Origin: a bacterium UBP14_UBA6098
GTDB taxonomy: Bacteria > UBP14 > UBA6098
Reading direction: 5' to 3'
NCBI GenBank assembly: GCA_002428525.1
Contig: DIWU01000030.1
Coordinates: 42,009-106,008, forward strand
DNA: 64,000 nucleotides
Shown piece by piece: positions 1 to 64,000 of this stretch. A model generated the notes under the pieces. The model did no database searches. It was not told where the DNA came from and saw only the letters and a list, made by a program, of their open reading frames with translations. Numbering within the stretch: position 1 is the stretch's first letter; each line of letters begins with the position of its first letter. Made by a program: the position numbers and the translations under genes.

Positions 1-201
1 CCACGGCTTTTTGCCGCCGCCGGAGACCTCGCCGCTGGTCTTTTTGCAATGAAGACCGAGCCTTTGGTTGGCGTGATAGCACTCGAGGAACTGGTGAACA
101 ACCTCGCTCTTCGGTTCGATGCCGAAAGCGATCTGAGGAAGCTCCAGTTCGCCGATTTTCTTGCCTTCGCGATCGAGAAGAATTCCCTTGGGCATGATCA
201 T
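1..201 (-). CDS. rplD: 50S ribosomal protein L4, N-terminal part (gene continues beyond the window start)
   Basis: Reverse-complement translation of 1-201 reads MIMPKGILLDREGKKIGELELPQIAFGIEPKSEVVHQFLECYHANQRLGLHCKKTSGEVSGGGKKPW, typical of the L4 N-terminus. Its ATG overlaps the rplC stop (TGATG), and it lies downstream of rplC as in the S10 operon. Confidence 0.8.
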   Translation of the reverse strand, partial: MIMPKGILLDREGKKIGELELPQIAFGIEPKSEVVHQFLECYHANQRLGLHCKKTSGEVSGGGKKPW

Positions 202-821
202 CACCCCTTCTTTTCGATGGTTATATAACCGCCCCTCGGGCCGACAACCGCGCCCCTAACGAGGATGAGGTTATTCTCCGGGTCGATGCTGACTATCTTC
301 GAGCCGGGGATGGTGACTTTGTCGTTGCCCATTCTGCCGCCCATACGGACACCCTTGAAAACCCTCGAGGGCGATGAAGACTGGCCGAGCGAGCCGGGGG
401 AGTTCCATTTGTTGGACTGGCCGTGGGTTTTCGGGCCGCCGCTGAAATGGTAGCGTTTCCTTGCGCCCTGATAGCCTTTGCCCTTCGATATACCGCTGAG
501 ATCGACCTTATCGCCGATCTTGAAGTGCTCGACCGTAATGATCTGGCCGACGGAATAGTTCTGTGGATCTTCCACGCGAAATTCCCGAAGGGTCTTGTAA
601 ACCTTCGTGCCGGCCTTTTTAAAATGGCCGAGCTCGGGCTTGGAGATCTTCTTGTCCGTAGGCTCAAAACCAAGTTGAACAGCGGAATAGCCATCCCTCT
701 CGGGCGATTTTACTTGAATGACCTCACAAGGCCCGGCGAGCAGAATCGTCACCGGAATAGCGGTGCCGTCCGCGCCGAAAATTGTGGTCATTCCGACCTT
801 TTTGCCGATAAATCCGATCAT
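201..821 (-). CDS. rplC: 50S ribosomal protein L3
   Basis: 206 aa starting MIGFIGKKVGMTTIF with a glycine-rich C-terminal half (GKGYQGARKRYHFSGGPKTHG), typical of L3. Canonical position between S10 and L4. Confidence 0.95.
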   Translation of the reverse strand: MIGFIGKKVGMTTIFGADGTAIPVTILLAGPCEVIQVKSPERDGYSAVQLGFEPTDKKISKPELGHFKKAGTKVYKTLREFRVEDPQNYSVGQIITVEHFKIGDKVDLSGISKGKGYQGARKRYHFSGGPKTHGQSNKWNSPGSLGQSSSPSRVFKGVRMGGRMGNDKVTIPGSKIVSIDPENNLILVRGAVVGPRGGYITIEKKG

Positions 822-847
822 TATAACTCCCAGTAAATCGGCTTGAA

Positions 848-1153
848 TTATACGACAATCTCGATATCGACGCCGGCCGGCAACTCGATCTTCATCATCG
901 CGTCGACGGTTTCTTGGCTCGCCTCGAGAATATCTATCAAACGTTTATGTGTCCGAACTTCGAACTGCTCTCTGCTCTTTTTGTCCACATTGGTGCTACG
1001 GAGGATGGTATAGACGCGCCTGTGCGTCGGTAATGGAACCGGACCCGAAATCTTCGCGCCTGTCCTCTTCGCGGTCTCGACTATCTCTGTAGTGGACCTG
1101 TCGAGAATAACATGATCGTATGCCTGCAGCTTTATTCTGATTCGCTGGGCCAT
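848..1153 (-). CDS. rpsJ: 30S ribosomal protein S10
   Basis: 101 aa [43 protein letters not shown]...RTHKRLIDI, a near-consensus S10. A GGAGGAGG RBS precedes it on the minus strand. Confidence 0.95.
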
Positions 1154-1441
1154 TTAACCTCCTCCAAACGGAAAAGTGCCGTTCTTTTGGAAAAATCCAA
1201 GCATAAATAACTAAAGCCTTTTTCCGGGAAACCCTGTTTAGCGAGCCTCATCTGCTTCGAATCGACTCTCGGGCCTTCCTACGCGAAAAAAGCGTCTCGA
1301 TAATAATCCTGCACTATTCCGATGTCAAGCACTAATTTCATTTTTTTATTTTTCTTTTTTTCCGGGTTCCTGTATAACTCTGTAACAATTCCATTTGTGC
1401 ATTTCGATACTTTTCGATTTGATATAAAATTCTTTAAACTA

Positions 1442-1470
1442 TTGACTTTTTCCCGAATAGACCTTAGATT
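1442..1470 (+). promoter_or_regulatory. Sigma70-like promoter candidate (TTGACT-N17-TAGATT) upstream of the PhoH2 gene
   Basis: TTGACT at 1442-1447 and TAGATT at 1465-1470 in an AT-rich intergenic stretch ~48 nt upstream of the ATG at 1518. Confidence 0.3.
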
Positions 1471-1517
1471 TTTCGAGTAATAATCATTACAGAAAACAGC
1501 TCGGTTGAAAGGCAAGA

Positions 1518-2843
1518 ATGCCGCGCAGAAAAAAGGTCTTCATTATAGACACCAATGTCATTTTGTATGACCATACGGCAATCTATAACTTTCAAGAGCA
1601 CGATGTAGTAATCCCTATCGTTGTCCTTGAAGAACTGGATAAGTTCAAAAAAGGTAATGACTTAATTAACTTTGAGGCCCGCGAGTTTGTGCGCAAACTC
1701 GACCAGATCGCCGGCGACAAACTCTTCTCAAAGGGAGTTCCCTTGGGCAAAGGCCTCGGCCGTCTGACAATAGAGGTCTCAAACCCAGTCTCCGCTGTGG
1801 TCTCCGGCGCTTTCACGGAAAACAAACCCGATCACCGGATTCTCGCACTCGCGGCCAACCTTAGCGAAAAATACGGCGCCGGCGAGGTGATTCTAATATC
1901 GAAGGATATCAACCTCCGAATGAAGGCCAAGAGCCTCGGTATCCCGGCAGAAGACTACGAAACCGGCAAAATCGCAAATATCGACGAGTTATATACCGGC
2001 CATGTCGTCCTCGACGGATTCGACAAAGAGATTATCTCGCGCTTCTATCAGGAGCCGTTCGCGGTGCCCGCCGACGAGCTTCCGACGATTCAGCCAATAC
2101 CGAACCAGTATTTCATCCTGCGAAACCGCTCATCAAGCATCTTAGCCTATTACAACCCTCGAGACAGAGTCTTCGAGCGAATTAACCGTATGAGTTCCTA
2201 TGGCATCGAGCCGCGAAACGCCGAGCAGACCTTCGCGCTGGACGCATTGAACCGACCGGAGATTCAGCTTGTCACAATGACCGGCAAGGCCGGCACCGGC
2301 AAAACCCTTCTGGCTCTAGCCTCAGCGCTTCAGCAAAGAAAGCGCTATCGTCAAATCTTTCTCGCGCGACCGATTGTGCCCTTGGGCAACCGCGACCTTG
2401 GCTTTCTTCCGGGCGATGTCGCGGAAAAGCTCGCGCCCTATATGCAACCGCTTCACGACAACCTCGCGGTTATTCGTCACCAATTCCCACCCGAGAGTCC
2501 CGACTTCGTCCAGATCGACCAGATGCTCAACAGCGAGAAGCTGACAATCTCGCCCTTAGCCTATATTCGCGGGCGTTCGCTCGACAAGATATTTTTCATC
2601 GTCGATGAGGCGCAAAACCTCACGCCGCATGAAGTTAAAACGATAATCACCCGAGCCGGCGAGGGCGCAAAGATCGTCTTCGCGGGCGATATTTACCAGA
2701 TCGATACCCCCTACCTCGACAGCAGGTCGAACGGCCTGACCTATCTCGTGGATAGAATGAAAGGTCAGGAATTGTTCGGCCATGTGACTCTCATCAAGGG
2801 CGAAAGGAGCGAACTCGCGGAGCTTGCGAGCAATTTGCTATAG
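1518..2843 (+). CDS. PhoH2-type protein: N-terminal PIN domain fused to a PhoH-like P-loop ATPase
   Basis: N-terminus KKVFIIDTNVILYD is a PIN-like motif with acidic residues. The central part has Walker A MTGKAGTGKTLLALA and Walker B FFIVDEAQN, typical of the PhoH/YlaK family. 441 aa. Confidence 0.85.
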   Translation: MPRRKKVFIIDTNVILYDHTAIYNFQEHDVVIPIVVLEELDKFKKGNDLINFEAREFVRKLDQIAGDKLFSKGVPLGKGLGRLTIEVSNPVSAVVSGAFTENKPDHRILALAANLSEKYGAGEVILISKDINLRMKAKSLGIPAEDYETGKIANIDELYTGHVVLDGFDKEIISRFYQEPFAVPADELPTIQPIPNQYFILRNRSSSILAYYNPRDRVFERINRMSSYGIEPRNAEQTFALDALNRPEIQLVTMTGKAGTGKTLLALASALQQRKRYRQIFLARPIVPLGNRDLGFLPGDVAEKLAPYMQPLHDNLAVIRHQFPPESPDFVQIDQMLNSEKLTISPLAYIRGRSLDKIFFIVDEAQNLTPHEVKTIITRAGEGAKIVFAGDIYQIDTPYLDSRSNGLTYLVDRMKGQELFGHVTLIKGERSELAELASNLL

Positions 2844-2982
2844 TTTTTGACCCCCTGCCGAAATAGCCCCCTGCAAAAACTCGACGGCAAAGTCGATCGA
2901 GTGTTTAATTATTTGAATATATCTATTTTTTTCGCATAATTAGCGAAAAAAATAGCTTAATATTTTTATCGTCGGGCGAAGT

Positions 2983-3456
2983 TTGGACAAGGAAAGCGCA
3001 TTAGTTTACCTTCGTTTCGCTGAGAAGCTCGTTCTTCTCATCGAAAAATACAGCCGCGCTCGGGAGGTTGACAACCTGATCCGCGTGAAAAATTACTATG
3101 CCCATGTCGTCCAAAACCCTTCGGAAACGCCGCTACTCGGCCTCACAACCTACGCCGGAATGATCAAACGGATACCCTTTCCGATGGAGCCGACAATCGC
3201 GATAATGCTTGCCGGTAAGGGGCCGACTATCGATATCGATTTTTACCTGCAACCACTCGAAGTATATTATATTATTGCAGATGCCGTCAAGGAGGTTTCC
3301 GAGGACGCGCGAATCAAGGTTGTTAGCGGGGGATTTCAGTATATTCGCCCTCGAGTGGGGACACCGGTGGTTGACCTGTTCGTCGATTCCGTCGATAAGC
3401 TCGCGATGTTGATTGTCTTGGATCTCAAGAAGATGTGCGAGGCGATCCGGATGTAG
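2983..3456 (+). CDS. hypothetical protein (157 aa, TTG start in the ORF track)
   Basis: Open frame following an AT-rich promoter-like region. No recognisable motifs. An antisense ORF 3133-3558 overlaps it, so the coding strand is uncertain. Confidence 0.3.
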   Translation: MDKESALVYLRFAEKLVLLIEKYSRAREVDNLIRVKNYYAHVVQNPSETPLLGLTTYAGMIKRIPFPMEPTIAIMLAGKGPTIDIDFYLQPLEVYYIIADAVKEVSEDARIKVVSGGFQYIRPRVGTPVVDLFVDSVDKLAMLIVLDLKKMCEAIRM

Positions 3457-4798
3457 CGAATCGGCCCCAGCATACCCCTGCCAAATATAAACTTCCGGCG
3501 ATAACAACGAGGCCGTCCGGGCCTGCGGCCTCCCGCGCGAGCGCGAGTGCTTCTTCATTAGAATGGACTGCGATGCCCTCCGGGGCGAGGGATTTAAGCT
3601 CCTCGACGCTCATCGCGCGCGGCCAATCGAAGCTCGTCAAATAAAGCCCGGCGGAAAAACCTCGCGCCAACTCGAGCATTCCGGGGACATCCTTGTCGCG
3701 GTTCGCCGCGAAAAGCCATACCGGCGGCCGCCGCCATATCGCCCGGACCGCCTCGATCAGCCGCTCGAAGGCCATTGGGCTATGCGCGCCGTCGATCAGG
3801 ATATCCGGCGATGAAGCAACAATCTGCATTCTGGCCGGCCAATCGACAGCTCCCAGCCCCTCGCGGATCGCCGCTTCTCCGACATCGAGATAGTTCGCCG
3901 CAGAAACTGCAACAGCGGCGTTTTCCGCCTGATGTGCGCCCAAAAGCGGGATATGGAGCCCGATGAAATTTGATCCGCTAAATGAATAGTCGAAGGTTGT
4001 TCCCGAGCGGGATAAGCTTATGTTCTTCAAAGGGTTATGCTCGTTGATGTCGATAATCGGGTGCGCACCGAGCGATTCGGCCTTTAAAAGAATAGCCTTG
4101 CGCGCCTCGGGGCGTTGTATTGCTAAGATCAAAGGGATTCCATGGCGCAAGATTCCGGCCTTCTCGCGGGCTATCGCCTCGTATGTCTCTCCGAGGACAT
4201 TGGTGTGGTCGAGGCCGATCGGCGTAATAATTGTGAGGTCGGGGTCGATGACATTAGTGGCGTCGAGCCTCCCGCCAAGACCTACCTCGATCACCGCGAT
4301 CTCCGCGCCGGCCTCGGCGAAAAGCTCGAAGGCCGACGCGGTGAGGATTTCGAAAACCGTGCGAAAACCTTGCCCTGCGCCGGCCTCTAAGGCCTCGGGG
4401 AGTATGTCCTCCAGCTTTTTTGAAAGAAGCTCCGCCTCGACGATATTGCCATCGATGCGGAATCGTTCGCGAATATCGACCAAGTGGGGGGAGCTATAAA
4501 AGCCCGTTCGGCGGCCATCTGCGCGAAGGATAGACTCGAGCATGGCCGAGGTCGAGCCCTTGCCCTTCGAGCCTGCGATGAGTATAGTCTTGTAGCGCTT
4601 ATGGTTATCCCCCCGCGCGCGCAGAAGCTCGCGAAAGCGGTGAAGGTCGGACTCGTCGGTTTCGTAGGGGTTTTTCGATCCGAGTTTCTCGTAATCGATT
4701 AGTTTATATAGACTTCCGAGGACGCGATCGAGGCTATTTGAGCCCATTTGCGATGGCCTCCGCATTGCGCTGAAGGAGTTCGATATATCCCTCGCCAC
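3425..4798 (-). CDS. folC: bifunctional folylpolyglutamate synthase / dihydrofolate synthase (FolC)
   Basis: P-loop IAGSKGKGST, VIEVGLGGRLDATNV and DGAHSP motifs of the Mur-ligase-like FolC family. The start is uncertain: the ORF as drawn overlaps the upstream gene by 65 nt, and the internal Met at residues 12 or 18 is plausible. Confidence 0.85.
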   Translation of the reverse strand: MARDISNSFSAMRRPSQMGSNSLDRVLGSLYKLIDYEKLGSKNPYETDESDLHRFRELLRARGDNHKRYKTILIAGSKGKGSTSAMLESILRADGRRTGFYSSPHLVDIRERFRIDGNIVEAELLSKKLEDILPEALEAGAGQGFRTVFEILTASAFELFAEAGAEIAVIEVGLGGRLDATNVIDPDLTIITPIGLDHTNVLGETYEAIAREKAGILRHGIPLILAIQRPEARKAILLKAESLGAHPIIDINEHNPLKNISLSRSGTTFDYSFSGSNFIGLHIPLLGAHQAENAAVAVSAANYLDVGEAAIREGLGAVDWPARMQIVASSPDILIDGAHSPMAFERLIEAVRAIWRRPPVWLFAANRDKDVPGMLELARGFSAGLYLTSFDWPRAMSVEELKSLAPEGIAVHSNEEALALAREAAGPDGLVVIAGSLYLAGVCWGRFATSGSPRTSS

Positions 4799-5660
4799 CC
4801 GCGCCGATAGGATCGACCTCGATAATCTTGATGTTCAGCTTTTTCGCGAGCCTTTCGGCCGACTCGGCCTGAGAGCCGGCTTCGACAAGCACCGCCTTAA
4901 CACCGGCCTTTCGGCAGTTTTCAGCGATCTCCTCGAATTCCTCGGATGACAGCTCGATTCCGACAAACGGCTCCATCGTCTCGACGAGTTCGAGTTTGTA
5001 GCGTCGCATAAAATAGGTGAACGAACCCCTATAGGCCGCGAGTGCTGTGCCCGAATGAGGTTCGAGCGTCGCCTTCACGCGGTCGTTGAGGGCGGAAAGC
5101 CTCTGTGCGAGGCGCTCCGAGTTTGCATTATAAATCTGAGAATTGGGCGGATCGGCCGCGGAAAGTGCGCGCGTCATCGTAGGTAATAATATATCTTTGG
5201 TTATCATCGGGTCGAGCCAAACGAACCGGTTGCCGGACGAGGGCATAAGCTCACGCGCGAATAGACGTTTCAAACCGGCCTCCGGGAGCATAGGTAGCGT
5301 CGGGACTCCGGCGGCAAGCTCGTGAATCCGGGGGCAGGTTTCATTCTTCAGCGCGGCCTCGGCAGACCAGTCGTCGAGGCCCATGCCGATATAGAATAGA
5401 ACGCCCGAACGGGCTAAGGTCTGTGTCATCTCCGCCGGCGGTTCATAGGCGAAGATATTAGATCCCGCGGGCATAAGGAGTGTCACCTCGGCCTTGTCCG
5501 CGACGAGGCTTTCCGCGATCGAGACCAAGGGCTGAATCGATACGAACACCGGATAGGTGCCCTCATCGGCCTTTTGAGCGACTTGATTATTCTTTTCTCC
5601 GCAACCCGCGATCGAGAACAGAGCAAGCGTTAACGCTATGATATTATATACTTTAGACAT
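4734..5660 (-). CDS. metal (Zn/Mn) ABC transporter substrate-binding lipoprotein, ZnuA/TroA-like
   Basis: Lipobox LFSIAGC. ~300 aa two-lobed SBP architecture with FAYEPPAEMTQTL and an acidic C-terminal lobe, resembling cluster A-I metal SBPs. Confidence 0.75.
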   Translation of the reverse strand: MSKVYNIIALTLALFSIAGCGEKNNQVAQKADEGTYPVFVSIQPLVSIAESLVADKAEVTLLMPAGSNIFAYEPPAEMTQTLARSGVLFYIGMGLDDWSAEAALKNETCPRIHELAAGVPTLPMLPEAGLKRLFARELMPSSGNRFVWLDPMITKDILLPTMTRALSAADPPNSQIYNANSERLAQRLSALNDRVKATLEPHSGTALAAYRGSFTYFMRRYKLELVETMEPFVGIELSSEEFEEIAENCRKAGVKAVLVEAGSQAESAERLAKKLNIKIIEVDPIGAGGEGYIELLQRNAEAIANGLK

Positions 5661-5674
5661 TTCAAGCCTCCAAG

Positions 5675-6829
5675 CTATTGAGCGAGCGCGCGTTCGAGAG
5701 CCTTCGCGCCGGCCTCGACCTGATCGAGCGTATTATATATGTGGAAAGAAAATCGAAGCCGTTTTTCCCGATTCGAGCAAATCACGCCGGCCGCTTTGAG
5801 GCGGCGGTGAACCTCCTCGGGGTTTGGAACCCCGACCGAGACGACATGGGACTTGGCCGATTTCTGTCTTTCGGGAAGGTCGGCAAGGTGGATTTCGCGG
5901 ACAAGTTCCTCGAATCTCTCGGCGAGCTCGAGGTTGTGCTGTTCGATTCGCTCTATGCCGATCTCCGCCAACAGGCCGACCGAGCCGGCCATCCCCCAAA
6001 GCGCCGACCACGGCAGTGAACCGACCTCGTAGCGCCGCGCTGTGGACGATCGGGGCATATCGTGGCGGAGCATATCGAGGAAATCCTCCGGCGTGGAAAA
6101 ATGCGACAGCCAGCCGTCGTAGGCCGGCTCGACAAGCTCCATCGCTTGGGGGGAAATATAGAGAAAACCGGTGCCGTAGGGCGAAAGCAGATGCTTTTGG
6201 CCGCCGGCGGCGAAGGCGTCGAGGCCGAGGCTTTGCGCATCGACTCGAATAGCACCCGCGCTTTGAATTCCGTCGATGAAGGTGAAAATCCCCTTTGCTC
6301 GGCAAAGCGCGCAGATCGCGACGAGATCAGCTCGATAGCCGTCCGAGAACTGAACCGAGCTAATCGCGAGAAGCCTCGTCCGCGGTGTGATCGCGCGTTC
6401 GACCATCTCGGGAGTAAGCTCGCCGGTTCGCATTGGAATCCAATCGACCTCGACGCCGCGCCGCGCGAGGTTCAGCCAAGGGTAAGAATTCGCCGGAAAC
6501 TCGCGAGTCCCGATAAGAATGCGGTCGCCGCTTTGCCATTGAAACCCCGCCGCGACGATATTTATCCCGAAGCTGGTGTTCGGGACGAGGGCGATTCCGC
6601 TCTTTTCGCCGCCGATGATCTCGGCGAGGTCGCCGCGCAGGCGGTCTATCGCCGCGAAGGTTTCCGCGTCATGGGCGAGGTCGGTCTCGCGGTATCTTCG
6701 GAGGAAGTTCTCGATGGCCGAAAGCCCGCACTCGGGCATCACGCCGGTTCCGGCGGTGTTGAAATAGAGGAATCTCCGAGTCATCGGAAATTCACGCGCA
6801 AGCTCTTGATCTGTAAAGAGTTCCCGCAT
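5675..6829 (-). CDS. class V aminotransferase-fold PLP enzyme (cysteine desulfurase / isopenicillin-N epimerase-like)
   Basis: 384 aa with NTAGTGVMP near the N-terminus and a GGQKHLLSPYGTGFLY lysine-containing segment, consistent with the fold-type I class V family. Confidence 0.7.
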   Translation of the reverse strand: MRELFTDQELAREFPMTRRFLYFNTAGTGVMPECGLSAIENFLRRYRETDLAHDAETFAAIDRLRGDLAEIIGGEKSGIALVPNTSFGINIVAAGFQWQSGDRILIGTREFPANSYPWLNLARRGVEVDWIPMRTGELTPEMVERAITPRTRLLAISSVQFSDGYRADLVAICALCRAKGIFTFIDGIQSAGAIRVDAQSLGLDAFAAGGQKHLLSPYGTGFLYISPQAMELVEPAYDGWLSHFSTPEDFLDMLRHDMPRSSTARRYEVGSLPWSALWGMAGSVGLLAEIGIERIEQHNLELAERFEELVREIHLADLPERQKSAKSHVVSVGVPNPEEVHRRLKAAGVICSNREKRLRFSFHIYNTLDQVEAGAKALERALAQ

Positions 6830-6832
6830 ATC

Positions 6833-7882
6833 TCACCTTGCCCAGCAAAGAGGACGAATATCGTCGCCATTCGAGTTTGTGAAGCGAACCGGCGTAGCGC
6901 CGGAGTTTGCCGGAGCGCCGTAGATCTCGCGGTCGCCGTCGCGGTAGCTTACCCAGAAAATCCAACTTCCGTCCGGCGACCAGCAAGGACAGATATCCTC
7001 CGCCGAATGCGGCGCGACAAATGTTAGGCCGCCGCCGCTCGAAGGCACTGTCGCGATCTCCCACTGGCCGTCAACAAAGGCCTGAAAGGCAATCCGCGAG
7101 CCGTCCGGCGAGACGGCGGGATTCTCCGCCGTGTATTGGCTACCGGAGATATTCTCGGGAAAAGCGGAGGGGCTCTCGATATCGGTCTTAGCTACAAAGC
7201 GCCGATCCGTTCCCGACAATGTATAGTAAAGGTATGCGCCGTCCGGCGACCAGCACGGCGAATAGGCATCGTAGCCCTCGGGCGAAATCCGCGTGAGAGT
7301 AAATGGAGTGCGCGACTCGATTGCCATCACCGAAAATTCCCCGTTCTCGCCGGTTTGCACGAAAGCGATCTTTGTGCCGTCCGGCGACCATCTCTGCGAA
7401 TCGTCGTTGCCCGGATGGCTTGTCAACCGAGACGGCTCTCCGCCGGATAGGGACAAAATCGCAAGATCGTTGTCGCTGTAGGCATAACTCCAGCGCTTCG
7501 TGATGAAGCAAAGCCGAATTCCATCCGGCGAGACCTCGGGGTTGCCGTCGAATTGGGCGTTATCGGTCAGCGCTTGAAGCGAAGTGCCGTCCTTTCGAAC
7601 TCTGAAGACCTGCCAACACTCGGCCTCTTTCCCACCGAAATAGACCCGATCGCCGTGATCGGAGATGCCCCATCTACCTGCGCCCTCGGTCAGGTCGGTG
7701 AGCTTTCGCACCTCACCGCCCGGGAGGTCGGCGCAGAAGATATTCGGCACGCCGTCGCGATAGGAAACCCATGCGAGTGTGCACTCCGGCCCGGCATCTG
7801 GAGCGTTCTGAGGGCCGTCGCAAGCCAAGAACAATCCAACTCCGATAGCTAAAATCGCTGTCGCGCCATTTTTCATATCCAT
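6833..7882 (-). CDS. TolB-like beta-propeller lipoprotein (PD40/WD40-like repeats)
   Basis: Signal peptide plus lipobox LFLAC. Repeated SPDG / SPDGxxIAF blades typical of TolB-family propellers. Confidence 0.6.
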   Translation of the reverse strand: MDMKNGATAILAIGVGLFLACDGPQNAPDAGPECTLAWVSYRDGVPNIFCADLPGGEVRKLTDLTEGAGRWGISDHGDRVYFGGKEAECWQVFRVRKDGTSLQALTDNAQFDGNPEVSPDGIRLCFITKRWSYAYSDNDLAILSLSGGEPSRLTSHPGNDDSQRWSPDGTKIAFVQTGENGEFSVMAIESRTPFTLTRISPEGYDAYSPCWSPDGAYLYYTLSGTDRRFVAKTDIESPSAFPENISGSQYTAENPAVSPDGSRIAFQAFVDGQWEIATVPSSGGGLTFVAPHSAEDICPCWSPDGSWIFWVSYRDGDREIYGAPANSGATPVRFTNSNGDDIRPLCWAR

Positions 7883-7966
7883 TTAAAATAATCCCCTATC
7901 GGCCGAAAGTCAAGGCCGCCTTTCGCTCGAACGCGGGCGGCTTTTGTATATAATATTCTTCCGCGG

Positions 7967-7994
7967 TTGACAATACTGTGTTTTTCGTTATGAT
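7967..7994 (+). promoter_or_regulatory. Sigma70-like promoter candidate (TTGACA-N16-TATGAT) upstream of the glycosyltransferase gene
   Basis: TTGACA 7967-7972 and TATGAT 7989-7994, ~45-55 nt upstream of the 8037/8049 start. Confidence 0.35.
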
Positions 7995-8036
7995 TTAAGT
8001 TTGTCCAAATGGGCTTCTGTTTTAAAACCCTAAGAA

Positions 8037-9260
8037 TTGCATTTTAATATGAAAATCCTCGCATTCAGCTTTTATTTTCCACCCCATGGCGGGCCCGGCG
8101 CTCTGAGACCGCTCAAGATGTTGAAATACGCCGCTCCTCTGGGCGCGGAGGGCGTTGTTGTCGCCGCGGCCGAGGGCGACTATTCGGTTCGCGATGCCTC
8201 GCTCGAGGCCGAGATACCATCGGAGTTTATGGTTGTCCGAACTCCGCCCGGCAACGACCCGCTACGGTTTTTCCGCAGGCGGATGGGCGGTGTGATTCAC
8301 GCGCCCAAAAGCGATTATCTTTTTCTGCCGGACAACAAGATTTGGTGGATTAATTTAGCCTCGCGCCTCGGGGTTAAGGCCCTCCCGAACGCCGACATCG
8401 TCTGGGCGACATGCCCGCCCTTCTCGGCGGCGCTCGCCGCGCGGAGAGCCGCGATGGAGCTCAGAGTTCCGCTTGTTCTCGATTTCCGCGATTCGTGGAC
8501 GCGAAATCCCAACAGGCCGCCGTTGCCATTCTTTCATAGGGCTGTCAATAGAATGCTCGCCACAAAGGCGATCAACTCGGCAAGCGCGGTCACGTGCGTT
8601 TATAAATCGATTGGCAGGGAAATCGAGGGGCTTGTCCCCGGAAAGGCATTTGAGGTGATACCCAACGGGTATGATCCCGAAGACATGCCGCCTCGATTCA
8701 CAGCTACCGATTCCGTTGATATTCTCAGTATTTGCTATCTTGGAACTATTTACCCTGACTTAAATTATATATTACCATTTTTATTAGCGATGAAAGAGGT
8801 GCCCGAGATAAAACTGTCGATTGTAGGTCGCTATCCGGACAAGCTCAAACACGATGTTTCGAGGTTCGGGCTTTCAAAACGAGTGGAGTTTATCGACTAT
8901 CGAGAACATCGCCAAGCCCTTGCTATCGCGGGCCTAGCGGACGCGCTTTTATTATATATCGACAATCGTCCCTTAAATTTAGGGCAAATCACAAGTAAAA
9001 CCTACGAATATATGGGTTTAGGAAAACCTATACTCGCATGTATTCCGCGCGGCGGCGAAGCGGATGAACTACTTAAATCATATTCCGGTGGTATAAGGGT
9101 GACAACGGAGTGCATCGGCGCTATTGCACAAGCGCTTCAGGACCTACTCGACGCTAAGAGGACAGGCACGCTTTCATCCCCGACTCCGCCTCCGGAATTC
9201 GATCGCTCCGCGCTCGCCGAGCGGTGGTTTAAACTAATGCAAAACCAACTGAAGAGTTAA
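8037..9260 (+). CDS. GT4-family glycosyltransferase
   Basis: N-terminal ILAFSFYFPPHGGPGALR and C-terminal KTYEYMGLGKPILAC (the E-x7-E region), typical of retaining GT-B glycosyltransferases. The true start is probably the ATG at 8049 (MKIL). Confidence 0.6.
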   Translation: MHFNMKILAFSFYFPPHGGPGALRPLKMLKYAAPLGAEGVVVAAAEGDYSVRDASLEAEIPSEFMVVRTPPGNDPLRFFRRRMGGVIHAPKSDYLFLPDNKIWWINLASRLGVKALPNADIVWATCPPFSAALAARRAAMELRVPLVLDFRDSWTRNPNRPPLPFFHRAVNRMLATKAINSASAVTCVYKSIGREIEGLVPGKAFEVIPNGYDPEDMPPRFTATDSVDILSICYLGTIYPDLNYILPFLLAMKEVPEIKLSIVGRYPDKLKHDVSRFGLSKRVEFIDYREHRQALAIAGLADALLLYIDNRPLNLGQITSKTYEYMGLGKPILACIPRGGEADELLKSYSGGIRVTTECIGAIAQALQDLLDAKRTGTLSSPTPPPEFDRSALAERWFKLMQNQLKS

Positions 9261-9286
9261 AAATATATCTAAAGAGAAGGTGATAT

Positions 9287-11212
9287 ATGCGTAAATTATT
9301 ATTGCTTTTCGTGTTTTCGCTGATGTGCTCTGCCGCGTTCGCCGAGTCCATCGATGTCGTCAATAAAATCGGCGGCTTCAGAAACTCGCAGGCATGCGGA
9401 ATTCACAACGGAGTTGTCTATATTATCGACTATTATTATATTATCAGCTATAGCCCGACCTCCGGAGCTATCCTCGACACACTCAATTTCGGCGAGTATG
9501 TCCGAAACCTCGATTTTAAGGATAACACCGCGGTTGTTATCGGCATCGCAAATGTATATTTAATCGATATTTCAAACCCTTCGGCAATGATCGAACTCTA
9601 CAGAATCCCCCATGGGGGAACCTCCGGCTGGGATGTCGATGTTAGCGGCGATTATGCCTTTATCGCTTTACAAAGTCACCTCGGAATATATCGTATCTTC
9701 GGATCTACCTTGGCCTCGGTGGGCAGTTTTATCCCCCCCTCGGCCTTCCCGATGGCAAGATCGATTGCAGTGGCAGGCAACACCGCCTATGCCGGCCTCG
9801 GTAATTCTGGCATCGCCGCTCTCGATATCAGCACTCCCTCGTCGCCGTCTTTGCTTATGAGCGCGGACACTCCGGGAAACACCCTCGACCTGAAAATCGC
9901 CGGTGATGTCCTTGTTTGTTGCGATGGCGCCTATGTCGGCTCGGACACGACGAGTGTCCGATTCTTCGGAATTCCCTCTCCGACAACACTTTCCCCGCTC
10001 GGTTCATGGATTGCCCCCACAAACAGCGATGCAAGAGGGAGTTTCGTCGTTGGAAACAGGCTCGCCCTCGCCGATGGCGAAGGCGGAATCCGCGTGATCG
10101 ACTTCTCGACGCCCTCGAGCCCGGTTCAGGTTGTTCATCGCGATTTTCCGATCGATATTACCGATGTCTGCGTCTCGGGCACCGATATGTTCGCAACCGG
10201 CAGGGACACCTTCTATATTATGACCACCGACGCGTTCGAGCCGGATACCGGTTCGGAGCCGATTAGAATCACAGGCGTGCAACCGTCCCACGGTCTGCTT
10301 ACAGCCTGCGCGCCGATAGTCGAATTCGCCTTCACCGCGGGAAGCGAATCGATCGACAATAGCTCGCTTCAGATCTCAGCTCTTGGGCGAACATTCCGCG
10401 CCTCGGACTCCGAGGTCTCAATCACTGCAAGCTCAATCAGTCTCGACCTCTCGGGAAGCGCTATCGCCCCGCTCGACACAATCTGCGCCGTTCTGGATTC
10501 CCTCGCCGACGCCACCGGAACGCCCGCGATTAATCTTGGCATCTCGACATGTTTCCTATATGACGCCTTTGCGCCCCTGCCGGCTGTCTCCTACGGCCAC
10601 GCCGGCGATGTCCTTCACCCGGATTCTATAAGCATCTCCGGGACAATCCGCGATATCGGCCACGCCGGCTTCGTCGAGGACAGCTTCAAGGTTGTCGTCC
10701 GCGGAATCTCCTATGGCACCTCCGGAGCCTACCTCGACTTCGATCCGCCGAATTTCACATGCCGTCCCATGGGAACCTTCAATAATGGAGATGTCGTCGA
10801 TGTCTGTATCCGCGCAATCGACGCAGTCAGCGCCGCTAATTGCGGCCCGAACCGCCTCGACAGTTGCTGGACCTTCCGCGTTAGCTCCGAAGGAATCGAC
10901 GAAATCGCCTCCTTGCCCAAAAACCTATCGATCTCGGCTTGGCCGTCCCCCTTCAACTCCTCAGTGAATATCGCCCTCTCACCCCCCGGCGTCGGCGCGA
11001 GCAATGCTCGCTACGAGGCAACCGAAATCGAAATCTTCGATATTCACGGAAGGCTCGTCACCGGTCGCCTCGTGACGAATAGCGCTGAGGCGCTACTCGG
11101 GCCGACGCCGACAGTTTGGCACCCGGACGAGTCGTTGCCTTCGGGAGTATATCTTATAAGGGCGCGTTTGGGCGATCTATCCGCCGAGGCGAGGGTTATA
11201 TATTTGAAATAG
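9287..11212 (+). CDS. secreted LVIVD-repeat beta-propeller protein with a T9SS C-terminal sorting domain
   Basis: Signal peptide MRKLLLLFVFSLMCSAAFA. Repeated Y(A/F)...G..IIDIS.PS.P blades (LVIVD-like). C-terminus SAWPSPFNSS...IEIFDIHGRLV...GVYLIRARLGDLSAEARVIYLK matches the Por/T9SS CTD pattern. Confidence 0.65.
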   Translation: MRKLLLLFVFSLMCSAAFAESIDVVNKIGGFRNSQACGIHNGVVYIIDYYYIISYSPTSGAILDTLNFGEYVRNLDFKDNTAVVIGIANVYLIDISNPSAMIELYRIPHGGTSGWDVDVSGDYAFIALQSHLGIYRIFGSTLASVGSFIPPSAFPMARSIAVAGNTAYAGLGNSGIAALDISTPSSPSLLMSADTPGNTLDLKIAGDVLVCCDGAYVGSDTTSVRFFGIPSPTTLSPLGSWIAPTNSDARGSFVVGNRLALADGEGGIRVIDFSTPSSPVQVVHRDFPIDITDVCVSGTDMFATGRDTFYIMTTDAFEPDTGSEPIRITGVQPSHGLLTACAPIVEFAFTAGSESIDNSSLQISALGRTFRASDSEVSITASSISLDLSGSAIAPLDTICAVLDSLADATGTPAINLGISTCFLYDAFAPLPAVSYGHAGDVLHPDSISISGTIRDIGHAGFVEDSFKVVVRGISYGTSGAYLDFDPPNFTCRPMGTFNNGDVVDVCIRAIDAVSAANCGPNRLDSCWTFRVSSEGIDEIASLPKNLSISAWPSPFNSSVNIALSPPGVGASNARYEATEIEIFDIHGRLVTGRLVTNSAEALLGPTPTVWHPDESLPSGVYLIRARLGDLSAEARVIYLK

Positions 11213-11213
11213 G

Positions 11214-12143
11214 TTGGTTAAGATGTTCGGTAATCGCCCAAAAGAATACCATCGCAGATTCCCACCTAAGCCGGTCGATACGAACCACGATTGCCCTAAG
11301 GTTACCTTTTTAGGCGCGAACAGCCTTTTAATTCGGGACTACGACACCGCCGTTATGGTCGATCCATTCTTCTCCCGCCCGGGGACAATTGTCGGATTGA
11401 GTTATTTCTTTCGTTATGTTTCCCCAAACCGCGACAGGATAGCGAAGTCACTCGAGCGAATGGGAATCGAGCGCCTCGACGCGGTTCTTCTTACTCATAC
11501 ACATATCGACCACGCCCTCGACGCCCCGGAGATAGCGATACTCACCGGCGCGAGGCTTTACGGTTCCCGCTCCGCCGTGAACTTAGGCCTCGGCGGCGGT
11601 ATCGACAGCGAAAGATTAATCGAAGTGAGTGAGGATGAAGCATATAGATTCGGGGCATTTACGGTTAATTTCATCAAGGCCTCGCACCTGCCCTTTCCAA
11701 AGATCGCCGAGCCTTTGATCAATTTCAAGCCCGAGATAACAAAACCCCTGATTCCTCCCGCTCGAATCGCCGAATACCGCGAGGGCGGCTCGTTTTCGAT
11801 CCTGTTAGAACATCCGAAGGGCAGGCTTCTTATTAGGGGCGGCGGCTTGAACCCGGGGCTGAGGTCCCCCTCCGCGGACACAGTTACACTCGCGATTGCA
11901 GGGCTTGCGCTTAGGTCGCGGGAATATCGTGAGGTGCTTTTCGAGGAGGCGGTTGTGAAAACCGGCGCGAAAACGCTTATTTTCACGCACTGGGACAGGA
12001 TGTCAACTCCGCTCGATATGCCCACGGAGTTCTTGGGCAGAACTCATATCGCCTTGGATCATTTGCTCGACATGGCTGAAAAGGCAGGAATTCGGGCCAT
12101 CTTCCCGTTGCCTTGGACAGAAACCGCGCTCTTCGACAGTTAG
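11214..12143 (+). CDS. MBL-fold metallo-hydrolase
   Basis: LLTHTHIDHALD (the HxHxDH zinc motif) and later His/Asp ligand positions. 309 aa. Confidence 0.75.
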   Translation: MVKMFGNRPKEYHRRFPPKPVDTNHDCPKVTFLGANSLLIRDYDTAVMVDPFFSRPGTIVGLSYFFRYVSPNRDRIAKSLERMGIERLDAVLLTHTHIDHALDAPEIAILTGARLYGSRSAVNLGLGGGIDSERLIEVSEDEAYRFGAFTVNFIKASHLPFPKIAEPLINFKPEITKPLIPPARIAEYREGGSFSILLEHPKGRLLIRGGGLNPGLRSPSADTVTLAIAGLALRSREYREVLFEEAVVKTGAKTLIFTHWDRMSTPLDMPTEFLGRTHIALDHLLDMAEKAGIRAIFPLPWTETALFDS

Positions 12144-12898
12144 GCCTTCGCGGCCGCCTCGATGAACGCCTCGAAGATTTTCATGCTGGCCAAATCTTTG
12201 TGCATGGCCTCGGGATGCCACTGAACAGAAATTACCCAGCCCTCGCGGCCCTCCGGCTCTATAGCCTCGATGATGCCGTCCTCGGCGCGAGCGCTGACAA
12301 TATAGCCCTTCGCGAGCCGATCTACCCCCTGATGGTGGCTTGAGTTAACCATATGCTCGCCCTCGCCGATAATCTCCGCGAGGCGCGTTCCCGGCTCGAT
12401 TGTGACCTTGTGCTCCGTCCGCTTGGCCTCGGCAGTTCTATGCCCGACAGGGATTGTCTCGATTCCGCATGCGGCGAAATCCTGATGGAGCGTTCCCCCG
12501 AGGAAGGCGTTTAAAACCTGATGGCCTCGGCAAATCGCAAGAATCGGCCCTTTCGGTCGAATCAAGAACCATCGGCGAAGCAGATCGAGCTCGAGCTCGT
12601 CGCGCCGTTCGCGAATAACACATTTGGCCAAGGGGTTTTGATCCTGCTTAAAATGCTTTGGTGCGAGGTCGCTTCCGCCGGAAAGAAGAAGGCCGTCGAG
12701 CTTGCGGACCAGTTCGTCCAAGTGGCCGAATTGCTCCGGCGGCAGATTCGGAATGATTATCGGAAGTCCGCCGGCCTTAGCGATCGCCTCGTGATACTCG
12801 CACTTGAGATAGTCGAATTCCGGGTCGGGAAAAACCCGCCTGTTATCGGCGGGCGGAGCATAGCTTGCGGTGATTCCGATAAACGGCGCGCGTTTCAC
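12140..12898 (-). CDS. class I glutamine amidotransferase / gamma-glutamyl-GABA hydrolase family (peptidase C26)
   Basis: ILAICRGHQVLN catalytic Cys motif and a downstream WHPE His region. 252 aa. Confidence 0.8.
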   Translation of the reverse strand: MKRAPFIGITASYAPPADNRRVFPDPEFDYLKCEYHEAIAKAGGLPIIIPNLPPEQFGHLDELVRKLDGLLLSGGSDLAPKHFKQDQNPLAKCVIRERRDELELDLLRRWFLIRPKGPILAICRGHQVLNAFLGGTLHQDFAACGIETIPVGHRTAEAKRTEHKVTIEPGTRLAEIIGEGEHMVNSSHHQGVDRLAKGYIVSARAEDGIIEAIEPEGREGWVISVQWHPEAMHKDLASMKIFEAFIEAAAKA

Positions 12899-14281
12899 TT
12901 AGAACCACTGAATCTGAAGTGTTTGCCCGACACCCGAAGTCACTACCGAGGGGCTCGAGCTTCCCGCCGGCAGGTAATTCAGCGAAAAGGTCGATCCGGA
13001 TCGCTTCGCAAAGATAAGCTCTCCGCTCGAGGAGGCCGAAAGCGCCTCGACTGTGGCATTCTCGGCGGTGAGATCGAGCGCGATCGCGGGCGGCCCGCTT
13101 ATACTCGATTTCAGTATCTTGTCGCCGGAGGGCGTTTTCTCGACGAAATATATATTGTCCAAACCGTCGAACGCGACCAGTTGGATATTATCCGCCATCC
13201 GAATCAGCTGGGGATAGGAGCCGCCATCTACATCCCAATAATAAAGCCTATTTCCGGTGACAACGCAGGCGATGCCGTTGTGCGTATGGCTCCAGTCGAA
13301 GGCGCTGACATCGTTGTAGATCGTCGAGTAGGTGACATTGGTCCCGTCGGAGACATTGCGGATAAAGAGCTTCGGGTTGTAGGAACCCGAGCCGCTACGA
13401 TAGGCCAAGAACTCGCCGTCGGGGGAGAACTCGAGTTCGCGCCCGCCCTGCGCGCTCGAGGCCAAAACAGTTTCTTCACTATTCTGAAGGTTTTTCAGAA
13501 CAACATCCTCACCACGGGCAAAGCCCAAGGTTCGGCCATTCGGCGAAAGCGCGGGGTATTTCTCCTCGGCTAAATCCTCCGTCAACTTAATTCGAGCGCC
13601 GGTCGGGGGGTTAAAGGCGTAAATATCGCCCTCGGGGTATGGATCGTAAAGAATCCACGAGCGTTTCGGAGTGAAGATAATCTGATACGGCGAGCCGGTA
13701 AGCTCGGAATAGCCTGAACTCGGCGAGGAGAAATACAGCGCTTCGGTCGTGAAACCATCCGGCCGCGAGCGTGTGACAAAGCCGGAAATCGCCGAGAGGC
13801 TGTCGAAGTCGAGGCTGAAGGTGTCGCCCAATTCGATATAGAAAACCGAGCTTCCCACTGCGGCGTTCCCCGCATTGTCCACCGCGCGGGCAGAGAAATG
13901 AACCGTATCCCTATAGGAAAATCCGCCGGGGCGAATATAGCGCAAATCGAGTCCGGAGGCCGTCGCAATCAGCGAGGGCACAACTGCGGCTGAATTCACC
14001 ATCATCGAGATTGAGTCGGCGTTAAGTCCCGTCGAATACTCGCCAGTATCGCAAATCGATACCCACAGCGTCGCCCCGCGCGAAACCTCCTCCGCGCCGT
14101 TCGCCGGAGACCAATCGAAAATCACCGGTGCGATGTTGTCAGTCGTGTCGGTCGTAGTGTCGTCGTCGTCGTCGTCCGGTTTAGTGCTACAAGCCGAACT
14201 CGTCACAAAAAAGAAAACACCGACACATATAGCCACAATTAAAATAGCCTTCCAAAGGCTCATCTCAACCTCCATATTCAA
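12899..14281 (-). CDS. lipoprotein with poly-Asp/Thr linker, Ig-like domain and C-terminal beta-propeller-like region
   Basis: Hydrophobic N-terminus ending in a Cys (SSACS), then DDDDDDTTTDTTD linker. An Ig-like segment (ATLWVSICD...FSARAVDNAGN) and repetitive SPDG/SPNG blades follow. TTG start in the ORF track; internal ATG starts are possible. Confidence 0.5.
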   Translation of the reverse strand: MNMEVEMSLWKAILIVAICVGVFFFVTSSACSTKPDDDDDDTTTDTTDNIAPVIFDWSPANGAEEVSRGATLWVSICDTGEYSTGLNADSISMMVNSAAVVPSLIATASGLDLRYIRPGGFSYRDTVHFSARAVDNAGNAAVGSSVFYIELGDTFSLDFDSLSAISGFVTRSRPDGFTTEALYFSSPSSGYSELTGSPYQIIFTPKRSWILYDPYPEGDIYAFNPPTGARIKLTEDLAEEKYPALSPNGRTLGFARGEDVVLKNLQNSEETVLASSAQGGRELEFSPDGEFLAYRSGSGSYNPKLFIRNVSDGTNVTYSTIYNDVSAFDWSHTHNGIACVVTGNRLYYWDVDGGSYPQLIRMADNIQLVAFDGLDNIYFVEKTPSGDKILKSSISGPPAIALDLTAENATVEALSASSSGELIFAKRSGSTFSLNYLPAGSSSPSVVTSGVGQTLQIQWF

Positions 14282-14294
14282 ACCGAGCCCTCCG

Positions 14295-14468
14295 GCGGGG
14301 CGTCGCGGCCCCTCCCGAAAGGCAAAATAATTGTCATTTCAAACTACAATCGCCGCGGCCTTTCGGGTCGGGGCCCTCGGCGAGCCGAGGTAAAATTGTC
14401 TTAAAAAGCAACCTGTTCTATCGGCTCGCCGACGACGACGCGCTCCCGCGCGTCGTGCGACGCCCCGC
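14295..14468. repeat. copy E (variant) of the GGGGCGTCG-TIR hairpin-rich intergenic element family
   Basis: Terminal inverted repeats GCGGGGCGTCGC (14295-14306) and GCGACGCCCCGC (14457-14468). The interior holds several imperfect palindromes (e.g. ggcccctcccgaaagg / cctttcgggtcggggcc). Intergenic, between two minus-strand genes. Confidence 0.4.
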
Positions 14469-14477
14469 GAGCTCGGT

Positions 14478-17132
14478 TTAGCGAAGTAGCACAGCGCGGG
14501 AGATAGCGCCGGAATTCTTTGCTCGAACGAAATAGACGCCTGAAGGAACGGGGCTATTCTCGAAGTCGCAACCATTCCACAACGACCCGCGGGAGCAGTC
14601 CTTTATTTCGTTGATAACTTTACCGGAAATATCCATTATCTCGACATCGCCTGCAGATTTAATCATGCAGGAGGCGTTGAAGGGATTCGGGGTTACAGAT
14701 ATCTGCATCTCATCCGGCAGATCGGCCTCCGAGATAGCCATGAGTTGCACGAAGACTTGCCAGCAATAGCTCGTGTCGTTCGGGCCGTAAAAATCGGGGT
14801 TATCGGCGAGATTAGCGCATATTATCACCTCGGAGCCGTCACCGAAGGAAGCCCCGAAGGCGCCGCTCTGAAGAACTACCGTATCACCGCGGGCGGTTAG
14901 GCCGGCAGTCGCCCTCTCTATCAGAGATAGCGAAAGGTCGAAGAACTCGAAGGAAACCCTTTCCGGCGAAACAAGCATACCGGCCGGCGCATCGGTGGCG
15001 ATTATCCAGACATCGTCGGTGCCAACATGGAGCGTGTCTCCGGCCCTCGGAGAGAAATCGCCCGAAACCGGCGGACGAAGATCGACCGCGAAGCTGAAGG
15101 CAAGCGGCGCATCGAGCCCTGAGCCGATCATATCCTCCACGCTAATCAGGTTTACTATTACAACTTGCTCGTGGGTGTAGGTCTCGAAGGGAGTGATAGT
15201 CAGCATCGAGTCCGCGAAGCTGAGCGCCGAACTCGGCCATGAATAAACCACCCCGCCGACTGAAACCTCGATCGAGCTAACATCGATTCCATCTGGATCG
15301 ACGATCTTAAGGACTATCTCGGGGTTCCCGCTCGCGACGACATCGCCCGCGCGCGGATGCATCGCCGAGGCGTTCGGCCCGCCGCTGGGATTCACAAAGA
15401 AATCCCAGCTTTCAATAGTGAAATTCGGATCGCAGACATCCGGCGAGTCCCCAACGCGAATTCGAACACTGTGCGTTCCGACCGTCGAGGCCGCAGTATC
15501 GGGCGAGATTCTCACAGTCCAACCGTCCCAGCTCAGATGGCTGTCCGGATAGCGCAATGTGTCGCCGTTGTAAACAACCATTAAGGTCGAGATATCTATT
15601 CCGGTGATTGCGTCCGTAAGGTTCGCCGAAATCGAGGCCGGAAACTCCGTCAGTATTTGGCCGCGACGGGGAATTAGGTTGTCGATAACCGGCGGAATTA
15701 AATCGGCCGTGAATGACCAGCTCACAGGCGACTCAATATGGTTTCCGAAATTATCCGCCACATCGACGAGGCTGACAACGATAGGCACTCCGCTCGGCCA
15801 ATCGGTCGAGGGGGTATATCGGAGCGTGTCGCCGAGGAAAACGATCGAGGAGCTGTATCCGTTGATCGTGTCCGTTCCGTTGAAAAAACGAACCGAGTAG
15901 GGATCGACGCCGTCGGTGTCTTGGACGAGAAGCTTTACCGGATAGCGGTTGCAGGAGGTGACAATCGATGGTGTTGGCTGAATTATCGTCACATCGGGCG
16001 CCCCCGAGGTAGTCATCGCGGGAATCCTCGTCGCGAATATATCCGAGGTGACATCGCGCGCATCCTCCCATATTATAAGGTGATGCTCGCCGTTACAAAC
16101 CGATCGCGGCTTCTGCTGAGTGCCGTCCGCTGTGGAAACCGCCAGCTCCGGCCCCATCAATGTCCCGCTCGTGGCCACCCTTTGCCCGTAAATATCGGAA
16201 AGAACATCCCGATTGTCCTGCCAAACAACAAGATAGCCCACGCCATCGAACGACACCGACGGCCGAACCTGATTGCCCTCGGCCGAGGAGATCGGGAAGG
16301 GAAGCCCGACCGGCGAGCCGGCTGAGTCCAGAAGTATTCCATATATATCTCTGCCGGTCGTCGCACCGGCGCGCTCGTATGCCACGAGATAACCCCCGCC
16401 GCCGTGAGCTATCGAGGCAAAACTCTCCTCTTGGGTGACATTGGTCACGGCGTAAATCCCCGTGGTATCGACTCCGCTGACTCCATAGCTCACCTTTTGC
16501 GCATAAAGGCCCTTGCCTCCCGCGAGCGAATCCTCGAAAACAACCACCCACTCGGAGGCACCCCGCGCGATCGCCGGGTTTTTCTCGTCACCGTCGGCAA
16601 GACCCATCTGCTTGGGAATCGTGGTGCTCCGGTCGTCCTCCGTGACTGCCAAGTAAATATCGCTGACCCCGAAAACCCGAACCTCCCAAACCACTAAAAA
16701 CGCCCCGGTCATACCGGAGATACGGACATTCTGAATCGTGCCGTCAACTGTGACTATAGCGAAATTGTCGAGGTAGAGCGAGCCGTCGGGGTTAACGAGA
16801 TTGCCATAGATCTGGTATCCGGTTCTGCGGTCGAACCAAGCGTCGAGGTAATAGGTGCCGCCCCATGCGACATCGGGGATTTTCTGAAGGCCGGTGAAGG
16901 CGCACGCCGGCGACTCAAGCCCCGGAAGACTGCCGTCGGCCGTCACAATTCGGCCGTAAATATTCGGATTGCCGGTTCCGGCCCGCGCATCCTCCCAAGT
17001 CGCGAAAAAATCGGTGCCGTCGGTGGCCACTGCAGGAACGATCTGCTGGCCGGCCGCAGTCGATATCGCAATATCCTGTCCAAAGGCAAACCCAACAAAT
17101 AGTATTAACAAAAAAACCGCCGCTGACCTCAT
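14478..17132 (-). CDS. large secreted repeat protein with T9SS C-terminal sorting domain (~884 aa)
   Basis: Signal peptide MRSAAVFLLILFVGFAFGQ. The Met at 17132 has an AAGGGAGAG RBS; the ORF track extends to 17165. C-terminus ISVTPNPFNASCMIKS...VEIMDISGKVI...SGVYFVRAKNSGAISRAVLLR is a T9SS CTD. Confidence 0.6.
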   Translation of the reverse strand: MRSAAVFLLILFVGFAFGQDIAISTAAGQQIVPAVATDGTDFFATWEDARAGTGNPNIYGRIVTADGSLPGLESPACAFTGLQKIPDVAWGGTYYLDAWFDRRTGYQIYGNLVNPDGSLYLDNFAIVTVDGTIQNVRISGMTGAFLVVWEVRVFGVSDIYLAVTEDDRSTTIPKQMGLADGDEKNPAIARGASEWVVVFEDSLAGGKGLYAQKVSYGVSGVDTTGIYAVTNVTQEESFASIAHGGGGYLVAYERAGATTGRDIYGILLDSAGSPVGLPFPISSAEGNQVRPSVSFDGVGYLVVWQDNRDVLSDIYGQRVATSGTLMGPELAVSTADGTQQKPRSVCNGEHHLIIWEDARDVTSDIFATRIPAMTTSGAPDVTIIQPTPSIVTSCNRYPVKLLVQDTDGVDPYSVRFFNGTDTINGYSSSIVFLGDTLRYTPSTDWPSGVPIVVSLVDVADNFGNHIESPVSWSFTADLIPPVIDNLIPRRGQILTEFPASISANLTDAITGIDISTLMVVYNGDTLRYPDSHLSWDGWTVRISPDTAASTVGTHSVRIRVGDSPDVCDPNFTIESWDFFVNPSGGPNASAMHPRAGDVVASGNPEIVLKIVDPDGIDVSSIEVSVGGVVYSWPSSALSFADSMLTITPFETYTHEQVVIVNLISVEDMIGSGLDAPLAFSFAVDLRPPVSGDFSPRAGDTLHVGTDDVWIIATDAPAGMLVSPERVSFEFFDLSLSLIERATAGLTARGDTVVLQSGAFGASFGDGSEVIICANLADNPDFYGPNDTSYCWQVFVQLMAISEADLPDEMQISVTPNPFNASCMIKSAGDVEIMDISGKVINEIKDCSRGSLWNGCDFENSPVPSGVYFVRAKNSGAISRAVLLR

Positions 17133-17379
17133 AATCTCTCCCTTTCTATTTCGTTTAGTTAACAAAATATACTCTCTCGAGCTAAATAATTCAACAAAAA
17201 ACCATCGTTTATAGTGCGATGGTTGTTATCTATCTTTTCCAAAGTTAGCTATAATCTACATCATATATTTGTGAAGTTTTTAAAAGAACATATTAGTCAT
17301 AGTAATTTTGTGGCTCAATAGCTATCTTGCCGACATATAAGTGATTACAAAAAAGTTACCGCGCAGTGAAATTCCCCTA

Positions 17380-17408
17380 TTGACATTTTAGAAACCGGCA
17401 TATAATAT
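17380..17408 (+). promoter_or_regulatory. near-consensus sigma70-like promoter upstream of the terminase gene
   Basis: TTGACA 17380-17385, then TATAAT 17401-17406 (15-nt spacer) or TAATAT 17403-17408 (17-nt spacer). ~36 nt upstream of the ATG at 17444 with a GAGGA RBS. Confidence 0.4.
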
Positions 17409-17443
17409 CACCCGACTGTGAAATATTAAAACCGAGGATAGTT

Positions 17444-18919
17444 ATGCCAAATAATCTCGCCTTCGAACTCGATAATCCCCCGACCCACCCGGCCGACAAC
17501 CCGCGCCGCTCCCCCGAAGAGGCCGTCCTCGACCGCATCGGCCGAATCATCGTCAACCCGGACTTCGACCTCAAGGAGCTGAAAGACGCCGCCGATGTCC
17601 TAAAAAGGCTCGCCGAAACCCCTGAAACCGCGCTGAATTCGCGCCCGGAGCCCTTCTCGCCCTCGCTCTTCCCCCATCAGGCCGAGTTCGTCAAATCGCG
17701 CGCGCGTTTTTCGGCCTTCATCGGCGGCGTCCGAAGCGGGAAAACCTACTCCGGCACCGCAAAGGCACTCTCCCGCGCCTTCCTTCTGCCGACCGTCGGC
17801 GCCGCTGTCGCCCCGACGGTCGGTATGGCGCGCGATGTCCTCGTCCCGCAATATGCCGAGCTTGCCGCAAACCGAATCGCCAAATGGACATCCTCCACCG
17901 GCGATATGATATTGGACAACGGTAGCAAGATACTCTTCCGTAGCGCCGACAACCCCGAGCGGCTTATGGGCCTTACCCTCGACTGGTTCCACCTCGACGA
18001 GGCGGCCCAGCTTCCCCGCCGCGTTTGGGAGGTGCTCGTCAACCGCACAATCTCCACCGGCGGCCCGGGGTTTATTACAACCACTCCGCGCGGCAAAAAC
18101 TGGGTTTGGCGGCTGGTCGAGGAATGGCGCGACGACCCCGACGCCTCGGCCTTCTTCGCGAAAACCTCCGACAACCCGCTCATCGATTCGGCCGAGATCG
18201 ACCGCGCCCGTCGCCAGCTCGACTCGCGCTATTTCCGCCAACAATTCGAGGCCAGCTTCGAGGAGGAGGGCACGCGCGTCTATGAAGACTTCACCCCGCA
18301 ACTCCATGTCCTCGAAGAGTCTTGGCAGATTCGCGACAACTGGCCGATCTACATCGGTGTCGATTTCGGCTGGACGCACCCCTCCGCGCTCATCTGGGCA
18401 CAACTCTCGCCCGAGGGCAAATGGTTCATCTTCGACGAGCTTGTCGAACAGCACCTTCGCCTCGAACGCCTCGCCGCGGCGATCTTGGGCGATCCGGTCA
18501 CCCTCGCCGGCAGGACATTCCGCGCGCGCATTCCCTACTCGAAGGTCGAGCGCATCATCTCCGGCATCGAGGGCCTGCAGTCGAGACAGGAATCCGGCGG
18601 AGAGTCAGCGCTGTCGGCGCTTTCGAGCTTAGGAATCTCCCGCGCGGTCGCGGCGCGCTCCTCGATCTTGTCGGGGATAAACGCCGTCCGGGCAAAACTA
18701 CTCTCCGCAGACAGCGAGGTGAAACTCTTCGTCGATCCGCGATGCCGTCGCCTCATCGACGATTTCTCGGGCTACAAATACCCCGAGGATCGAAATAGCG
18801 AGCCGGATGGCGAGCTTCCCCTCAAGGACGGCATCCACGACCACACAATGGACGCCCTGCGCTACATGATCGAGTTCGTCACGCCGCTTCGCCAAACAGA
18901 CTGGCGGTTCGGATTCTAA
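17444..18919 (+). CDS. phage terminase large subunit (TerL)
   Basis: Walker A FIGGVRSGKTYSG, Walker B LDWFHLDEAAQ, and a C-terminal RNase-H-like nuclease motif DGIHDHTMDALRYMI. 491 aa. Confidence 0.85.
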   Translation: MPNNLAFELDNPPTHPADNPRRSPEEAVLDRIGRIIVNPDFDLKELKDAADVLKRLAETPETALNSRPEPFSPSLFPHQAEFVKSRARFSAFIGGVRSGKTYSGTAKALSRAFLLPTVGAAVAPTVGMARDVLVPQYAELAANRIAKWTSSTGDMILDNGSKILFRSADNPERLMGLTLDWFHLDEAAQLPRRVWEVLVNRTISTGGPGFITTTPRGKNWVWRLVEEWRDDPDASAFFAKTSDNPLIDSAEIDRARRQLDSRYFRQQFEASFEEEGTRVYEDFTPQLHVLEESWQIRDNWPIYIGVDFGWTHPSALIWAQLSPEGKWFIFDELVEQHLRLERLAAAILGDPVTLAGRTFRARIPYSKVERIISGIEGLQSRQESGGESALSALSSLGISRAVAARSSILSGINAVRAKLLSADSEVKLFVDPRCRRLIDDFSGYKYPEDRNSEPDGELPLKDGIHDHTMDALRYMIEFVTPLRQTDWRFGF

Positions 18920-19038
18920 TTTCCTCCCCTGAAGAGCGAGTTCAACAGCCCCGCACGGTTCGAACACTATTCTTCCGCGGACATGCAAAACTCAAATCGC
19001 GTTAGCTAAAAAAATTATCACTTTAAAAAAGGAGTGCG

Positions 19039-20460
19039 ATGATGCCAAAATCCCGCGCGGCCGAATGGGTCGAGAGGACCCTTTTAGCCGCTAAACTCGC
19101 CGTCCGAAAGGATTTCAAGGACGAGATCGCCAAACGGATCGACTATTACAACGATAGGCAGATCCCCTATCTGCTCGAGCTCCTCGAACAAAAATACCGC
19201 GATGCCGACGCCCTCGCGCTCGAGCCCGAGTTCGTCAATGTCATCAAGACCATCGTCGATGGAACCGCGCTGGTCTATCGCTCAGGCGCGGCGCGAGTCC
19301 TGACCGGCGGCTCCGGCGAGGTTTCGCCGGAGGAGAAAGCCCTTTGGGACTGGCTGATGTCCGCCTCGAATTACGAGGCGACGATGAAAACCGTCCACCG
19401 CATGGTCAAACTCTGCCGAACCGTGCTTGTCAAACCCTCATTCCGCGGCGGCCGAATCAAGTTCGATATACTGACCCCGGATCAGGTCGATATCGTCCAA
19501 GACCCGGAAGACCCGACCGAGGCGAGCGCGATTATATACACCCGCCCCCGCGCCGAGACGCTCTGCGCCGACGAGCTCGAGTTTCACTACTGGGACGCGG
19601 CGTCCTACCGCCGCTTCACCGCCGACGGCGTCATCCTCCGAAGCCCGAACAACCCAGAGGGCCTCAACCCCTACGGCGTTCTGCCCTTCGTTCGCTTCAC
19701 CGAAACGCTCCCGCTGTCGAGCTTCTTCGTCGATGCCGGCGAGGACCTCACAGTCGTGCAGGACGCAATCAACCTCAAGCTGGTTCAGCTGAACCATCTG
19801 CTGAAGATGCAGTCCTTCAGCGTGCCGGTGCTCATCGGCTACGACGGCAAGGAGAAGGTTGTCGTCGCGCCCGGGCGGCCGATATGCATCCCCCTCGGCC
19901 AGATCGGCGAGGGCAAGCCCGACTTCAAGTTCGTCTCACCGAACCCGGCAATCTCCGAGTGCCTCGAAGCGATCCGCGAGTCGATCGCGCGGCTCTCGAA
20001 CAGCTATCACATCAGCTCCGCGAGCTACTCTATCAGCGGAAGCCAAAAGAGCGGCTTCGCGCTGGTGATGGAGAACCTCGCCCTTTTCGAGGATCGCCAG
20101 AATGCAGTGCCCTTCTATGAGGACGCCGAGGAGCGGATGTTTGACCTTGTCAAGCAGATTTGGAACACGCACAGCGGCTCGCTTCCGGCCTCGCATCCCT
20201 TCGCGGGAAAGGTCTTCAGCCCGGCAACGCGCCTCTCCGTGACTATCCACGAAGCAAGACTCCCCCAGTCCGCCTCCGATGAGGCCGACGAATGGAAGTT
20301 CCTTATCGAAAACGGCATGGCAACGCCCATCGATTATATGATGATACGTTTTCAGATGACGCGCGAAGAGGCCGAGGCGAAATTCCGCGAGAACCTGCAA
20401 TGGCGCGAGGCAATCGCTTCGACACAAAACATTGACAAATCTCAGGAGGAGACCGAATGA
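19039..20460 (+). CDS. putative phage portal protein
   Basis: 473 aa acidic protein immediately after TerL and before a scaffold-like gene (conserved head-module order). No motif-level proof. Confidence 0.5.
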   Translation: MMPKSRAAEWVERTLLAAKLAVRKDFKDEIAKRIDYYNDRQIPYLLELLEQKYRDADALALEPEFVNVIKTIVDGTALVYRSGAARVLTGGSGEVSPEEKALWDWLMSASNYEATMKTVHRMVKLCRTVLVKPSFRGGRIKFDILTPDQVDIVQDPEDPTEASAIIYTRPRAETLCADELEFHYWDAASYRRFTADGVILRSPNNPEGLNPYGVLPFVRFTETLPLSSFFVDAGEDLTVVQDAINLKLVQLNHLLKMQSFSVPVLIGYDGKEKVVVAPGRPICIPLGQIGEGKPDFKFVSPNPAISECLEAIRESIARLSNSYHISSASYSISGSQKSGFALVMENLALFEDRQNAVPFYEDAEERMFDLVKQIWNTHSGSLPASHPFAGKVFSPATRLSVTIHEARLPQSASDEADEWKFLIENGMATPIDYMMIRFQMTREEAEAKFRENLQWREAIASTQNIDKSQEETE

Positions 20461-20951
20461 ACGAAGCCTTCGACACCCAAGATGACGATCAGATAATCGA
20501 CCAGCTTGCGGCCAATCCGCAGGACATCGCAAAGCTACTCGCCGCTAAGCGCAAGGCCAATGCCGAGGCCAAGCTCTTCCGCGAGCGCCTCGAGACCGCC
20601 GAGGAGGCCCTCAAAGAACGCGAAACCCTCTCCTCTGAAGTCGAGCGGCTTCGCGCGCGCGGCCTTCGCGACGCCTTCTTCATCGAGGCCCTGCAAGAGC
20701 GAATCAAGCCCAACCGCCTCGAAGCCGCCTTCAAGATCGCGGATTTAGACCTCACCGCGGAGGATCCCGCCACCACTGCCAAGGCCGCCCTCGGAAGGCT
20801 CAAGGAGGGCTTCCCCGAACTCTTCGCCGAGACGCCCCCGCCACCGGAGGTTGACAACGCGGGCTTCTCCCGCGCAAAGCCCGATCCGCTTACCGCCGCA
20901 AAGGCCTCCGGAAACACGATGGCCATGCTGAAGGCCCTTCGCTCGCAGTAA
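20457..20951 (+). CDS. putative phage scaffolding protein
   Basis: 164 aa, highly charged Ala/Glu/Arg/Lys-rich predicted coiled coil. Its start overlaps the portal stop (ATGA). Position between portal and capsid-like gene. Confidence 0.35.
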   Translation: MNEAFDTQDDDQIIDQLAANPQDIAKLLAAKRKANAEAKLFRERLETAEEALKERETLSSEVERLRARGLRDAFFIEALQERIKPNRLEAAFKIADLDLTAEDPATTAKAALGRLKEGFPELFAETPPPPEVDNAGFSRAKPDPLTAAKASGNTMAMLKALRSQ

Positions 20952-20965
20952 AACTACCCGCCCTC

Positions 20966-21109
20966 CCGTGGCGTCGGGATTTCTGCGCTCTCGGGAAAGC
21001 TCGCTTTCCCCGAGAGCCCAGAAATCGCCGGCCGGCCGGGCAAAAACACCGTTAATTCGGACATCGCCGCTCCGGCCGGACGGCCCGCGCATGCGCGGCC
21101 GACGCCCCC
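20966..21109. repeat. copy A of the GGGGGCGTCGG-TIR hairpin-rich element (MITE/REP-like), upstream of the capsid-like gene
   Basis: Left end ccgtgGCGTCGG (degenerate TIR), right end CCGACGCCCCC 21099-21109. Internal perfect palindrome gatttctgcgctctcgggaaagc / gctttccccgagagc.cagaaatc and a gcgcatgcgc palindrome. ~85% identical to copy B. Confidence 0.6.
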
Positions 21110-21150
21110 GGAAAGCGCCGTTCAACTAAAAAACCAACCGAAAGGAACAA

Positions 21151-22284
21151 ATGAACACATCATACGACTTCGCGAACCTCAAGCGCGACCTTGGGGAAAC
21201 CTTCGAGACGCTGTCAAAGGGCAGACACAACCTATTGTCGGTCATCCCGATTGTCGGGCAGGCCAAGAACTACAAGCACGAGTGGCTCGAGGATGTCATC
21301 GAGCCGACTATCGACGCCCTCGACGGCGCGGTCCTCGACACTGACCTTACTATCGATGTTGACAACGGCTCGAAGTTCGCGGTGGGCGACATCCTCGCCT
21401 TCGACGGCTATGACGAGGTCGTCCGCGTGACGGCAATCACCGACGACGCTCTGACGGTCTCCCGCGCCTATGGCGGCACCTCGGCGGTCGGCATGGCCGA
21501 TGACACCGTCGTCCGCGTCGTTTCGCGCCCCCGTTCGGAGGGAAGCGATCCGGGCTTCGACGCCGTAGCCGAGCCCTCGAGCGAGTTCAACTTCACGCAG
21601 ATTTTCGACCGGACGGCCAAGGTCTCGAAGTCCGCTGTAGCGGCCGAGCACCTCGCGATCGACGATCTCGTCGATTTCCATGTCAAGCACCACCTCGAGC
21701 TACTTCAGATCGAGATGAACGCCGCGGCGATCTACGGCCGCCGCTACGCCAACACCTCCGACGCCTCGATTCCGCGGACAATGGGCGGCATCCTCTACTT
21801 CCTCGATCAGGCCGGCGGGAATGTCATCGACAATTCCGCCGCGGCGCTTTCCGCCGAGGACCTGAACGACCTCATCGAGATGATCGCCGCAGATGGCGGC
21901 AGGCCGGACCTTCTCGTCTGCAACACGATTCAGGCGCGCGCTATCTCGGCCTTCAATGCCGAGTCCGGCTCGGCGCCCATTGTCAGAACCACTTGGTCGG
22001 ATGAGCGCACCGGCGGCGCGGTTTACGAGTTCGTCGGCGACCTGCCGCTCGGCATGGTCGAACGAATCGTCGTCGATACCGCCTTCCCGCAGGACAAGAT
22101 CGCCCTGCTCGACTCGTCGAAGCTCGCACTCGTGCCGCTCCGCGGGCGCGCCTTCCGCGACCTGCCCGCGACGCCCTCCGAGGCCTCGGACTACATCGCC
22201 CGCAGGATTATCGGCGAATACACCCTCGAGGTCAGAAACGCCGCCTTCGCGCACGGCCTCCTCAAGAACCTCGCTGTGAGCTAA
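21151..22284 (+). CDS. putative phage major capsid protein
   Basis: 377 aa, strong RBS, follows the scaffold-like gene. Size and position fit an HK97-fold major capsid protein. No direct motif confirmation. Confidence 0.45.
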   Translation: MNTSYDFANLKRDLGETFETLSKGRHNLLSVIPIVGQAKNYKHEWLEDVIEPTIDALDGAVLDTDLTIDVDNGSKFAVGDILAFDGYDEVVRVTAITDDALTVSRAYGGTSAVGMADDTVVRVVSRPRSEGSDPGFDAVAEPSSEFNFTQIFDRTAKVSKSAVAAEHLAIDDLVDFHVKHHLELLQIEMNAAAIYGRRYANTSDASIPRTMGGILYFLDQAGGNVIDNSAAALSAEDLNDLIEMIAADGGRPDLLVCNTIQARAISAFNAESGSAPIVRTTWSDERTGGAVYEFVGDLPLGMVERIVVDTAFPQDKIALLDSSKLALVPLRGRAFRDLPATPSEASDYIARRIIGEYTLEVRNAAFAHGLLKNLAVS

Positions 22285-22294
22285 GACTCCCCCC

Positions 22295-22437
22295 GGGGGC
22301 GTCGGGATTCCTGCGCTCTCGGGAAAGCGAGCTTTTCCGAGAGCGCAGAAATCGCCGGCCGGCCGGGCGAAAATCTCGCTCGATTCGGCCATCTCTGCTC
22401 CGGCCGGACGGCCCGCGCATGCGCGGCCGACGCCCCC
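22295..22437. repeat. copy B of the GGGGGCGTCGG-TIR hairpin-rich element, downstream of the capsid-like gene
   Basis: Perfect 11-bp TIRs GGGGGCGTCGG (22295-22305) and CCGACGCCCCC (22427-22437). Same internal palindromes as copy A, but the central loop is the reverse complement (gcgagc vs gctcgc). Confidence 0.6.
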
Positions 22438-22464
22438 TTGGCGTTCAACCGAAAAACACTTTGA

Positions 22465-22848
22465 ATGGAGAAAAAAATGGACTGGGAGAACTCGGTTTTA
22501 TTTGACATCAACGATTTGTATGACTTCGAGCCGGAGGTTTTGGAGTCGCTCGACCGCATCGACCGGCGCACAGCAGTTCGCGGGGTTTTGGCCTCGCGGA
22601 TTCGCAGGGCCTACAGCGGCCTCGGCGCGACGGACATTCTATCGCGGATAAAGAACCCCGAAGTTTTGCGCGAACCTTCGATTTTCCTCAACCTCTCGCT
22701 GGTTTTCAACGCCAATTCCACAATCGGCGGGATTTACGCGCAGAAGGCCTCGGACTATTCGGAGCGTTTCGAGGCCTCGATTCGCTCGGCGCTCGCCCTT
22801 CTCGAATTCGAGGGGCTGGAGAAGACCGGCGTCTTGATTGTCCGCTAA
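22465..22848 (+). CDS. hypothetical phage-cluster protein (127 aa)
   Basis: ORF with an AGGAG-like RBS directly after element B, co-oriented with the head genes. Candidate head-completion or connector protein by position only. Confidence 0.4.
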   Translation: MEKKMDWENSVLFDINDLYDFEPEVLESLDRIDRRTAVRGVLASRIRRAYSGLGATDILSRIKNPEVLREPSIFLNLSLVFNANSTIGGIYAQKASDYSERFEASIRSALALLEFEGLEKTGVLIVR

Positions 22849-22870
22849 CCCTTATTCAGAAAGGATTCCT

Positions 22871-23332
22871 ATGGAAAAATTGAATATCGACCGCGCTTTG
22901 GACGAGATTATATCCGGCTTCGGCGCACTCGACGACAGGAATAACAAGCTCGTCCAATCCTCGATTCGCGGATTTCGCCGTATGAGGGACATCGCCGTCT
23001 CGGAATACCCGATCGCTATGACCGGCCTCGTTTCGGCGGAAATTGGCCCGCAGGAGCATTTCTGCGAAGCGCTATCGGTTTTCCTGACCCGTGGTCGCGA
23101 GGCCGCCGAAAATTCGGCAAACCTCCGCGCCGCCCTTGTAGATCGCCTCTCCGAGGGTTGGGCGGATTTCGACATAACAAACATCGTCATCGGCGAGCTG
23201 TTCCCCGGTTTCACAGAGTCGGCCGAATCGGACGCCCTGCCCGAGGGGGCCTATCTCGCCTCATGGCTCGGAATCGAGCGGCCGATAGAGGGCTTTTATT
23301 TGGCATTCAACATCGCGCTGGACGCGGAATAG
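22871..23332 (+). CDS. hypothetical phage-cluster protein (~153 aa)
   Basis: The ORF track starts at 22838. The ATG at 22871 (MEKLNIDRAL) follows AGGATTCC and is the likelier start. No motifs. Confidence 0.4.
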   Translation: MEKLNIDRALDEIISGFGALDDRNNKLVQSSIRGFRRMRDIAVSEYPIAMTGLVSAEIGPQEHFCEALSVFLTRGREAAENSANLRAALVDRLSEGWADFDITNIVIGELFPGFTESAESDALPEGAYLASWLGIERPIEGFYLAFNIALDAE

Positions 23333-23341
23333 GAGATCAAA

Positions 23342-23650
23342 GTGAAATATTCCATATTAGTCTTCATGCTCGCGATCTCGCTCGTGGCATTTTGGGTCGA
23401 GATTCCCGCCGATTCGGCGCGCACACTCTCCGCCCCCGACTCGACAGGCACCTTCCCGATCGACTCGACAGCCGTTTTCGTTTCCGATACCTCGCTGAAC
23501 GGACTTGTCCGCCCCGCGGTAATTATCTCTTTCTCGAAAGGCATCCCGTATCTGCTCCAAGAACTGGGCTATTGCGCGCCTCCGGACTCTTCGCGCCGCT
23601 TTTTCGCCCTTTGCTCGGAGGCCGAAAGGTGGTTCCAATGGCAAGAATAA
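23342..23650 (+). CDS. small secreted/membrane-anchored hypothetical protein (102 aa, GTG start)
   Basis: N-terminal hydrophobic segment ILVFMLAISLVAFWV. Overlaps the next gene's start by 13 nt. Confidence 0.35.
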   Translation: MKYSILVFMLAISLVAFWVEIPADSARTLSAPDSTGTFPIDSTAVFVSDTSLNGLVRPAVIISFSKGIPYLLQELGYCAPPDSSRRFFALCSEAERWFQWQE

Positions 23651-24900
23651 TCGCACTGCTCTTAATTGTCGCTTCCTGTTTTTCAGCGACATACTGGATT
23701 CATTCATCTCTCGGAAACGACGCGTGGCCGGGCACTTCGCCGGATTCGGCCTTCGCGAGCCTCGGCGCCGCCACCGCCTTAATGACACAATGCGATTTCG
23801 CCTTCGCTTGCGGTTCGTTCAACGAATCCCTTACGCTCTCGAATAACAAGCACGAGGGTTGCACGTTCGCCGCATGGCCGGACAGCGCTGACTGGCTCAT
23901 CGACGGCGATTCACTTCGCACTTGCGCCATTGTCGGCGATTATTGCGGCCAACCCAATGAATTAGCCGTATCTTTTTACAATTTAATTGCAGTATATCCT
24001 GCCAATTATAGCATTATGTTAGGTGAATCCAGTTCCGGCTTCTTCAAGAATTGCTCTATAACCTCATACTCAGCCGGAATCTATACGAATCATTCACAAC
24101 TGGTGATGGATTCTTGTTCCGTTTATGCTGAAACATATTGCATCTTCTTGAATGGAAATCTGGCAACAATAACCAATTCATCATTGACATCTGTTTCCGA
24201 TTATTGCATCAAGGAAACTAACAACCCCTCGACACTGATCTCGACCGGAAATATCTTCCAAGGTTACGGCGGAATATACTGCTACAACGGCCTCGCCGCG
24301 AGGCATTACAGCGATATCTTCAGAGTTTCCACTCGAGCGATCTATGCCTATCGTAATTCACCTCAATACTTCGAACTTGTCAAATGCCTCTTCGTTGGCG
24401 GTGAATTCGGCCTCAGTTCGACCTATTACAACGCCACTCAACCCTTCTTCTCCATTGTCAACTGTTGCTTCGATTCTATTGATAATGCCCTCAGCTTCGT
24501 CGGACTTCGGGGAGCTGTAAATATAATCAATACTATTTTCATAAATTGTAACAAGGCGATCGATTCACCGGATCTCATCAATGCCGCTGGCCTCGTCATC
24601 CATTCATGTGGCACAGATACAACAGGCCTCAAGCAAACGATATCCTACCATAGCTTCGACCCCGAACTCGATTTTATGAAGATCGCTCGATCGGATAGCT
24701 GTAAATATATCGGAGTGAGTTCCGCCTTCGGTCTCGATGCACCTGTTTACGACGATCTCGGTCATACCTTCTTCGATTCCGCCGGACAAACCGCAATAGG
24801 CTGGAGAAGCCCATATTCCGTGTATCTGTGGAGTTGCCCCGACATCCCTTCAAATCAAAACAAATGGGGGATCAATTCCCCCGGAAAGAGAATTAAATGA
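23638..24900 (+). CDS. secreted Cys/Asn/Ser-rich beta-helix-like protein (420 aa); candidate receptor-binding or tail-spike-like protein
   Basis: The ATG at 23638 (MARIIALLLIVASCFSATYW, signal-peptide-like) follows an AAGGTGG RBS. The ORF-track 5' extension (23158-23637) overlaps two other genes and looks like non-coding read-through. Repetitive N..S/T and Cys-containing short beta-strand repeats (NCSITSYSAGIYTNHSQLVMDSCSVYAETYCIFLNGNLATITNSSL). GC drops sharply from ~23900. Confidence 0.5.
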   Translation: MARIIALLLIVASCFSATYWIHSSLGNDAWPGTSPDSAFASLGAATALMTQCDFAFACGSFNESLTLSNNKHEGCTFAAWPDSADWLIDGDSLRTCAIVGDYCGQPNELAVSFYNLIAVYPANYSIMLGESSSGFFKNCSITSYSAGIYTNHSQLVMDSCSVYAETYCIFLNGNLATITNSSLTSVSDYCIKETNNPSTLISTGNIFQGYGGIYCYNGLAARHYSDIFRVSTRAIYAYRNSPQYFELVKCLFVGGEFGLSSTYYNATQPFFSIVNCCFDSIDNALSFVGLRGAVNIINTIFINCNKAIDSPDLINAAGLVIHSCGTDTTGLKQTISYHSFDPELDFMKIARSDSCKYIGVSSAFGLDAPVYDDLGHTFFDSAGQTAIGWRSPYSVYLWSCPDIPSNQNKWGINSPGKRIK

Positions 24901-25658
24901 AATATTTAGTTTTTTTACTGTTTTTCGTTGCGGCAGTCTTCGGATTTATATATCCAATAACTGTCGATCTCGTGGGGTCTGATGGGCGAACTGTCGCGGC
25001 CGATTCAGCCTTCTGCACAGTCCTCGCAAATAGCGAAACACTCCTCACGCCGACCCGTATGTCATCTGTCGCTCGATCGACTACCATCGACTTCGATTTT
25101 CCCGAAACCTTGTGGTTCGCAACAGCGATCATTTCCGCTTTCTGGGAGGATACGCTTTTCGATACTGTAGCATTTACTATACCATCAGCCACAAACCCCT
25201 TTATGTTGACATCCATGCTATCCAATACACTCTCGGAAGCCCATGGTTCCGGTTTATGGCAATCTAAAGCAATACTCCCATTCTTGTTGACAATGGAAGA
25301 GAATGAGATTGTTGCTACGTTATCAGGGAGTTCCTCAAGGCCTATCTCTGTAATCAGAGGTGATAGTAAATGTGTGGATATTTATCTTGTCGATTCTTCA
25401 GGCGAAGCCATTGATATTACCGGTGCATCTGCCGTCTTCACAGTAAAGCAACGAGCAAGCGATATTACTGCGTATATCGTTGACACGCTCGAACTCATAG
25501 AGCCGGCAGAGGGTTTTCTCCGACTCGATCTAAATCCGCTACAAACATCGATCGTTCCTCAGAGCTATTCGGCAGATATTCAACTTTCTTTCCCAGATAG
25601 CTCAATTGCAACGGTTTGGCAAAATCGTTTCATTGTCCAATGGGATGTAACCCGCTAA
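24897..25658 (+). CDS. secreted hypothetical protein with Ig-like C-terminal region (253 aa)
   Basis: N-terminal signal/anchor MKYLVFLLFFVAAVFGF. Its start overlaps the previous stop (ATGA). Low-GC coding sequence. Confidence 0.45.
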   Translation: MKYLVFLLFFVAAVFGFIYPITVDLVGSDGRTVAADSAFCTVLANSETLLTPTRMSSVARSTTIDFDFPETLWFATAIISAFWEDTLFDTVAFTIPSATNPFMLTSMLSNTLSEAHGSGLWQSKAILPFLLTMEENEIVATLSGSSSRPISVIRGDSKCVDIYLVDSSGEAIDITGASAVFTVKQRASDITAYIVDTLELIEPAEGFLRLDLNPLQTSIVPQSYSADIQLSFPDSSIATVWQNRFIVQWDVTR

Positions 25659-25673
25659 CAAACAGGATTGATC

Positions 25674-25910
25674 ATGTCCGACGAATATCGCAATATCTTT
25701 TGGAAACTCGCGCCAATCGCCCTTTCCGTCTTTCTCGCACTAATCGGAATCGTCTGGGGAATGACATACGCCGAACTTCATTCACGAGTTAACCGTATGG
25801 ACGACATAATCTTAACACAAAAGGAGGCTATTGTTCGCATCGAAGCAAAACTCGATATAATCCTCGAAAGCAATGTCAACCGAAAGGAATTACAATGCAA
25901 AACGTATTAA
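25674..25910 (+). CDS. small single-TM protein, holin-like (78 aa)
   Basis: One hydrophobic helix (LAPIALSVFLALIGIVWGM) followed by a charged tail. ATG at 25674 with an AGGA RBS; the ORF track starts at a TTG at 25668. Lies immediately upstream of a second small TM protein and a lysin. Confidence 0.4.
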   Translation: MSDEYRNIFWKLAPIALSVFLALIGIVWGMTYAELHSRVNRMDDIILTQKEAIVRIEAKLDIILESNVNRKELQCKTY

Positions 25911-26230
25911 CAGCAATCTTAATTAAGGCAATTATACCACTAATTCTCGTCGGAATTGGTTTTTTAGCCGCCAAGTATCTAAAGCCATGGCTCAACCAAA
26001 ACTCCGATCGAATGATCCGCGCGAACGAGATAGCACTTATCGCCGACAGAATCACCGACGAGTTTCTTCTGCTCGCACCGAGTGCCCACTGGAGCGAATG
26101 GATCGATGAGGCTGTCGATCGCTTGATCCTCGCCTGCGGCCTCACCGATGCCGACGAGGCCTCGGCATTAGCACATCGAGAGATAGCTAGCCAGATTATG
26201 AAGAAAAACCTTGCAGGAATTGCAAAATAG
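25895..26230 (+). CDS. small membrane protein, holin/antiholin-like (111 aa)
   Basis: N-terminal TM helix AIIPLILVGIGFLAA. Overlaps the upstream gene by 16 nt and abuts the lysin gene. Confidence 0.4.
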   Translation: MQNVLTAILIKAIIPLILVGIGFLAAKYLKPWLNQNSDRMIRANEIALIADRITDEFLLLAPSAHWSEWIDEAVDRLILACGLTDADEASALAHREIASQIMKKNLAGIAK

Positions 26231-26832
26231 TGCAGTTGCGACAATACTACAATATTGGCGCTTATTATATCATGAAAATAATAGAATATTTGGATGATTT
26301 CAAATATGCAACTGCAAATCTATGGCCAAAACAGGTTGAGAAAGATGAAAACTTCTTTATCTGGTTCGTCGCTCAAGCTATGGCTGAAAGCTCTCTCAAC
26401 CCTCACGCGGTCTCGAGGGTAGGCGCTTGCGGACTGATGCAGATCATGCCGAAAACATGGCACGATATTCGCCTCTATCTGCCGTATCTTAACGAAGATA
26501 TCTTCGATCCGGCCTCGAATATCGAGGGTGGAATCTGGTATGTTCGCTGGTGCTTCGACCGTTTTCAGTTCGTGCGTGACTTTAATGATAGGTTTAAAAT
26601 CGCGCTGTCGTCCTACAACTGTGGGCCTTCGCGGATTCGCAGGTTGTTAGAGCCGTTTGACAATCCAACCTATTTAGCGCTCGAACCCCAGCTCCCTCGC
26701 GAGACCTCGTTTTATATCGAGCGAATAGTTAAATTCCACGATGTATTGCTTAACAATATCAAGCTCGAAATCGAGAATGAAATCAGTCCCGAAGCAGGCT
26801 CTCGGCCGTCTGAGCGACATTCTGCGCAGTGA
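26230..26832 (+). CDS. phage-type lytic transglycosylase (SLT domain) endolysin
   Basis: [26 protein letters not shown] contains the SLT catalytic Glu-Ser and GLMQ motifs. The start is either the GTG at 26230 (overlapping the previous stop) or the ATG at 26272. Its 3' end overlaps the convergent tkt 3' end by 50 nt. Confidence 0.75.
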
Positions 26833-28813
26833 TTCCGAATTTGTCATACAGGACATCCCCGGGCGCGCTCGCGCCGAAGCGCTCCATGCCGATAAATAGG
26901 CCATCTGCGCCGATATATCGCTCCCAGCCCTGCCGCACACCGGCCTCCACCGCGACGCGGAGGCCTACAGCGGCGGGCAAAACCGCCTCGCGGTAATCGC
27001 GCGGTTGAGCCTCGAAAAGCTCCCACGAAGGCATCGAGACCACTCGCGCCCTGATGCTCCGTTCCGCAAGCATCTCCGCCGCCTCGACCGCTATCGAAAC
27101 CTCCGAGCCGGTCGCGATGAGGATCAGCTCCGGCGCGCCCTCGGGCTCGCGCAAAATATAGCCCCCGCGACTAACACCGTCGGCCGCCTTCGCCTTTGTT
27201 TCCGCAAAGATCGGTAGGTTCTGCCGGCTGAAAACAAGCACTGTCGGGGTTTTCGAGCGAATCGCTATCTTCCAAGCCGCGGCGGTTTCGAACGCATCGG
27301 CCGGCCGAATGACCGTGAGCCCGGGGATCGCCCGAAGGCTCGCGAGTTGCTCGACCGGCTGGTGCGTCGGGCCGTCCTCGCCGACCCCGATGCTGTCGTG
27401 GCTGAAGACGAAAACCACCGGCAGGAGCGACAGCGCGGCGAGGCGCATCGGCGGGCGCATATAGTCCGAGAAGACGAAAAAGGTGCCGGTGAATGGCCGC
27501 AAACCGCCATGCAGAGCGATTCCGACGGCGATCGAGCCCATCGCGTGTTCGCGGACGCCGAAATGAATATTTCGGCCGCTATAGCCCCATTCGCCGCCGA
27601 CCGCGCCCTCGAGGCCGCCTTTGTTCTCGGGGCTTTGAAAATCCCCCTCGCCCTTCAGCCAAGCGAAGGTCGAGGGGTTGAGGTCGGCGCATCCGCCGAT
27701 CAGCTCAGGCTGGGCCTTTGCGAGGGCATTCAGGACGATCTCGCCGGCCTTTCGCGTGGAGATCGGCTTCTGTCCGAAATCGATGCCATCGAGCGAATTT
27801 TCCCAACCCTCCGGCAAAGCCGCCGAGAAGCGGCGCTCGAATTCACTGACCTTTTCGGGAAATTTCTCCGCAAAGCGCGCGAATTCGGCCTGCCACTCGA
27901 TTCGCTGGCTTTCACAGCGATCAGCGCTCTTTGCGAAGTGCGCGGAGACATCCGCTGGGACGAGGAACCGCGGCTCTGTCGGCCATCCAAGCGCTGTCTT
28001 GGCCGCGGAAAGCTCCTCCTCACCCAAGGGCGCGCCGTGCGAGGCCGAGCTTCCGGCCTTATTCGGCGCGCCGAAGCCGATAATCGTCCGAACTGCGATC
28101 AGCGAGGGCCTTGCGGTTTCGGCCTTCGCGCTCGAAAGCGCTTCGTCGATAGCGTCGATATCGTTGCCGTCCGCGACTTGCAGAACCTGCCAGCCCGCCG
28201 CCTCGAAACGGCCGGCAATCTCCTCCGAGGTCGAGAGCGCGGTCGATCCGGCCAGCGAGATTCGGTTGTCGTCGAAGAGGACGATCAGCTTGCCGAGCCG
28301 CAGATGCCCGGCCAGCGCGACAGCCTCGTAGCTGACGCCCTCCATTAGGTCGCCGTCGCCGCAGAGCGCGTAGGTTCGGTGGTTCACGACCCCTTCGCCG
28401 AACTCCGCCGCGAGATGCGCCTCGGCAATCGCCATGCCGACAGCGTTCGCGAGGCCCTGCCCAAGCGGGCCGGTGGTCGCCTCGACGCCTTTAGTTGTAA
28501 GGCTTTCCGGATGGCCGGGGGTTTTCGAGCCCCATTGGCGGAAGCTTTTTATATCCTCCAAGCCGATTCCCGCGCCGCTCAAATGCAGGAGCGAGTAAAG
28601 CAACATCGAGCCGTGCCCCGCGGAGAGGACGAAGCGGTCGCGGTCGGGCCAGTCCGGTTGCGAGGGGTCGAAGCGGAGGTGGCGCGTCCAGAGGATGTAG
28701 GCCATCGGCGCGGCGCCCATCGGAAGCCCCGGGTGGCCGGAATTCGCCTTCTGGATTGCATCCGCCGAGAGAAAGCGTATCGTGTTTATGCATTTTTCTT
28801 CGAGCGATGTCAA
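26783..28813 (-). CDS. tkt: transketolase
   Basis: 676 aa. N-terminal [31 protein letters not shown] is the ThDP-binding His region. GDG..MEG and the C-terminal FGITAQNV segment match transketolase. Confidence 0.9.
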
Positions 28814-28814
28814 T

Positions 28815-29735
28815 TTATTTTCCTCCGTAAATCCCGATTATCTTGTCGAGCATTCGGAGCGCGGCCTCCCGCGGGCGCTGGAAGGTGTTCCGACCGATAA
28901 TCGAGCCGAAACCGCCTCCGGCCGCTATTCCGCGGATAACCTCGAAAAGCGCCTCGTCGTCATCGGATTTGGCACCACCGGAGAAGATCACAATCCTTCG
29001 GCCGTCGAAGGCGCACTGGACGATATGGCGAATCCGCTCCTCGACCGTCGCGCGCGGGATCGCGAATTTCTCGTAAACCTTGCGCGCAGGCTCCTGAGCG
29101 ATTCGGTCCGAGGGCACCTTTACCTTAATTATATGCGCGCCGAGTTGTGCCGCTATTTGGGCGGCATAGCCGACGACATCGAGCGCGGTCTCGTCCGCGG
29201 AGGAAAGCCCGCCGCCGCGCGGATACGACCACACTACCACCAAAAGCCCGGCGCTCTTAGCTTCGAGCGTGATCTCCCGAAGCTGTTCATATAGGTCGGC
29301 GCGGAACTCGGTGCCGGGGTAGATCGTGTATCCGACGGCGTCACAGCCCAAACGGAGCGCGTCCTCGACCGAGGCGGTCTGCGCGCCCATGGGGTTTTCC
29401 TCCTCGAAAAGCGAATCGTGGTTGTTCAGCTTCAAAATCAGCGGAATTCGGCCGGCGAATTCGTCCGCGACGGCCTCGATGAAGCCGAGCGGTGCGGCGT
29501 AGGCCGAAAGCCCCGCCTCGACCGCCAGTTCGGCATGATAGAGCGGATTATATCCCGCGGGGTTCGCGGCAAAGCTCCGCGCGGGGCCGTGCTCGAAGCC
29601 CTGATCGACCGGCAGGATCACCAGCCGGCCTGTTCCGGCCAAACGGCCGTGGTTCAGTAGCCTCACAAGTTTCGAGCGGACTCCCGGATTCTCCGAATGA
29701 TACCAGCTGAGTATTTCCTCGATGCGATTTCTCAT
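28815..29735 (-). CDS. class I fructose-bisphosphate aldolase, DhnA/FbaB (archaeal-type) family
   Basis: 306 aa with [12 protein letters not shown] near the N-terminus, the Schiff-base Lys region AHIIKVKVP, and IGRNTFQRP near the C-terminus. Confidence 0.7.
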
Positions 29736-29974
29736 CTTGCCCCCTTTATTTTTTTTCGAAAATAGAAATTAACTCGAATCTCCCATTTTTGCAACCCCTT
29801 TATTTTTTCTGTCCGAATCGGATGAACCCTCCGTTTTCTAATCTTGTTGGTGTTTCTTTTTCCTCGCATTCGAGGTTTTCCCCCTTATTTATTTGCGCTT
29901 AAGCGTCTTTCCGAGTTGCGCTGACAGTATATATTCATATATTTGTATATTTAAATTAAAAGTAGAAAATTAGC

Positions 29975-30002
29975 TTGACTTTCAAAAGAGTGGGCTTATA
30001 TT
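29975..30002 (+). promoter_or_regulatory. Sigma70-like promoter candidate (TTGACT-N16-TATATT) upstream of trxA
   Basis: TTGACT 29975-29980 and TATATT 29997-30002 in a ~290-bp AT-rich divergent intergenic region shared with the aldolase-tkt operon. Confidence 0.35.
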
Positions 30003-30026
30003 TCTAAATATAAAACAATATTCCAA

Positions 30027-30362
30027 ATGGAGGTTAAAATGGCAGAACATATTACAGACGCTGAATTTGACGCTAAAGTGACGAACTCCACAGGCCTCGC
30101 GCTGGTCGATTTTTGGGCCCCGTGGTGCGGGCCTTGCCGTATGGTCGGCCCGGAGATAGAAAAACTCTCCGAGGAGATGGCCGGAAAGATGCATGTTTAC
30201 AAACTCAATATCGACGAGAACCGCACAACCGCGCAGAAATTCCGCGTGATGAGCATCCCCACGATCATGTGGTTCAAGGACGGAAAGGTAGTGGAGTCGG
30301 TCTTGGGGGCGGTGCCGTTCGAGGCCCTCAAAGAGAAAACGAACAAACTGCTTGGAGTCTAA
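30027..30362 (+). CDS. trxA: thioredoxin
   Basis: WAPWCGPC active site. 111 aa in the ORF track; the second ATG at 30039 (MAEHIT), preceded by GGAGG, is the likelier start. Confidence 0.9.
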   Translation: MEVKMAEHITDAEFDAKVTNSTGLALVDFWAPWCGPCRMVGPEIEKLSEEMAGKMHVYKLNIDENRTTAQKFRVMSIPTIMWFKDGKVVESVLGAVPFEALKEKTNKLLGV

Positions 30363-31046
30363 ATGCGTAAGACCCTTTTTCTATCGTTGGTCGCGGCCGC
30401 TGTGATTCTAATCTCCGGTTGCGGTAAAACCCCGGAACAAAAAACCGAGCCCGTCGCCACACCCGAGCAAACGGTGCAACAACCGTCCGAGACCGTCACC
30501 GAAACACCAACCGATACTGCCCTCACCGAACCGACACAAACGCCCACAGCCGCGGTCGGGGAGGCCAAGATCGCGAAGAAAATAGCCTGCAACAATCCAG
30601 CGCCGGCCTTCACTTTGACCGACCTGAAGGGCAATAATATCTCGCTCGCGGATTACGCCGGCAAGGTCGTAATCCTCGATTTCTGGGCTGTTTGGTGCGG
30701 GCCGTGCCGTATGGAGATCCCCGGCTTCATCGAGCTTCAGAACAAATACAGCTCCGACGGCCTCGTCGTCATTGGCGTATCGCTCGACCGCGAACGCTCC
30801 AAGGTCCCCGGTTTCGTCGATAAACAGGGCATCAACTACCCGATAATCTACGCGGATCAGAGCATTATCACCGCCTACGGCAACCCCACCTCGATCCCCA
30901 CGACATTCATCATCGACAGGAACGGCTGTATCAAGCAGAAACTCGTCGGTTACCATCCGAAAGACCAGTTCGAGAAGATAGTCAAGCCGCTTCTCGATTC
31001 CAAACTCACGGATAGCGGCAACGGGTCGTCAGGAGATAAACTTTGA
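30363..31046 (+). CDS. TlpA-like thiol:disulfide oxidoreductase lipoprotein (redoxin family)
   Basis: Lipobox VILISGC. Pro/Thr-rich linker, then a thioredoxin fold with WAVWCGPC. Its start abuts the trxA stop. Confidence 0.8.
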   Translation: MRKTLFLSLVAAAVILISGCGKTPEQKTEPVATPEQTVQQPSETVTETPTDTALTEPTQTPTAAVGEAKIAKKIACNNPAPAFTLTDLKGNNISLADYAGKVVILDFWAVWCGPCRMEIPGFIELQNKYSSDGLVVIGVSLDRERSKVPGFVDKQGINYPIIYADQSIITAYGNPTSIPTTFIIDRNGCIKQKLVGYHPKDQFEKIVKPLLDSKLTDSGNGSSGDKL

Positions 31047-31498
31047 GCGATTTTGTTAAGGTCTTCGCGCGAAGGGCAGGCGAATCGGGCTTTATGGCTC
31101 GCGCCGGCGACGGCCCGTGGACGCTCCTCGACACCGGCCCCAACAAGGGCGCGATCGCGCCCTTCGAGATGCTGTTCGCGGCCCTCGCGGGATGTAGCGG
31201 CTACGACATCGTCCATGTCCTCAAGAAAAAGCGCATCGAATTCGACGATCTCTGGATGAATATCGAGGCCGAACGCCGCGACGAGCATCCGCGTATCGCG
31301 ACAAAGATTCATATGCATTTCACGGTCGTCGGCGATAATGTCCCGCCCGAGGCCGTCGAGAGGGCCATCGCGCTTTCGAGCGAAAAATATTGCTCTGTTT
31401 CCGCGATGCTGAAAAAGGCCGCGGAGATAGAGACCAGCTTCGAGATTATAGATATTGCCGCCGCCCGCGAGCGTAGCCGAAAAGGCACACCCGAGTAG
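31043..31498 (+). CDS. OsmC/Ohr-family peroxiredoxin-like protein
   Basis: 151 aa with two conserved Cys regions (LAGCSGYD and KYCSVSAML) typical of OsmC. Overlaps the upstream stop by 4 nt. Confidence 0.7.
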   Translation: MSDFVKVFARRAGESGFMARAGDGPWTLLDTGPNKGAIAPFEMLFAALAGCSGYDIVHVLKKKRIEFDDLWMNIEAERRDEHPRIATKIHMHFTVVGDNVPPEAVERAIALSSEKYCSVSAMLKKAAEIETSFEIIDIAAARERSRKGTPE

Positions 31499-31555
31499 GT
31501 TAGCGGCTATTGTTTGCCGATAATCAGCGTGCCGCTATGCTCGCTGTGTTAATTA

Positions 31556-32425
31556 TTGTTTTGGAAAGGGAGGAAAATGGATCCCAAAAAAGCAAGCATC
31601 CGCCTCGCTTTGTTCTCCATCATTGTAGTCATTCTCGTGATTCTCCTGATCGCATCGATCACCGTCGTTCCGGCGGGGCATGTCGCGGTCGTCGTGCTTT
31701 TCGGGAAGGTGCGCCCGCAGGCCCTTCAACCGGGGATTCATCTGATTAACCCGCTGGCAAACACTGTCAAGATGGACACCCGCCTTCGCGAATACACAAT
31801 GTCGATCGCCCGCGAAGAGGGAGTCCGCAAAAGCGACGACGCGATCGACGCGCTGACCTCGGAGGGCTTAACAGTCCGCCTCGACCTCACCGCGTGGTTC
31901 AAGCTCGATCCAACGAAAGCTTCGACAGTCTATAACGAAATCGGCTCCGATTACGACCAGAAGATTATCCGCCCGACGCTACGCACCGCGATCAGAGATA
32001 TCGTTGTAAAATTCACCGCCGAGAATATCTACTCGATCAAGCGCGACTCGGTCGTTCTGGCGATCGAGGCCCGCGCGAAGGATCTAACCGAGGACAAGGG
32101 CGTCACTATCGAGCGGATTCTCCTTCGCAATGTTATCCTGCCGCAGAAGATCAGCGACGCTATCGACGCGAAGCTCGCCGCCGAACAAGAAGCGAAGAAA
32201 ATGGAATTTGTCCTTCAAAAAGAGCATCTTGAGAAAGAACGCAAGATCATCGAGGCCGAGGGAATTCGCCAGGCAAACCAGATAATCGCGCAGGGATTGA
32301 CATCGAGCTATATTCAATGGTATCGAATCGAGATGCTAAAGCAACTCGTCAACTCGCCGAACAATACGATTATTATGATTCCCGAGGACCTGAAAAGTGC
32401 GCCGATGATCCTCAACACCAACTAG
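31556..32425 (+). CDS. SPFH/band-7 (prohibitin/HflC-like) membrane protein
   Basis: N-terminal TM helix, SPFH core, and a C-terminal coiled coil LAAEQEAKKMEFVLQKEHLEKERKIIEAEG. An alternative start MDPKK lies at 31577. Confidence 0.8.
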   Translation: MFWKGRKMDPKKASIRLALFSIIVVILVILLIASITVVPAGHVAVVVLFGKVRPQALQPGIHLINPLANTVKMDTRLREYTMSIAREEGVRKSDDAIDALTSEGLTVRLDLTAWFKLDPTKASTVYNEIGSDYDQKIIRPTLRTAIRDIVVKFTAENIYSIKRDSVVLAIEARAKDLTEDKGVTIERILLRNVILPQKISDAIDAKLAAEQEAKKMEFVLQKEHLEKERKIIEAEGIRQANQIIAQGLTSSYIQWYRIEMLKQLVNSPNNTIIMIPEDLKSAPMILNTN

Positions 32426-32441
32426 TTCGCAAGGGGAGATT

Positions 32442-33401
32442 ATGCAAGAAGAACTTAGGCCCTCGGCCGAAGTCGCAGTCAAACAATGCATGATGGTCGC
32501 GGAAAATGAGCGCGTCCTTGTGATCACCGACACCAAGCTCTTCGAGATCGGCGAGACGATTTTTCGCGTCGCCTCCGAGGTCGCGGATTCCACATTGGTC
32601 GTTATTCCGCCGCGGAAAAGCCACGGCGAGGAGCCGCCCACCGAACTCGCCGAAATGATGAAGACCTTCGATGTCCTTTTCATCCCGACATGGCGGAGCA
32701 TGAGCCACACCGAGGCGCGCCGGAACGCCTGCCGAGCGGGCGCCCGTTGCGCGACGCTACCGAACATCCGCCCGGACACCATGATACGCGCGATGAACGC
32801 GGACTATAGTAAAATCGCCGACCTGACCGAACGCCTCGCCGAGCGTATCACCAAGGCCTCGACCGCCCGTGTCACAACACCCGCCGGAACCGACCTCAGT
32901 TTCTCGCTCGTTGGCCGAACCGGCCTGCCCGACACAGGCCTCGTCCACAAAAGCGGCGGCTTCACAAACCTACCGGCCGGCGAGGCCTACACCGCGCCCG
33001 TCGAGGGCTCGGCCAACGGTGTTTTCGTTATCGACGGCGCTATCGCCGACACGGGAATTCTTCAGCCGAACGACTACATCACGGTGCGCGTCGAAAACGG
33101 CTATGCAGTCCAGATCTCCGGCGGGAAGTCGGCCGAATATCTGCGCTCGATCATGGAGCCGCATGGCAAAGAGGCATATAATATCGCCGAGTTGGGAATC
33201 GGCACGAACTATAAAGCCCAGCTCGTCGGGAGCGTGCTCGAGGACGAAAAGGTGCTCGGGACAGTGCATATCGCGATGGGCGACAACCGCTCGATGGGCG
33301 GCACGATCCGAGTCGCGTCCCACCTCGATGGGATTCTCTTAGAACCAAGCCTATTCTTCGATAGTGAACCGATTCTTATGAATGGAGCCATTAAGATTTA
33401 A
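32442..33401 (+). CDS. M29/AmpS-like aminopeptidase family protein (tentative)
   Basis: 319 aa with ELGIGTN and HIAMGDN motifs resembling metal-ligand segments of thermophilic aminopeptidase-like proteins. Assignment is tentative. Confidence 0.45.
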   Translation: MQEELRPSAEVAVKQCMMVAENERVLVITDTKLFEIGETIFRVASEVADSTLVVIPPRKSHGEEPPTELAEMMKTFDVLFIPTWRSMSHTEARRNACRAGARCATLPNIRPDTMIRAMNADYSKIADLTERLAERITKASTARVTTPAGTDLSFSLVGRTGLPDTGLVHKSGGFTNLPAGEAYTAPVEGSANGVFVIDGAIADTGILQPNDYITVRVENGYAVQISGGKSAEYLRSIMEPHGKEAYNIAELGIGTNYKAQLVGSVLEDEKVLGTVHIAMGDNRSMGGTIRVASHLDGILLEPSLFFDSEPILMNGAIKI

Positions 33402-33488
33402 ATAAAATGATTTGACAAAGGCATTTATTAATATTAGATTATTGGGAAATAACCTTTTAAAACAATTAATCCTGTAGGAGGAACCACA

Positions 33489-33782
33489 ATGAAAAAAGGT
33501 TTCGTTATCATGCTAATCGCTATCACCGCGGCTTTTATCGCCACGGGTTGCGCCCCGAAAGTCGATGCCGCCGCACAAGAGGCTATGGAACAGCTTCAAA
33601 CCGAGAATATGGAGCTCAAGGGTAAAGTCGCCGAGCTCGAGGCCAAGATCGCCGAACTCCAACCGGTTGTCGCCGACAGCACCGGTATAGTTAAAGAAGA
33701 AGTTAAGGAAGAAACCAAAAAGACCGAGCCCGCCAAGACCGAAAGCGCCGCTAGTAAGAAAAAGGTCGAGCGCATTAATTAA
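33489..33782 (+). CDS. small coiled-coil lipoprotein (97 aa)
   Basis: Lipobox FIATGC. MELKGKVAELEAKIAELQ heptads and a Lys/Glu-rich tail. Preceded by an AGGAGG RBS and a TTGACA-containing AT-rich region. Confidence 0.5.
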   Translation: MKKGFVIMLIAITAAFIATGCAPKVDAAAQEAMEQLQTENMELKGKVAELEAKIAELQPVVADSTGIVKEEVKEETKKTEPAKTESAASKKKVERIN

Positions 33783-33800
33783 TTTCACGGAAGGAACACT

Positions 33801-34574
33801 ATGAAGAAATTATTCTTACTGCTCCTCGCGATTCCATTCGCCCTCGTTATGATGGGCTCGAACTGCGATGAACCCGCCGAAGAAATCGACGCCCCCAATG
33901 CGGCGACTCTGGTCGGAGACGCCACAAACCACCTCGATCTCATTATCAGCTGGTCGCCCAGCTCGACGAGCGATATCGACGGCTACCGTGTGTATTTCAA
34001 TAGCGCCACCACACCGCTTTGGTCTGGAACAACGACATCGTTCACTCACACGAACCCGACACTCGGCTCGTATGACATCGTGGCCTACACGGGTGAAGAC
34101 GAATCCGATCCGTTGTCCTTCAACACCGCGGACTATGTCTTCAGTGCGACGGGCGCGCAGATATACCAGTTCCTCGTCTCCGGTCAGCCCTCCGGTTATG
34201 GTTGGGACCTCTCGAACGGAACCGGTTCCAGCAAGTCCTTCACCTCGGCTAATGCCGCTCAGATCGACCTCTGGTATGACAGCGACGAGACGATTAACAG
34301 CCCGCACGCCTACGGTTCGCCCTTTGAGAATGTGACAGGCATCTACACCTCGCCGACAGCCTATGAGAGCATCATCAATGCTCCGAGTGTCACGGGGGTT
34401 TCATACAATTCGACACAAACCATAGGTGACGGCTTCACCTATTGCCTTTACATCAAAAAGGGTCTCTCCTACGGCTACTACGGCAAGATGGAGATCACCG
34501 ATTATAACCTCGCGAACGACATCACCTTCCGCTGGAAGATCAACACGATCGCGAAGTGGAGAGTTCTCGGTTAA
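33801..34574 (+). CDS. lipoprotein with fibronectin-III-like domain (257 aa)
   Basis: Signal peptide plus Cys (MMGSNC). An IISWSPSSTSDIDGYRVYF segment typical of FN3/Ig-like domains. Confidence 0.5.
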   Translation: MKKLFLLLLAIPFALVMMGSNCDEPAEEIDAPNAATLVGDATNHLDLIISWSPSSTSDIDGYRVYFNSATTPLWSGTTTSFTHTNPTLGSYDIVAYTGEDESDPLSFNTADYVFSATGAQIYQFLVSGQPSGYGWDLSNGTGSSKSFTSANAAQIDLWYDSDETINSPHAYGSPFENVTGIYTSPTAYESIINAPSVTGVSYNSTQTIGDGFTYCLYIKKGLSYGYYGKMEITDYNLANDITFRWKINTIAKWRVLG

Positions 34575-34599
34575 GTTTCTAACTGCACCGAAAATCGAA

Positions 34600-34629
34600 G
34601 AAACCGGGCTACGCTCGGTTTCTTTTTTT
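34600..34629 (+). terminator. rho-independent terminator after the first FN3 lipoprotein gene
   Basis: 7-bp stem GAAACCG / CGGTTTC (34600-34606 and 34616-34622) with a 9-nt loop, followed by T7 (34623-34629). Confidence 0.5.
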
Positions 34630-34682
34630 GTTTGATTAATAGCTTAGATTACGTATATTGAATAAAACTCAAAGGAGGAACT

Positions 34683-35534
34683 ATGAAAAAAACCGCTCTG
34701 CTAATCGCATTTGTAGCGATCGCCTCAATTATGGTCTTCGCCTGTAGTAAATCGACGGAGCCGGACCCTGAGCCAGAGGTCTTCGATCCGCCGACCGGGC
34801 TTTCCTACATCACCTATCAAGATTCGGTCAAGTTGACATGGAACGCCTCTCCCGACGAGGCTGATTCCGGGTTCGCCGGTTACAAGGTCTATCATCGCAT
34901 CAATGCCGATTTTTCCACCGTCAATATCGACAGCATGGAGCCTTACTTCACCGGCACAATCGTGACTGGCACCCAGACGACATTGACCGGCCTCAGTAGC
35001 ACAAGCAAGCATTACTTCACCACTCGTGCTATTAAAATAAACGGCTCTGTGACAACTCTTTCCAACAAATCAAACACCGTCGATACCTCGCCGACAATAT
35101 GGTTCTCTGACACACTCTGGGAATCGACCGGCGGCGACAGCATTTATTGCGCGGTCGATTTCGATGAACAGGTTGTTTATCCTATGGATCTCGCTTATCT
35201 GACCTTCATCGACCTTTATCTTGGTATCGATGATTCGAATTATCTCACACTGAAATCCCCCTCTCTCTTCGGGGCGGAATGGTCAAGCCGCGTAGCCAAT
35301 ATCAAGCGCCTCGGAATCGCCACCGACGGACTCGCTTCCTTCGGTAGCACGAGCGGCGGTATCGGCACAGCTCCTTCGCAAACCCTCACTCAGCCGGGGA
35401 CATCCTTCGCGATCAAGATCGGCAGTCATTACACGAAGTTCTATTTCGTGAACTTCGTCGGCGGGGCATACCCAAACCGCGGGATTTACTTTCAAGCGGC
35501 CTACCAAGAAGTGGACGACTACGACCGCTTCTAA
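34683..35534 (+). CDS. lipoprotein with fibronectin-III-like domain, paralog of the upstream gene (283 aa)
   Basis: Lipobox MVFAC. LTWNASPDEADSGFAGYKVYH FN3-like segment parallel to the upstream protein's SWSPSS...GYRVYF. Confidence 0.5.
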   Translation: MKKTALLIAFVAIASIMVFACSKSTEPDPEPEVFDPPTGLSYITYQDSVKLTWNASPDEADSGFAGYKVYHRINADFSTVNIDSMEPYFTGTIVTGTQTTLTGLSSTSKHYFTTRAIKINGSVTTLSNKSNTVDTSPTIWFSDTLWESTGGDSIYCAVDFDEQVVYPMDLAYLTFIDLYLGIDDSNYLTLKSPSLFGAEWSSRVANIKRLGIATDGLASFGSTSGGIGTAPSQTLTQPGTSFAIKIGSHYTKFYFVNFVGGAYPNRGIYFQAAYQEVDDYDRF

Positions 35535-35563
35535 GTCCTTTATTTAAATAGCTTTACCATCGA

Positions 35564-35594
35564 GGGCGGCATAGTAATGCCGCCCCCTTTTTTT
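35564..35594 (+). terminator. rho-independent terminator after the second FN3 lipoprotein gene
   Basis: 8-bp stem GGGCGGCA / TGCCGCCC with a 6-nt loop, followed by T7 (35588-35594). Confidence 0.65.
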
Positions 35595-35614
35595 ATCTTA
35601 ACGACAAAGCTCTG

Positions 35615-35779
35615 CGCGCGGGGGGGCGTCGGCCTCCTTCGGAGGCACGACGGGCCGGAAGACGATCTCGCATTGTGGAACATCCTCGTTCCGGCCCGTC
35701 GTCTGCTTCGCGCCCCGAATTGATCTCGTTAACTCAGCTATTTTTATACGGGGCGCGAAGCGCGACGCCCCCCCGCGGG
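35615..35779. repeat. copy C of the GGGGGCGTCGG-TIR hairpin-rich element
   Basis: Left cgcgcgGGGGGGCGTCGG (35615-35632) and right CGACGCCCCCCCgcggg (35763-35779) terminal inverted repeats. Internal palindromes gcctccttcggaggc, gacgggccggaa...ttccggcccgtc, and cttcgcgccccg...cggggcgcgaag. Confidence 0.5.
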
Positions 35780-35856
35780 GGTTTTTCCTTTCAAATAACA
35801 TCATTCTTTGATCGAGCAGTTTTGTAAGAGGATTTTTAACTGAGTATCTTAGGCAT

Positions 35857-35886
35857 AAAAAAAGCCCGCCGATATGGCGGGCTTTT
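35857..35886 (-). terminator. rho-independent terminator (bidirectional-looking) for the giant T9SS cargo gene
   Basis: Perfect 7-bp stem GCCCGCC / GGCGGGC (35864-35870 and 35876-35882) with a 5-nt loop, flanked by A7 upstream and T4 downstream. On the minus strand this gives stem then U7, ~22 nt after the stop at 35908. Confidence 0.6.
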
Positions 35887-35907
35887 GGTAAACACTGGCG
35901 CTTGTCC

Positions 35908-38900
35908 TTAGCGGACGAGAACCATCCTGCCACCGGCCTTGAACTCGCCGGCGGTCATGCGGTAGAAGTAAACACCGCTCGAAACTTCTCTTCCGAAGTC
36001 ATCGTTGCCGTTCCAGACGACGCGATGGGTTCCGGGGGTGAAGTTATCGTTGACGACCGTGCTGATCTTGCGGCCCATCATATCGAACACTTCGAGGTTG
36101 ACCTTGGAGTCGGTCGGGATATCGAAGCTGATGGCGCAAGCGGCGTTGAAGGGGTTCGGAGCCGCGCCGCGGAGTGCGAAGTCGGTCGGGACTTCGATTC
36201 TGCGTTTTGCGGTGTAGATTCCCGGATTCAGCGTCACTTTGCCCTCGCCGGAGAGAACGATCTCAATACCCATTCCCTCGAGGACGAGGCCTTCCGGAGC
36301 TTGACCTTCCCAGCTCATCTCGACTGGCGAGAGGGCGCTGACAACAATGGTCCAGCCGTCGGAATTGCGGATGTCCTTGACCATGCGGCCAAATTTCGTT
36401 CCCTCGATATAGACATCGAAGGTAGCGCCGGGAACTGCGGGCGGAATCGGCATATCGAGGCCGCGCTCGTATTCGACCGTGGCGTCTTTGTGGCCGCCGA
36501 TGACTATTTCGCGGACTGCATCGCCGGAGAAGGTCATCTTTGTTGTCCACTCGGGCTCGATCACTTCGGTCGGAATCGCTCTGGGCGCGCCGCCGTAGCT
36601 AACCGCAACATTGAGCTGAGCGGTCGTGAACGGAGCCGGCGGATCGACGAAGTTCCAGTAGCCATAGCCCGCGACAATAACGTCGGAGAAGGCGTAGGAG
36701 CCGGTCATCGGATCGAGATAGTAAACGATAGGCTCGCAGGAGCCGTCGGGGGTGTCGTTCGGATCGAGGATCGAAACGCCGCCGAAGTCGTAAACGCTAC
36801 CGATCGTATTCCAACCCTTGTTCAGCGTGACCGTGTATTCCATGATCGGGGTTCCCGGAATCGTGAAGTAGATCGGGTCGTCGGCTTCGGGGCCGGGGGT
36901 GTAAAGAACCATATAGGCCCTTCCCGGTCTAACGATCTCGGGATGAACATAAGGCGGTGTTCCGCCGGTGTATTCCCAAACATCAGCCGCGTTGACCATC
37001 GGGAAAACCGCGGCGATAGTGGGATCGACCGGCTCGACCGGAACGGAAACGAGGTTCCATCCGGCTGTGAGTATCATCACGCGACGGGTGACATTGATCA
37101 CGATAGCCTCGCCGGGGCCGAAGCAATACTCCGCGGAGCCGCGCATATCGACGACATCGTTGATAACGAAGCTACCGAGTGCGGGAAGATCGGCCGGATT
37201 CCAGCGAATACATCCACTCTGGGAACCGGTGTAGAGCGTCCAAGACCATGTGTCGGTGTCGAGACCGAGATAGTCTTGGCGAAGCGGAGTGCCTTCAACC
37301 GGCGTCAAGAACGCAAGCGGTGTGACAGTCGGCGGGAACGGCGGAAGCAGTTCGTCGAGGCCGGCGTCGAATTCCGCAGTCGCTCCGAAGAACGAACCGA
37401 AGGAATAAATATCAACCATTGTAGTCTCGTCGCCCCAGAACTCGACATCGACCTTCCAGCCGGGATTCACGAAGAAATCGAACTGGTAAACAGGCAGGAA
37501 GTTCGGGTCGGGGCAAGCGTAATCCGGAGCATCGGCGGTCGAAACCTCAACCGCTACACGATAGGTCGTGAAGTCGAAGTCGATGCCGGCGATAGCCAGA
37601 TCCAACCAGAGTTCGCCGAGATCGGGATCCCAAGCGAAGACACCCGGGAAGGTCGCCTCGTCAACTATGTGGCGAACGAAGGTTTCTTCATCGGTGTAAA
37701 CATCGACCGTGAACTGCGTAAGCGCGGGGTCGAGTCCGGCAATATCGTCCGTGCCGATCATGATGAATTCGGGCGAGACGATAGCGGTGCTACCATTCTC
37801 GGGCGAGGTCCAAAGGATCGCCGGAGCGGAATAGTCGGCATAGAAACCACCGGTGAGCGGAGTGTCATCGCTCATATTGCCGGCGACATCGGAAACCCTG
37901 TTCAGCGCCCATGTCACTAAGCCCTCGGGATAGTCCGAAGTAGGCGTGAATGTAAGGTTCGTTCCATCCCATGTCAGTCTCGGGTTGCCCCAGTCATAGA
38001 CGATATGGTTCACCGTCATGCGGAACATGCTCGGGTCGATACCGAAATCGTCGGTCACTTGGATGACAATCGGCTGTCTCGGGCAGGCCGAGATTGACAT
38101 GTCCACGGGCTCGACGATAGCGACGGCCGGAACGTGATTGTCAACAGTGAAACTCCAGCAATACGGAAGGCCGACACCCGGGTTGCCCCATAGTGTGCAA
38201 CGATTTTGCGGATTATCGTAGGCCGCTGTCAGACAAACATCGACAGTTGCGCCGTGGGCATAATAGAAACCCTCGATCTCGGTGTCGATCGTGATCCTGC
38301 CGCCGCCCGGGATATCCTCCCAGAAAACACCCGGATCGACGAGCGGGTTGAAGTTCACGCCGCGAAGCTGAACATTAACGCCGTTGGGATCGATCATACC
38401 GCAAACCGCATCGAGAACATCGATCGAGAAGATCGGATAAGGTCCGCCGGTAATTCCGCCGTCTTCAGGATAGGTCGGACCGGCGAAGGGGCCGGAGAAA
38501 TCCATCCAGAAGCGCCAGCTGAAAGCGCCGCCCCACATCGGGGCGCCGAGCCAATCCTCGGCCGAAAGGATAACACAGTTAACTTCCTGCGCATCGTAAA
38601 GGGCAAGAATGGTGGGCGGAACAAGCGCCATATCGAGGACGAACCTTCCCGGAAGAGTGATGTCCTCATAGAACGGGAAGACCTCAGTCGTCTCGGTGAT
38701 TGCGATTCCACCAATAACAGCTACTGTCTCGATTGTCACTATATTGTAGTTAACATCGAAAACGACATCCTCGACTTGGAATAGAACCGTGGTCGGGTTG
38801 ATGCCGTCGGGGTCGATCAGCTGGAAGGCGATCTGAGGAGCCTGGCAACCGGTGAACTCGTTGATGCCGGGAACCATATTGATCGGCATGGGGCCGTCCG

Positions 38901-40350
38901 CGACATAGAACGTCCAGCTGAGTGCCGAATGCCTAAGCGGATTGGCCTCGCAAACCTCGACGGAGTCCCAAACATTCCAAACCGTCACGGTGATCGTGTC
39001 GCCCTGAAGCCAGTTGACACCGGCGAGCGCGGGATAATAGGTCATCGTGAGGCCGTCCCAAGTGATCTCGGGGGTTGTCACTGCGTTCCAACTGACGTAT
39101 TCGATATACTCGCCGCCGGTGGTCGTGATGATGAAGTGGACGGTCGAAGGATCGACTGCGCCCCAAACATCGGTCATGTCCCAGCTGATGGGCTCTTGGA
39201 GATCCCTTGTCACAAATGCACTCGGCGGAACCGGATTGAAGACCGACGGGCCGGTGTTGTCGAAGCGAATCTTCCACGAGGTCCACGGATAGGCGCCGAA
39301 ATGCCAACCACTGGCGATATTGCCATGGATGTCGGTGACATAAGGCGGATAAATCGTGTAAACCGTGCCCTCATACCACTGGGGGTTCGGCGTGAAGGTA
39401 AACAGGGCCTCGGTGACGACGACATCGGTTTCAACAAGATAGGAATCGAGCGTGTCAACGACAATGCGATAGTTGCCCCAGTTGTAGCGGGTCGAATTGA
39501 CCATAATGTAGAAAGAGGACAGATCGATTCCGTTCTCGTCGGCGATGCGCCATGTGAGAGGCATATCGGAACAACCGGTCCAAAGAATATCACGCATGAA
39601 GGGGATCGGCTCGACGGGATAGCACTCGGGGCCGTCCGCGTCAACCCGGAAACCGAACTCGGGGCCGAGAGGCGCGATATTGGGAACGCCATAGTGCGGC
39701 GCATCCTGAGCGCCGGCCAATTGAACCGTCACCCAGTCGTTCTCGTCCCAAGCGATTCCCGCGATCGCGGGATCGAACTCGAAGAGATAGCCGCCGGCAA
39801 CCTCGGTGAGTGTGACGCCGACAGAGGCCTCGGTATAATCGACGCCCTTGATTTTGACGATAATACTGGCCGGATCGATAACACCGAACTCATCGACGAT
39901 AGTCATCGAGATCGGCTCGAGAACATTCGTCGTCACAATCGGCTCGAGCTCGTCGATCGCGCCGGGGGTGCGCGCGCTCATGAACGGCGCCGAAAGATCG
40001 ACAATGAATGTCGTGGCGAGAGGCGTTCCGGCAATCGGGTTGCCGTCGAGGTCGTTCGCCGCGAGGCTGAGGGTGTGCACACCCTCTGTCCAAACCGCCG
40101 GAGCGGTGAAGACGAGGTTGACGGGCGACCAAACGAGGTCTCCGCCGATTGTGTAGCCGGCGCCATCGACATCGAGGGCCACCGACGCTTGGTTGACATT
40201 AGCGGGCGCGCTAAAGACGTAGGATACGAGCTGGTTTGGAACCGAAGTCGTAAGACCGTCGATAGGCTGGGTAATAGCAACTCCTTGGGCTACGAGAGCA
40301 CCAACACCAAGGAGCAACATTAAAAACACTGCTGTAGCGTGCTTACGCAT
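35908..40350 (-). CDS. giant secreted Ig-like/adhesin-like repeat protein with T9SS C-terminal sorting domain (1480 aa)
   Basis: Signal peptide MRKHATAVFLMLLLGVGALVAQG. Long series of ~90-100 aa Ig-like repeats. C-terminus APNPFNAACAISFDIPTDSKVNLEVFDMMGRKISTVV...SGVYFYRMTAGEFKAGGRMVLVR is a T9SS CTD. Confidence 0.65.
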   Translation of the reverse strand: MRKHATAVFLMLLLGVGALVAQGVAITQPIDGLTTSVPNQLVSYVFSAPANVNQASVALDVDGAGYTIGGDLVWSPVNLVFTAPAVWTEGVHTLSLAANDLDGNPIAGTPLATTFIVDLSAPFMSARTPGAIDELEPIVTTNVLEPISMTIVDEFGVIDPASIIVKIKGVDYTEASVGVTLTEVAGGYLFEFDPAIAGIAWDENDWVTVQLAGAQDAPHYGVPNIAPLGPEFGFRVDADGPECYPVEPIPFMRDILWTGCSDMPLTWRIADENGIDLSSFYIMVNSTRYNWGNYRIVVDTLDSYLVETDVVVTEALFTFTPNPQWYEGTVYTIYPPYVTDIHGNIASGWHFGAYPWTSWKIRFDNTGPSVFNPVPPSAFVTRDLQEPISWDMTDVWGAVDPSTVHFIITTTGGEYIEYVSWNAVTTPEITWDGLTMTYYPALAGVNWLQGDTITVTVWNVWDSVEVCEANPLRHSALSWTFYVADGPMPINMVPGINEFTGCQAPQIAFQLIDPDGINPTTVLFQVEDVVFDVNYNIVTIETVAVIGGIAITETTEVFPFYEDITLPGRFVLDMALVPPTILALYDAQEVNCVILSAEDWLGAPMWGGAFSWRFWMDFSGPFAGPTYPEDGGITGGPYPIFSIDVLDAVCGMIDPNGVNVQLRGVNFNPLVDPGVFWEDIPGGGRITIDTEIEGFYYAHGATVDVCLTAAYDNPQNRCTLWGNPGVGLPYCWSFTVDNHVPAVAIVEPVDMSISACPRQPIVIQVTDDFGIDPSMFRMTVNHIVYDWGNPRLTWDGTNLTFTPTSDYPEGLVTWALNRVSDVAGNMSDDTPLTGGFYADYSAPAILWTSPENGSTAIVSPEFIMIGTDDIAGLDPALTQFTVDVYTDEETFVRHIVDEATFPGVFAWDPDLGELWLDLAIAGIDFDFTTYRVAVEVSTADAPDYACPDPNFLPVYQFDFFVNPGWKVDVEFWGDETTMVDIYSFGSFFGATAEFDAGLDELLPPFPPTVTPLAFLTPVEGTPLRQDYLGLDTDTWSWTLYTGSQSGCIRWNPADLPALGSFVINDVVDMRGSAEYCFGPGEAIVINVTRRVMILTAGWNLVSVPVEPVDPTIAAVFPMVNAADVWEYTGGTPPYVHPEIVRPGRAYMVLYTPGPEADDPIYFTIPGTPIMEYTVTLNKGWNTIGSVYDFGGVSILDPNDTPDGSCEPIVYYLDPMTGSYAFSDVIVAGYGYWNFVDPPAPFTTAQLNVAVSYGGAPRAIPTEVIEPEWTTKMTFSGDAVREIVIGGHKDATVEYERGLDMPIPPAVPGATFDVYIEGTKFGRMVKDIRNSDGWTIVVSALSPVEMSWEGQAPEGLVLEGMGIEIVLSGEGKVTLNPGIYTAKRRIEVPTDFALRGAAPNPFNAACAISFDIPTDSKVNLEVFDMMGRKISTVVNDNFTPGTHRVVWNGNDDFGREVSSGVYFYRMTAGEFKAGGRMVLVR

Positions 40351-40533
40351 CGCATACCCTCCATTCGTTTTTTGGGTTATTAATTACTGTTAATTTCTCA
40401 TAAACGGACATTTTGCACCGTTCAATAATTCATCGAAACAAGTTAAATCTGAATACCTTATATGTCAAGGACAAAATCTCGCCTCGACAATTCATAATAG
40501 ATATTTTATCGATGCGCAAATATGCATCATTTT

Positions 40534-40563
40534 AAAAAAAGACCCCCGTCACCGAGGGCCTTT
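40534..40563 (-). terminator. possible rho-independent terminator after the OM barrel/OmpA gene
   Basis: On the minus strand, GGCCCUC-GGUGAC-GGGGGUC (7-bp stem with two G-U pairs) followed by U7, ~20 nt after the stop at 40582. Confidence 0.35.
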
Positions 40564-40581
40564 CTCGCCCAAGCTTATATT

Positions 40582-43500
40582 CTATTCGGCTTTCGATTGA
40601 GGTGAAACCTCTTCTGTGCCGGTTCCTTCTTTCTCCATGAGGAAATCGATGACCACACGGCGGTTGATCGATCTACCCTCTGGAAGTTCGTTATTGCCGA
40701 TTGTTTCTTCGATTAGGGCATTGTCGGCCCATTTTGTAATCACATAGGGCTCGGCATCGGCGTTGCCCTTGTAGGTCAAGGTTGTGTTATGGGCGCGGAG
40801 CCACGCCGAAAGCTCGGCGTTGTCGGCCAGTCCCAAAAGATAGATCAGATAGCGCCTGAGGTTCTCCTCTTCCTTCATCGCGCGCTGAATCGAAAGCTCG
40901 CGGTTGCGATGATCCATACCGATAACATCGGTGTGGCCGGAAACGACCGCGGTGAGCTTAACCTTCGGCTCGAGAGCCTTCTCGATGAAGCGGCGGGCGA
41001 CATACTCGACCCTGCTCTCGAGGAAGCCGGACTCGGAGATCTTCTCGTCGAAGGCGAACTCGACGATAACGAGGGTCTCCATCTGTTGCTGGCGCTTGGT
41101 CACCTCGACCGCGATGGGGTCGGAGAGCGTCGTGAAGGTTTGGCCAAGGCGGTCGCGTATTTCGAGCTTGCAGAAATACTGCTCGGTCGGGTTTATGAGG
41201 TTTCCGTTGGCGTCCTTCCAGTCCCACGGCGCGCCCTCGGGGATCTTGCCGCTACCCTTAGCGAGTATGCGGAAGAGATTGCCCTCGGAATCGACGATCG
41301 ACACGGTGAAGGTGTCAACGCCGGCCTCGACGTCGCTGGTTATATGCACAAAGTTGACTTGCTCGTTGTTAAGCTCGTAGCCCTTGGCGGCCATAGTGCC
41401 CTCGAGCGGGCGATAAATAAGGCCTTCGCCGTCGATCATGACCTCGACCTTGCCGCGGTCGGCATACTCGTCGGTGTTGCCGCGGATGAAGAGGCGCTTG
41501 CCGAAGCGCTGGACGAAGTCGTCTCCGAGGACCTCGCCAAGCCTCTGTTTGACTTGGAAGGCGCGGTCGAAGGAGAGCTTGACGCGCTGATTCTCGGAGG
41601 TTACCTCGTCGGAGGAAACGAAGCCCTCTATCGAGAAGATGATCTCGGGGTTATTTTCCATGACCCTGCGGATATCGTCGGCGCGCTTGCGAAGATCGCC
41701 GAGATTCGAGGCCTCGACCTTGTCGGAGCCTTTGTCGAAATAGATAACCGGATTCCAGTCCTCGAAGCCCCTCACGCGCGTGACCATCTGTGCGCGGCGG
41801 TTCTCGGCCATCGACAGCGGAACATCCTCAGGCATATGCTCGATCGGAAGCCCCGCGCGCGGGCGGCTGGTGCTGTAGGTGAGCGGATCGACGACATGAA
41901 TCCTGTCCGCGGCGACCTGCTCGAAACGCATGAAGACACTGCGAGCGGCCTTCGCCCTGTTTTCGGCGAGCCTATCGCCGAGGGCCGGAGTCACGCCGTC
42001 GGACTCGGGGTCATAGTAACCGTAAATATCAATGTCAATATCGGGGTTCTCGCGAAGCCTTGCGCCGAGGATCTCCTGCAGTGGGTGGAATCTGTCGTGG
42101 ATGCGGTCGTTGCCCGGGGCGAAGAAGAAGATCGGCACAACCGGCTCCTCCTCGCGGACAAGCGTCACTTGGCTGATCTCGAGGGTATTCTCGATCGGCG
42201 TGACAGTTCCCTTCGGCAGGCCGAAGACATCGACCTCGACCGCGCCGGTGTTGTTCTCCTCGTCGAACTCGCTTATATAGTTGCGGAGGGCGGGGAGAAT
42301 CGAGCCGTCGTCGTCGACGCTGGCGAAGAGCTGGTAATGGCCGCGGTTGGGGGCCGTCCACTTGAACTCGAGCTCCTTCGATTCGCCGACCTCGAGCTTC
42401 TCATCGACATTGACCGGCTGAACCGCGCGAACCCATCCCTGCGCGGGGTCGTCGTAATACAGGCTGACCCAGTAGCTCTTGACCGCCTTTTCGCCGAGGT
42501 TCTCGACCTTGGCCTTGACTGTGATGACCTCGCCGATCTGCGCGTCGCGCGGATAGACGCTCATATTGCTACTCCTGAGCGCCAGATCGAAGAGCTTCTC
42601 CGGCGGGGGCAGGAAGCGCAGGCTCGCGGAGATCTTGTGGCTTGTAGCGCCGGTCTCGCGAACCTCGGAAAGCGGATAAATGAAGACGTAATCGATCTGA
42701 AGATCGAGCGCTTTTTTGCTACGATAGGTGAAGCCGAAGCTGGCCTCGGTCGGGTCGTAACCGTCGCCGCCGAAGCTGGCGTTATAGCCGCCGCGGAGCG
42801 CGAGGGCCTTGCCCGGGAACCACCATTCCACGCCGTTGTAATGGTGGATTTGGTTCCCGCCGTTGACCTCGTCCATGATATATTGGATATCCATCGCGGG
42901 GAGCAGGGCATCCTGAATCCAGTAGCTCGCGCCCGCGCGAATCGACATCGGAATCACGCCGTCCTCGCCGACGGTTTTGAAGCTCATGTCGGGCTGAGTG
43001 AGGTTCGCGGCCATGAGGCCGAGGGCGAACTGCCTGTTGGGGCGATACATAAAACCGACATCGCCGGTGAAGCCCATCTTATCCCAGCCGTCGTTGAAGA
43101 ACGGGTCCTCGCGGGGATCGACGATAGTCATTCCGGGAGGAGCGGGCGAGCCGGAGGTGAAGGTGATATTATTCTGCACGACCTCGTTGCGCAGAAGGCG
43201 GCCGTTGACGCCGAGGCTGAGCTTATTGCCGATATTGTGCGAATAGCTCAATGTCACTCTGGACTCGCGCCAGATATTGGAGAAGAGCATAACGGCGTTG
43301 ATACCGAGGTCGCCGGACTTTCTGAAGTGGTGAATATATCCGAGCTGGCCTTGGCCGATAGCGTCGTTATCGATGCCCCAATAGAGCCTCGAAAACATGC
43401 CGCTAAGTATCCGCTCTTTGTAGAAGCTCATTCCTGCAGGGTTCCAGAGCGCCGCGTTTCCGTCGTCCGCGATCGCCACGAAGGAGCGACCCATTCCGAG

Positions 43501-43599
43501 CGGCCTTGCGCCGAGGTTATCCTCGATATCTCTCGCGAAGAGAGACGGCACTGCGGCGGCGATCAGGAATAAGACAAAAAACAACCGCAACATTTTCAT
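40582..43599 (-). CDS. large outer-membrane protein: N-terminal beta-barrel-like domain, CARDB-like domain and OmpA-like peptidoglycan-binding domain(s)
   Basis: The ATG at 43599 (MKMLRLFFVLFLIAAAVPSLFA signal peptide) follows a GGGAGGA RBS; the ORF track extends to 43635. N-terminal ~340 aa has alternating amphipathic strands rich in aromatic/Gly typical of OM barrels. A CARDB-like segment GEVITVKAKVENLGEKAVKSYWVSLYY follows. OmpA-like motifs are VSGHTDVIGMDHRNRELSIQRAMK and a weaker upstream copy. Confidence 0.55.
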   Translation of the reverse strand: MKMLRLFFVLFLIAAAVPSLFARDIEDNLGARPLGMGRSFVAIADDGNAALWNPAGMSFYKERILSGMFSRLYWGIDNDAIGQGQLGYIHHFRKSGDLGINAVMLFSNIWRESRVTLSYSHNIGNKLSLGVNGRLLRNEVVQNNITFTSGSPAPPGMTIVDPREDPFFNDGWDKMGFTGDVGFMYRPNRQFALGLMAANLTQPDMSFKTVGEDGVIPMSIRAGASYWIQDALLPAMDIQYIMDEVNGGNQIHHYNGVEWWFPGKALALRGGYNASFGGDGYDPTEASFGFTYRSKKALDLQIDYVFIYPLSEVRETGATSHKISASLRFLPPPEKLFDLALRSSNMSVYPRDAQIGEVITVKAKVENLGEKAVKSYWVSLYYDDPAQGWVRAVQPVNVDEKLEVGESKELEFKWTAPNRGHYQLFASVDDDGSILPALRNYISEFDEENNTGAVEVDVFGLPKGTVTPIENTLEISQVTLVREEEPVVPIFFFAPGNDRIHDRFHPLQEILGARLRENPDIDIDIYGYYDPESDGVTPALGDRLAENRAKAARSVFMRFEQVAADRIHVVDPLTYSTSRPRAGLPIEHMPEDVPLSMAENRRAQMVTRVRGFEDWNPVIYFDKGSDKVEASNLGDLRKRADDIRRVMENNPEIIFSIEGFVSSDEVTSENQRVKLSFDRAFQVKQRLGEVLGDDFVQRFGKRLFIRGNTDEYADRGKVEVMIDGEGLIYRPLEGTMAAKGYELNNEQVNFVHITSDVEAGVDTFTVSIVDSEGNLFRILAKGSGKIPEGAPWDWKDANGNLINPTEQYFCKLEIRDRLGQTFTTLSDPIAVEVTKRQQQMETLVIVEFAFDEKISESGFLESRVEYVARRFIEKALEPKVKLTAVVSGHTDVIGMDHRNRELSIQRAMKEEENLRRYLIYLLGLADNAELSAWLRAHNTTLTYKGNADAEPYVITKWADNALIEETIGNNELPEGRSINRRVVIDFLMEKEGTGTEEVSPQSKAE

Positions 43600-43786
43600 A
43601 ACTATCCTCCCGACTAAGGGAAATACATTCGACATTTTAAGACTCGTTAAATAAGTATAAATAATCTATTTTCTATCCGCAAGCGCTTTTTGAATTTAAT
43701 GTATAAAAGAATTCTCTATTCAAAAAAAATTTTATCCCGCTTCCGCGGTGTATATGTTTTTAAAATAAGCGTTTAGCTCGATTGAT

Positions 43787-44197
43787 TCAATCCAGCACCT
43801 CGATTTTGACCAAACCCGTGCCGCGTTCGACGAGGCCGATTTTCTGCGCGGCACTCTTCGACAGGTCTATAACACGCGCCTTTTCGAAGGGTCCGCGGTC
43901 GTTGATAATTACCTCGACGGATTTTCGCGTGTCCAAGGATGTCACTCGAACCTTAGTTCCCAGCGGCAATGTTCGGTGCGCCGCGGTGAGTGCGTTCATA
44001 TCGAAGATTTGTCCGCTGGAGGTCGGCAGGCCGTGGAATTGGTCTGCATAATAGCTTGCCATGCCCACCTGAGTTTTGAAGGTGAACTGGCCCGGCTTGC
44101 CCTTGACCGGGCGCCTCGCGATATATCGCGGCGCGGAGATACACCCCGACAGCGAGGCCAGCGCGATTGTAACAATTATTAGCCGTGCTAATCTCAT
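43787..44197 (-). CDS. RlpA-family septal ring lytic transglycosylase lipoprotein (DPBB domain)
   Basis: Lipobox LSGC. GMASYYADQFHGLPTSSGQIFDMNALTAAHRTLPLGTKVRVTSLDTRKSVEVIINDRGPF matches the RlpA double-psi beta-barrel. Confidence 0.75.
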   Translation of the reverse strand: MRLARLIIVTIALASLSGCISAPRYIARRPVKGKPGQFTFKTQVGMASYYADQFHGLPTSSGQIFDMNALTAAHRTLPLGTKVRVTSLDTRKSVEVIINDRGPFEKARVIDLSKSAAQKIGLVERGTGLVKIEVLD

Positions 44198-45129
44198 TAA
44201 CCCTCGATTATCAGCGCTCCGGTGATATCGCGTGCGCCGGCGAAGTCGAAGAACTCACAATACTCGGCTATCCCGCGGATAACCTCCAAGGGCAGGTGCG
44301 GCGAGCGGAAAATCCCCGAACCGACCTGAACGGCCGAGGCGCCGGCGAGCATATGGGCGATTGCGTCCCCGGCCTCCGAGATGCCGCCGATACCGACGAT
44401 CGGAATATCGGGCAGGGCGCTGTGAAGTGTGAACACCTTGGCCAGCGCGACAGGCCGAATCGCCGGCCCGGAAAGCCCCGCGAAGATATTCCCTATCCGC
44501 GGGACTCGCCGCCCGACATCGATCTCCATGCCGGTGAGCGTGTTTATCGCGCAAAGCGCGTCGGCGCCGCCGTTTACCGCAGACCTTCCGATGAGGGCGA
44601 TATCGGTGGCATCCGGTGTGAGCTTGACCCAAAGCGGCTTTGCGGTTAGCGGTCTCAGAGTCGCGACCAGCGACTCGACTGTCTCCGGCGAGGTTCCGAA
44701 GGCCAGCCCGCCCTCTTTGACATTGGGACAGCTGACATTGATCTCGATCGCGTCGATACATTCTATCGGGTCGAGCCGGCGGACAAGCTCCTCGAAATCC
44801 TCGAAAACCTTGCCGGCAATACTGACGACGACCGCGCAACCCACATCATTCAGAAATGGGATCTCCTTCTCGATGAAGACCTCGATTCCGGGGTTCGCAA
44901 GGCCGATAGAGTTGAGCATCCCCGAGGGGGTTTCCCATAGGCGCGGTGCGGGGTTGCCCGCCCTCGGCTCGCGGGTGACTGTCTTCGTGACGATTCCGCC
45001 CAAGAGCGACAGATCGAAAAGCTCGCCGTATTCCCTGCCGACGCCGAAGCAACCGCTTGCGACGAGCACCGGATTTTTCAAGCGAACCGAGCCGACTGAA
45101 ACCGCGAGTTTGCTCATCTTTTCCCCCAT
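44197..45129 (-). CDS. pyrD: dihydroorotate dehydrogenase, class 1B catalytic subunit
   Basis: NPVLVASGCFG, NSIGLANPG and FMN-binding GIGGIS motifs. 310 aa. Overlaps the upstream pyrK. Confidence 0.85.
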   Translation of the reverse strand: MGEKMSKLAVSVGSVRLKNPVLVASGCFGVGREYGELFDLSLLGGIVTKTVTREPRAGNPAPRLWETPSGMLNSIGLANPGIEVFIEKEIPFLNDVGCAVVVSIAGKVFEDFEELVRRLDPIECIDAIEINVSCPNVKEGGLAFGTSPETVESLVATLRPLTAKPLWVKLTPDATDIALIGRSAVNGGADALCAINTLTGMEIDVGRRVPRIGNIFAGLSGPAIRPVALAKVFTLHSALPDIPIVGIGGISEAGDAIAHMLAGASAVQVGSGIFRSPHLPLEVIRGIAEYCEFFDFAGARDITGALIIEG

Positions 45130-45866
45130 TCGATCTTGCGCGCGTCGAAGACCGGGCCGTCTTTACAGACACGCTTGTATCCGTCTTTGGTCAATACGGC
45201 GCAACCTTGGCAGGCGCCGACTCCGCAGGCCATATGCTCCTCGAGCGAGACGAAGCAATCGACCTTCGCGCGTTTGCAGGCCTTGGCGACCGCCTCTAAC
45301 ATAGGCTCCGGGCCGCAGGCGAAGACGGGCAGAGGTGAAGCCGCGAGCCTTTTCCTTAAAAGCTTAACGACATTGCATTTCTCGCCGGCGGAACCGTCGT
45401 CTGTTGAAAGCTCGAAGTGGCAAAATTTTTCGCGCGAAAGGTCGCAAACCCAGTCCAGCGAGGGCTCGCCGTAAAGAAGCTCCGCTGAGGGCCATCTTCT
45501 GGAGGCGAAAAGCAGTGGCGCGATACCGATCCCGCCCGCGGCGAGGATCACCCCGCCCTTCGGGTCGGGGAAGCCGTTGCCCAAAGGCCCGAGAATTCGC
45601 ACCTCCCCGCCCTCGGAGAGGTTGGCGAGAAGTGCCGATCCCCATCCGACCACGCGGATAATCAGCTCGATCCGGCCCCATTCGGCTCCGGTGATCGCGA
45701 AGGGCCTGCGCAGAAAGGGGTCGAAGGTGGGAACGGTGTTGCATATCATGACGAACTGCCCCGGACGGGCGTCTTTTGCCACCTCCGGCGCGTCGATCGC
45801 GATTCGGATCGTGTCCCGCGCGACCAACCTCTTTTCGGTGACCTTGCCGACAACATCAACTGGCAT
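45114..45866 (-). CDS. pyrK: dihydroorotate dehydrogenase electron-transfer subunit (PyrK)
   Basis: FAD/NAD-binding fold plus a C-terminal 2Fe-2S Cys cluster CGVGACQGC. Immediately upstream of pyrD, overlapping. Confidence 0.8.
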   Translation of the reverse strand: MPVDVVGKVTEKRLVARDTIRIAIDAPEVAKDARPGQFVMICNTVPTFDPFLRRPFAITGAEWGRIELIIRVVGWGSALLANLSEGGEVRILGPLGNGFPDPKGGVILAAGGIGIAPLLFASRRWPSAELLYGEPSLDWVCDLSREKFCHFELSTDDGSAGEKCNVVKLLRKRLAASPLPVFACGPEPMLEAVAKACKRAKVDCFVSLEEHMACGVGACQGCAVLTKDGYKRVCKDGPVFDARKIEWGKR

Positions 45867-46812
45867 AGGATTCCCTTTCCTGTTTTAAAAATTCAACAAC
45901 TTCGCCCGCATTCTCGAGCTTGAAGGCCCCCGCGCGAATCGCCTTACTGCGCGCCATGCCCTTAGTGAACCATCCGACGAATTTCCGGGCGATCGTTCCG
46001 GCACGCGTGTCGCCGTAAAAGGCGGCCATATCGGCGACATAGTCGGCGCAGGCCGTCAAGCGATCGAAGTCGCTCGGGGCAGAGGGGCTGTCCCCGCCGA
46101 GGATAGCGCTCGACACCTCGGCGAAGACCCATGGGTTTCCGAGCGAGGCTCTGCCGATCATCACCGCGGCGCAACCGGTCGATTCGATCATTCGAAGGGC
46201 GGCCCGGCCGGAATCGATATCGCCGTTTCCGACGATCGGGACAGAGGAGATCTGGACGGCGCGAGCGATCATATCCCAATCGGCGGTGCCGGAGAAGCCC
46301 TGTTTTCGGCTTCTCGCGTGCAAAGTAATGAAGGAGGCGCCGGCATCTACGAGGCGCGGGATAGCCTCCTCGAAGGCCGAGTGGTCGTCGATTCCGGTGC
46401 GGATCTTCGCGCTGACGGGGATTGAAACCGCGGAAACAACCGCGGCGACGAGTTCCGCGGCCTTTTGCGGGTCGGATAAAAGCGAGACACCCGCCCCCTT
46501 TCGGAAAACCTTCTTTGCAGGGCATCCGAGGTTGACATCGATAAGCCCGAAACCACTGTCTTGGACTATTTTCGCGGCCTCGGACATAGCAATCGGATCG
46601 TCGTCGAAGAGCTGAATCCCCAGCGGCGCGACCGACTTGTCAAAATCGAGTAAGGATAGTGTTTTAGGGGCTTTGCGCCTCAGTCCCTCGGCCGAGACCA
46701 TACCGCTGAAGACCAAACCTGCGCCATGGCGAAGAGCCCAAGCGCAAAATACGGAATCCGAGATTCCGGCGAGCGGCGCCGAAAGGGTTTTGTTTTTAGG
46801 AAGAGCTTGCAT
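45856..46812 (-). CDS. tRNA-dihydrouridine synthase (Dus family)
   Basis: TIM-barrel flavoenzyme motifs, including LAGISD near the N-terminus, NLGCP, and ITLHARSRKQGFSGTADWD with the catalytic Cys/Lys region. Confidence 0.8.
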   Translation of the reverse strand: MQALPKNKTLSAPLAGISDSVFCAWALRHGAGLVFSGMVSAEGLRRKAPKTLSLLDFDKSVAPLGIQLFDDDPIAMSEAAKIVQDSGFGLIDVNLGCPAKKVFRKGAGVSLLSDPQKAAELVAAVVSAVSIPVSAKIRTGIDDHSAFEEAIPRLVDAGASFITLHARSRKQGFSGTADWDMIARAVQISSVPIVGNGDIDSGRAALRMIESTGCAAVMIGRASLGNPWVFAEVSSAILGGDSPSAPSDFDRLTACADYVADMAAFYGDTRAGTIARKFVGWFTKGMARSKAIRAGAFKLENAGEVVEFLKQERESYAS

Positions 46813-48787
46813 CTATGCCGGACGAAAGGATTTTTTTAAGATGATCTATCCTTTTCTCGAAACGGTCTCTTTCATTCGGCTCGGCAGTTTTCTGCAGGAT
46901 GGCCTTGTAGATTGAGATTGCCCTCTTGATCTTGCCTTGGCCGACGCAAATCTCGGCGAAGGTAACGGTATTCATATCCTGCCCGTCGGCGAAGTCGGAG
47001 GCGTCTTCGCCCTGCGGCTCCTCCGCGGGTTCGGCGGCCTCACCGAGAGCGCCGTTTTCCCCTCGTGGAACGATTCCGTCGAGCTCGTCGGCGAACTCTA
47101 TCTCGGTGAACTCGGGGCTGGAAAGTTTCTCGGAGGGCGGGTTGAATGACGCCGTTCCCTCGAAGCCCTCGATCTCGAGAGGTTCCTGAGCGGGTTTAAA
47201 CTCGTGGCGAAACTCGATTCCAATATCATCAACAGCCGGCGAAGGGTTTTCTTGACCGATATCCTCAGTGAAGAAATAGCCGCCGATGCTTGTAATATCG
47301 GCTTTCGGCTTTTCGGGAGCGCCGATATCGAAAACCGGTATATCGTCGGCGGTGATCTTTTCTTGCTCGATCTCGCCCCGGGGGGCCGGAGCGGGAGTTT
47401 TAGCCTCCCCTGTAGGCGTAGCGGCTACTTGGGGCTCGGGGGAAACCTCCGGCTCCTCGACTACCTCGAGCTGTTTGAGGGCATCGGCCATACTTGTGGG
47501 TTTTACCGTCGGAGCCTTTTGCCGTGGAGGCGGAGTGAAGTCGAAGAAGTCATCCGGGACGGCATCGACGGCCTTGGACGGCTCCTCCTTTTGAACAACA
47601 GCCGGCTCCTCTTTCGAGGGCGGAGTGAAATCGAAGCCGTCTTCTAACGCCGAACTATCGGGGGCTTCGGGGGGCGCGACCGCTCGACTTGCTTCGGGAG
47701 GCGCTTTTATATTGGTTTGGGACGAGGGTGGAGTGAAATCGAAATCTTCATCGGCCCTATCATAGATATCAAATGCGGGCATATCCTCCGCGGTAACCGC
47801 CTGCTCCTCGACGGGCGTTTCGATTAGCGGCGCGGGCGCGGTTTGCGTGGTTTCTTCGAGATTGAAAGATCCGAACCCCTCGGAAAGGTCGGGTTCCTCG
47901 ACTGCAGCCGGAGGAGGCTGAACCTTAGGAGTTGTCGGTGCGGGCGCGGCGGAGAATGCTCCCAAATCGAACTCGGGCATCGATTCTTCGATCGAGGAAA
48001 CAGCCGACTCGAGCAGGCTTTCAGAGGCCTTCTTCGCTGAGGCTATCTCGGGCGAAACGAAGTCCCTCTTCGACTCGATCCCCGCCTCGCTCTCCTCTTC
48101 CTCCTCGATAGGCTCGAAAACGCTCTCCGGCGCTAAAAGCCCCTCCTCCGAGGACATCTGGTCCATGTCGAAACCGCCGGAGGTGTCCTCGCCCGAGATG
48201 TCCATCTTAAGTAGCTCTTCGAGCTCCTTTTCGACAGAGGTAATCTCGTCGATCGTGGGGGCGGAGCGTTTTTCGATTCCGTTGAAAACGATCTCCGACT
48301 TCTGAGGCGGAGCCGGTGTGGCGGCCTTTTGCTCTATGGCCTCGGTCGGTTTGGCCTGCATCGCGGGCAGGGTTTGTTCCGAAACCTCGACATTGAGGTT
48401 CTTCAGCTCCCGCTTCGCCTTCTCGTCGAAGGGGTCCAAGGACAGAAGTCCCTTCAGCCGCTCGATTCCATCCTTGGTGTTGCCCTGCTTGAATTCTATC
48501 CTCGCGATCTCCCAAATAGCGGCAACATTGCCCGGATCTATCCTGAGCACTATATCGAAACGGTCGCGGGCCTCCTTGAAATAGCCCGCCTTCAAAAGCG
48601 CGCGCGCCAAGACCTGTTGGCCGGTGACATAGGTGGGGTTCGCGCTCACCCCGGCGGTGAGGATCTCGAGCGCTTTGCGAAGATCGCCCCTCTGCAAATA
48701 AATATCACCAAGCCGCGCGAACCTTGGATCGCCCGGCTTTTCGGCAACAAACGCCGAAAACATGGTGACTAATTGCTCATCATTCAT
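46796..48787 (-). CDS. TPR-repeat protein with a ~400-aa acidic, Pro/Glu/Ala-rich low-complexity linker carrying repeated F-D-F-T-P-P motifs
   Basis: N-terminal TPR helices (GDIYLQRGDLRKALEIL..., ARALLKAGYFKEARDRF...). Central disordered region with three (D/F)FDFTPP(S/P) repeats and related (I/M)P.FD(I/L) motifs. C-terminal TPR-like helix ISIYKAILQK. Confidence 0.5.
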   Translation of the reverse strand: MNDEQLVTMFSAFVAEKPGDPRFARLGDIYLQRGDLRKALEILTAGVSANPTYVTGQQVLARALLKAGYFKEARDRFDIVLRIDPGNVAAIWEIARIEFKQGNTKDGIERLKGLLSLDPFDEKAKRELKNLNVEVSEQTLPAMQAKPTEAIEQKAATPAPPQKSEIVFNGIEKRSAPTIDEITSVEKELEELLKMDISGEDTSGGFDMDQMSSEEGLLAPESVFEPIEEEEESEAGIESKRDFVSPEIASAKKASESLLESAVSSIEESMPEFDLGAFSAAPAPTTPKVQPPPAAVEEPDLSEGFGSFNLEETTQTAPAPLIETPVEEQAVTAEDMPAFDIYDRADEDFDFTPPSSQTNIKAPPEASRAVAPPEAPDSSALEDGFDFTPPSKEEPAVVQKEEPSKAVDAVPDDFFDFTPPPRQKAPTVKPTSMADALKQLEVVEEPEVSPEPQVAATPTGEAKTPAPAPRGEIEQEKITADDIPVFDIGAPEKPKADITSIGGYFFTEDIGQENPSPAVDDIGIEFRHEFKPAQEPLEIEGFEGTASFNPPSEKLSSPEFTEIEFADELDGIVPRGENGALGEAAEPAEEPQGEDASDFADGQDMNTVTFAEICVGQGKIKRAISIYKAILQKTAEPNERDRFEKRIDHLKKILSSGIDASSS

Positions 48788-48892
48788 TGTCAGAATCCGC
48801 CATTATTTATTCAAAATAGATACTTTCTTCAATTTGTCAAGCCCGGTGTTCTCCCCACAAAACTATCGCTATTCACAAAAACACCTCGCCCG

Positions 48893-49018
48893 GGGGGCGT
48901 CGGACGCGCTTCGCGCGTGACGCGCGGCCGGATGAAAAAGCTCCAATTTCAATCGGAAAACTACCTTCCGGCCGCACGGCGATCTCTTTTCCAGAGGAAA
49001 AGAGATCCCGACGCCCCC
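48893..49018. repeat. copy D of the GGGGGCGTCGG-TIR hairpin-rich element
   Basis: Perfect TIRs GGGGGCGTCGG (48893-48903) and CCGACGCCCCC (49008-49018), extended to cgcccgGGGGGCGTCGG / CCGACGCCCCCcggcg. Internal perfect palindrome gatctcttttcc-aga-ggaaaagagatc and ccggcc/ggccgg pairs. Confidence 0.5.
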
Positions 49019-49064
49019 CGGCGAGGGAGGTTTTACGCTAATAGTTTTTCCCGAGACGAGGTTA

Positions 49065-50402
49065 TCACCTTTCTTCTTCGCGGGTATTCCCGTGGGGATT
49101 GGACAGCTTGCTGAGCCACGAGGTATCGAAGGGTTCGCCGGAGGCTGTCGAATGGACGAGGCGATAGATCCCGATCCCCTTTTCGTCGGCGAAGATGAAA
49201 TAGACTCCGCCCTGTAAAGAGTAATAATCCCATTGTTCCCATGGGTTACTGTCCAAAGTGAACTGGCTTCGCTCGATATTATCCGGTGCACCGTAAACAA
49301 TGAAGACTCGGCCGCGGTCGGTGAGCCAACCGTTTTCGCCGAAGGCGGAATTGGCATAATTCCACCTGCCTATAATCTCGTCGCGATACTCGTTTTCAGG
49401 GGTTCGCGGTTCGGGGTCGCGGTTTTCCCACCATCGAAGGAGAAACTCGGCCTTGCCCTCGGGCGTGAGTTTTTGGTAGAAATTTTTATCGGAGGTCGAG
49501 ATCAGGTAATGGATATAGTCGAGTTCTCTTTCGAGGTTCGAGGTATCCGCTCGGATGACCGTCGGTTCGGGTTTGAACTGCTTTTTAACCACGGAGAATT
49601 CTTTGCTTTTGGCGATTTCTTTTTTGGTCTTGGTCGATTTGAGAAGGACCTCGATCGAGTATTCGCCCTCGGGGTATCCGACAACGTTGAAGCCGTTGAG
49701 GATCGGCACCGCATCGTCGGAGGAGGGCTTGATTATCGGGTCGAATATTTTAATACTTTTCCCCGCTGAATCCCGAATCGAGTAAACAAGCTCGAAGGTA
49801 TCGGCGCTCTCGGCGTCGTAGGCCTCGAGATAGACGAACATAGTGGGAAAGGAGGAACCGAACGAGGCGGCCGGATTAGGGAGCATCTTAAGATTGCCGA
49901 AGCTGAAAGCCCCGCCCGCGCTGTCGATCGAGACATCGGAGAAAAGGGCTATTTCCGAAACACTAAGGCCCTTTGCTCGAGCGGAAAGCTCGAAGTTTAA
50001 CTCCTCGAAAACGGAATCGCCGTCGCCGAGATCGATCGCGGTGAAGGTCAGCCGGTATTTACCGGTGTCGAGGACAGCGGAGTTCTTGTCGAAAAGGAGG
50101 TAATCGCGGGTGACCATCTCGCCGCGGGGAATTTGTATTATTCGGTTCAACGCGGCGCTGTAAACAGGCTCGTCGCCCTTGAATACCTCGATATCGAATA
50201 ACAGCGTGTCCGCCCAGATCGAATCGAAGCGCTCGAAGGCGAGCGCGCCCCTGTTGATCGACCATACAATATCGACGAGCGAGCTGTCGCCCTCGCTCGA
50301 GCCGCGAAAGATATCGACATCGAGTGCGAATCCGCCGACTCCAGCGAGAACGGCTTGAGCCGCGGCTATCAGCGCGATTATGTAGATTGCTCTTTTCATC
50401 AT
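49065..50402 (-). CDS. GWxTD-domain protein (secreted, 445 aa)
   Basis: Signal peptide MMKRAIYIIALIAAAQAVLA. C-terminal GWLTDRGRVFIVYGAPDNIERS...WEQWDYYSLQGGVYFIF matches the GWxTD domain signature. Confidence 0.65.
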   Translation of the reverse strand: MMKRAIYIIALIAAAQAVLAGVGGFALDVDIFRGSSEGDSSLVDIVWSINRGALAFERFDSIWADTLLFDIEVFKGDEPVYSAALNRIIQIPRGEMVTRDYLLFDKNSAVLDTGKYRLTFTAIDLGDGDSVFEELNFELSARAKGLSVSEIALFSDVSIDSAGGAFSFGNLKMLPNPAASFGSSFPTMFVYLEAYDAESADTFELVYSIRDSAGKSIKIFDPIIKPSSDDAVPILNGFNVVGYPEGEYSIEVLLKSTKTKKEIAKSKEFSVVKKQFKPEPTVIRADTSNLERELDYIHYLISTSDKNFYQKLTPEGKAEFLLRWWENRDPEPRTPENEYRDEIIGRWNYANSAFGENGWLTDRGRVFIVYGAPDNIERSQFTLDSNPWEQWDYYSLQGGVYFIFADEKGIGIYRLVHSTASGEPFDTSWLSKLSNPHGNTREEER

Positions 50403-51610
50403 TCCTGCCTTATTAACTCGTAGGTTCCATCGCTATGGCGATCCTCGAAATAGAAGGTTCGCCGGGGGTTGTTGTAATACCAAATCTCATAGGCCAAATA
50501 GCCCATCTCGAAGGGGTGGCTCTCCACCTCGTCCGGTTCGCCATAAACGATAAGAACCCTCCCCCTATCCGAGCGCCATCCCTGATGGCTCTCGCGAAAT
50601 CTGACATTGGCCAAAGCGACGCGCCTGTCGAATTCCTCGCGGAGTTCGTTGAACTCAGTGCTCGGGGTCGGGTCTTTTTCCGCCCAGAAAACCTCGATCA
50701 GGCTGTCCACCGATTCGGGGCTGTTTTTAAGCGCATTTCTCAAGGCCTTAAGCTCCGAGCCACTCTCGATGAGGCTCAGCTGTTCGACCGCCTCATGCGG
50801 ATCGACCGCGATTCGATAGGCATTCCTCCCCGAAAGGACGACATCCCTGTAAACTCGGGCTATCGTCACGCCGCCGTCGAGGGCGGCCGTTGTCAGCCTG
50901 AAGGCTCCGAGGCCCGAAGGGAGCGGCATAGCGGCTCGAAGCCTCGTGTATTTCGAGATCGCGAAAAGGGTATCCGCAACGATAACCGAGTCGCCCCTTT
51001 CGATCGCAATGACAATATCCACCGATTCGGGCGGGTTCACCGCGATTGTCGTTCCGAAGAAGACCGAATCGCCGATGGGATACCCCGAATAGTGCTCGCG
51101 ATGACGGCCGCCGCCGTCGAAAAGGATTATCGGTCCGAGCGCGACCGCCGAAACCCTTTTGAAAATAGGGACTTTTATATCGGCCTCTTTCGAGAACTTC
51201 TCCTTCGATTCGATATCGAGCACCGAGATGAGAATCCTGTATTCCCCGGGGGGAATCCGCTCGAGAGTATAGACAACATCGGCGGCGACATCGCGCGAAT
51301 TGGTTTCGCTGTAGCCCTCGACTATAAGCGAATCGCGAACGCCGAGTTTCGCGACCAATTCGTCGCCGCTATAAAGCGCGATTAGGACATCGAATTCGGC
51401 GCGGTAGAAGGGCCTTTGCCGAATAAACTGCAGGCCGGTGCTGAAGATGGACAGATAGACCTCGATATCCGTTGTGGAGTCGTTGTCGGAGGGGGCATAC
51501 AGTATCTTGTTGTCGAAAACCGGCTTGCCGAGATTATCCATGAAGGACGCCTGCGCGAAGGCGCTCGCGCAGATGATTATAAGAATCGTGAAAACAACCG
51601 CCCTCGGCAT
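50399..51610 (-). CDS. GWxTD-domain protein paralog (403 aa, GWRSD variant)
   Basis: Signal peptide MPRAVVFTILIIICASAFA. C-terminal HQGWRSDRGRVLIVYGEPDEVE...YEIWYYNNPRRTFYFEDRHSDGTYELI parallels the downstream paralog. Overlaps it by 4 nt. Confidence 0.6.
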   Translation of the reverse strand: MPRAVVFTILIIICASAFAQASFMDNLGKPVFDNKILYAPSDNDSTTDIEVYLSIFSTGLQFIRQRPFYRAEFDVLIALYSGDELVAKLGVRDSLIVEGYSETNSRDVAADVVYTLERIPPGEYRILISVLDIESKEKFSKEADIKVPIFKRVSAVALGPIILFDGGGRHREHYSGYPIGDSVFFGTTIAVNPPESVDIVIAIERGDSVIVADTLFAISKYTRLRAAMPLPSGLGAFRLTTAALDGGVTIARVYRDVVLSGRNAYRIAVDPHEAVEQLSLIESGSELKALRNALKNSPESVDSLIEVFWAEKDPTPSTEFNELREEFDRRVALANVRFRESHQGWRSDRGRVLIVYGEPDEVESHPFEMGYLAYEIWYYNNPRRTFYFEDRHSDGTYELIRQE

Positions 51611-51611
51611 A

Positions 51612-52451
51612 TTATCCCCTTGGGTGATACTTGTGATAGAGGCCGTGCAGATACTCTTTGCCTATGTTCGTGTAAATCTGCGTCGTGCTGATATCCTCGT
51701 GGCCGAGCATCTCTTGGACGGCGCGCAGGTCGGCCCCGCCCTCGACGAGGTGGGTCGCGAAGGAGTGCCTGAATATATGCGGGTGGACGCCCTCGATTCC
51801 GGCGGTGTCGCTTCGGCCTTTTACTATTTTATAAAGCCCCATTCGGCTCAGCCTTCCGCCGCGGACATTGAGGAAAAGGGTCGGCGTGCGCTTGTCCTTT
51901 TTCAACGCGGGGCGGACATCGCGGCAATATCGGTCTATCCAATAGAGCGCGGAGTCGTTGATCGGGACGAGGCGTTCCTTTTTGCCCTTGCCGAAAAGGC
52001 GAACGAAGCCGATATCTTTGTAAACATCGCCGGTTTCCATATTGATAAGCTCCGACTCGCGCGCACCGGTGCCGTAAAGGGTTTCGATAATCGCCCTATC
52101 GCGGATTCCGAGGCCGCGCGGCCCTTCGAGGTTGATAGCACCGAGGATTTTTTCAATCTGCTCGAAGCTGAGGACCTCGGGAAGCGAGGAGGGCAGTTTG
52201 GGCATTTTAAGGCCCTCGGTCGGGTCCTTTTTCAGCAACCCCTCCGCGACGATATACTTGAAAAGCCCTCGAATACTGCTCATCTTTCTGGCAATCGACT
52301 TCGAGGATAGCCCGATCTCGGTCAGCGCTCGGAGGTGAGCCGCGATAATTACCGGCGTCACCTCCTCGGGGGAGGCGACCCCCCTTCCCGCGAGGTATTC
52401 GGCGAAATCGCGCAAGTCGTTCAAATAGGCCTCGGTGGTGTTCTCCGCCAA
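51612..52451 (-). CDS. XerC/XerD-family site-specific tyrosine recombinase
   Basis: N-terminal core-binding domain plus catalytic C-terminus HPHIFRHSFATHLVEGGADLRAVQEMLGHEDISTTQIYT (the R...HxxR...Y box). 279 aa. Confidence 0.8.
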   Translation of the reverse strand: MAENTTEAYLNDLRDFAEYLAGRGVASPEEVTPVIIAAHLRALTEIGLSSKSIARKMSSIRGLFKYIVAEGLLKKDPTEGLKMPKLPSSLPEVLSFEQIEKILGAINLEGPRGLGIRDRAIIETLYGTGARESELINMETGDVYKDIGFVRLFGKGKKERLVPINDSALYWIDRYCRDVRPALKKDKRTPTLFLNVRGGRLSRMGLYKIVKGRSDTAGIEGVHPHIFRHSFATHLVEGGADLRAVQEMLGHEDISTTQIYTNIGKEYLHGLYHKYHPRG

Positions 52452-52520
52452 GCCTTTATCAATTTCGATCCATTCGAGGAAGCCCTCGATTGAATGCCTT
52501 ATTTCAAGCGATCTCGCTAT

Positions 52521-53447
52521 TTAGCCTCCAAAACACTGCGGCACTGTGAATTCGGTGATTTTGCGGAAATGCTCCATTCGGCCGCGGATATCCTCCGATG
52601 TCACGGAGATGAGCCGCTCTAAACTGAAGCCCTCGACATTGAAGCTCGCGACGACAGTTCCGGCGACCAACGCGCGCTTGAGCTCCTCGAAGTTGACCTT
52701 GCCGCGCGAGGCGAGGTAGCCCATGAAGCCGCCCGCAAAGCTGTCGCCCGCGCCGGTTGGGTCTTTGACGGCCTCGATGGGGTAGGCCGGCAGGACGAAC
52801 AGCTCGTCCTTCGTTACGAGCATCGAGCCGAATTCGCCGCGTTTTATAACGAGGATTTTCGGCCCCATCGAAAGCACCTTGCGCGCGCCGGCCAGAAGGC
52901 CTTTCTCGCCGGACAGCATTCTGACCTCGAGCGCGTTTATCACGAGCAGATCGACGCGCGCGATTAGCTTTTTAAGCTCGGTCAATTTGCCCTCGATCCA
53001 GAAATTCATTGTGTCCGCGGCGATTAGGATTGGCGATTTTACCTGATCGACGACGACGCCCTGAAGCGCCGGGTCGATATTGCCGAGAAAGACGAAACTG
53101 CTACAGCAGTATTGCTCCGGGAGCTTCGGCGAGAAATGCTCGAAGACATTAAGCTGGGTGTCCAGAGTCGCGGGGTCGCCGAAGGACTCGTCGTAAACGC
53201 CCGCCCAGCGGAAGGTTTTGCCCGGTGCGATCTGGAGGCCGTCGATATTGACGCCCTTTCCGAGGAGCATCTCGATATGGCGCTTGGGGAAATCCTCGCC
53301 GACCACAGCGACGACATTGACCGGCGGGCCGAAAAGCCTTGCCGCGACGGAGAAATAGGTCGCGCTTCCGCCGAGGGCGTCGTCCGTCTTGCCCTCGGGG
53401 GTCGCGACCGAATCGAGCGCTACCGAACCAACGATAAGAAGTGACAT
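52521..53447 (-). CDS. PfkB-family carbohydrate kinase (ribokinase-like)
   Basis: N-terminal GSVALD and C-terminal DPTGAGDSFAGGFMGYL (the anion-hole/GAGD motif). The ATG at 53447 (MSLLIVGS) is the likelier start; the ORF track extends to 53492 and would overlap the endonuclease gene. Confidence 0.75.
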   Translation of the reverse strand: MSLLIVGSVALDSVATPEGKTDDALGGSATYFSVAARLFGPPVNVVAVVGEDFPKRHIEMLLGKGVNIDGLQIAPGKTFRWAGVYDESFGDPATLDTQLNVFEHFSPKLPEQYCCSSFVFLGNIDPALQGVVVDQVKSPILIAADTMNFWIEGKLTELKKLIARVDLLVINALEVRMLSGEKGLLAGARKVLSMGPKILVIKRGEFGSMLVTKDELFVLPAYPIEAVKDPTGAGDSFAGGFMGYLASRGKVNFEELKRALVAGTVVASFNVEGFSLERLISVTSEDIRGRMEHFRKITEFTVPQCFGG

Positions 53448-53466
53448 ATTTGCCTTTCGAAAATAG

Positions 53467-54192
53467 CTAATACTTAGCCGAGTTAAATTCAATCAATTTA
53501 TTCCAATCGATTTCACCGCTTGAAAGACAGAATTCACGGGCAAATTCGACTGTAAACCTATTAATCATTCGAGAATAAGACTCTAAAAAAAGATCATTCT
53601 TTTCTCGAGCGCTCGAACCGAGGGGAATAATAATCTGTTTGTATAGATCCGCATCTCCTGAAATGAACTCCCAGAATAGCTGGCCGCAAAGTTTATAATA
53701 ATCCCCTTTGTCAATATTCTTCGTCCTTCCGTAACAACATCCGTTAACAGCTTTGATTATTAACCCTGAGTTGCTCGTGCGGAGGGTTCGCTTCGCCGAG
53801 AGAAAGTCTGACTTCATTTTTTCGACTTGGCTACTATTGCCCCAATTAGGGCCGGATTTGATCGCAACAATATAGCGAATACCATTATTATCAAATTCGA
53901 GGTCAATCCCGCTGATACCCGATTTCCATCCCCCATACTTGTCATGATTAACAAAAATTGCTAGACCCTCGAGCCAATCACCAAAGATAGTTTCTTCGTT
54001 GGAGGAAATAAAAGCGTCTGTGAGACTTTTAATGATCTGCTCGGCTGTGAGTATATATTTTGCTTTGAACAAGTATGGGTTCTTTTTTTTCAGAACAGTC
54101 TTGAGTTTTAGATTATTTAGGCTTTCGATTCTCTTTTGATGAAAAGAATCAATGTTCATGACGACATAATCGGTAATTCGGTTAAGGCACAT
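53467..54192 (-). CDS. putative Type II restriction endonuclease (241 aa), partner of the adjacent methyltransferase
   Basis: Low-GC ORF 4 nt downstream of the methyltransferase gene, same strand. A possible PD-(D/E)xK-like arrangement (GIDLEFD ... YIVAIKSG). No other recognisable family. Assignment rests mainly on context. Confidence 0.5.
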   Translation of the reverse strand: MCLNRITDYVVMNIDSFHQKRIESLNNLKLKTVLKKKNPYLFKAKYILTAEQIIKSLTDAFISSNEETIFGDWLEGLAIFVNHDKYGGWKSGISGIDLEFDNNGIRYIVAIKSGPNWGNSSQVEKMKSDFLSAKRTLRTSNSGLIIKAVNGCCYGRTKNIDKGDYYKLCGQLFWEFISGDADLYKQIIIPLGSSAREKNDLFLESYSRMINRFTVEFAREFCLSSGEIDWNKLIEFNSAKY

Positions 54193-54195
54193 GTA

Positions 54196-55032
54196 TCACC
54201 GCACTTCCAAGAGCATTTTGGTCTGACTAAGCTTATCTTTAACTATCTGAAAATATTCTTTCGATATTTCAATACCTATAGACTTTCTATCCAATCTTTG
54301 AGCGACTAAATTTGTCGTTCCCGAGCCCATAAAGGGGTCTAAAACCGTGTCGTATGGTTTAGTGAAAAGCTTAATGAACCACTCGGGAAGCCCTTCGGGA
54401 AAGGCGGCGCTGTGATCCTTATTACCGCATTCGGTAGCCAAGTGTAAAACATTGGTTGGATAAGCTTGATCTCTATTGACCCAGTTTGAAATATTTTTCC
54501 CGAATCCACTTCCGACCTTGGACTCGTCCCGAGTTTTGTCGGTTTCACTGAGGTTCTTGAGCCTACTTCGGGCCCAATCGCCCGTGGGAACCATAACCTC
54601 TTCCTGATACATATCGAAAACTTTGTTTTTGTTAAATTGAAGGAGTCTTTCCCATGCATCTCTGAAACGATTGGGCCATTTACCCGGATAGCAATTCTTT
54701 TTATGCCAGATAAACTCCTCAGTCCATAACCAACCCTGCTTTTTCATTTCAAGAATTAGCTCTATTACATAGGTGCTTCTTTCCCCATCGACGACTTTTT
54801 CTTTTATATTGAGGATAAAAGTTCCGGTTGGCTTGAGAATTCTGAGGAGCTCTTTTGATATTGGTAAAAACCAATCTACATATTCATCCGGCTTTATTCC
54901 GCCATAGGTGTTTTTTCGCTGGTCGGCATAGGGTGGCGATGTAAATATCAAATCTACTGAATCGCTCGGCAATTCTTTTAATATTTGCTTACAATCTCCA
55001 AGTCGTAAATCAGGGAAAATCATATCCATCAC
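54196..55032 (-). CDS. beta-class amino-DNA methyltransferase (N6-adenine or N4-cytosine)
   Basis: Motif IV DLIFTSPPY near the N-terminus and motif I DPFMGSGTT near the C-terminus, the circularly permuted beta-class order. 278 aa. GC far below the window average. Confidence 0.8.
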   Translation of the reverse strand: MMDMIFPDLRLGDCKQILKELPSDSVDLIFTSPPYADQRKNTYGGIKPDEYVDWFLPISKELLRILKPTGTFILNIKEKVVDGERSTYVIELILEMKKQGWLWTEEFIWHKKNCYPGKWPNRFRDAWERLLQFNKNKVFDMYQEEVMVPTGDWARSRLKNLSETDKTRDESKVGSGFGKNISNWVNRDQAYPTNVLHLATECGNKDHSAAFPEGLPEWFIKLFTKPYDTVLDPFMGSGTTNLVAQRLDRKSIGIEISKEYFQIVKDKLSQTKMLLEVR

Positions 55033-55075
55033 CTAAAACAGTATGCTGTATATAAGTTAATATTTCAACCTTTCT

Positions 55076-57442
55076 TTATTTCCTGATTCTCGCGGAAAAG
55101 CGCTTCAGTAGGCCCTCGACGAGCGCGGAGTGAAGCTCGTTGGCCTCGATATCGGTGATCGTGGCCTCGCCGTCGCGGAAGATAGCCGCCAGCCCGACCG
55201 ATTTTTTGCCCGCCTCGACGCTCTTGCCCTCGTAAACATCGAAGATAAAGGCCCTTTCGAGCTTTGCGGGGAAGTTCTTCATCGCGAAATCGAGTATCTC
55301 GCCGGCCGGCACCGCGGAATCGACAATAAGCGCGACATCGCGCCTCGTCGAGGGGAAGCGCGGGAGGCCCGCGAATTTCTTTATTTCGCGGCGCGCCGAG
55401 ACGAAGGCCTCGAGCGGGAACTCCGCGGAGAAGATCGGAATTTCGATATCGAAACGGCCTGCGAGTGCGGGATCGATCAAACCGGCGAATCCGCTTTCGC
55501 ATTCGGGGAAGACGATCTCGAGGGCCTTGCCGTCGGCGAGGCCCTCGATATTTGCCGGTTTCATCGATAATTCGAGGCAGAGCGACTCTGCGAGCGCTTC
55601 GATGACGCCCTTGAGGTCGAAGAAATCTATATTTCGCGGCGCGGCGCTCCAGCTCTCGGAGTTGGCCGCTCCGCCTGCGACGAGGCCGACCGATTTGCCC
55701 TCTATGAAATCGCCGCCGACCTTGCGATAGATCTTATCGATCTCATAAAGTCGAATCGAGCTCGATTCGCGGTTCAGGTTGAAACCCGCGATTCGAAGCA
55801 GGTTCGGCACGAGAAGGGGCCGCATCACCGCGAAATCGCTCGATATCGGGTTCTCGAGGCGGACAAAATCGCCCTTGAAAAGTGGTTTGAAATCGGCCTC
55901 TTTGGCCATAGTGTCGGACATGACCTCGAAGAAGCCGTTCGCGCGCAAAAGCTCTCCTATCTTGGCCGCGACGATATTCTCCTCGGTGTTCCGCGCGGAA
56001 ACCGGGCCCGCGGCACGAAGGGATGGCTCGAGATTGCCGTAGCCGTAAAGCCTGCCGACCTCCTCGACGAGGTCGATCTCGCGCGTGACATCGGGGCGGA
56101 AGGTCGGGGCGATCCAGCCCTTTGCGGTTCGCTCGAAACCGAGGGCTTTAAGCGCCGGCGAGTAGTCCTCCTCGGGGATCTTCACACCGATGACCGAGGC
56201 GACTTTCTGCGGGGAAAGCTTTATTTCCAAGGGCTCGATCGGCTCGGGGTATTCATCGACAATCCCCCTTCGGACAACACCGCCGGCCAGCTCGTTCATC
56301 ATCGCAGAGCATTCGTCAACCGCCCGCGCGGCGCCGTTGGGGTCTGCGCCCCGCTCGAAGCGGAGCGAGCTTTCGGTGACAAGCCCGAGCCCTCGCGAGG
56401 AGGCGCGAATTCGGCGCGGGTTGAAATAGGCCGACTCGATGAGGATTCGCTGTGTGGAGGCGTCCACCTCGCTGTCCTTGCCGCCCATAACGCCGGCGAC
56501 GGCCAGCGCGCGCGAGGGCGTGGCGATCATGAGGTTATTGCGGTTGAGGGTTCGCTTCTCGCCGTCGAGCGTGACGAAGGCCTCGCCCTCCGCGGCGGAG
56601 CGCACGACGATCGTGTCCGAGCCGAGCTTGTCGAGGTCGAAGGCGTGGAGTGGGTGCGAGAGGAACATCATTATATAATTCGTCGCATCGACGATATTGT
56701 TTATCGGCCGGACTCCGCAGGCCAAAAGGCGACCCATGACAAATAGCGGCGAGGGGCCGATCTCGACGCCCTCGACGACTCGCGCGCAGTAGCGCGGGCA
56801 ACCGGCGCTGTCCTCGAGGCGAATTTTGATAGCCTCGGAGGCCTCGTTTCCGGTTTGAAGCGGGAGTTTGCGGCTATCGACAAGCGGCGCTCCGGTCAGG
56901 GCGGAAAGCTCTCGAGCGAGCGACAGAATTCCATAGCAGTCCGGGCGGTTCGGGGTGATCTCGAGCTCGAGGACAAAGTCGTCCCATCCGAGTAGCTTCG
57001 AGATATCGCCGCCCAACGGCTCGTCGGCGCGAAGCTCGAGAAGCCTGTCCTTCGGCTCTCCGAGGCCGATCTCGACGCCGGAGCAGAGCATACCCTCCGA
57101 GGCCACGCCCTCGAACTCGGCGACCCCGATGGTCTTTCCGCCGAAAAGCCTCGCGCCGATCGGGGCGAAGGGATACTTCGCGCCGAGCTTGATCCCCGGG
57201 GCGCGGGATAGCACCTGCGCCGGAGCGCCTGCGCCGTAATCGACCATGCATTTCGTCATGCCCGGAAGCGGGGTGTTCTCGACAATCTCCGCCACCCGCC
57301 CGACGACAACACCGGCGATCCGGCTCGAGAAATCCTGAATCTCCTCGACCTCTGAGCCGCTTTCGGTGAGGAGTTTGGCGATCCTTTCGGGGTTGAATTC
57401 GATGGGGCAAAGCTCGAGAAGCCATTTGAGAGGGAGTTTCAT
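55076..57442 (-). CDS. pheT: phenylalanine--tRNA ligase beta subunit
   Basis: 788 aa, MKLPLKWLLELCPIEFNPERIAKLL N-terminus. tRNA-binding, B3/B4, B5 and FDX-ACB-like C-terminal segments in canonical order. Confidence 0.9.
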   Translation of the reverse strand: MKLPLKWLLELCPIEFNPERIAKLLTESGSEVEEIQDFSSRIAGVVVGRVAEIVENTPLPGMTKCMVDYGAGAPAQVLSRAPGIKLGAKYPFAPIGARLFGGKTIGVAEFEGVASEGMLCSGVEIGLGEPKDRLLELRADEPLGGDISKLLGWDDFVLELEITPNRPDCYGILSLARELSALTGAPLVDSRKLPLQTGNEASEAIKIRLEDSAGCPRYCARVVEGVEIGPSPLFVMGRLLACGVRPINNIVDATNYIMMFLSHPLHAFDLDKLGSDTIVVRSAAEGEAFVTLDGEKRTLNRNNLMIATPSRALAVAGVMGGKDSEVDASTQRILIESAYFNPRRIRASSRGLGLVTESSLRFERGADPNGAARAVDECSAMMNELAGGVVRRGIVDEYPEPIEPLEIKLSPQKVASVIGVKIPEEDYSPALKALGFERTAKGWIAPTFRPDVTREIDLVEEVGRLYGYGNLEPSLRAAGPVSARNTEENIVAAKIGELLRANGFFEVMSDTMAKEADFKPLFKGDFVRLENPISSDFAVMRPLLVPNLLRIAGFNLNRESSSIRLYEIDKIYRKVGGDFIEGKSVGLVAGGAANSESWSAAPRNIDFFDLKGVIEALAESLCLELSMKPANIEGLADGKALEIVFPECESGFAGLIDPALAGRFDIEIPIFSAEFPLEAFVSARREIKKFAGLPRFPSTRRDVALIVDSAVPAGEILDFAMKNFPAKLERAFIFDVYEGKSVEAGKKSVGLAAIFRDGEATITDIEANELHSALVEGLLKRFSARIRK

Positions 57443-57513
57443 CGATAAATCCTTATGTTAATTATTTAAGTCGTTTTAAAATAGGCCTTCAGGCCGATTT
57501 TCGCAATGGAAAT

Positions 57514-57966
57514 CTATCTTTTCCAGAAGGTCGCCGGTGCGCGAAATGAGCCGTTGCTTATTTGATGCGTCCCGGCGCCCACGCCGACCCAACCGGAAAA
57601 CTTGCCTGAAACAAAGGGGCCGTCTATATCGGTGATCTCGATAATCATTCCGACATCGGAATCCGCGTGGCTGAGCCGCAACTTGTCGAAGCTCGCCGCG
57701 AAGTTTTTCACACGGAAGATCTTTCCGCGCCAGCTCTCGGGGTCTTTGGAGTCGGCCTCCCAAGCGATACGAACCTCCGGCCTTTTTGTGGAGAGGAAGA
57801 TATGGTAGCTCTCCGAGCCTATTTGCGAGACCGCGATGCGAGCGTTTTCAGCAGTGTAAACCTCCCCGTCGATGGTCATACATATGCTCCGCATATCGCC
57901 GAAATCGCAGGAGGCCGCGAATAGCAAAGCTATAACCGACGCATATATGAGCGCTTTAAACCTCAT
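57514..57966 (-). CDS. hypothetical lipoprotein (150 aa)
   Basis: Signal peptide plus Cys (LLFAASC). No motifs. Confidence 0.4.
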
Positions 57967-58450
57967 TCGACCAATACTCCTCGCGCGGGATAAAATCGAC
58001 TATTATACCGGCCTCCTTCATGAAGCTGTCGGCCAAGTCGTCGTTGTAAAGCTCGGAGACGACGAAGCGTTCGACGCCGGCGTTTATCAGCATCTTCGTG
58101 CAAATTATACAGGGCTTGGTTGTGCAGTAGAGCACCGAGCCGCGCGTGCTTACTCCGAAGATCGCGGCCTGAATAATCGCGTTTTGTTCGGCGTGAATTC
58201 CCCGGCAAAGCTCGTGCCGCTCGCCGCTCGGGATGCCGAGTTCCTCGCGAAGGCAACCGAGCTCGGCGCAATGGCGAAGTCCCTGCGGGGCGCCGTTATA
58301 ACCGGTCGCGAGAATTCGCCTTTCGCGCACCAGCACAGCGCCGACCCTTCGGCGAAGGCAGGTCGAACGCGTCGAGACCAGCTCGGCCATACGCATGAAA
58401 TAGGCGTCCCAACCGGGTCTGCCCACGAAATCGTTGATCGAGTCTTTCAA
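57956..58450 (-). CDS. dCMP deaminase (ComEB/Dcd family)
   Basis: Zinc-binding HAEQNAI and [14 protein letters not shown] motifs of the CMP/dCMP deaminase family. 164 aa. Confidence 0.8.
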
Positions 58451-58508
58451 AATATCTCCTTGACTTTTGTCCGCGCGCGCCTATTTTTTCACAGAACTGG
58501 AGGAAACT

Positions 58509-58682
58509 ATGATCGAATGGCTTCTATGGTTATTATACTCGCTCGTTCCGGCCGGCGTGACTATTCTCGCCGAGCTCGACCTTGAGACAATGGTCATCCT
58601 TTACTTTGTCGCTGTAGCTGTTGCCCTTGTTTTTTGGTATATCCGCGACAGAATCCGCGCGAAACAACCCGACATTATCTAA
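58509..58682 (+). CDS. small two-helix membrane protein (57 aa)
   Basis: The ATG at 58509 (MIEWLLWLLYSLVPAGV...) is preceded by GGAGG. The ORF track starts earlier, at 58467. Confidence 0.3.
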   Translation: MIEWLLWLLYSLVPAGVTILAELDLETMVILYFVAVAVALVFWYIRDRIRAKQPDII

Positions 58683-59677
58683 AACAGCCTCCGCGCAATA
58701 CACTCCATAAGATCGACCGCGTTTGTGGCCGCGCCTCGGCGCAGGTTGTCGAACGATATAAACATGCTCAAAATTCTCGCGTCGCCGCGAGTGTTGCGTA
58801 TTCGGCCGACGAGGACATCGTCGATTCCGGCGGCCTCGAGCGGCGTCGGGAAATCCGGGAGGCGGTAAAGCCTCAGCCCCGGAGCGCTCTCGAGTGCGCG
58901 CTCGGCCTTCTCAGCCGTAACCTCATCCTCGAAAACAATCGTCACAGCCTCCGAATGGCTGACCATCACCGGAACACGCACGGCCGTCGCGGTAAGTTGT
59001 AAGTCACTCATTCCCAATATCTTGCGTGTCTCGGAGCAAAGCTTGGTTTCCTCCTCGTTGAAGCCGTCGCCGTCAATTTTACCGATAACCGGAATCAGGT
59101 TGTCGTGAATCGGCCGCGGGAAGATGCCGCAAAAATCCTCGCCTGCGCGCTGGCGCGAGAGAGCTTCGTTTCCGCCTCTGCCGGCTCCCGAGACCGACTG
59201 GTAGGTCGCGACGAAGATGAATCTCGGCTTTCCGAAGCTGTCGAAGAGAGGCTTCAGCGCGATCACGAGGCCGGAGGTGCTACAGTTTGGGCTGGCGACT
59301 ATCCCCTTCGGGATAGAATCGAGCGCGGCCTCGTTGACCTGCGGCACGACCAGCGGGCATTCCGGATCATCGCGCCAAGCGCTCGACTTGTCGATCACCA
59401 CCGCGCCGGCCTTCGCGAAACGAGGCGCCCATTCGCGGGAGACAGCCGAGCCGGCCGCGAAGATCGCGATATCGAAGCGCTTGCCCTCCGCGGAGGAAAG
59501 CGGCTCGACGATAAATTCGCGCGAGTTGAATGCTATCCGCTTTCCGGCCGACCGCTCCGAGGCGAAGAGCGAGAGCTTTTCAGGGTAATGGCCTCGTTCG
59601 GCCAACACCTCGAGCGTCTTTCCTCCGACAAGGCCGGTTGCCCCGACAATCGCAATATTTGCTTCGTTTATCGTCAA
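58679..59677 (-). CDS. asd: aspartate-semialdehyde dehydrogenase
   Basis: N-terminal NAD(P) fold [18 protein letters not shown], active-site Cys region [10 protein letters not shown], and His region. 332 aa, overlapping lysC. Confidence 0.9.
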
Positions 59678-60864
59678 AAAGCATCGCCACGAATGAATTT
59701 TTCATGTAGCGCTTTTTCGGTCTCGGCGCCGCAGGAGCTCTTAAGCACGAAGGCAATGCTGATCTGCGTCGTCTCGACCGCGTGCGGCACAATCCCGAGG
59801 CTGTCGAGGAAGGAGACCGCCTCCGCAAGCACGCCCGGCCTGCGCGAGATCTCCTCGCCGACCATCCCGACGAGGCAAACCTCGGGATCGACCCTCAGGC
59901 CGAACCTTTGGACGAGACCGGACAGGCTTCCGGCGTCCTTGCCCTCGGCTAAAAAGCTGACATTGAAGCCGCGCTCTGTTCTCTCGGCCCTCGAAAGGCC
60001 GAGCTGAATCCGTTCCCTCTCGGCCTCGCCGAAAAGCTCCGCGACGGCGCGGGAATCCGGCAGTTCGGCGCGGCAGAAGCAGACATCCTCCCGCCGAGAA
60101 AGGCCGACGAAGCGCGGGCGTTCCATACCACGGTTTTCGCTCATAATTCTCGTTCCTTCCCTTTCGACGAGGCTCGACGCGATGAGAAGCGGAAGCCTCG
60201 ATACCCTCGCCAATTCGACCGCGCGCGAATGAATCACACCGGCGCCGAAATAGGCCAAATCGAGCGTTTCCTCGAAGGACAGCTCCTCGATCAGCCGCGC
60301 GGAGGCAACCCTGCGCGGGTCGGCGGAGAATATTCCCTCGACATCGGTATAAATCTCGCAGACCTCCGCGCCGAGGGCGACTCCGAGGGCGACCGCGGTT
60401 GTGTCCGAGCCGCCGCGGCCGAGAGTGGTCACCTCTTTTTTGCCGGAAACCCCCTGAAAACCCGCGACTATCGCCACCGCGCCGGAGTTCATAGTCTCGA
60501 TGATCCGCGTCGGGAGGACATCGATGATCCGCGCGCGCGTATGATCGTCGTCGGTGATAATTCCGCTCTGACTTCCGGTGAAGCTGGCCGCGCGCACGCC
60601 CAATTTCCGGATGGCAATCGACAGGAGCGCCATGCTGATCCGCTCGCCGGCGGTGAGGAGCATATCGAGCTCGCGCTCGGGCGGCGCCTCGTCGATCTGT
60701 TTTGCCAGACTGATTAAATCGTCGGTGGTGTCGGCCATAGCGGAAACAACCACCGCGACATCGTCGCCGCGCCGCTTTCTCTCGACAACGCGACGGGCGA
60801 CATTCATGATCCGGCTCGTGTCCGCGACACTGGAGCCGCCGTATTTCTGGACGATTATCGCCAA
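59674..60864 (-). CDS. lysC: aspartate kinase
   Basis: [16 protein letters not shown]-terminus, catalytic domain, and two C-terminal ACT domains. The ORF track runs 5' to 61089 through a second gene in another frame. A TTG at 60864 immediately precedes the conserved kinase N-terminus and is the likelier start. Confidence 0.75.
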
Positions 60865-60866
60865 AT

Positions 60867-61169
60867 CTACATCCCCCTGCGGAGAATATAGCTGAATATC
60901 AATATCGCAACGAGCGAGATAGCGGGAACCATGGTTACATAAACCTCGATATAGCCTATCAGATCGAGGCCGTGGGGATCTTGACCGATCATCTGCTCGG
61001 TGTTCGGGAAGGCCCTTCCGTTGAAAACAAGCGCCACTATGCCGATGACGAAAGCCGCGCCCCACAGCGCCAGCGAACCCCAAAACCATGCGGGAAAGAT
61101 CAAATACACGAACAGCCCCAAGAGCAAGACTCCGAGGCTGATATGGGCGTATTTGCGGGGCTTAGACAA
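60867..61169 (-). CDS. small three-TM membrane protein (100 aa)
   Basis: Three hydrophobic helices ([51 protein letters not shown]). Stops 3 nt before the proposed lysC start. Confidence 0.4.
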
Positions 61170-61208
61170 CTTGGCCGCCGGGCATATTTTTCGTCGGGGG
61201 CGATGTTC

Positions 61209-62282
61209 TCATGAGACAATCACCTCGTCGATTCGCTTGGGGAGGCTTGTTAAAACCTCGCAGGAATCGCCGATCAGAAGCACATCGTCCTCGATTCGGA
61301 CGCCGCCGAAATCGGGGATATAGACCCCCGGCTCGATCGTGACTACCGAGAACTCCGGCAGAATATTCTCCGAAAGCGAGCCTACGCGCGGGGAATCGTG
61401 GACTAAAAGCCCGAGGCCGTGGCCGAGGCCGTGACCGAAAAAATCGCCGTAACCGGCCTCTTTGATAATATCCCTCGCGACAGCGTCGAGGTTCAGCCCG
61501 ATAAGGCCGGGGCGCGCGGCCCCAATCGCCGCGGCCTGAGCGGAATAGACCAGCTCGTATATCTCGCGCTGTTTTGCGGAGGGCTCTCCCAAGATCATCG
61601 TTCGCGTGATATCGCTCGCCCAGCCATCGACGAAGGCGCCGAAATCGACAGTGACGAAATCGCCGGCCTCGAGTTTTTTGTCGGCGGCTATACCGTGAAC
61701 CAGCGCGCTTCGCTTACCGCTGACGACTATCGTGTCGAAGGAGTTCTTGTCCGCGCCGGCCTTGCGCATATTGTATTCCAGCTCCGCGGCGAAATCCCGC
61801 TCGACGACGCCCGGGCGCATCATATGGAGTGTCCCCCGCCAGCCCTCCTCCGCGACGGCTATGGCTTTCCGAATCTTATCGACCTCCCCGGGGTCTTTGA
61901 CCGCGCGCATATCGTTGAGGAAATCCTCCATCGGCGAAAGCTCGGCGGATTCGGGCAGAAGGCCCTTGAGCCGATCAATCGCGGCGAAGGACATCGACCG
62001 CTCGAAGCCGATCTTTCGAGCGCTTTGAACCTCGGGCACCGCTGTGAGGGCCTCGAAAAGAGAGCCGTTATCAGAGACGATTATCTCCGCGCCCTTAACC
62101 TCGAGCGGAGCCTGCGTTTTATAGCGAAAATCGGTGAAGAAGAAGGCCCTTTCCGCGCTGATAAAAAGAAGGCCGTTCGAGCCGGAGTATCCGCAAAGAA
62201 AGCGGACATTGGTTCTGTCGCTGATGAGCGCTGAATCGAGGCCCGCCGAGATTATTCTCGATCTGACATTGTCTATTCGCAC
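61209..62282 (-). CDS. M24-family Xaa-Pro aminopeptidase / creatinase-like peptidase
   Basis: Creatinase N-terminal domain plus pita-bread catalytic domain with HGLGHGLGLLVHDSP and metal-ligand Asp/Glu positions. 357 aa. Confidence 0.8.
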   Translation of the reverse strand: MRIDNVRSRIISAGLDSALISDRTNVRFLCGYSGSNGLLFISAERAFFFTDFRYKTQAPLEVKGAEIIVSDNGSLFEALTAVPEVQSARKIGFERSMSFAAIDRLKGLLPESAELSPMEDFLNDMRAVKDPGEVDKIRKAIAVAEEGWRGTLHMMRPGVVERDFAAELEYNMRKAGADKNSFDTIVVSGKRSALVHGIAADKKLEAGDFVTVDFGAFVDGWASDITRTMILGEPSAKQREIYELVYSAQAAAIGAARPGLIGLNLDAVARDIIKEAGYGDFFGHGLGHGLGLLVHDSPRVGSLSENILPEFSVVTIEPGVYIPDFGGVRIEDDVLLIGDSCEVLTSLPKRIDEVIVS

Positions 62283-62875
62283 TATTTCTCCTTTTCAATC
62301 AAACTTGAAAGAAATCGTTTTCCAAAATCCGCGGCCGCACGAAGCGCCTCTTCGGGCAAATCCTTAGGCTCGCAATCTATATGCCGAAAAGAGAGCGGTT
62401 CGGGCATATCGATGAAGATACTATCGAGGAAATATTTGATTGTCAAGTTAATTCCATCGAAGGCCCGCGCGCCGCCCGAACCGGCGACCTCGATTACCGC
62501 GGCCGGTCGCGATGGCAGGGTTTCTGCAAGAATATACTTTCGCGCCCAAAAGGGTTGGCAACGATCGACGAGTGCTTTGGCTTGCGAGGGGATACCGTAA
62601 AAATAGGACGGAGTCGCGATAGCGACGGCATCGACAGACTCGAGTAGCTCGCGAACACGAGGCATATCGTCGGCGATCGGGCATGGCGCTCCGCTGAAGC
62701 AAGTTTCGCAGGCGATACAGGGCTCGATGTTCAGCTCTATCGGCCAAAGACTTATCACCTCGACGCCGGCCTCCGCCGCGCCGGCTAAAGCGACCTCGAG
62801 AAGGCGCGAGCTGTTGGAATCGCGCCTCGGGCTGAGGTGAAGGGCAAGTAATCTTTTTTGTGCTTTTTCATTCAT
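62282..62875 (-). CDS. iron-sulfur flavoprotein (Isf-like) / NADPH-dependent FMN reductase-fold protein
   Basis: Flavodoxin-like fold with a compact Cys cluster CIACETCFSGAPCP typical of Isf-family proteins. 197 aa. Confidence 0.6.
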   Translation of the reverse strand: MNEKAQKRLLALHLSPRRDSNSSRLLEVALAGAAEAGVEVISLWPIELNIEPCIACETCFSGAPCPIADDMPRVRELLESVDAVAIATPSYFYGIPSQAKALVDRCQPFWARKYILAETLPSRPAAVIEVAGSGGARAFDGINLTIKYFLDSIFIDMPEPLSFRHIDCEPKDLPEEALRAAADFGKRFLSSLIEKEK

Positions 62876-62896
62876 AATTGTTTATCCTAATCGCCA

Positions 62897-64000
62897 ATGG
62901 ACGAACGAAGAAAAATCGCGGTTTCCGCAATAATGGTCGGCCTCGGGACGCTTGTCTCGCGGGTGTTCGGGCTATTGAGAGAGGTGGCGATGGCCGCTGT
63001 CTTCGGGACCGGTGTCGCCGCGGACGCCTTCTCGGTGGCTTTTCGCTTCCCGAATCTGCTTCATAACCTTGTCGGCGAGGGCTCGCTCTCGGCGGCCTTT
63101 CTGCCGAAATTCACCGAGGTCGAACAACGCGAGGGCCCGGAGGCGGCCTATCAGATGGCCTCGGCGGTTTTCAGCGCCCTTTTTGTCGCACTTATATTGA
63201 TCTGCGCCGCCGGTATTGTCTTTGCGCCGACGCTTATAAATCTAATGGTAATCGGCTGGCAGGACGACCTGCCGAGGCGGCTTCTTGCTGTCAAGCTCGT
63301 GCGAATCCTCTTCGGGTTTGCCGGGTTTATGGGCCTTTCGGCCTACTGTCAAGCGATTCTCAACGCCCGTCGAAGGTTCTTCGTAAGCTCTGTCGCGCCG
63401 GCCTTCATGAACCTCTTCTGGCTCGTCGGAGCGGTGGTCGCAGGCTATTTCGTTTCCACTGAGACCTCGCGAATAGAGACCGTCGCTGTTTTCGTGGTTC
63501 TCGGAAGCTCGTTTCAGTTCCTGTGGCAGTTTATTTGGATTCGCCGGCTCGGATGGCGCTTCTCGTGGTCGGTGCGCTCGCGGTTGCGCGAACTGGTCGA
63601 GGTTGGCCTGCTTTTATTGCCGGGGCTACTCGCGCTGGCCTCACATCAGATTAACTACTTTGCCGATGTGCTTCTGGCCTCGCTACTTCCGGGCGGAAGC
63701 GTAAGCTCGCTGACCTACGCCAACCGCCTGCTGTTTCTGCCCTTGGGGCTGGTCGGTTACGCCATCGCGACGGCTACGCTCCCCAGTCTGTCGATGTCCG
63801 CGGCGCTTCAAGAGCGCGACAAGCTCGCGAGGCTTCTCTCATATACCGCCCGATCGATATTCACTCTGCTTCTGCCCATCGCTTTCGCGGCTGTGACTCT
63901 AAGGACGGAGATTGTCTCGCTTCTGTTCGAGCGGGGGAGCTTCGATGCGGCGCGCTCTACTCCCATGGTCGCCTCGGCGCTGATGTGTTATATGATCGGC
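62897..64000 (+). CDS. murJ: lipid II flippase MurJ (5' part; continues beyond the window end)
   Basis: Translation from the ATG at 62897: MDERRKIAVSAIMVGLGTLVSRVFGLLREVAMAAVFGTGVAADAFSVAFRFPNLLHNLVGEGSLSAAFLPKF..., the conserved MurJ/MviN N-terminus (FRFPNLLR..EG..S.AF.P). Not in the ORF track because no stop is reached. Confidence 0.8.
   Translation, partial: MDERRKIAVSAIMVGLGTLVSRVFGLLREVAMAAVFGTGVAADAFSVAFRFPNLLHNLVGEGSLSAAFLPKFTEVEQREGPEAAYQMASAVFSALFVALILICAAGIVFAPTLINLMVIGWQDDLPRRLLAVKLVRILFGFAGFMGLSAYCQAILNARRRFFVSSVAPAFMNLFWLVGAVVAGYFVSTETSRIETVAVFVVLGSSFQFLWQFIWIRRLGWRFSWSVRSRLRELVEVGLLLLPGLLALASHQINYFADVLLASLLPGGSVSSLTYANRLLFLPLGLVGYAIATATLPSLSMSAALQERDKLARLLSYTARSIFTLLLPIAFAAVTLRTEIVSLLFERGSFDAARSTPMVASALMCYMIG

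Follow-up and report, generated by a model that had tools for sequence, protein, structure and literature searches.

A 64,000-nucleotide stretch of bacterial DNA (the window) carries, amid housekeeping genes and at spacings of 1.3-13 kb, several copies of a hairpin-rich element bounded by G-rich terminal inverted repeats (TIRs). What kind of element is this, how did it come to occupy these sites, and is it its DNA or its RNA that is constrained? A preliminary description, made from the letters alone, had listed five strictly intergenic copies and considered miniature inverted-repeat transposable elements (MITEs), REP/BIME-like repeats, and RNA structures acting as terminators or stabilisers.

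The repeat family and its members in the window

All five copies were found where that description had placed them and with the ends that it had given them (Table 1). Exact copies of the 9-mer GGGGCGTCG number 11 in the window. Nine of them form ends of c1-c5, whose one remaining end, at the left of c2, has the variant GTGGCGTCG. A covariance model (CM) trained on relatives from another genome recovers all five copies, together with a sixth, c6. The elements form a previously undescribed family of REP/MITE-like repeats of Zixibacteria, approximately 130-175 bp in length. Their interiors had been described as variable in sequence and always composed of strong palindromes. The shared architecture does extend to every copy, but likeness in sequence exists between c2 and c3 alone. 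These two copies share two gapless repeat segments with 77% and 87% identity, and their similarity begins ~25 nt ahead of the TIR (20942 versus 22270).

Table 1. Copies of the repeat in the window, with their ends, scores and surroundings.
Copy	Positions	Strand	Terminal inverted repeats	CM score	Fold z	Surroundings and further features
c1	14283-14476	−	core 14295-14468, variant GCGGGGCGTCGC / GCGACGCCCCGC	40.9 bits on −, 30.5 on +	−9.8	Outer inverted repeat CCGAGC/GCTCGG (14283-14288, 14471-14476); two hairpins with ~30-nt A/T-rich loops, one with a 9-10 bp stem; occupies the entire gap from gene 12899-14281(−) to the stop of T9SS-CTD protein gene 14478-17165(−)
c2	20966-21109	+	GTGGCGTCGG / CCGACGCCCCC	42.3 bits	−7.5	Flanked by the gene of a 164-aa protein (20457-20951) and by the SU10-type major capsid gene
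c3	22295-22437	+	exact GGGGGCGTCGG / CCGACGCCCCC	60.4 bits	−7.6	In the gap from the capsid gene (21151-22284) to its neighbour at 22465-22848
c4	35615-35779	−	GGGGGGGCGTCGG (35620-35632) / CGACGCCCCCCC (35763-35774)	52.3 bits on −	−10.8	Convergent gap between genes 34683-35534(+) and 35908-40350(−)
c5	48884-49026	−	core 48892-49019, GGGGGGCGTCGG / CCGACGCCCCCC	63.4 bits on −	−9.1	Outer inverted repeat CCTCGCC/GGCGAGG (48884-48890, 49020-49026); weaker arm similarity out to ~48859-49050; between gene 46796-48787(−) and GWxTD-domain gene 49065-50402(−)
c6	10985-11112	− (by model)	CGGCGTCGGC (10987-10996) / GCCGACGCCG (11101-11110)	59.6 bits, E 1.5e-10	−6.6	Three intact hairpins; in frame within ORF 9287-11212(+), gene of a T9SS-sorted protein

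A common four-way junction with Watson-Crick covariation

With DNA parameters, all six window copies fold into the same single-strand four-way junction (z = −6.6 to −10.8), in which a stem formed by the terminal repeats closes three hairpins and no base at the junction is unpaired. For c1-c5, none of 200 shuffled sequences folded equally well. The unit ends in an 11-nt TIR, GGGGGCGTCGG ... CCGACGCCCCC, followed by less conserved outer arms, and at each end a hairpin directly abuts the invariant 11-mer. The inverted repeats reach past the G5 core in several copies, including c1 and c5, and in relatives from the Zixibacteria metagenome-assembled genome (MAG) SpSt-1142 they take in ~24 more, poorly conserved, nucleotides per side. 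In all six window copies, the minus strand has the more stable fold, regardless of gene strand.

The preliminary description had proposed a covariance model as a way to reveal compensatory changes, and such changes are indeed present. Across the 36 copies of SpSt-1142 the TIR is invariant, and double compensatory changes are seen in 20 of 45 pairs (one pair, for example, is CG 12, UA 11, AU 9 and GC 2 times), with only five G-U cells. This covariation, confined to Watson-Crick pairs, agrees with a constraint that acts on DNA or on the two strands alike. The fold z-scores, the CM scores and the dozens of relatives rule out chance GC palindromes.

Distribution across genomes

We scanned 185,579 genomes, each representing one species, for the two 11-mers at a distance of 100-130 nt. 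This search yielded 71 loci, 33 of which, holding 36 copies, are in SpSt-1142, the sole many-copy genome among those scanned; the remaining loci are mostly single chance matches in high-GC genomes. Further members occur in metagenomic Zixibacteria-like contigs (L118, L105, L148, L142 and L044), and one copy in L148 lies at a rearrangement breakpoint. The preliminary description would have given up the family if a genome-wide search had found no additional copies; genome-scale scans instead found many, with dozens in related genomes. The 11-mer is invariant across genera and the interiors diverge. Copy number and sequence homogeneity vary greatly from genome to genome, the copies of SpSt-1142 being homogeneous in sequence.

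A phage-borne element was also considered and rejected: the exact-pattern scan of viral contigs gave no matches, and no relatives of the capsid protein were found among viral contigs.

Gain, loss and persistence

Both c2 and c3 are missing from four related Zixibacteria genomes (L149-L152) that have the same conserved capsid cluster, a presence/absence polymorphism of the kind expected of MITEs. In L149, the closest relative, only the closing-stem hairpin is left at the c2 site, and L150-L152 have a simple G/C-run hairpin at the c3 position. The family was thus mobile, with copies gained in one lineage. We considered whether the 11-mer stem could have existed in the host on its own, as a hairpin that became a target for the interior, and rejected this idea, because just one stem-only hairpin was found in ~420 kb, which is more likely a deletion derivative.

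The family is also long-lived, with copies that persist in syntenic positions and within a gene. One copy of SpSt-1142 (L057) occupies the same gap as c4, with synteny on both sides and a neighbouring gene that is ~71% identical, and is in the opposite orientation to c4.

A copy within a coding region

The preliminary list lacked c6, and its statement that the copies are strictly intergenic does not hold, since c6 and its orthologue lie in coding sequence. In c6, the element encodes the middle of the T9SS C-terminal sorting domain (CTD; SPPGVGASNARYEATEIEIFDIHGRLVTGRLVTNSAEALLGPTPT). The orthologous copy, in L142, is at the same place in an orthologous gene with 57% amino-acid identity. The two copies are identical in the TIR and in hairpin C, and hairpins A and B differ by 8 compensatory double changes, which alter the protein. 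Identity at third codon positions is 0.67 in the element versus 0.46 in the remaining gene. Both copies run antisense to their host gene; c6 has two G-T wobbles, each on the non-mRNA strand. The loop of the middle hairpin consists of ancestral coding DNA that orthologues without the element have retained.

Translated intergenic copies resemble the c6 peptide, which raised the possibility that the family derives from CTD-coding DNA. We treat this origin as unsupported, because the similarity found with nhmmer for the middle-hairpin loop is non-significant (E 0.5-0.8), and because the DNA-level and peptide-level resemblances are in different frames. A link to T9SS-sorted proteins, suggested by the positions of c1, c4 and c6 at or in such genes, was not upheld in SpSt-1142, where a loose CTD pattern matches 2 of the 19 genes adjoining copies, one of which has a real CTD, versus 6 of 213 in the background.

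Orientation and transcription

Relative to flanking genes, the SpSt-1142 copies are randomly oriented (4 sense, 4 antisense, 6 convergent and 6 divergent). In the window, all four copies in co-directional gaps are sense. Many copies of the family lie 5-50 nt past stop codons. The elements do not have the properties of intrinsic terminators: copies are found in either orientation and in divergent gaps as well, a T run after the outer stem is found in c4 only, and c4 itself lies between two separate canonical intrinsic terminators, one for each neighbouring gene. A search of Rfam 15 gave no match at gathering scores, and at E <= 5 nothing that overlapped a copy, so a known RNA family was discarded.

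Transcribed together with neighbouring genes, the element could be a structured RNA with a function or an mRNA signal acting in cis: a stabiliser of 3′ ends, a site of processing or a terminator that would, for example, boost capsid mRNA over its neighbours. This reading could explain why copies often follow stop codons so closely, why the capsid gene is bracketed by c2 and c3, and why relatives have a G/C hairpin where c3 stands and, in L149, the closing-stem hairpin at the c2 site. The strong covariation and the sense orientation of the four co-directional window copies are also in its favour. It is nonetheless quite unlikely, for several reasons. The random orientation in SpSt-1142, the six copies there in divergent gaps (promoter regions), the position of c4 past both neighbours' own terminators, and covariation in which G-U intermediates are almost missing all weaken this reading, as do the antisense placement of c6 and its orthologue, the wobbles of c6 and the empty Rfam search. 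Moreover, a strand-specific function was rejected specifically on the sense/antisense balance, the divergent copies and the asymmetry in folding energy, which favours the minus strand in six of six copies whatever the gene strand.

Search for a mobilising enzyme and for target-site duplications

The preliminary description had proposed looking for a cognate transposase, but none came to light, whether of IS200/IS605, RAYT or other type, in the window or around the 36 copies of a relative. Pfam scans of ~58 ORFs, nearly all of those in the window, revealed no RAYT or IS200-like gene, nor was one found in 1.23 Mb of related loci, including ~4 kb on each side of the 36 SpSt-1142 copies, in a search by motif regular expressions and tblastn with approximate IS200/YafM queries, which is insensitive and covers incomplete MAGs and contigs. 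There are no multi-copy ORFs near the SpSt-1142 copies. The sole tyrosine recombinase in the window (51612-52451) is XerD-like, with 319 bits as XerD, close to the XerD equivalog cutoff; it scores 111 bits with the integron integrase model, versus a cutoff of 265. The elements are not integron attC sites or cassettes, as their ends are GGGGGCGTCGG/CCGACGCCCCC and not RYYYAAC/GTTRRRY core sites.

We also found no target-site duplication of fixed length, a feature that a MITE would be expected to have. Symmetric direct repeats of at least 7 nt flank 8 of 44 copies, versus 9.5% in controls with mismatched flanks, and have no common length; a palindromic motif in the flanks accounts for several of them. 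Two or three copies in another genome are flanked by direct repeats of 8-10 nt (L118a, AATATTTG; L105, AATCGCAC).

How the elements might spread and persist

We consider that there is about an even chance that the family consists of non-autonomous, structure-dependent palindromic repeats of Zixibacteria that resemble REPINs and BIMEs and are moved in trans. A trans-acting protein encoded elsewhere would recognise the 11-mer and its adjacent hairpin in single-stranded DNA, and would copy or move the element without target duplication, as HUH/RAYT-type enzymes do with REPs and REPINs. Copies would then persist for long periods by vertical inheritance, with their hairpins kept paired through selection or hairpin-templated correction. 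The single-stranded DNA intermediate and the kind of enzyme are inferred, and a benefit to the host is likewise conjectural. Several observations sit less easily with a REPIN-like element. REPIN systems normally have a RAYT gene flanked by REPINs, while our searches found no RAYT/IS200-like gene, and REPINs are single long hairpins that do not have a fixed 11-mer closing stem. The direct repeats at L118a and L105 would fit a cut-and-paste (DDE) transposase, and the conservation of copies in a gene and in syntenic positions gives a hint of a role in the host that a purely selfish model would leave unexplained. Finally, template switching within quasi-palindromes can yield compensatory changes in the absence of selection.

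The main competing explanations differ in what they take the ends and the interior to be. A classical MITE would be a deletion derivative of a DDE insertion sequence (IS), moved by cut-and-paste through its TIRs, with interior hairpins that are incidental. The elements do have TIRs, and together the 11-nt core and outer arms of 15-25 nt form long inverted repeats of ~26-35 nt; the insertion polymorphism about the capsid gene, the 8-10 nt direct repeats around two copies of one genome and the homogeneity in SpSt-1142, which suggests a recent burst, point in the same direction. However, the inner 11-mer is invariant and the outermost arm least conserved, the reverse of usual DDE ends, and target duplication is inconsistent (8 of 44 copies, versus 9.5% in the controls). 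Furthermore, compensatory changes preserve the interior hairpins, even in a gene, copies persist at syntenic sites, and no transposase or multi-copy ORF is nearby. We therefore regard a MITE as unlikely. Of the three options raised at the outset, the REP/BIME (REPIN)-like one is thus favoured, and those of a MITE and of a terminator or other RNA are weakened.

Alternatively, the element could serve the host as a signal in DNA that is recognised when folded or single-stranded, such as a recombination, replication-priming or nucleoid-protein site, with the junction as a substrate of, for instance, a Xer-type recombinase. The perfect junction, the constancy of the 11-mer across genera despite diverging interiors, the exclusively Watson-Crick covariation and the retention of c6 despite amino-acid changes would all fit such a signal, as would the inversion of c4 relative to its syntenic counterpart and the L148 copy at a breakpoint. 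On the other hand, copies are gained and lost, their number and homogeneity differ greatly among genomes, and the window has no cassette arrays, integron-type core sites or dedicated recombinase, the only recombinase being the XerD-like one, so that we find this proposal very unlikely. It is quite unlikely, too, that the elements are a host-maintained signal whose single-stranded four-way junction is read by a dedicated protein specific for GGGGGCGTCGG. If this were true, the signal would be important enough for its fold to be preserved within a gene by compensation that changes amino acids and at syntenic sites across genera. An uncultured phylum would then have a hitherto undescribed class of signal made of structured DNA (or of RNA from two strands), perhaps tied to recombination, to inversion or to how the conserved capsid gene cluster is expressed.

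Relation to known repeat systems

Like the REPIN/RAYT systems of Pseudomonas and Enterobacteria (Bertels & Rainey, PMC3116915, PMC3337134), the family consists of short non-coding repeats whose inverted, conserved ends pair in the single strand. Such repeats, too, are present in tens to hundreds of mostly extragenic copies, are long-lived and vertically inherited, and have neither an obvious target duplication nor an internal transposase. REPIN spacers vary in sequence yet always form hairpins (PMC3337134), and here, too, paired ends enclose a variable, hairpin-forming spacer, although in a branched junction of a closing stem and three hairpins and not in one long hairpin. A REP is a short, imperfect palindrome that has a conserved cleavage motif at its foot; what is conserved here is an 11-mer placed directly against a hairpin, without an evident GTAG-type motif. 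The family also differs from REPINs in that searches around ~42 copies turned up no RAYT, the hosts are Zixibacteria, and one copy is in frame in a gene.

The Correia/NEMIS MITEs of Neisseria are similar in size (100-200 bp), in having TIRs, in their insertion polymorphism between relatives and in lying adjacent to genes. The Zixibacteria family, however, has no consistent target duplication and no known parent IS, and combines poorly conserved termini with an invariant inner core and with structural covariation inside. The BIMEs of E. coli and the BOX elements of Streptococcus pneumoniae are modular, multi-hairpin intergenic repeats, and the end modules of BOX are complementary and enclose a variable middle. 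There is no sequence relationship to either, and in our family the order of modules and the perfect junction are fixed, so that the sequences of the hairpins alone vary. Rickettsia palindromic elements are found in frame within protein-coding genes and are translated. The c6 copy and its L142 orthologue are also in frame and translated, but the likeness is one of behaviour only; the sequence family and the host are unrelated, and most copies of the present family are intergenic.

REP/REPIN-type families have been studied almost solely in Proteobacteria, and the present family extends them to uncultured Zixibacteria. Its shape is unusually well defined, with three hairpins and a closing stem of 11 invariant base pairs that together leave no junction base unpaired. 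The c6/L142 pair amounts to a natural experiment in which the DNA fold was kept over the amino acids, and gives a handle on selection for structure versus mere self-correction of repeats. The invariant 11-mer, in turn, could serve as bait for the protein that recognises it. The family also accounts for several puzzling 'ORFs' that span these repeats; those running through SpSt-1142 copies were judged spurious on account of their low-complexity, arginine-rich composition.

Conserved ends and a common fold

The preliminary description had listed five hairpin-rich copies, c1 to c5, with common ends and variable but palindromic interiors, and all five read as described in the window sequence. Of 11 exact matches to the 9-mer GGGGCGTCG in the window, nine are ends of c1 to c5 (c2 has GTGGCGTCG at its left end instead), and the other two are isolated matches within genes, approximately the chance expectation. 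Folded as single-stranded DNA, the five copies adopt one common shape, in which the paired ends (terminal inverted repeat, TIR) form a stem closing three hairpins at a junction essentially without unpaired bases. Interior sequence likeness is found only between c2 and c3 (two gapless segments, 77% and 87% identity); the other window copies have ends and architecture in common, but not interior sequence. For each of the six window copies (c6 is introduced below), the - strand is predicted to fold 2-8 kcal/mol more stably than the other strand, whatever the orientation of element and gene, and a replication-linked, strand-biased G/T composition may be the cause.

Positions of the repeat copies and of other features, in the window unless a locus (L number) from another genome or metagenome contig is named
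Feature	Position	Strand	Details
c1	14295-14468		fold z-score -9.8 (vs dinucleotide shuffles)
c2	20966-21109		fold z-score -7.5
c3	22295-22437		fold z-score -7.6
c4	35615-35779		fold z-score -10.8
c5	48893-49018		fold z-score -9.1
c6	10980-11117		covariance model 59.6 bits, E 1.5e-10, on par with c3 and c5
Copy in the c4 gap	L057 737-864		SpSt-1142
Copy pair	L118 900-1053, 2158-2311
Copies by PD40-repeat gene	L148 13114-13281; L063 6486-6615
Corresponding window site	7883-8036		PD40-repeat gene 6833-7882
T9SS-domain loops with GC-rich hairpins	10943-11152; L146 4066-4311; L148 11666-11911; L145 5666-5854
Phage-like head-tail cluster	17444-26832		large terminase, SPP1-type portal, SU10-type major capsid, several small ORFs, SLT transglycosylase
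30-nt direct repeat, three copies	47525-47752		spacing 90 and 108 nt, within TPR-protein gene 46796-48787; probably a repeated protein module
XerD-like recombinase	51612-52451	-	apparently co-transcribed with two GWxTD-domain proteins (50399-51610, 49065-50402)
Type II restriction-modification pair	53467-55032		EcoO109I-family endonuclease, N6/N4 DNA methylase

Distribution and anatomy of the family

As the preliminary description had proposed, genomes were searched for the pattern, here GGGGGCGTCGG and CCGACGCCCCC 100-130 nt apart in one genome for each of 185,579 species, and further copies are indeed present. The scan yielded 71 loci, of which 33, with 36 copies, come from one MAG, Candidatus Zixiibacteriota SpSt-1142. 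L044 is an additional three-hairpin member, and the other matches are mostly single and unstructured, in high-GC genomes. A metagenome scan recovered the SpSt-1142 population again (OMKS01, Ga0129302) and also members in a second Zixibacteria-like genome, Ga0272443; viral contigs scanned for the 11-mer pair gave no match. Long single-hairpin palindromes starting with GGGGGCGTCGG and ending with CCGACGCCCCC occur at L029, L034, L036, L065, L083 and L084, on contigs named Gemmatimonadota and Binatia and on metagenome contigs (L083, L084). The same 11-mer outside Zixibacteria may mark related palindromic repeats, or it may result from the way the search pattern selects its matches. Several kilobases of the window are syntenic with SpSt-1142 contigs at 67-75% identity, and, among named homologues, those nearest to its capsid protein belong to 'candidate division Zixibacteria'; judged by sequence, the window is Zixibacterial. 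A full-text literature search for this repeat family found nothing; the family is real and was not described before.

The SpSt-1142 copies measure about 129 nt, lie in both orientations on their contigs, and align in the order TIR, hairpin A (CCyyyCCTGCGATTT / AAATCGCAGGrrrGG), hairpin B (AGCGAAGTAGTCGG, a loop of about 35 nt, CCGACTACTTCGCT), short hairpin C, TIR. RNAalifold predicts 45 pairs, of which the 12 in the TIR are essentially invariant and 20 show two-sided changes with pairing retained (one, for example, is CG in 12 copies, UA in 11, AU in 9 and GC in 2); only five cells are G-U. A covariance model, likewise proposed earlier and here trained on these copies only, recovered all of c1 to c5. 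Outside the 11-mer, a weaker outer inverted repeat about 24 nt long is present on either side (consensus GATTTTCnnnATAGCACGCTCG followed by GGGGG). These outer arms differ in sequence between Ga0272443 and SpSt-1142, so the 11-mer is the only part common across genomes.

A copy within a gene

The covariance model added a sixth window copy, c6; the strictly intergenic position given earlier for c1 to c5 does not hold for the family. This copy lies in an ORF (9287-11212) whose protein combines LVIVD repeats with a T9SS C-terminal sorting domain (NCBIfam), and its in-frame translation forms the middle of that domain. In L142, a 57% identical orthologue carries the element at the corresponding position (69 bits). 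The two copies have the same TIR and the same hairpin C, whereas eight double compensatory changes separate their hairpins A and B; paired cells amount to 98.7%, versus 29-49% with partners slid. These changes alter the encoded residues (YEAT...TGRLV vs SGQV...ADLPV). Between the two genes, third-codon-position identity is 0.67 in the element and 0.46 in the rest, and amino-acid identity in the element (0.51) is lower than in the remainder (0.57).

More distant orthologues are without the element and retain the beta-strand DNA that c6 has as its hairpin B loop; this loop would then be ancestral coding DNA enclosed by the element. In other orthologues, the same two T9SS-domain loops hold different GC hairpins and apparently form a hot spot where palindromes accrete in frame. 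The loops flank a conserved IFD..GR.V strand, and their hairpins differ from genome to genome; one of those in L146 is a three-way junction of small size, GTAGGG-(hairpin)-(GGGCGACGC AG GCGTCGCCC)-CTAC.

Gain and probable decay in a capsid cluster

Copies c2 and c3 flank the SU10-type capsid gene in a terminase-portal-capsid-...-transglycosylase cluster of about 9.5 kb, which no integrase, replication or lysis-regulation genes adjoin. The same gene order recurs, with different flanking host genes, in no fewer than four further Zixibacteria genomes (capsid identity 72-84%), and the element is absent from the capsid clusters of all four. The cluster has the look of a particle cluster that is inherited vertically and possibly domesticated (GTA-like), not of an active prophage. 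In one relative, terminase and portal are separated by host genes. In L149, the closest relative, the c2 site holds a hairpin consisting of the closing stem only (GGGAGGCGTCA-CGAAAATTC-TGACGCCCCCC), unique in about 420 kb, and the c3 site a G6C/GC6 hairpin. The simplest reading is insertion before the window and L149 split, and subsequent loss of the interior in L149.

Nature of the repeats

Of the options raised in the preliminary description (MITE, REP/BIME-like repeat or RNA structure), the REP/BIME-like one is closest, and the others stay as rivals, alongside a host DNA signal. With respect to flanking genes, SpSt-1142 copies are sense (4), antisense (4), convergent (6) or divergent (6); the window has four sense copies, which are those in co-directional gaps, with c4 convergent and c6 antisense. 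Both neighbours' intrinsic terminators flank c4, several SpSt-1142 copies come after a separate terminator, and an Rfam search of the window copies gave no match. The mixed orientations, separate terminators, strand stability, lack of an Rfam match and Watson-Crick-only covariation together argue against a strand-specific RNA role. The observations fit base pairing within single-stranded DNA or within RNA copied from the two strands; end-to-end pairing is possible only within a single strand.

The cognate transposase envisaged earlier was not found: none is encoded among the window genes, where the tyrosine recombinase is XerD-like, and the surroundings of the SpSt-1142 copies, out to about 4 kb, contain no HUH/Y1-like ORF (in a crude HUH search) and no multi-copy ORF. 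Flanking direct repeats are no commoner than in controls, apart from two suggestive cases in one genome that would fit a classical MITE. The family is most like REPIN/BIME repeats in behaviour, with conserved inverted ends, no internal transposase and long vertical persistence, and, as in REPINs, interiors vary in sequence and keep their hairpins (PMC3337134). However, the fold is branched, no RAYT (the REPIN transposase) is demonstrated, and one in-frame copy is conserved between orthologues, and we therefore do not file the family as REPIN.

Copies at other sites

Persistence at one site is suggested by c4 and an SpSt-1142 copy (in L057), which both lie between the same pair of convergent genes, orthologous in the two genomes, but point in opposite directions. 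Either two independent insertions entered this gap, or the interior flipped between the terminal repeats of the element. Copy c5 lies just downstream of the XerD-like/GWxTD gene group (49065-52451). Two nearly identical copies in L118 lie in direct orientation around a 329-aa lipoprotein-like ORF, resembling c2 and c3 around the capsid gene. In two relatives a copy lies just upstream of a PD40-repeat gene, and the corresponding window site has no copy; the copy in L148 coincides with a gene-order breakpoint relative to the window.

Follow-up and report, generated by a model that had tools for sequence, protein, structure and literature searches.

Gene content of the locus

Within the 64-kb stretch of DNA analysed here (the window), we found a phage-derived block of 9.4 kb (17444-26832, + strand) comprising 12 tightly packed, co-oriented genes, the limits of which coincide exactly with the start codon of a large terminase subunit (TerL) and the stop codon of an SLT-domain lytic transglycosylase. 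In addition to these two, the block encodes portal, scaffold-like and capsid proteins, two small cytoplasmic proteins, three that carry export signals and two single-pass transmembrane (TM) proteins. The original prediction of a co-oriented, phage-derived block at these positions was essentially right in its gene calls, as seen from the profile matches of TerL, portal, capsid and SLT; it had overlooked one gene of 253 aa (24897-25658), which lies between the beta-helix and TM genes. As predicted, the block lies between host genes, which include those for a T9SS cargo protein, tkt and DeoC. The SLT gene and tkt (26783-28813, minus strand) are convergent and overlap at their 3' ends.

Pfam and PHROG searches of the block returned no integrase, repressor, replication gene, small terminase (TerS), tail tube, tape measure, sheath or baseplate. 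The reported absence of integrase, repressor, replication genes and TerS thus holds for the block, while 'no tail genes' has to be read as none recognisable: five conserved genes downstream of the capsid gene have no known relatives and may conceal tail functions. The flanks consist of host genes, and the sole recombinase within the window is XerC/D-like and 25 kb from the block. Neither a tRNA gene nor att-type direct repeats flanking the block were found. Judged by its gene content, the element has no means to integrate, excise or replicate.

The head and packaging genes stand at the 5' end. TerL (491 aa; 17444-18919, +) matches Terminase_6N (4.8e-15) and phrog_2 (3.4e-49), and its Walker A (GGVRSGKT) and Walker B (LDWFHLDE) motifs are legible in the translation. 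It carries a clade-specific N-terminal extension of ~75 aa, such that matches to phage TerLs begin at residue 71-88; similarity of this extension to the C-terminus of a TerS-like protein was not significant. The portal protein (473 aa; 19039-20460, +), correctly picked out by its size, matches SPP1_portal (3.6e-15) and phrog_64 (3.7e-6), and tblastn against 50,697 deposited phage records gave 0 matches. The start of the next gene (164 aa; 20457-20951, +) overlaps the portal stop. Its position and weak matches to phrog_2303, head scaffolding, both here (1.4e-3) and in the distant orthologue at L022 (7.5e-4), suggest a putative scaffold, as proposed. The major capsid protein (377 aa; 21151-22284, +) is of the SU10/DUF5309 type (SU10_MCP 2e-48; phrog_1328 1.4e-37). 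Together, TerL, portal, scaffold-like and SU10-type capsid proteins are predicted to form a DNA-packaging capsid.

A sigma70-like promoter motif (17380-17408, +) lies 37 nt upstream of TerL. The site described earlier as near-consensus is real. The perfect hexamers TTGACA (17380-17385) and TATAAT (17401-17406) are spaced by 15 nt; at a 17-nt spacing the second hexamer reads TAATAT, which gives a 10/12 match overall. Of 12 related loci, 6 have an equivalent motif 5' of their first gene, with ~0.084 expected per 300 bp. The capsid gene is framed by two intergenic copies of a structured repeat, the only ones in the window. Copy 1 (20942-21109, +), upstream of the gene, contains the direct repeat families D2, D3 and D5, folds into a three-way junction (-96.5 kcal/mol, z -6.7) and has no match in Rfam; copy 2 (22270-22437, +), downstream, is 77-95% identical to it (-101.7 kcal/mol, z -5.7).

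Two cytoplasmic proteins follow, neither with a match in Pfam, PHROG or PDB searches. The gene g05 (123 aa; 22477-22848, +; 12 orthologues) lies directly 3' of the capsid gene in both forms of the operon (see below), a position from which we consider its product a putative head-tail adaptor or neck protein; its alignment with a 119-aa protein encoded 3' of the capsid gene in a Desulfurobacterium prophage reached an hhalign probability of 49%. For the orphan g06 (153 aa; 22871-23332, +; 8 orthologues), 1.84 billion representative proteins yielded only five related clusters, and we regard its product as a putative portal or neck closure protein. Comparison with c34 and c13 of the sister form showed that g06 is homologous to neither.

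The remaining products are directed to the envelope or to lysis. g07 (~102 aa; 23342-23650, +) has no family match; it has a conserved N-terminal hydrophobic segment, a Sec-type signal peptide, after which the mature protein begins with WVE(I/V)xADS, conserved among the orthologues. g08 (420 aa; 23638-24900, +) is the secreted beta-helix that had been recognised from its translation: its Sec-type signal peptide is conserved, AxA-like sites preceding (Y/W)W(I/V)HS, its AlphaFold (AF2) model shows a right-handed beta-helix core at residues 100-330 (pLDDT 70-96), Foldseek matched glycoside hydrolases, polysaccharide lyases and phage tailspikes (E 1e-3 to 1e-2), and two orthologues carry Pfam Beta_helix (PF13229). 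g09, the overlooked gene (253 aa; 24897-25658, +), combines an N-terminal signal or anchor with a conserved C-terminal beta-sandwich domain that is shared with sister-form proteins lacking a signal peptide. It matches phrog_1084 (2.9e-11) and, below the Pfam cutoff, BppU_N (9e-4), and nothing among the 50,697 phage records; its AF2 model is poor (pLDDT 44). The pair g10 (78 aa; 25674-25910, +) and g11 (111 aa; 25895-26230, +) had been called holin-like. Each indeed has one TM helix, that of g10 being conserved in 8 orthologues, but no family was matched by either. g11 adds a soluble domain of ~85 aa, which by the positive-inside rule would be cytoplasmic and membrane-anchored; the gene adjoins the SLT gene in both forms, with 50-78% identity between them. 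The SLT transglycosylase (186 aa; 26272-26832, +), called as a lysin, has no signal peptide and matches SLT (4.3e-21) and the endolysin family phrog_669 (4.2e-26).

Relatives and selection

Is this gene set peculiar to the window? Among 80 capsid homologues, the nearest (72-84% identical) lie on Zixibacteria-type contigs. Besides the window, at least seven contigs of this type share the full set of 12 genes in unchanged order (L006, L008, L012, L013, L014, L072 and, with a shorter g08, L010, L015, L076), their lengths being 111 to 770 kb. None of the 12 ORFs is disrupted in the window or in L006 and L008, the complete loci of this form, and the partial contigs keep each gene that they cover, barring a possible frameshift in L076, where TerL is read in two frames. 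For every gene, dN/dS was 0.06-0.32 wherever synonymous sites were unsaturated; between some copies they were saturated.

Pfam annotation of the regions around L001, L006 and L008 revealed no integrase, and the flank proteins scanned at L021 and L022 are of host type (purB, UvrD, ABC transporter, response regulator). Host genes unrelated to the operon have entered several of the clusters: MurJ and an AI-2E transporter separate TerL from portal, and a HicB/SecB-like trio, a Fic gene, T9SS cargo genes, a class-V aminotransferase and, at L021, an MFS transporter (identified by reading the sequence rather than by a profile match) are also inserted.

The original prediction had made no choice between an element like a gene transfer agent (GTA), a satellite and a stripped-down prophage. 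Here, the comparison of orthologous loci, with conserved 12-gene clusters under purifying selection in divergent genomes, favours a domesticated form over a decaying prophage, since 12 intact genes recur, in loci without integrase and in clusters with inserted host genes. We therefore regard a non-functional remnant that has by chance not yet decayed as unlikely. Many modules of a full phage are missing, as such a remnant would predict, and L095 has an internal deletion fusing its capsid gene to a downstream gene, besides the two-frame TerL of L076; against this stand the intact ORFs of the window, L006 and L008 with dN/dS of 0.06-0.3 despite saturated synonymous sites, the identical minimal gene set kept each time, the conserved promoter motif and a codon usage converged on that of the host.

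Cluster GC tracks the GC of the host flanks from ~40% to 62%, and the head genes are host-like in codon usage (RSCU cosine 0.967 vs 0.93 for the average host gene). The 3' half of the window's operon, from g08 to SLT, has a GC3 of 42-54% (host mean 68) and by composition looks like a recent import. As genomic context also differs among several relatives, inheritance was not purely vertical; L010, L014, L015 and L076 have downstream neighbours in common, those proteins being only 40-76% identical.

A sister form of ~15 kb (L017, L018, L021-L023, L030, L081, L095) has homologous TerL, portal and scaffold-like proteins, capsid (52-60% identity), g05, g09 C-domain, g11 and SLT. It too is without an integrase and contains inserted host or accessory genes, namely an MFS-like transporter, a class-V aminotransferase, Fic and T9SS cargo. 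It differs in encoding an Amidase_2 and additional cytoplasmic proteins (c34, c13, c15 and c24, the last of which bears a CBM96 domain). Missing from it are g06, g07 and g08, and its g09 has no signal peptide. Its TerLs are shorter (412-422 aa) and have no N-terminal extension, and directly 5' of TerL stands a TerS-like HTH gene, c22, in 6 of the 6 loci covering that region. c22 is absent from the window, the form of which has lost it.

The best capsid match in IMG/VR has 42% identity, close portal or TerL relatives are missing there (≤27% identity where detected at all), and deposited phage genomes contain no close relative of the operon. For 5 of the 12 genes, encoding small cytoplasmic or envelope-targeted proteins, no relatives were detectable beyond the clade, and one could suppose that they hide the replication and integration genes of a complete, extremely small temperate or chronic phage. 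We consider this very improbable: Pfam and PHROG searches revealed no polymerase, primase, recombinase or HTH features in the five, host genes lie within the cluster, and IMG/VR holds no free-virus contigs.

Discussion

Based on an operon that is intact and under purifying selection in several genomes, we consider a domesticated GTA-like element, not a dying prophage, the most likely explanation, and somewhat favour a particle-forming operon that is GTA-like in function, without a canonical tail and with exported partner proteins. Like the known GTAs (the RcGTA type of Rhodobacter/Caulobacter and the independent BaGTA, VSH-1, Dd1 and VTA), it is a chromosome-fixed, phage-derived head cluster under purifying selection, with a host-type promoter, unrelated genes around and inside it, and neither integrase and replication genes nor a sequence-specific DNA-binding TerS (PMC11841831). 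Kinship with GTAs is limited to generic TerL, portal and HK97-fold similarity, the capsid here being SU10/DUF5309. The operon further differs in having no tail tube, tape measure or baseplate, a scaffold-like protein and no protease, internal lysis-type genes, three export-signal proteins and a length of only 9.4 kb. Several points speak against the GTA-like reading: described GTAs have tails and none is recognisable here; export signals on three conserved post-capsid proteins do not fit cytoplasmic virion assembly; and inheritance is not purely vertical, with the L095 capsid deletion and the possible L076 frameshift in addition. The rule that GTA particles are unable to hold the genes encoding them may not apply here, as a 9.4-kb cluster could in principle fit its own capsid.

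Could the missing tail be borrowed? A satellite might make tail-less capsids of its own and take tails from co-resident or environmental phages, as capsid-forming PICIs (cf-PICIs) do, which shed tail-less DNA-filled capsids that are later joined to foreign tails (bioRxiv 10.1101/2025.02.11.637232). Such an element would fit the ~9-15 kb size, the fact that TerL, portal, capsid and small neck-like proteins are encoded but no tail module is, the varying context among relatives and the mosaic 3' module. However, the integrase or recombinase, replication, regulation, TerS and HNH genes of cf-PICIs are absent from all Pfam-annotated loci, and the gene maps of other loci show nothing like them; the cf-PICI protease is likewise missing. 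SLT and membrane proteins are present, although lysis-type genes are by definition absent from cf-PICIs, host genes interrupt the cluster, no att-type repeats flank it and the clade is absent from IMG/VR, so that we hold a satellite to be improbable.

The SU10/DUF5309 phages (for example Vibrio phage 230E39-1, Bacillus phage vB_BauS_KLEB27-1 and a Mu-like prophage of Desulfurobacterium thermolithotrophum) share the capsid family (30-47% identity) and the local order of scaffold, capsid and small neck genes. They are complete genomes or prophages of 42-65 kb with a head-completion adaptor, closure protein, major tail protein, tape measure, baseplate, or transposase, and in portal and terminase they are no close relatives of the window's operon.

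That the host has co-opted the capsid machinery for something other than gene transfer is a minority option, though a less doubtful one than a satellite or a remnant. The function might be the lysis-coupled release of protected extracellular DNA (biofilm matrix, nutrient storage) or a membrane-docked, envelope-spanning device. This would fit the lack of a recognisable delivery apparatus, the five consecutive envelope-targeted proteins conserved alongside the capsid genes, all under purifying selection, and the membrane-anchored cytoplasmic domain deduced for g11. Yet there is no known precedent for a terminase-portal capsid used in this way, the intact TerL nuclease and ATPase motifs and neck-like proteins suit the release of sealed DNA-filled heads, and the cytoplasmic fibre-like proteins of the sister form (CBM96; g09 without signal peptide) point to an ancestral adsorption function.

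For the domesticated GTA-like operon, we speculate that the sigma70-like promoter drives expression, partly under host control, and that portal and scaffold nucleate procapsid assembly. TerL would then start packaging without a sequence-specific small terminase; since the TerS-like HTH gene is missing and the TerL extension is new, headful packaging of any available DNA is suggested, as in GTAs, the TerS proteins of which, as far as known, have no DNA-binding domain (PMC11841831). The portal would be closed by g05 and g06, the envelope breached and particles released by the membrane proteins and SLT, and the exported beta-helix and Ig-like proteins may act on surface polysaccharide or form an attachment device. 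We found no account of this operon family in the literature, and it most likely represents a previously undescribed, chromosomally fixed operon family of Zixibacteria-type genomes.

RESULTS

Gene content of the cluster

The cluster consists of 12 co-oriented ORFs on the + strand (window 17444-26832), with short gaps between them and start/stop overlaps at portal/scaffold, g07/g08, g08/g09 (ATGA) and g10/g11. Using profile searches, we firmly identified the terminase large subunit TerL (Terminase_6N 4.8e-15, phrog_2 3.4e-49), an SPP1-type portal (3.6e-15), a major capsid protein of the SU10/DUF5309 type (2e-48) and an SLT lytic transglycosylase (4.3e-21). The capsid protein also passes the gathering threshold of Pfam PF17236 (165.9 bits against a cutoff of 24.1, profile positions 5-292 of 292). 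The 164-aa protein encoded between portal and capsid has a weak match to a head-scaffolding PHROG (1.4e-3), as does a distant orthologue (7.5e-4).

Downstream of the capsid gene, g05 (123 aa) and g06 (153 aa) encode small cytoplasmic proteins, which are adaptor or connector candidates from their position only. The products of g07 (about 102 aa), g08 (420 aa, a beta-helix protein) and g09 (253 aa) carry N-terminal export signals, and those of g10 (78 aa) and g11 (111 aa) one TM helix each. The beta-helix core of g08 is confidently predicted by AlphaFold (pLDDT 70-96), and Pfam Beta_helix is present in two g08 orthologues. Foldseek returned only generic beta-helix matches for this model, divided evenly between polysaccharide hydrolases/lyases and phage tailspikes, and these do not tell whether g08 is a tailspike or a secreted enzyme. 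In g09, the C-terminal half has a match to phrog_1084 (2.9e-11) and a sub-threshold one to BppU_N; an AlphaFold model of g09 with 8 homologues was too poor for use (pLDDT 44). Profile searches of g05, g06, g08 and g09 against PDB sequences gave no match, those of all g05 and g06 orthologues against PHROGs (E<=1) no consistent match, and those of g05, g06, g07, g10, g11 and the N-terminal TerL extension against Pfam (E<=0.5) no match. Five of the 12 proteins represent orphan families, and relatives of g06, g08 and g09 occur nowhere but in this family of elements, with 5 to 8 clusters among the 1.8-5.8 billion proteins of the collections searched.

Missing modules and surroundings

Neither the block nor the Pfam-annotated orthologous loci contain an integrase, replication or lysogeny gene, and the annotated neighbourhoods of the window locus and of two related loci (L001, L006, L008) are free of integrases. 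Searches with Pfam, PHROGs and PDB profiles found no tube, sheath, tape-measure or baseplate family in the block, which also lacks TerS, HNH and protease genes; all that is reminiscent of a tail is the beta-helix protein and the BppU_N-like domain, both on proteins with export signals. The original prediction had described a block without integrase, replication or recognisable tail genes, and profile searches and host-gene flanks agree with it; its calls of TerL, portal, capsid and SLT were likewise borne out, while g09 had been overlooked.

The window is taken from a 146-kb metagenomic contig. Outside the block, the large ORFs examined in the 64-kb window are host genes (among them T9SS cargo proteins, tkt, DeoC, peroxiredoxin, Mur ligase, PyrD, PheT and aspartokinase), apart from one restriction-modification island. 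This two-gene island (53467-55032, - strand, 39-41% GC), which encodes an EcoO109I-type restriction endonuclease (4.6e-87) and an N6/N4 DNA methylase (9.6e-48), was probably acquired horizontally. The sole recombinase in the window is a XerC/D-like protein of 279 aa with Phage_integrase and Phage_int_SAM_1 domains (51612-52451, - strand); it lies 25 kb from the cluster among housekeeping genes and is not part of the element. The window is devoid of tRNA genes, and the ends of the cluster carry no att-like direct repeats. The cluster and the convergent tkt overlap at their 3' ends: the last ~16-20 SLT codons run into tkt (26783-26832) and have no counterpart in orthologues. Genes with T9SS C-terminal sorting domains are located at 9287-11212, 14478-17165 and 35908-40350, and T9SS cargo genes adjoin or sit within many cluster copies, including L010, L014, L015, L017 and L018. 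Since T9SS genes are common in other parts of the window too and have a high background frequency in these genomes, we judge this association compatible with chance.

Relation to known viruses

Among the 2.9 million viral contigs of IMG/VR, the capsid has no relative with more than 42% identity, and portal and TerL have no close ones (<=27% wherever a match was seen). In the 50,697 deposited phage genomes, tblastn gave no match for portal and g09, TerL reached at most 32% identity, in alignments that begin at residue 71-88, and the capsid at most 33%. The latter matches are Bacillus and Vibrio siphophages with full tail modules, so the DUF5309 family is no marker of short-tailed phages. The operon has no autonomous mobility or replication functions and no counterpart among known free viruses. 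That it is a cryptic complete phage is very improbable. In the literature on GTAs and prophages of Zixibacteria and on DUF5309, our search met with no description of this element.

The same operon in other genomes

Is the cluster a peculiarity of one genome? Relatives were sought in a 5.8-billion-protein collection, in one genome per GTDB species and in JGI metagenomes. We found the same 12 genes in the same order in six further loci (L006, L008, L012, L013, L014, L072) and a version with a shorter g08 in three (L010, L015, L076), on contigs of up to 770 kb and with capsids 72-84% identical to that of the window. The comparison of orthologous loci that the original prediction had proposed shows the same intact syntenic set recurring in several genomes. 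The named relatives belong to candidate division Zixibacteria, and it is from the names borne by the closest of them that we assign the element to this group.

Insertions recur at the TerL/portal junction. This junction holds MurJ and an AI-2E transporter in L006 (4671-7528), a HicB/SecB-like toxin-antitoxin-chaperone trio in L013 (4095-5387) and L015 (4385-7686), four ORFs without assigned identity in L076 (3269-7561) and a Fic gene in L022 (6704-7834), and is empty in the window and L008 (about 120-150 nt). In L015, a T9SS cargo gene is inserted between g11 and SLT.

Selection, composition and inheritance

Synonymous sites are saturated between most copies. In the unsaturated pairs (L001/L012, L010/L015 and L022/L023), all genes, the small and the envelope-targeted ones among them, had a dN/dS of 0.06-0.32. 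Could the cluster nevertheless be an inert remnant? Decay was seen in L095 (10001-10789), where a deletion fused capsid residues 1-179 in frame to the C-terminal part of another cluster protein, c13, and possibly in L076 (1733-3195, on the 770-kb contig), where a 1-nt difference in a GCGCGCGGCGG run places TerL in two frames, which may reflect either a genuine frameshift or a mistake in the assembly. Signs of decay were confined to these copies, whereas all 12 window ORFs are intact and an identical set under low dN/dS is present in at least seven loci; we therefore regard an inert, decaying prophage as quite unlikely. Many divergent host chromosomes retain the capsid-and-packaging operon and its envelope-directed accessory genes in an intact and constrained state.

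The clusters have GC contents between about 40% and 62%, in step with the GC of the respective host flanks. In the window cluster, codon usage of the head half (TerL to g07) resembles that of the host (RSCU cosine 0.967 vs 0.93 for the average host gene). The g08-SLT half (23638-26832) has 43-49% GC and 42-54% GC3, compared with 57-63% GC in the head genes and a host mean GC3 of 68 +/- 8. This composition suggests that the g08-SLT module was recently replaced from a lower-GC relative. Four loci (L010, L014, L015, L076) have downstream neighbours in common, and the proteins of these neighbours are at least as divergent as those of the element, which argues for co-inheritance in this subclade; other loci lie in differing genomic contexts.

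A serA/serC-like pair (2-hydroxyacid dehydrogenase and class-V aminotransferase) adjoins the element on opposite sides in L008 (18031-20120) and L013 (111-2247). The pair is 93-95% identical between these loci, the element genes 43-79%, and in L008 it is compositionally foreign (53% GC in a 44% GC genome), which suggests that it is host DNA transferred next to the element.

Promoter and structured repeats

A promoter-like site had been predicted upstream of the cluster, and indeed perfect TTGACA and TATAAT hexamers, 15 nt apart, are located 37 nt upstream of TerL. Sites with an 11-12/12 match and 15-16 nt spacing in the 300 nt preceding the first gene occur in six of 12 related loci (about 0.08 expected per locus).

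Our search for att repeats turned up two copies of a ~165-nt element flanking the capsid gene (20942-21109 and 22270-22437; 77-95% identical), the only two in the window. Both are predicted to fold as a three-way junction (-96.5 kcal/mol, z -6.7, and -101.7 kcal/mol, z -5.7), and the region has no match in Rfam. The closest relative, L012, carries a repeat pair of other sequence at the same two intergenic positions, and a strong hairpin lies directly 3' of the capsid gene in all orthologues. With such structures, the capsid message might be differentially expressed or stabilised.

A longer sister form

Nine loci (L017, L018, L021-L023, L025, L030, L081, L095) with a capsid identity of 52-60% represent a longer sister form of ~15 kb. 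Both forms share TerL, portal, scaffold-like protein, capsid, g05, the g09 C-domain, g11 and SLT. In the sister form, the gene c22, encoding an HTH protein of 112-143 aa with weak TerS and transposase-HTH matches, immediately precedes the gene of a shorter TerL (412-422 aa), and in four loci (L017, L022, L023, L025) a Fic gene occupies the TerL/portal junction. This form adds the cytoplasmic proteins c34, c13, c15 and c24, the last with a CBM96 domain, carries Amidase_2, and has a g09 without signal peptide. Its clusters also contain host genes, such as those for a class-V aminotransferase and an MFS-like transporter, the latter as read from its sequence. The flank proteins scanned (L021, L022) are host genes: purB, UvrD, ABC transporter and response regulator.

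From these gene differences, the short form looks like a further-reduced derivative, from which the HTH TerS-like gene and the cytoplasmic fibre-like proteins would have disappeared and to which g06-g08, the g09 signal peptide and the conserved ~75-aa TerL extension would have been added. On comparison, we rejected g06 as a diverged c34 or c13. A fusion of the TerS C-terminus as origin of the TerL extension is kept as an idea (hhalign probability 7.8%, c22 HMM E=5 against TerL).

DISCUSSION

Like GTAs, the element is a phage-derived structural cluster in the host chromosome, without integration, excision or replication genes of its own and with housekeeping flanks. Production of GTAs is controlled by host regulators; the sole possible sign of this here is the conserved sigma70-like promoter motif. 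Low dN/dS, host-tracking GC and the synteny in four genomes would fit long-term retention with largely vertical inheritance, against which stand the differing contexts of several loci and the compositionally foreign 3' half in the window. TerS proteins of GTAs have no DNA-binding domain (PMC11841831); the block has no separate TerS gene, and the similarity of its conserved 75-aa TerL extension to the c22 C-terminus is non-significant. GTA particles are tailed and phage-like, whereas the block has no recognisable tail genes; they also carry random host DNA, in an amount too small to encode the element.

This lack of a tail module is shared with the capsid-forming satellites (cf-PICIs), which offer a precedent for tail-less DNA-filled capsids being released and used. 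However, integrase/recombinase, replication and regulation modules are absent from the window block, L006, L008, L021 and L022; the cf-PICI packaging module comprises TerS, HNH, protease, adaptor and connector, of which the block lacks the first three; and cf-PICIs have no lytic genes, whereas the block has SLT and two membrane proteins. A satellite that hijacks tails is, on this comparison, distinctly unlikely. As both the GTA tail and the defining cf-PICI modules are missing, we call the element GTA-like and file it in no described family.

We lean towards a domesticated, functional particle-forming element that works like a GTA. Its product would be DNA-filled heads, packaging may begin without sequence-specific recognition, as in GTAs, and SLT and the membrane proteins would help to release the heads. 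An exaptation of the operon for something other than transfer is, in our view, unlikely.

We speculate, with some doubt, about a tail-less viriform: sealed DNA-filled capsids whose attachment or penetration parts, g07, the g08 beta-helix and g09, would be exported via Sec and encounter the capsid no earlier than in the periplasm or upon lysis, or would remodel the envelope of producer or recipient. This unlikely scenario fits the shift from sister to short form, in which cytoplasmic fibre-like proteins and an HTH TerS give way to exported proteins and no TerS; if it were true, the shift would be the record of a second domestication step. We know of no phage, GTA or satellite in which cytoplasmic head assembly and exported adsorption proteins divide the labour in this way.

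To our knowledge, GTAs stem from a handful of independent domestications, none of them in FCB-related candidate phyla. How genes move horizontally among uncultivated bacteria of sediments and the subsurface is largely unknown, and the GTA-like reading of the Zixibacteria capsid operon would add an independent GTA origin in such organisms. Two stages of reduction coexist, one of ~15 kb that has a TerS-like gene and fibre-like proteins and one of 9.4 kb that lacks both, and side by side they allow a direct comparison of domestication steps. The operon is also short enough for synthesis and expression. With no tail and with exported partners, it may represent a new way to deliver or use encapsidated DNA, or the smallest gene set that still makes a useful DNA-filled capsid.

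Follow-up and report, generated by a model that had tools for sequence, protein, structure and literature searches.

Among the dispersed palindromic repeats of bacteria, REP, ERIC, and Correia elements have been described chiefly in Proteobacteria and Firmicutes, and each folds into a single hairpin. In polycistronic transcripts, stable structures that flank or follow a highly expressed cistron, such as the RNase III sites and stem-loops that bound the capsid message in phage late operons (the T7 gene 10 region) and the malE-malF REP element, give that cistron a stability of its own. The REP/BIME elements of Enterobacteria and Pseudomonas, which are associated with RAYT, are abundant GC-rich intergenic palindromes present in both orientations, and they are often co-transcribed and can stabilize upstream mRNA segments against 3′ exonucleases (see PMC3184786). 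The Correia (NEMIS) elements of Neisseria and the ERIC/IRU elements of Enterobacteria are MITEs, intergenic units of ~100 to 160 nt with terminal inverted repeats, which fold stably and are present in some strains and absent from others (see PMC3184786). They are co-transcribed with neighboring genes, and Correia elements are cut by RNase III (see PMC3184786). In the integron mobilization unit (IMU), two identical MITEs surround a cargo and transpose with it as a unit, generating a 5-bp duplication, and the ends of the unit are shared with a known insertion sequence (IS) (PMC3184786). Here, we analyzed a 64,000-nt stretch of bacterial DNA (the window), in which a capsid gene is bracketed by two copies of a structured repeat, and compared the arrangement with these systems.

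Copies A and B around the capsid gene

The gene order around the two copies is that of a TerL-portal-scaffold-capsid operon. The major capsid protein gene (21151 to 22284, plus strand; 377 amino acids, SU10/HK97-type) matches Pfam PF17236 (SU10_MCP, 2e-48) and PHROG 1328 (major head protein, 1e-37), its product is ~33% identical to annotated phage major capsid proteins in tblastn, and an SD-like GAAAGGAA precedes it at 21140 to 21147. These matches and the SD-like motif bear out the sequence-only reading of a "capsid-like" gene with its own ribosome-binding site. Directly upstream of copy A lies a scaffold-like gene (20457 to 20951, plus strand), which matches PHROG 2303 (head scaffolding protein) weakly (1.4e-3) and keeps its position in all orthologous clusters. 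The first gene downstream of copy B (22465 to 22848, plus strand; 127 amino acids) is also present in all of them (123 to 127 amino acids). A sigma-70-like promoter, TTGACA-17-TAATAT (17380 to 17408, plus strand), precedes TerL. No other strong promoter-like site lies ahead of the capsid gene, so that A and B probably share the operon transcript; a promoter and terminator scan found neither kind of site inside either copy. A gene for RNase III lies ~7 kb upstream of the window. No small terminase was found in the head-gene cluster with Pfam, PHROG, and the orthologous clusters, nor any integrase or transposase with Pfam and PHROG. The head-tail cluster possibly encodes a domesticated, gene-transfer-agent-type particle common to Zixibacteria.

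Copy A occupies 20967 to 21109 (43.2 bits, E = 5e-7 with the covariance model R1 described below) and copy B 22295 to 22437 (62.6 bits, E = 3.5e-11). Both are on the plus strand and form direct repeats with a start-to-start spacing of 1,328 nt, so that two structured copies in the same orientation do surround the capsid gene, as the sequence-only reading had proposed. Copy A consists of the 5′ arm of the outer stem P1 (20967 to 20977), three hairpins, H1 (20978 to 21026), H2 (21027 to 21084), and H3 (21085 to 21098), and the P1 3′ arm (21099 to 21109); its 5′ arm is CGTGGCGTCGG, and only 8 bp are paired in the outer stem. In copy B, the corresponding parts are at 22295 to 22305 (P1 5′ arm), 22306 to 22353 (H1), 22354 to 22412 (H2), 22413 to 22426 (H3), and 22427 to 22437 (P1 3′ arm). 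Free energies of the RNA folds were −88.4 kcal/mol for A and −100 kcal/mol for B (z = −6.4 and −7.2 versus shuffled controls), and the single-stranded DNA folds gave z values of −6.7 and −7.8, respectively.

The identity between A and B had been put at ~85%; it is indeed high, but the measured value is slightly higher (87 to 89%), that is, 88.7% across 141 nt by blastn (E = 4e-35) and 87% at 168 aligned positions in a local alignment that runs past the outer stems. This alignment delimits a common unit at 20961 to 21134 for A and 22289 to 22457 for B, in which the likeness runs on past the outer stem for ~25 nt, into a 3′ tail, GCGTTCAAC..AAAAAC. The two copies have a 33-mer in common, which had no chance matches in 100 shuffles, and a 41-nt block is identical between them. 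Sequence comparison also confirmed that A and B are much closer to each other than to any other window copy. Recent duplication or gene conversion, suggested on that ground, ranks among the best-supported proposals, with A and B being the closest pair and alike past the outer stem. Judged from the alignments, a single copy was most likely duplicated locally, or spread by gene conversion, to give the pair. The common 3′ tail could instead represent the end of a subfamily-specific element rather than copied flank; the tail of copy A aligns with the capsid leader of the orthologous locus L123, a leader that carries no inner hairpins. Two adjacent copies are not improbable per se (p of ~0.3, a rough estimate for 5 copies in ~75 spacers).

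A four-armed repeat family of Zixibacteria

The family unit measures 124 to 215 nt and folds into an almost perfectly stacked four-way junction, in which an outer stem of 11 to 12 bp encloses the three hairpins. The conserved sequence of this stem, GGGGGCGTCGG/CCGACGCCCCC, forms terminal inverted repeats in all copies, and its arms are often prolonged by imperfect inverted flanks. H1 ranges from 24 to 70 nt and H3 from 14 to 62 nt; H2 is always 56 to 61 nt long and consists of a basal stem of roughly 14 bp and a variable apical part. The three further copies to which A and B had been compared, C, D, and E, were all found in the window. Copy E (14296 to 14467, plus strand; 172 nt, 42.9 bits) lies between two minus-strand chromosomal genes, copy C (35622 to 35772, minus strand; 151 nt, 53.6 bits) between convergent chromosomal genes, and copy D (48893 to 49018, minus strand; 64.8 bits), a 126-nt core with ~30-nt imperfect inverted-repeat extensions, between GWxTD and TPR genes. 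A sixth candidate, F (10985 to 11112, minus strand; 59.2 bits), has the four-way-junction fold and is ambiguous; it sits within the open reading frame (ORF) 9287 to 11212, in the stretch coding for a T9SS C-terminal sorting domain. The window holds five clean copies (A to E) plus the ambiguous F, and a ~17-kb extension of the source contig yielded no further copy, giving 5 to 6 copies in ~81 kb of this genome. Window copies occur in both orientations, some of them beside ordinary chromosomal genes; the repeat family is not capsid-specific.

The covariance model R1 was built solely from 18 copies of the Zixibacteria MAG SpSt-1142 (alignment A3). It recovered every window copy with E values of 1e-11 to 1e-6, and it also matched copies in two more Zixibacteria genomes, L126 and L130. 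At least ~44 model-positive copies were present in the SpSt-1142/OMKS01/Ga0129302 contigs, and 3 copies in a low-GC Zixibacteria contig had an unchanged outer stem. Across genomes of 36 to 60% GC, the outer-stem sequence is invariant and the hairpins vary freely. Stem covariation is strong: 98.6% of the alignment cells are paired, and double compensatory changes were seen in 17 of 45 pairs versus 6.5 ± 1.4 after shuffling (0 of 500 shuffles reached the observed value) and 1 to 5 in slid controls. G-U cells are rare (4/809), and both strands fold about equally well, neither being preferred.

The element pattern matched 117 times in genomes and 70 times in metagenomes, mostly by chance in high-GC genomes, and the matches tested failed the covariance model. 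A metagenome scan returned no match to an A/B-specific 22-mer. With Rfam 15, there were no matches at the gathering threshold in the window and five related loci, and an E-value scan of 20900 to 22500 gave only matches far below threshold. The INPHARED phage collection contained no DNA match to the element, and IMG/VR no match to its pattern. We describe a previously undescribed family of four-armed palindromic repeats, which is dispersed in Zixibacteria genomes, is specific to them, and keeps its structure on both strands.

Clean copies lie between genes, whether these are co-directional, convergent, or divergent (divergent promoter spacers included), and of those in co-directional spacers, five run with transcription and four against it. 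Given this range of orientations and the presence of copies in divergent promoter spacers, most family members cannot share one transcription-linked function. The GWxTD-TPR spacer is 277 nt long with copy D in the window versus 56 nt without a copy in the L133 ortholog. The family has two hallmarks of a MITE, namely, terminal inverted repeats (the 11- to 12-bp arms) around a short noncoding core, and multiple dispersed copies that are present or absent at orthologous sites, as with copy D. No direct repeat was detected at the core boundaries of 23 copies, where the flanks form more inverted repeats and the true ends are uncertain. Neither a transposase, nor a RAYT gene, nor a parent IS was found in ~81 kb of the source genome or beside the copies examined. 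At L025, two inverted copies flank a flavoprotein operon, not a transposase, and at L186, a lipoprotein-like ORF without a family match is bracketed by 97%-identical direct copies. With tens of copies per genome, in either orientation and present or absent between genomes, the family behaves like a MITE/REP-type element. The suggestion that a MITE had inserted twice is among the best-supported options for A and B: they are part of a dispersed intergenic family whose copies point in both directions in several Zixibacteria genomes.

The comparison with described repeats shows both likenesses and differences. Like REP/BIME, the copies here are abundant GC-rich intergenic palindromes in both orientations, but REP units are single hairpins of ~20 to 40 nt with a conserved GTAG end, whereas those here are four-helix units of 124 to 215 nt with a different stem. 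GTAG is absent from the outer stem, and the only place with GTAG/CTAC is the interior of H2 in the SpSt-1142 subfamily. The resemblance to Correia and ERIC elements lies in size, intergenic position, terminal inverted repeats, stable folding, and presence or absence between strains. These elements, however, form one long hairpin, are alike in sequence from copy to copy, and have TA target duplications; here, the fold is cloverleaf-like with three hairpins, there is little sequence conservation outside the outer stem, and no target duplications were seen.

Capsid flanks in orthologous clusters and the probable role of A and B

A comparison with homologous clusters, which the sequence-only reading had advised, gave a divided answer: gene order is unchanged in the orthologous Zixibacteria capsid clusters, which lack full elements, and this is part of the outcome that the reading had named as refuting, but a stable hairpin still stands at each capsid flank. 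Such a hairpin is present in each capsid-flanking spacer of L123, L124, L126, and L130 (z = −2 to −6.7); for the unstructured TerL-portal spacer, z is −0.05. In roughly 600 kb of Zixibacteria DNA, we found ~7 simple hairpins with outer-stem-like arms, 3 of which coincide exactly with a capsid flank (on both sides in L123 and downstream in L126). A capsid-flank hairpin of L126 carries an A-tract and a T-tract and resembles an intrinsic terminator. The capsid gene of SpSt-1142 is also bracketed by direct copies, in that case of a different 43-nt repeat. Other repeat families also occupy capsid-flanking spacers.

We hold, with moderate confidence, that A and B are a MITE/REP-like dispersed repeat, locally duplicated, which sits at conserved hairpin positions and probably stabilizes or delimits the capsid mRNA segment. 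A and B fill sites that are marked by a stable hairpin in all orthologous head-gene clusters, in some of them with an identical stem. Within a polycistronic TerL-to-tail transcript, they would most likely serve as RNA-level barriers, the very stable stems blocking exonucleases and/or attracting RNase III, and the capsid mRNA segment could then accumulate independently of its neighbors. A capsid mRNA segment protected by stem-loops, one of the options in the sequence-only reading, is plausible from the position and stability of the structures, and it gains indirect support from the stable capsid-flank hairpins in every orthologous cluster and the unstructured TerL-portal spacer. The T7 gene 10 and malE-malF structures likewise flank or follow a highly expressed cistron; they are single-locus regulatory structures, whereas A and B are members of a genome-wide repeat family whose function we infer. 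It appears unlikely to us that the elements form a new class of selected, protein-recognized modules, with an invariant outer stem and freely co-varying arms that stay palindromic on both strands, and that the outer-stem hairpins at the capsid flanks predate the divergence of these lineages and have been kept as an integral part of control or recognition instead of arriving by chance insertion.

Several observations would also fit neutral, selfish insertion, whereby A and B reached the two longest operon spacers by insertion or duplication and leave capsid expression unaffected. The family adjoins unrelated chromosomal genes whichever way its copies point, the capsid clusters of other Zixibacteria function in unchanged gene order without full elements, and capsid-flanking spacers have been colonized by other repeats too. 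We nevertheless rate this explanation as rather unlikely, given the positional conservation of hairpins at both capsid flanks next to an unstructured TerL-portal spacer, the strong enrichment of outer-stem-like solo hairpins exactly there, and the renewed bracketing of the SpSt-1142 capsid gene by another repeat. Transcription terminators or attenuators, which would reduce read-through before and after the capsid gene and were also put forward in the sequence-only reading, proved a weak option and are hardly probable: the structures are very stable and directly follow stop codons, and the L126 counterpart has terminator-like tracts, but A and B have no U-tract, family copies stand in divergent promoter spacers in both orientations, and termination ahead of the capsid gene would lower the output of the virion's most abundant protein. 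With no T-run after A or B and no site there in the terminator scan, an intrinsic (Rho-independent) terminator was rejected. As for sites read by a dedicated protein that serves the particle or DNA transactions (for example, signals for packaging or uptake, or sites bound by gyrase or in the nucleoid), with the outer stem as the putative binding site, the invariance of this stem amid freely changing hairpins and a cluster devoid of a small terminase would be in keeping with them; the idea draws on conservation, no protein partner was found, and the elements are absent from the phage collections, making it most improbable.

A single gene between two near-identical direct copies, the similar case at L186, and the documented mobilization of IMU-type composites by paired MITEs (PMC3184786) could be taken to mean that the capsid gene is a mobilizable or exchangeable cassette, whether IMU-like or circular at a recombination site. 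We consider this very unlikely. The capsid gene has a constant position in all orthologous clusters, with or without elements, and therefore did not arrive as a cassette; deletions, circle junctions, and rearranged variants are all absent from the record, the cluster is devoid of integrase and transposase, and no flanking duplication was seen. Inversion or replacement of the capsid gene, as envisaged from the sequence, found no support either: A and B are direct repeats, and recombination between them would delete, not invert, the segment. The locus resembles IMU in that a gene is bracketed by near-identical copies of a small structured repeat; unlike in IMU, the gene here occupies its ancestral site, with no duplication and no parent IS detected. 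An IMU-like composite unit was rejected on the constant capsid position and the lack of any variant arrangement on record. Integron attC sites with gene cassettes were also rejected, the ends GGGGGCGTCGG not being GTTRRRY core sites and the copies lying in both orientations; the only tyrosine recombinase (51612 to 52451) is 29 kb away, in conserved chromosomal synteny. Capsid-only public contigs of 1.2 to 1.36 kb are not excised circles, since both their ends fall inside the 41-nt block identical between A and B and upstream contigs stop at the same point; these short contigs are k-mer assembly breaks in that block. The A/B repeats account for the assembly breaks near the capsid gene in these genomes.

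Implications for Zixibacteria and for annotation

The family described here comes from an uncultured phylum, and what it conserves is a three-hairpin four-way-junction architecture with an 11-bp stem. Compensatory variation of the arms on both strands argues for selection or a templating mechanism acting on the structure, and the same pattern of structure conservation argues for a putative protein that reads the outer stem. For annotation, the locus calls for caution, in that brackets of repeats should not be read as phage-specific regulatory or recombination sites. The capsid-flank hairpins, conserved in position, offer a testable case of stoichiometry control through the stability of an mRNA segment, in a head-tail cluster that is compact and possibly domesticated.

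Two direct copies of a structured element around the capsid gene

The sequence-only reading had described a capsid-like gene bracketed by two similar copies of an element in the same orientation, and this description proved correct. Copy A (20967-21109) and copy B (22295-22437), both 143 nt and on the + strand, are spaced 1328 nt apart and are 87-89% identical: blastn gave 88.7% over 141 nt (E=4e-35), and local alignment gave 87%, with the similarity spanning 20961-21134 and 22289-22457. A 33-mer common to the two copies was absent from shuffled sequence. The ORF between them (21151-22284) encodes an SU10/HK97-type major capsid protein (Pfam, 2e-48; PHROG, 1e-37), with ~33% identity to annotated phage capsid genes, and its closest homologues are found in Zixibacteria. 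Upstream lie the genes for the large terminase (TerL, 17444-18919) and an SPP1-type portal (19039-20460) and a scaffold-like gene (20457-20951).

Both copies fold into a four-way junction with no or almost no unpaired junction bases, in which an outer stem (P1), formed by GGGGGCGTCGG paired with CCGACGCCCCC, encloses three hairpins of 48-49 nt (H1), 58-59 nt (H2), and 14 nt (H3). The RNA folding energies are -88 kcal/mol for A and -100 kcal/mol for B (z = -6.4 and -7.2 versus dinucleotide shuffles). The complementary strand folds equally well, and DNA parameters gave the same picture.

The window, whose source contig is ENA ERZ27315036 k141_400765, is bacterial chromosome, carrying genes for ribosomal proteins S10 and L3, Mur ligase, PheT, aspartokinase, and aspartate-semialdehyde dehydrogenase, and three further copies with P1 and three hairpins sit between ordinary chromosomal genes: E (14296-14467), C (35622-35772), and D (48893-49018). 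Two of these three are oriented opposite to A and B; all three match A and B in architecture, although the hairpin sequences show no relation. The element is not confined to the surroundings of the capsid gene.

A dispersed repeat family with a maintained fold

When one genome per species was scanned with a pattern, the matches were mostly chance ones in high-GC genomes, and at least 17 loci came from a single metagenome-assembled genome, Candidatus Zixiibacteriota SpSt-1142. Its 18 copies, ~130 nt each and present in both orientations, form the same four-way junction. A covariance model built from these 18 copies only scored the window copies at 64.8 bits (D), 62.6 bits (B), 53.6 bits (C), 43.2 bits (A), and 42.9 bits (E), and it also recovered copies with a variant outer stem in two Zixibacteria contigs (L126 and L130). 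Applied to the matches of a metagenome scan, the model yielded ~44 copies in OMKS01/Ga0129302 contigs, which represent an SpSt-1142-type genome, and three further copies with an exactly conserved outer stem in a contig of 35-41% GC. Soil and actinobacterial pattern matches failed the model and were rejected as family members. P1 is invariant inside the scanned sets partly because the search pattern required it; this does not apply to its reappearance in the window copies, which were found independently, or in the low-GC genome.

In the 18-copy alignment, standard pairs occupy 98.6% of cells, and 17 of the 45 pairs show compensatory double changes, compared with 6.5 ± 1.4 in shuffled controls (0 of 500 reached 17) and 1-5 in slid-partner controls. 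A five-base block of H1 takes at least 10 different sequences, each time with a matching complement, next to an invariant CTGCGATTT/AAATCGCAG motif. Over all copies, H2 is constant at 56-61 nt, and H1 and H3 range over 24-70 nt and 14-62 nt. These data showed that A and B belong to a dispersed repeat family whose structure is under constraint. Since G-U pairs are rare (4 of 809 cells) and no consistent difference in folding separates the two strands, the constraint looks symmetric at the DNA level or strand independent, unlike that on a one-strand RNA gene.

All family copies are intergenic, apart from one candidate, and lie between genes that are co-directional, convergent, or divergent; among the co-directional cases, five follow the direction of transcription and four oppose it. 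The exception, at 10985-11112 on the - strand (59.2 bits, four-way junction, z = -6.6, outer-stem-like arms), falls inside an ORF (9287-11212), in the part that codes for a T9SS C-terminal sorting domain, where its H2 loop encodes the EIEIFDIHGRLV strand; this candidate may be an element accommodated in frame or a chance resemblance. At 14483-14492, 16 nt from copy E, lies AGCGAAGTAG, which is the H2 arm motif in the SpSt-1142 subfamily and may be what is left of a further copy.

An empty site orthologous to that of copy D was found in the comparison locus L133, where a 56-nt spacer separates the GWxTD and TPR genes and the conserved TTGACA promoter of the latter comes right after the GWxTD stop codon. 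Between the same landmarks, the window carries ~190 nt, made up of the copy D core and imperfect inverted extensions. The family is dispersed and probably mobile. It works like REP/BIME, ERIC, and Correia repeats, but it lacks the single 20- to 40-nt palindrome with GTAG that defines REPs, and the defining tests for integron attC sites and intrinsic terminators were negative, as was that of every Rfam family, none of which matched the element. The suggestion of a MITE inserted twice fits the inverted ends, small size, copy number, and presence/absence pattern; however, no target-site duplication was visible at the copies examined, and the search for a parent revealed no transposase in the window, its 17 kb of extensions, or the surroundings of those copies. 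We are highly confident that A and B belong to a MITE/REP-like family. Phage collections held no copy of the element and our literature search found no description of the family, and as far as these tools show, a four-way junction with a fixed outer stem is undescribed.

The capsid cluster and its flanks in related genomes

The capsid gene belongs to a 12-gene cluster (17444-26832) that starts with TerL, portal, scaffold, and capsid, continues with seven genes that are small or unknown, and ends with an SLT lysozyme. The same genes recur one for one, at differing chromosomal locations, in at least five other Zixibacteria assemblies (loci L123, L124, L126, L128, and L130), and the cluster contains no integrase, small terminase, or replication genes. 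The cluster looks like a gene-transfer-agent-type or recently exchanged element. Between genomes, capsid identity is 72-84%, versus only ~55% to the closest relatives for the housekeeping GWxTD protein. In L126, MurJ and an AI-2E transporter gene lie between TerL and the portal gene. The composition of the head-tail cluster is mosaic: GC3 is 0.79-0.85 in the head genes (17444-22284), against a chromosomal average of ~0.68, and 0.42-0.54 in the tail-side genes (23158-26832), with a total GC of 0.446 in 24001-26000. Elsewhere in the window, pfkB and pheT, direct neighbors in the related locus L132, are separated by an inserted type II restriction-modification pair (53467-55032) that consists of an N6/N4 methylase and an EcoO109I-like endonuclease (Pfam, 4.6e-87). 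The low GC3 of the pair (0.42-0.44 versus ~0.7 in neighbors) suggests horizontal acquisition.

No full element was found beside the capsid gene in L123, L124, L126, or L128 (the SpSt-1142 capsid cluster), so the full-element bracket is lineage specific; in L130, a full variant element lies upstream of the capsid gene. The sequence-only reading had named related clusters with unchanged gene order and expression but no elements as a finding against its account of the bracket; this outcome was observed in part, with respect to gene order. Each capsid-flanking spacer of every cluster contains a stable hairpin (z = -2 to -6.7), and the window's own spacer between TerL and portal is unstructured (z = -0.05). 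The scaffold-capsid spacer of L123 carries GGGAGGCGTCA-cgaaaattc-TGACGCCCCCC at the orthologous position, which is the outer stem without inner hairpins, and the flanking leader is alignable to that of the window. Moreover, ~600 kb of Zixibacteria DNA contained ~7 simple hairpins whose arms resemble the outer stem, and three of these flank a capsid gene (both sides in L123, downstream side in L126). Together, the conserved flank hairpins, the L123 stem, and these solo hairpins argue against a purely accidental arrangement.

The SpSt-1142 capsid gene itself lies between direct copies of another repeat of 43 nt, the double hairpin CACCCCCTTGTCAAAGGGKGTCGCCCGTARGGCGGGGGGATTA (L128 1193-1235 and 2550-2592; 95% identical), which also occurs elsewhere in that genome (L018 20-63). 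Tandem CTAACAC heptamers directly precede the ribosome-binding sites of several cluster genes there (L128 545-610, 1274-1310, and about 6230-6300). A third repeat family, with the hairpin arm GTCATTGCGAG / CTCGCAATGAC, is found in capsid-cluster spacers of several Zixibacteria genomes (L124 9-160 and 5112-5215; L128 404 and 6762; L130 129-290 and 1213-1560).

Origin and possible role of the A/B pair

In sequence, A and B are much closer to each other than to C, D, or E, and their similarity runs ~25 nt beyond the outer stem. Since the 3' tail of A is alignable to the L123 capsid leader, B may have been copied from A with some flank, or the two may have been homogenized; this agrees with the proposed recent duplication or gene conversion, although the shared tail could instead be a subfamily-specific end. 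A second bracketed gene was found in L186 (Ga0272443_10000990, 889-2320), where two direct copies of the family element with 97% identity, differing at only 4-5 positions, two of which form one compensatory pair, surround one low-GC ORF (1139-2128; 329 amino acids, lipoprotein signal, no family match). The family may therefore tend to duplicate locally in direct orientation.

The proposal that the capsid segment inverts is not borne out, since A and B are direct copies whose recombination would delete the gene, and public contigs record no deletion or hybrid junction. Public short contigs limited to the capsid gene run from 21080 to about 22430, and upstream-derived ones stop at 21098-21101; all these breakpoints fall within a 41-nt block that A and B share without a mismatch, as is typical of a repeat in de Bruijn assembly. 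Terminators or attenuators, also proposed, are disfavored because A and B lack terminator features.

A and B occupy positions where relatives keep stable hairpins, in an operon whose only strong promoter-like site precedes TerL. REPs and Correia elements (PMC3184786), like phage late-operon stem-loops, give RNA segments a stability of their own. When transcribed, the A and B structures (-90 to -100 kcal/mol) would block exonucleases and would be substrates for RNase III, which the source genome encodes. We tentatively propose such an RNA-level role, through which the capsid segment of the polycistronic RNA would gain its own stability.
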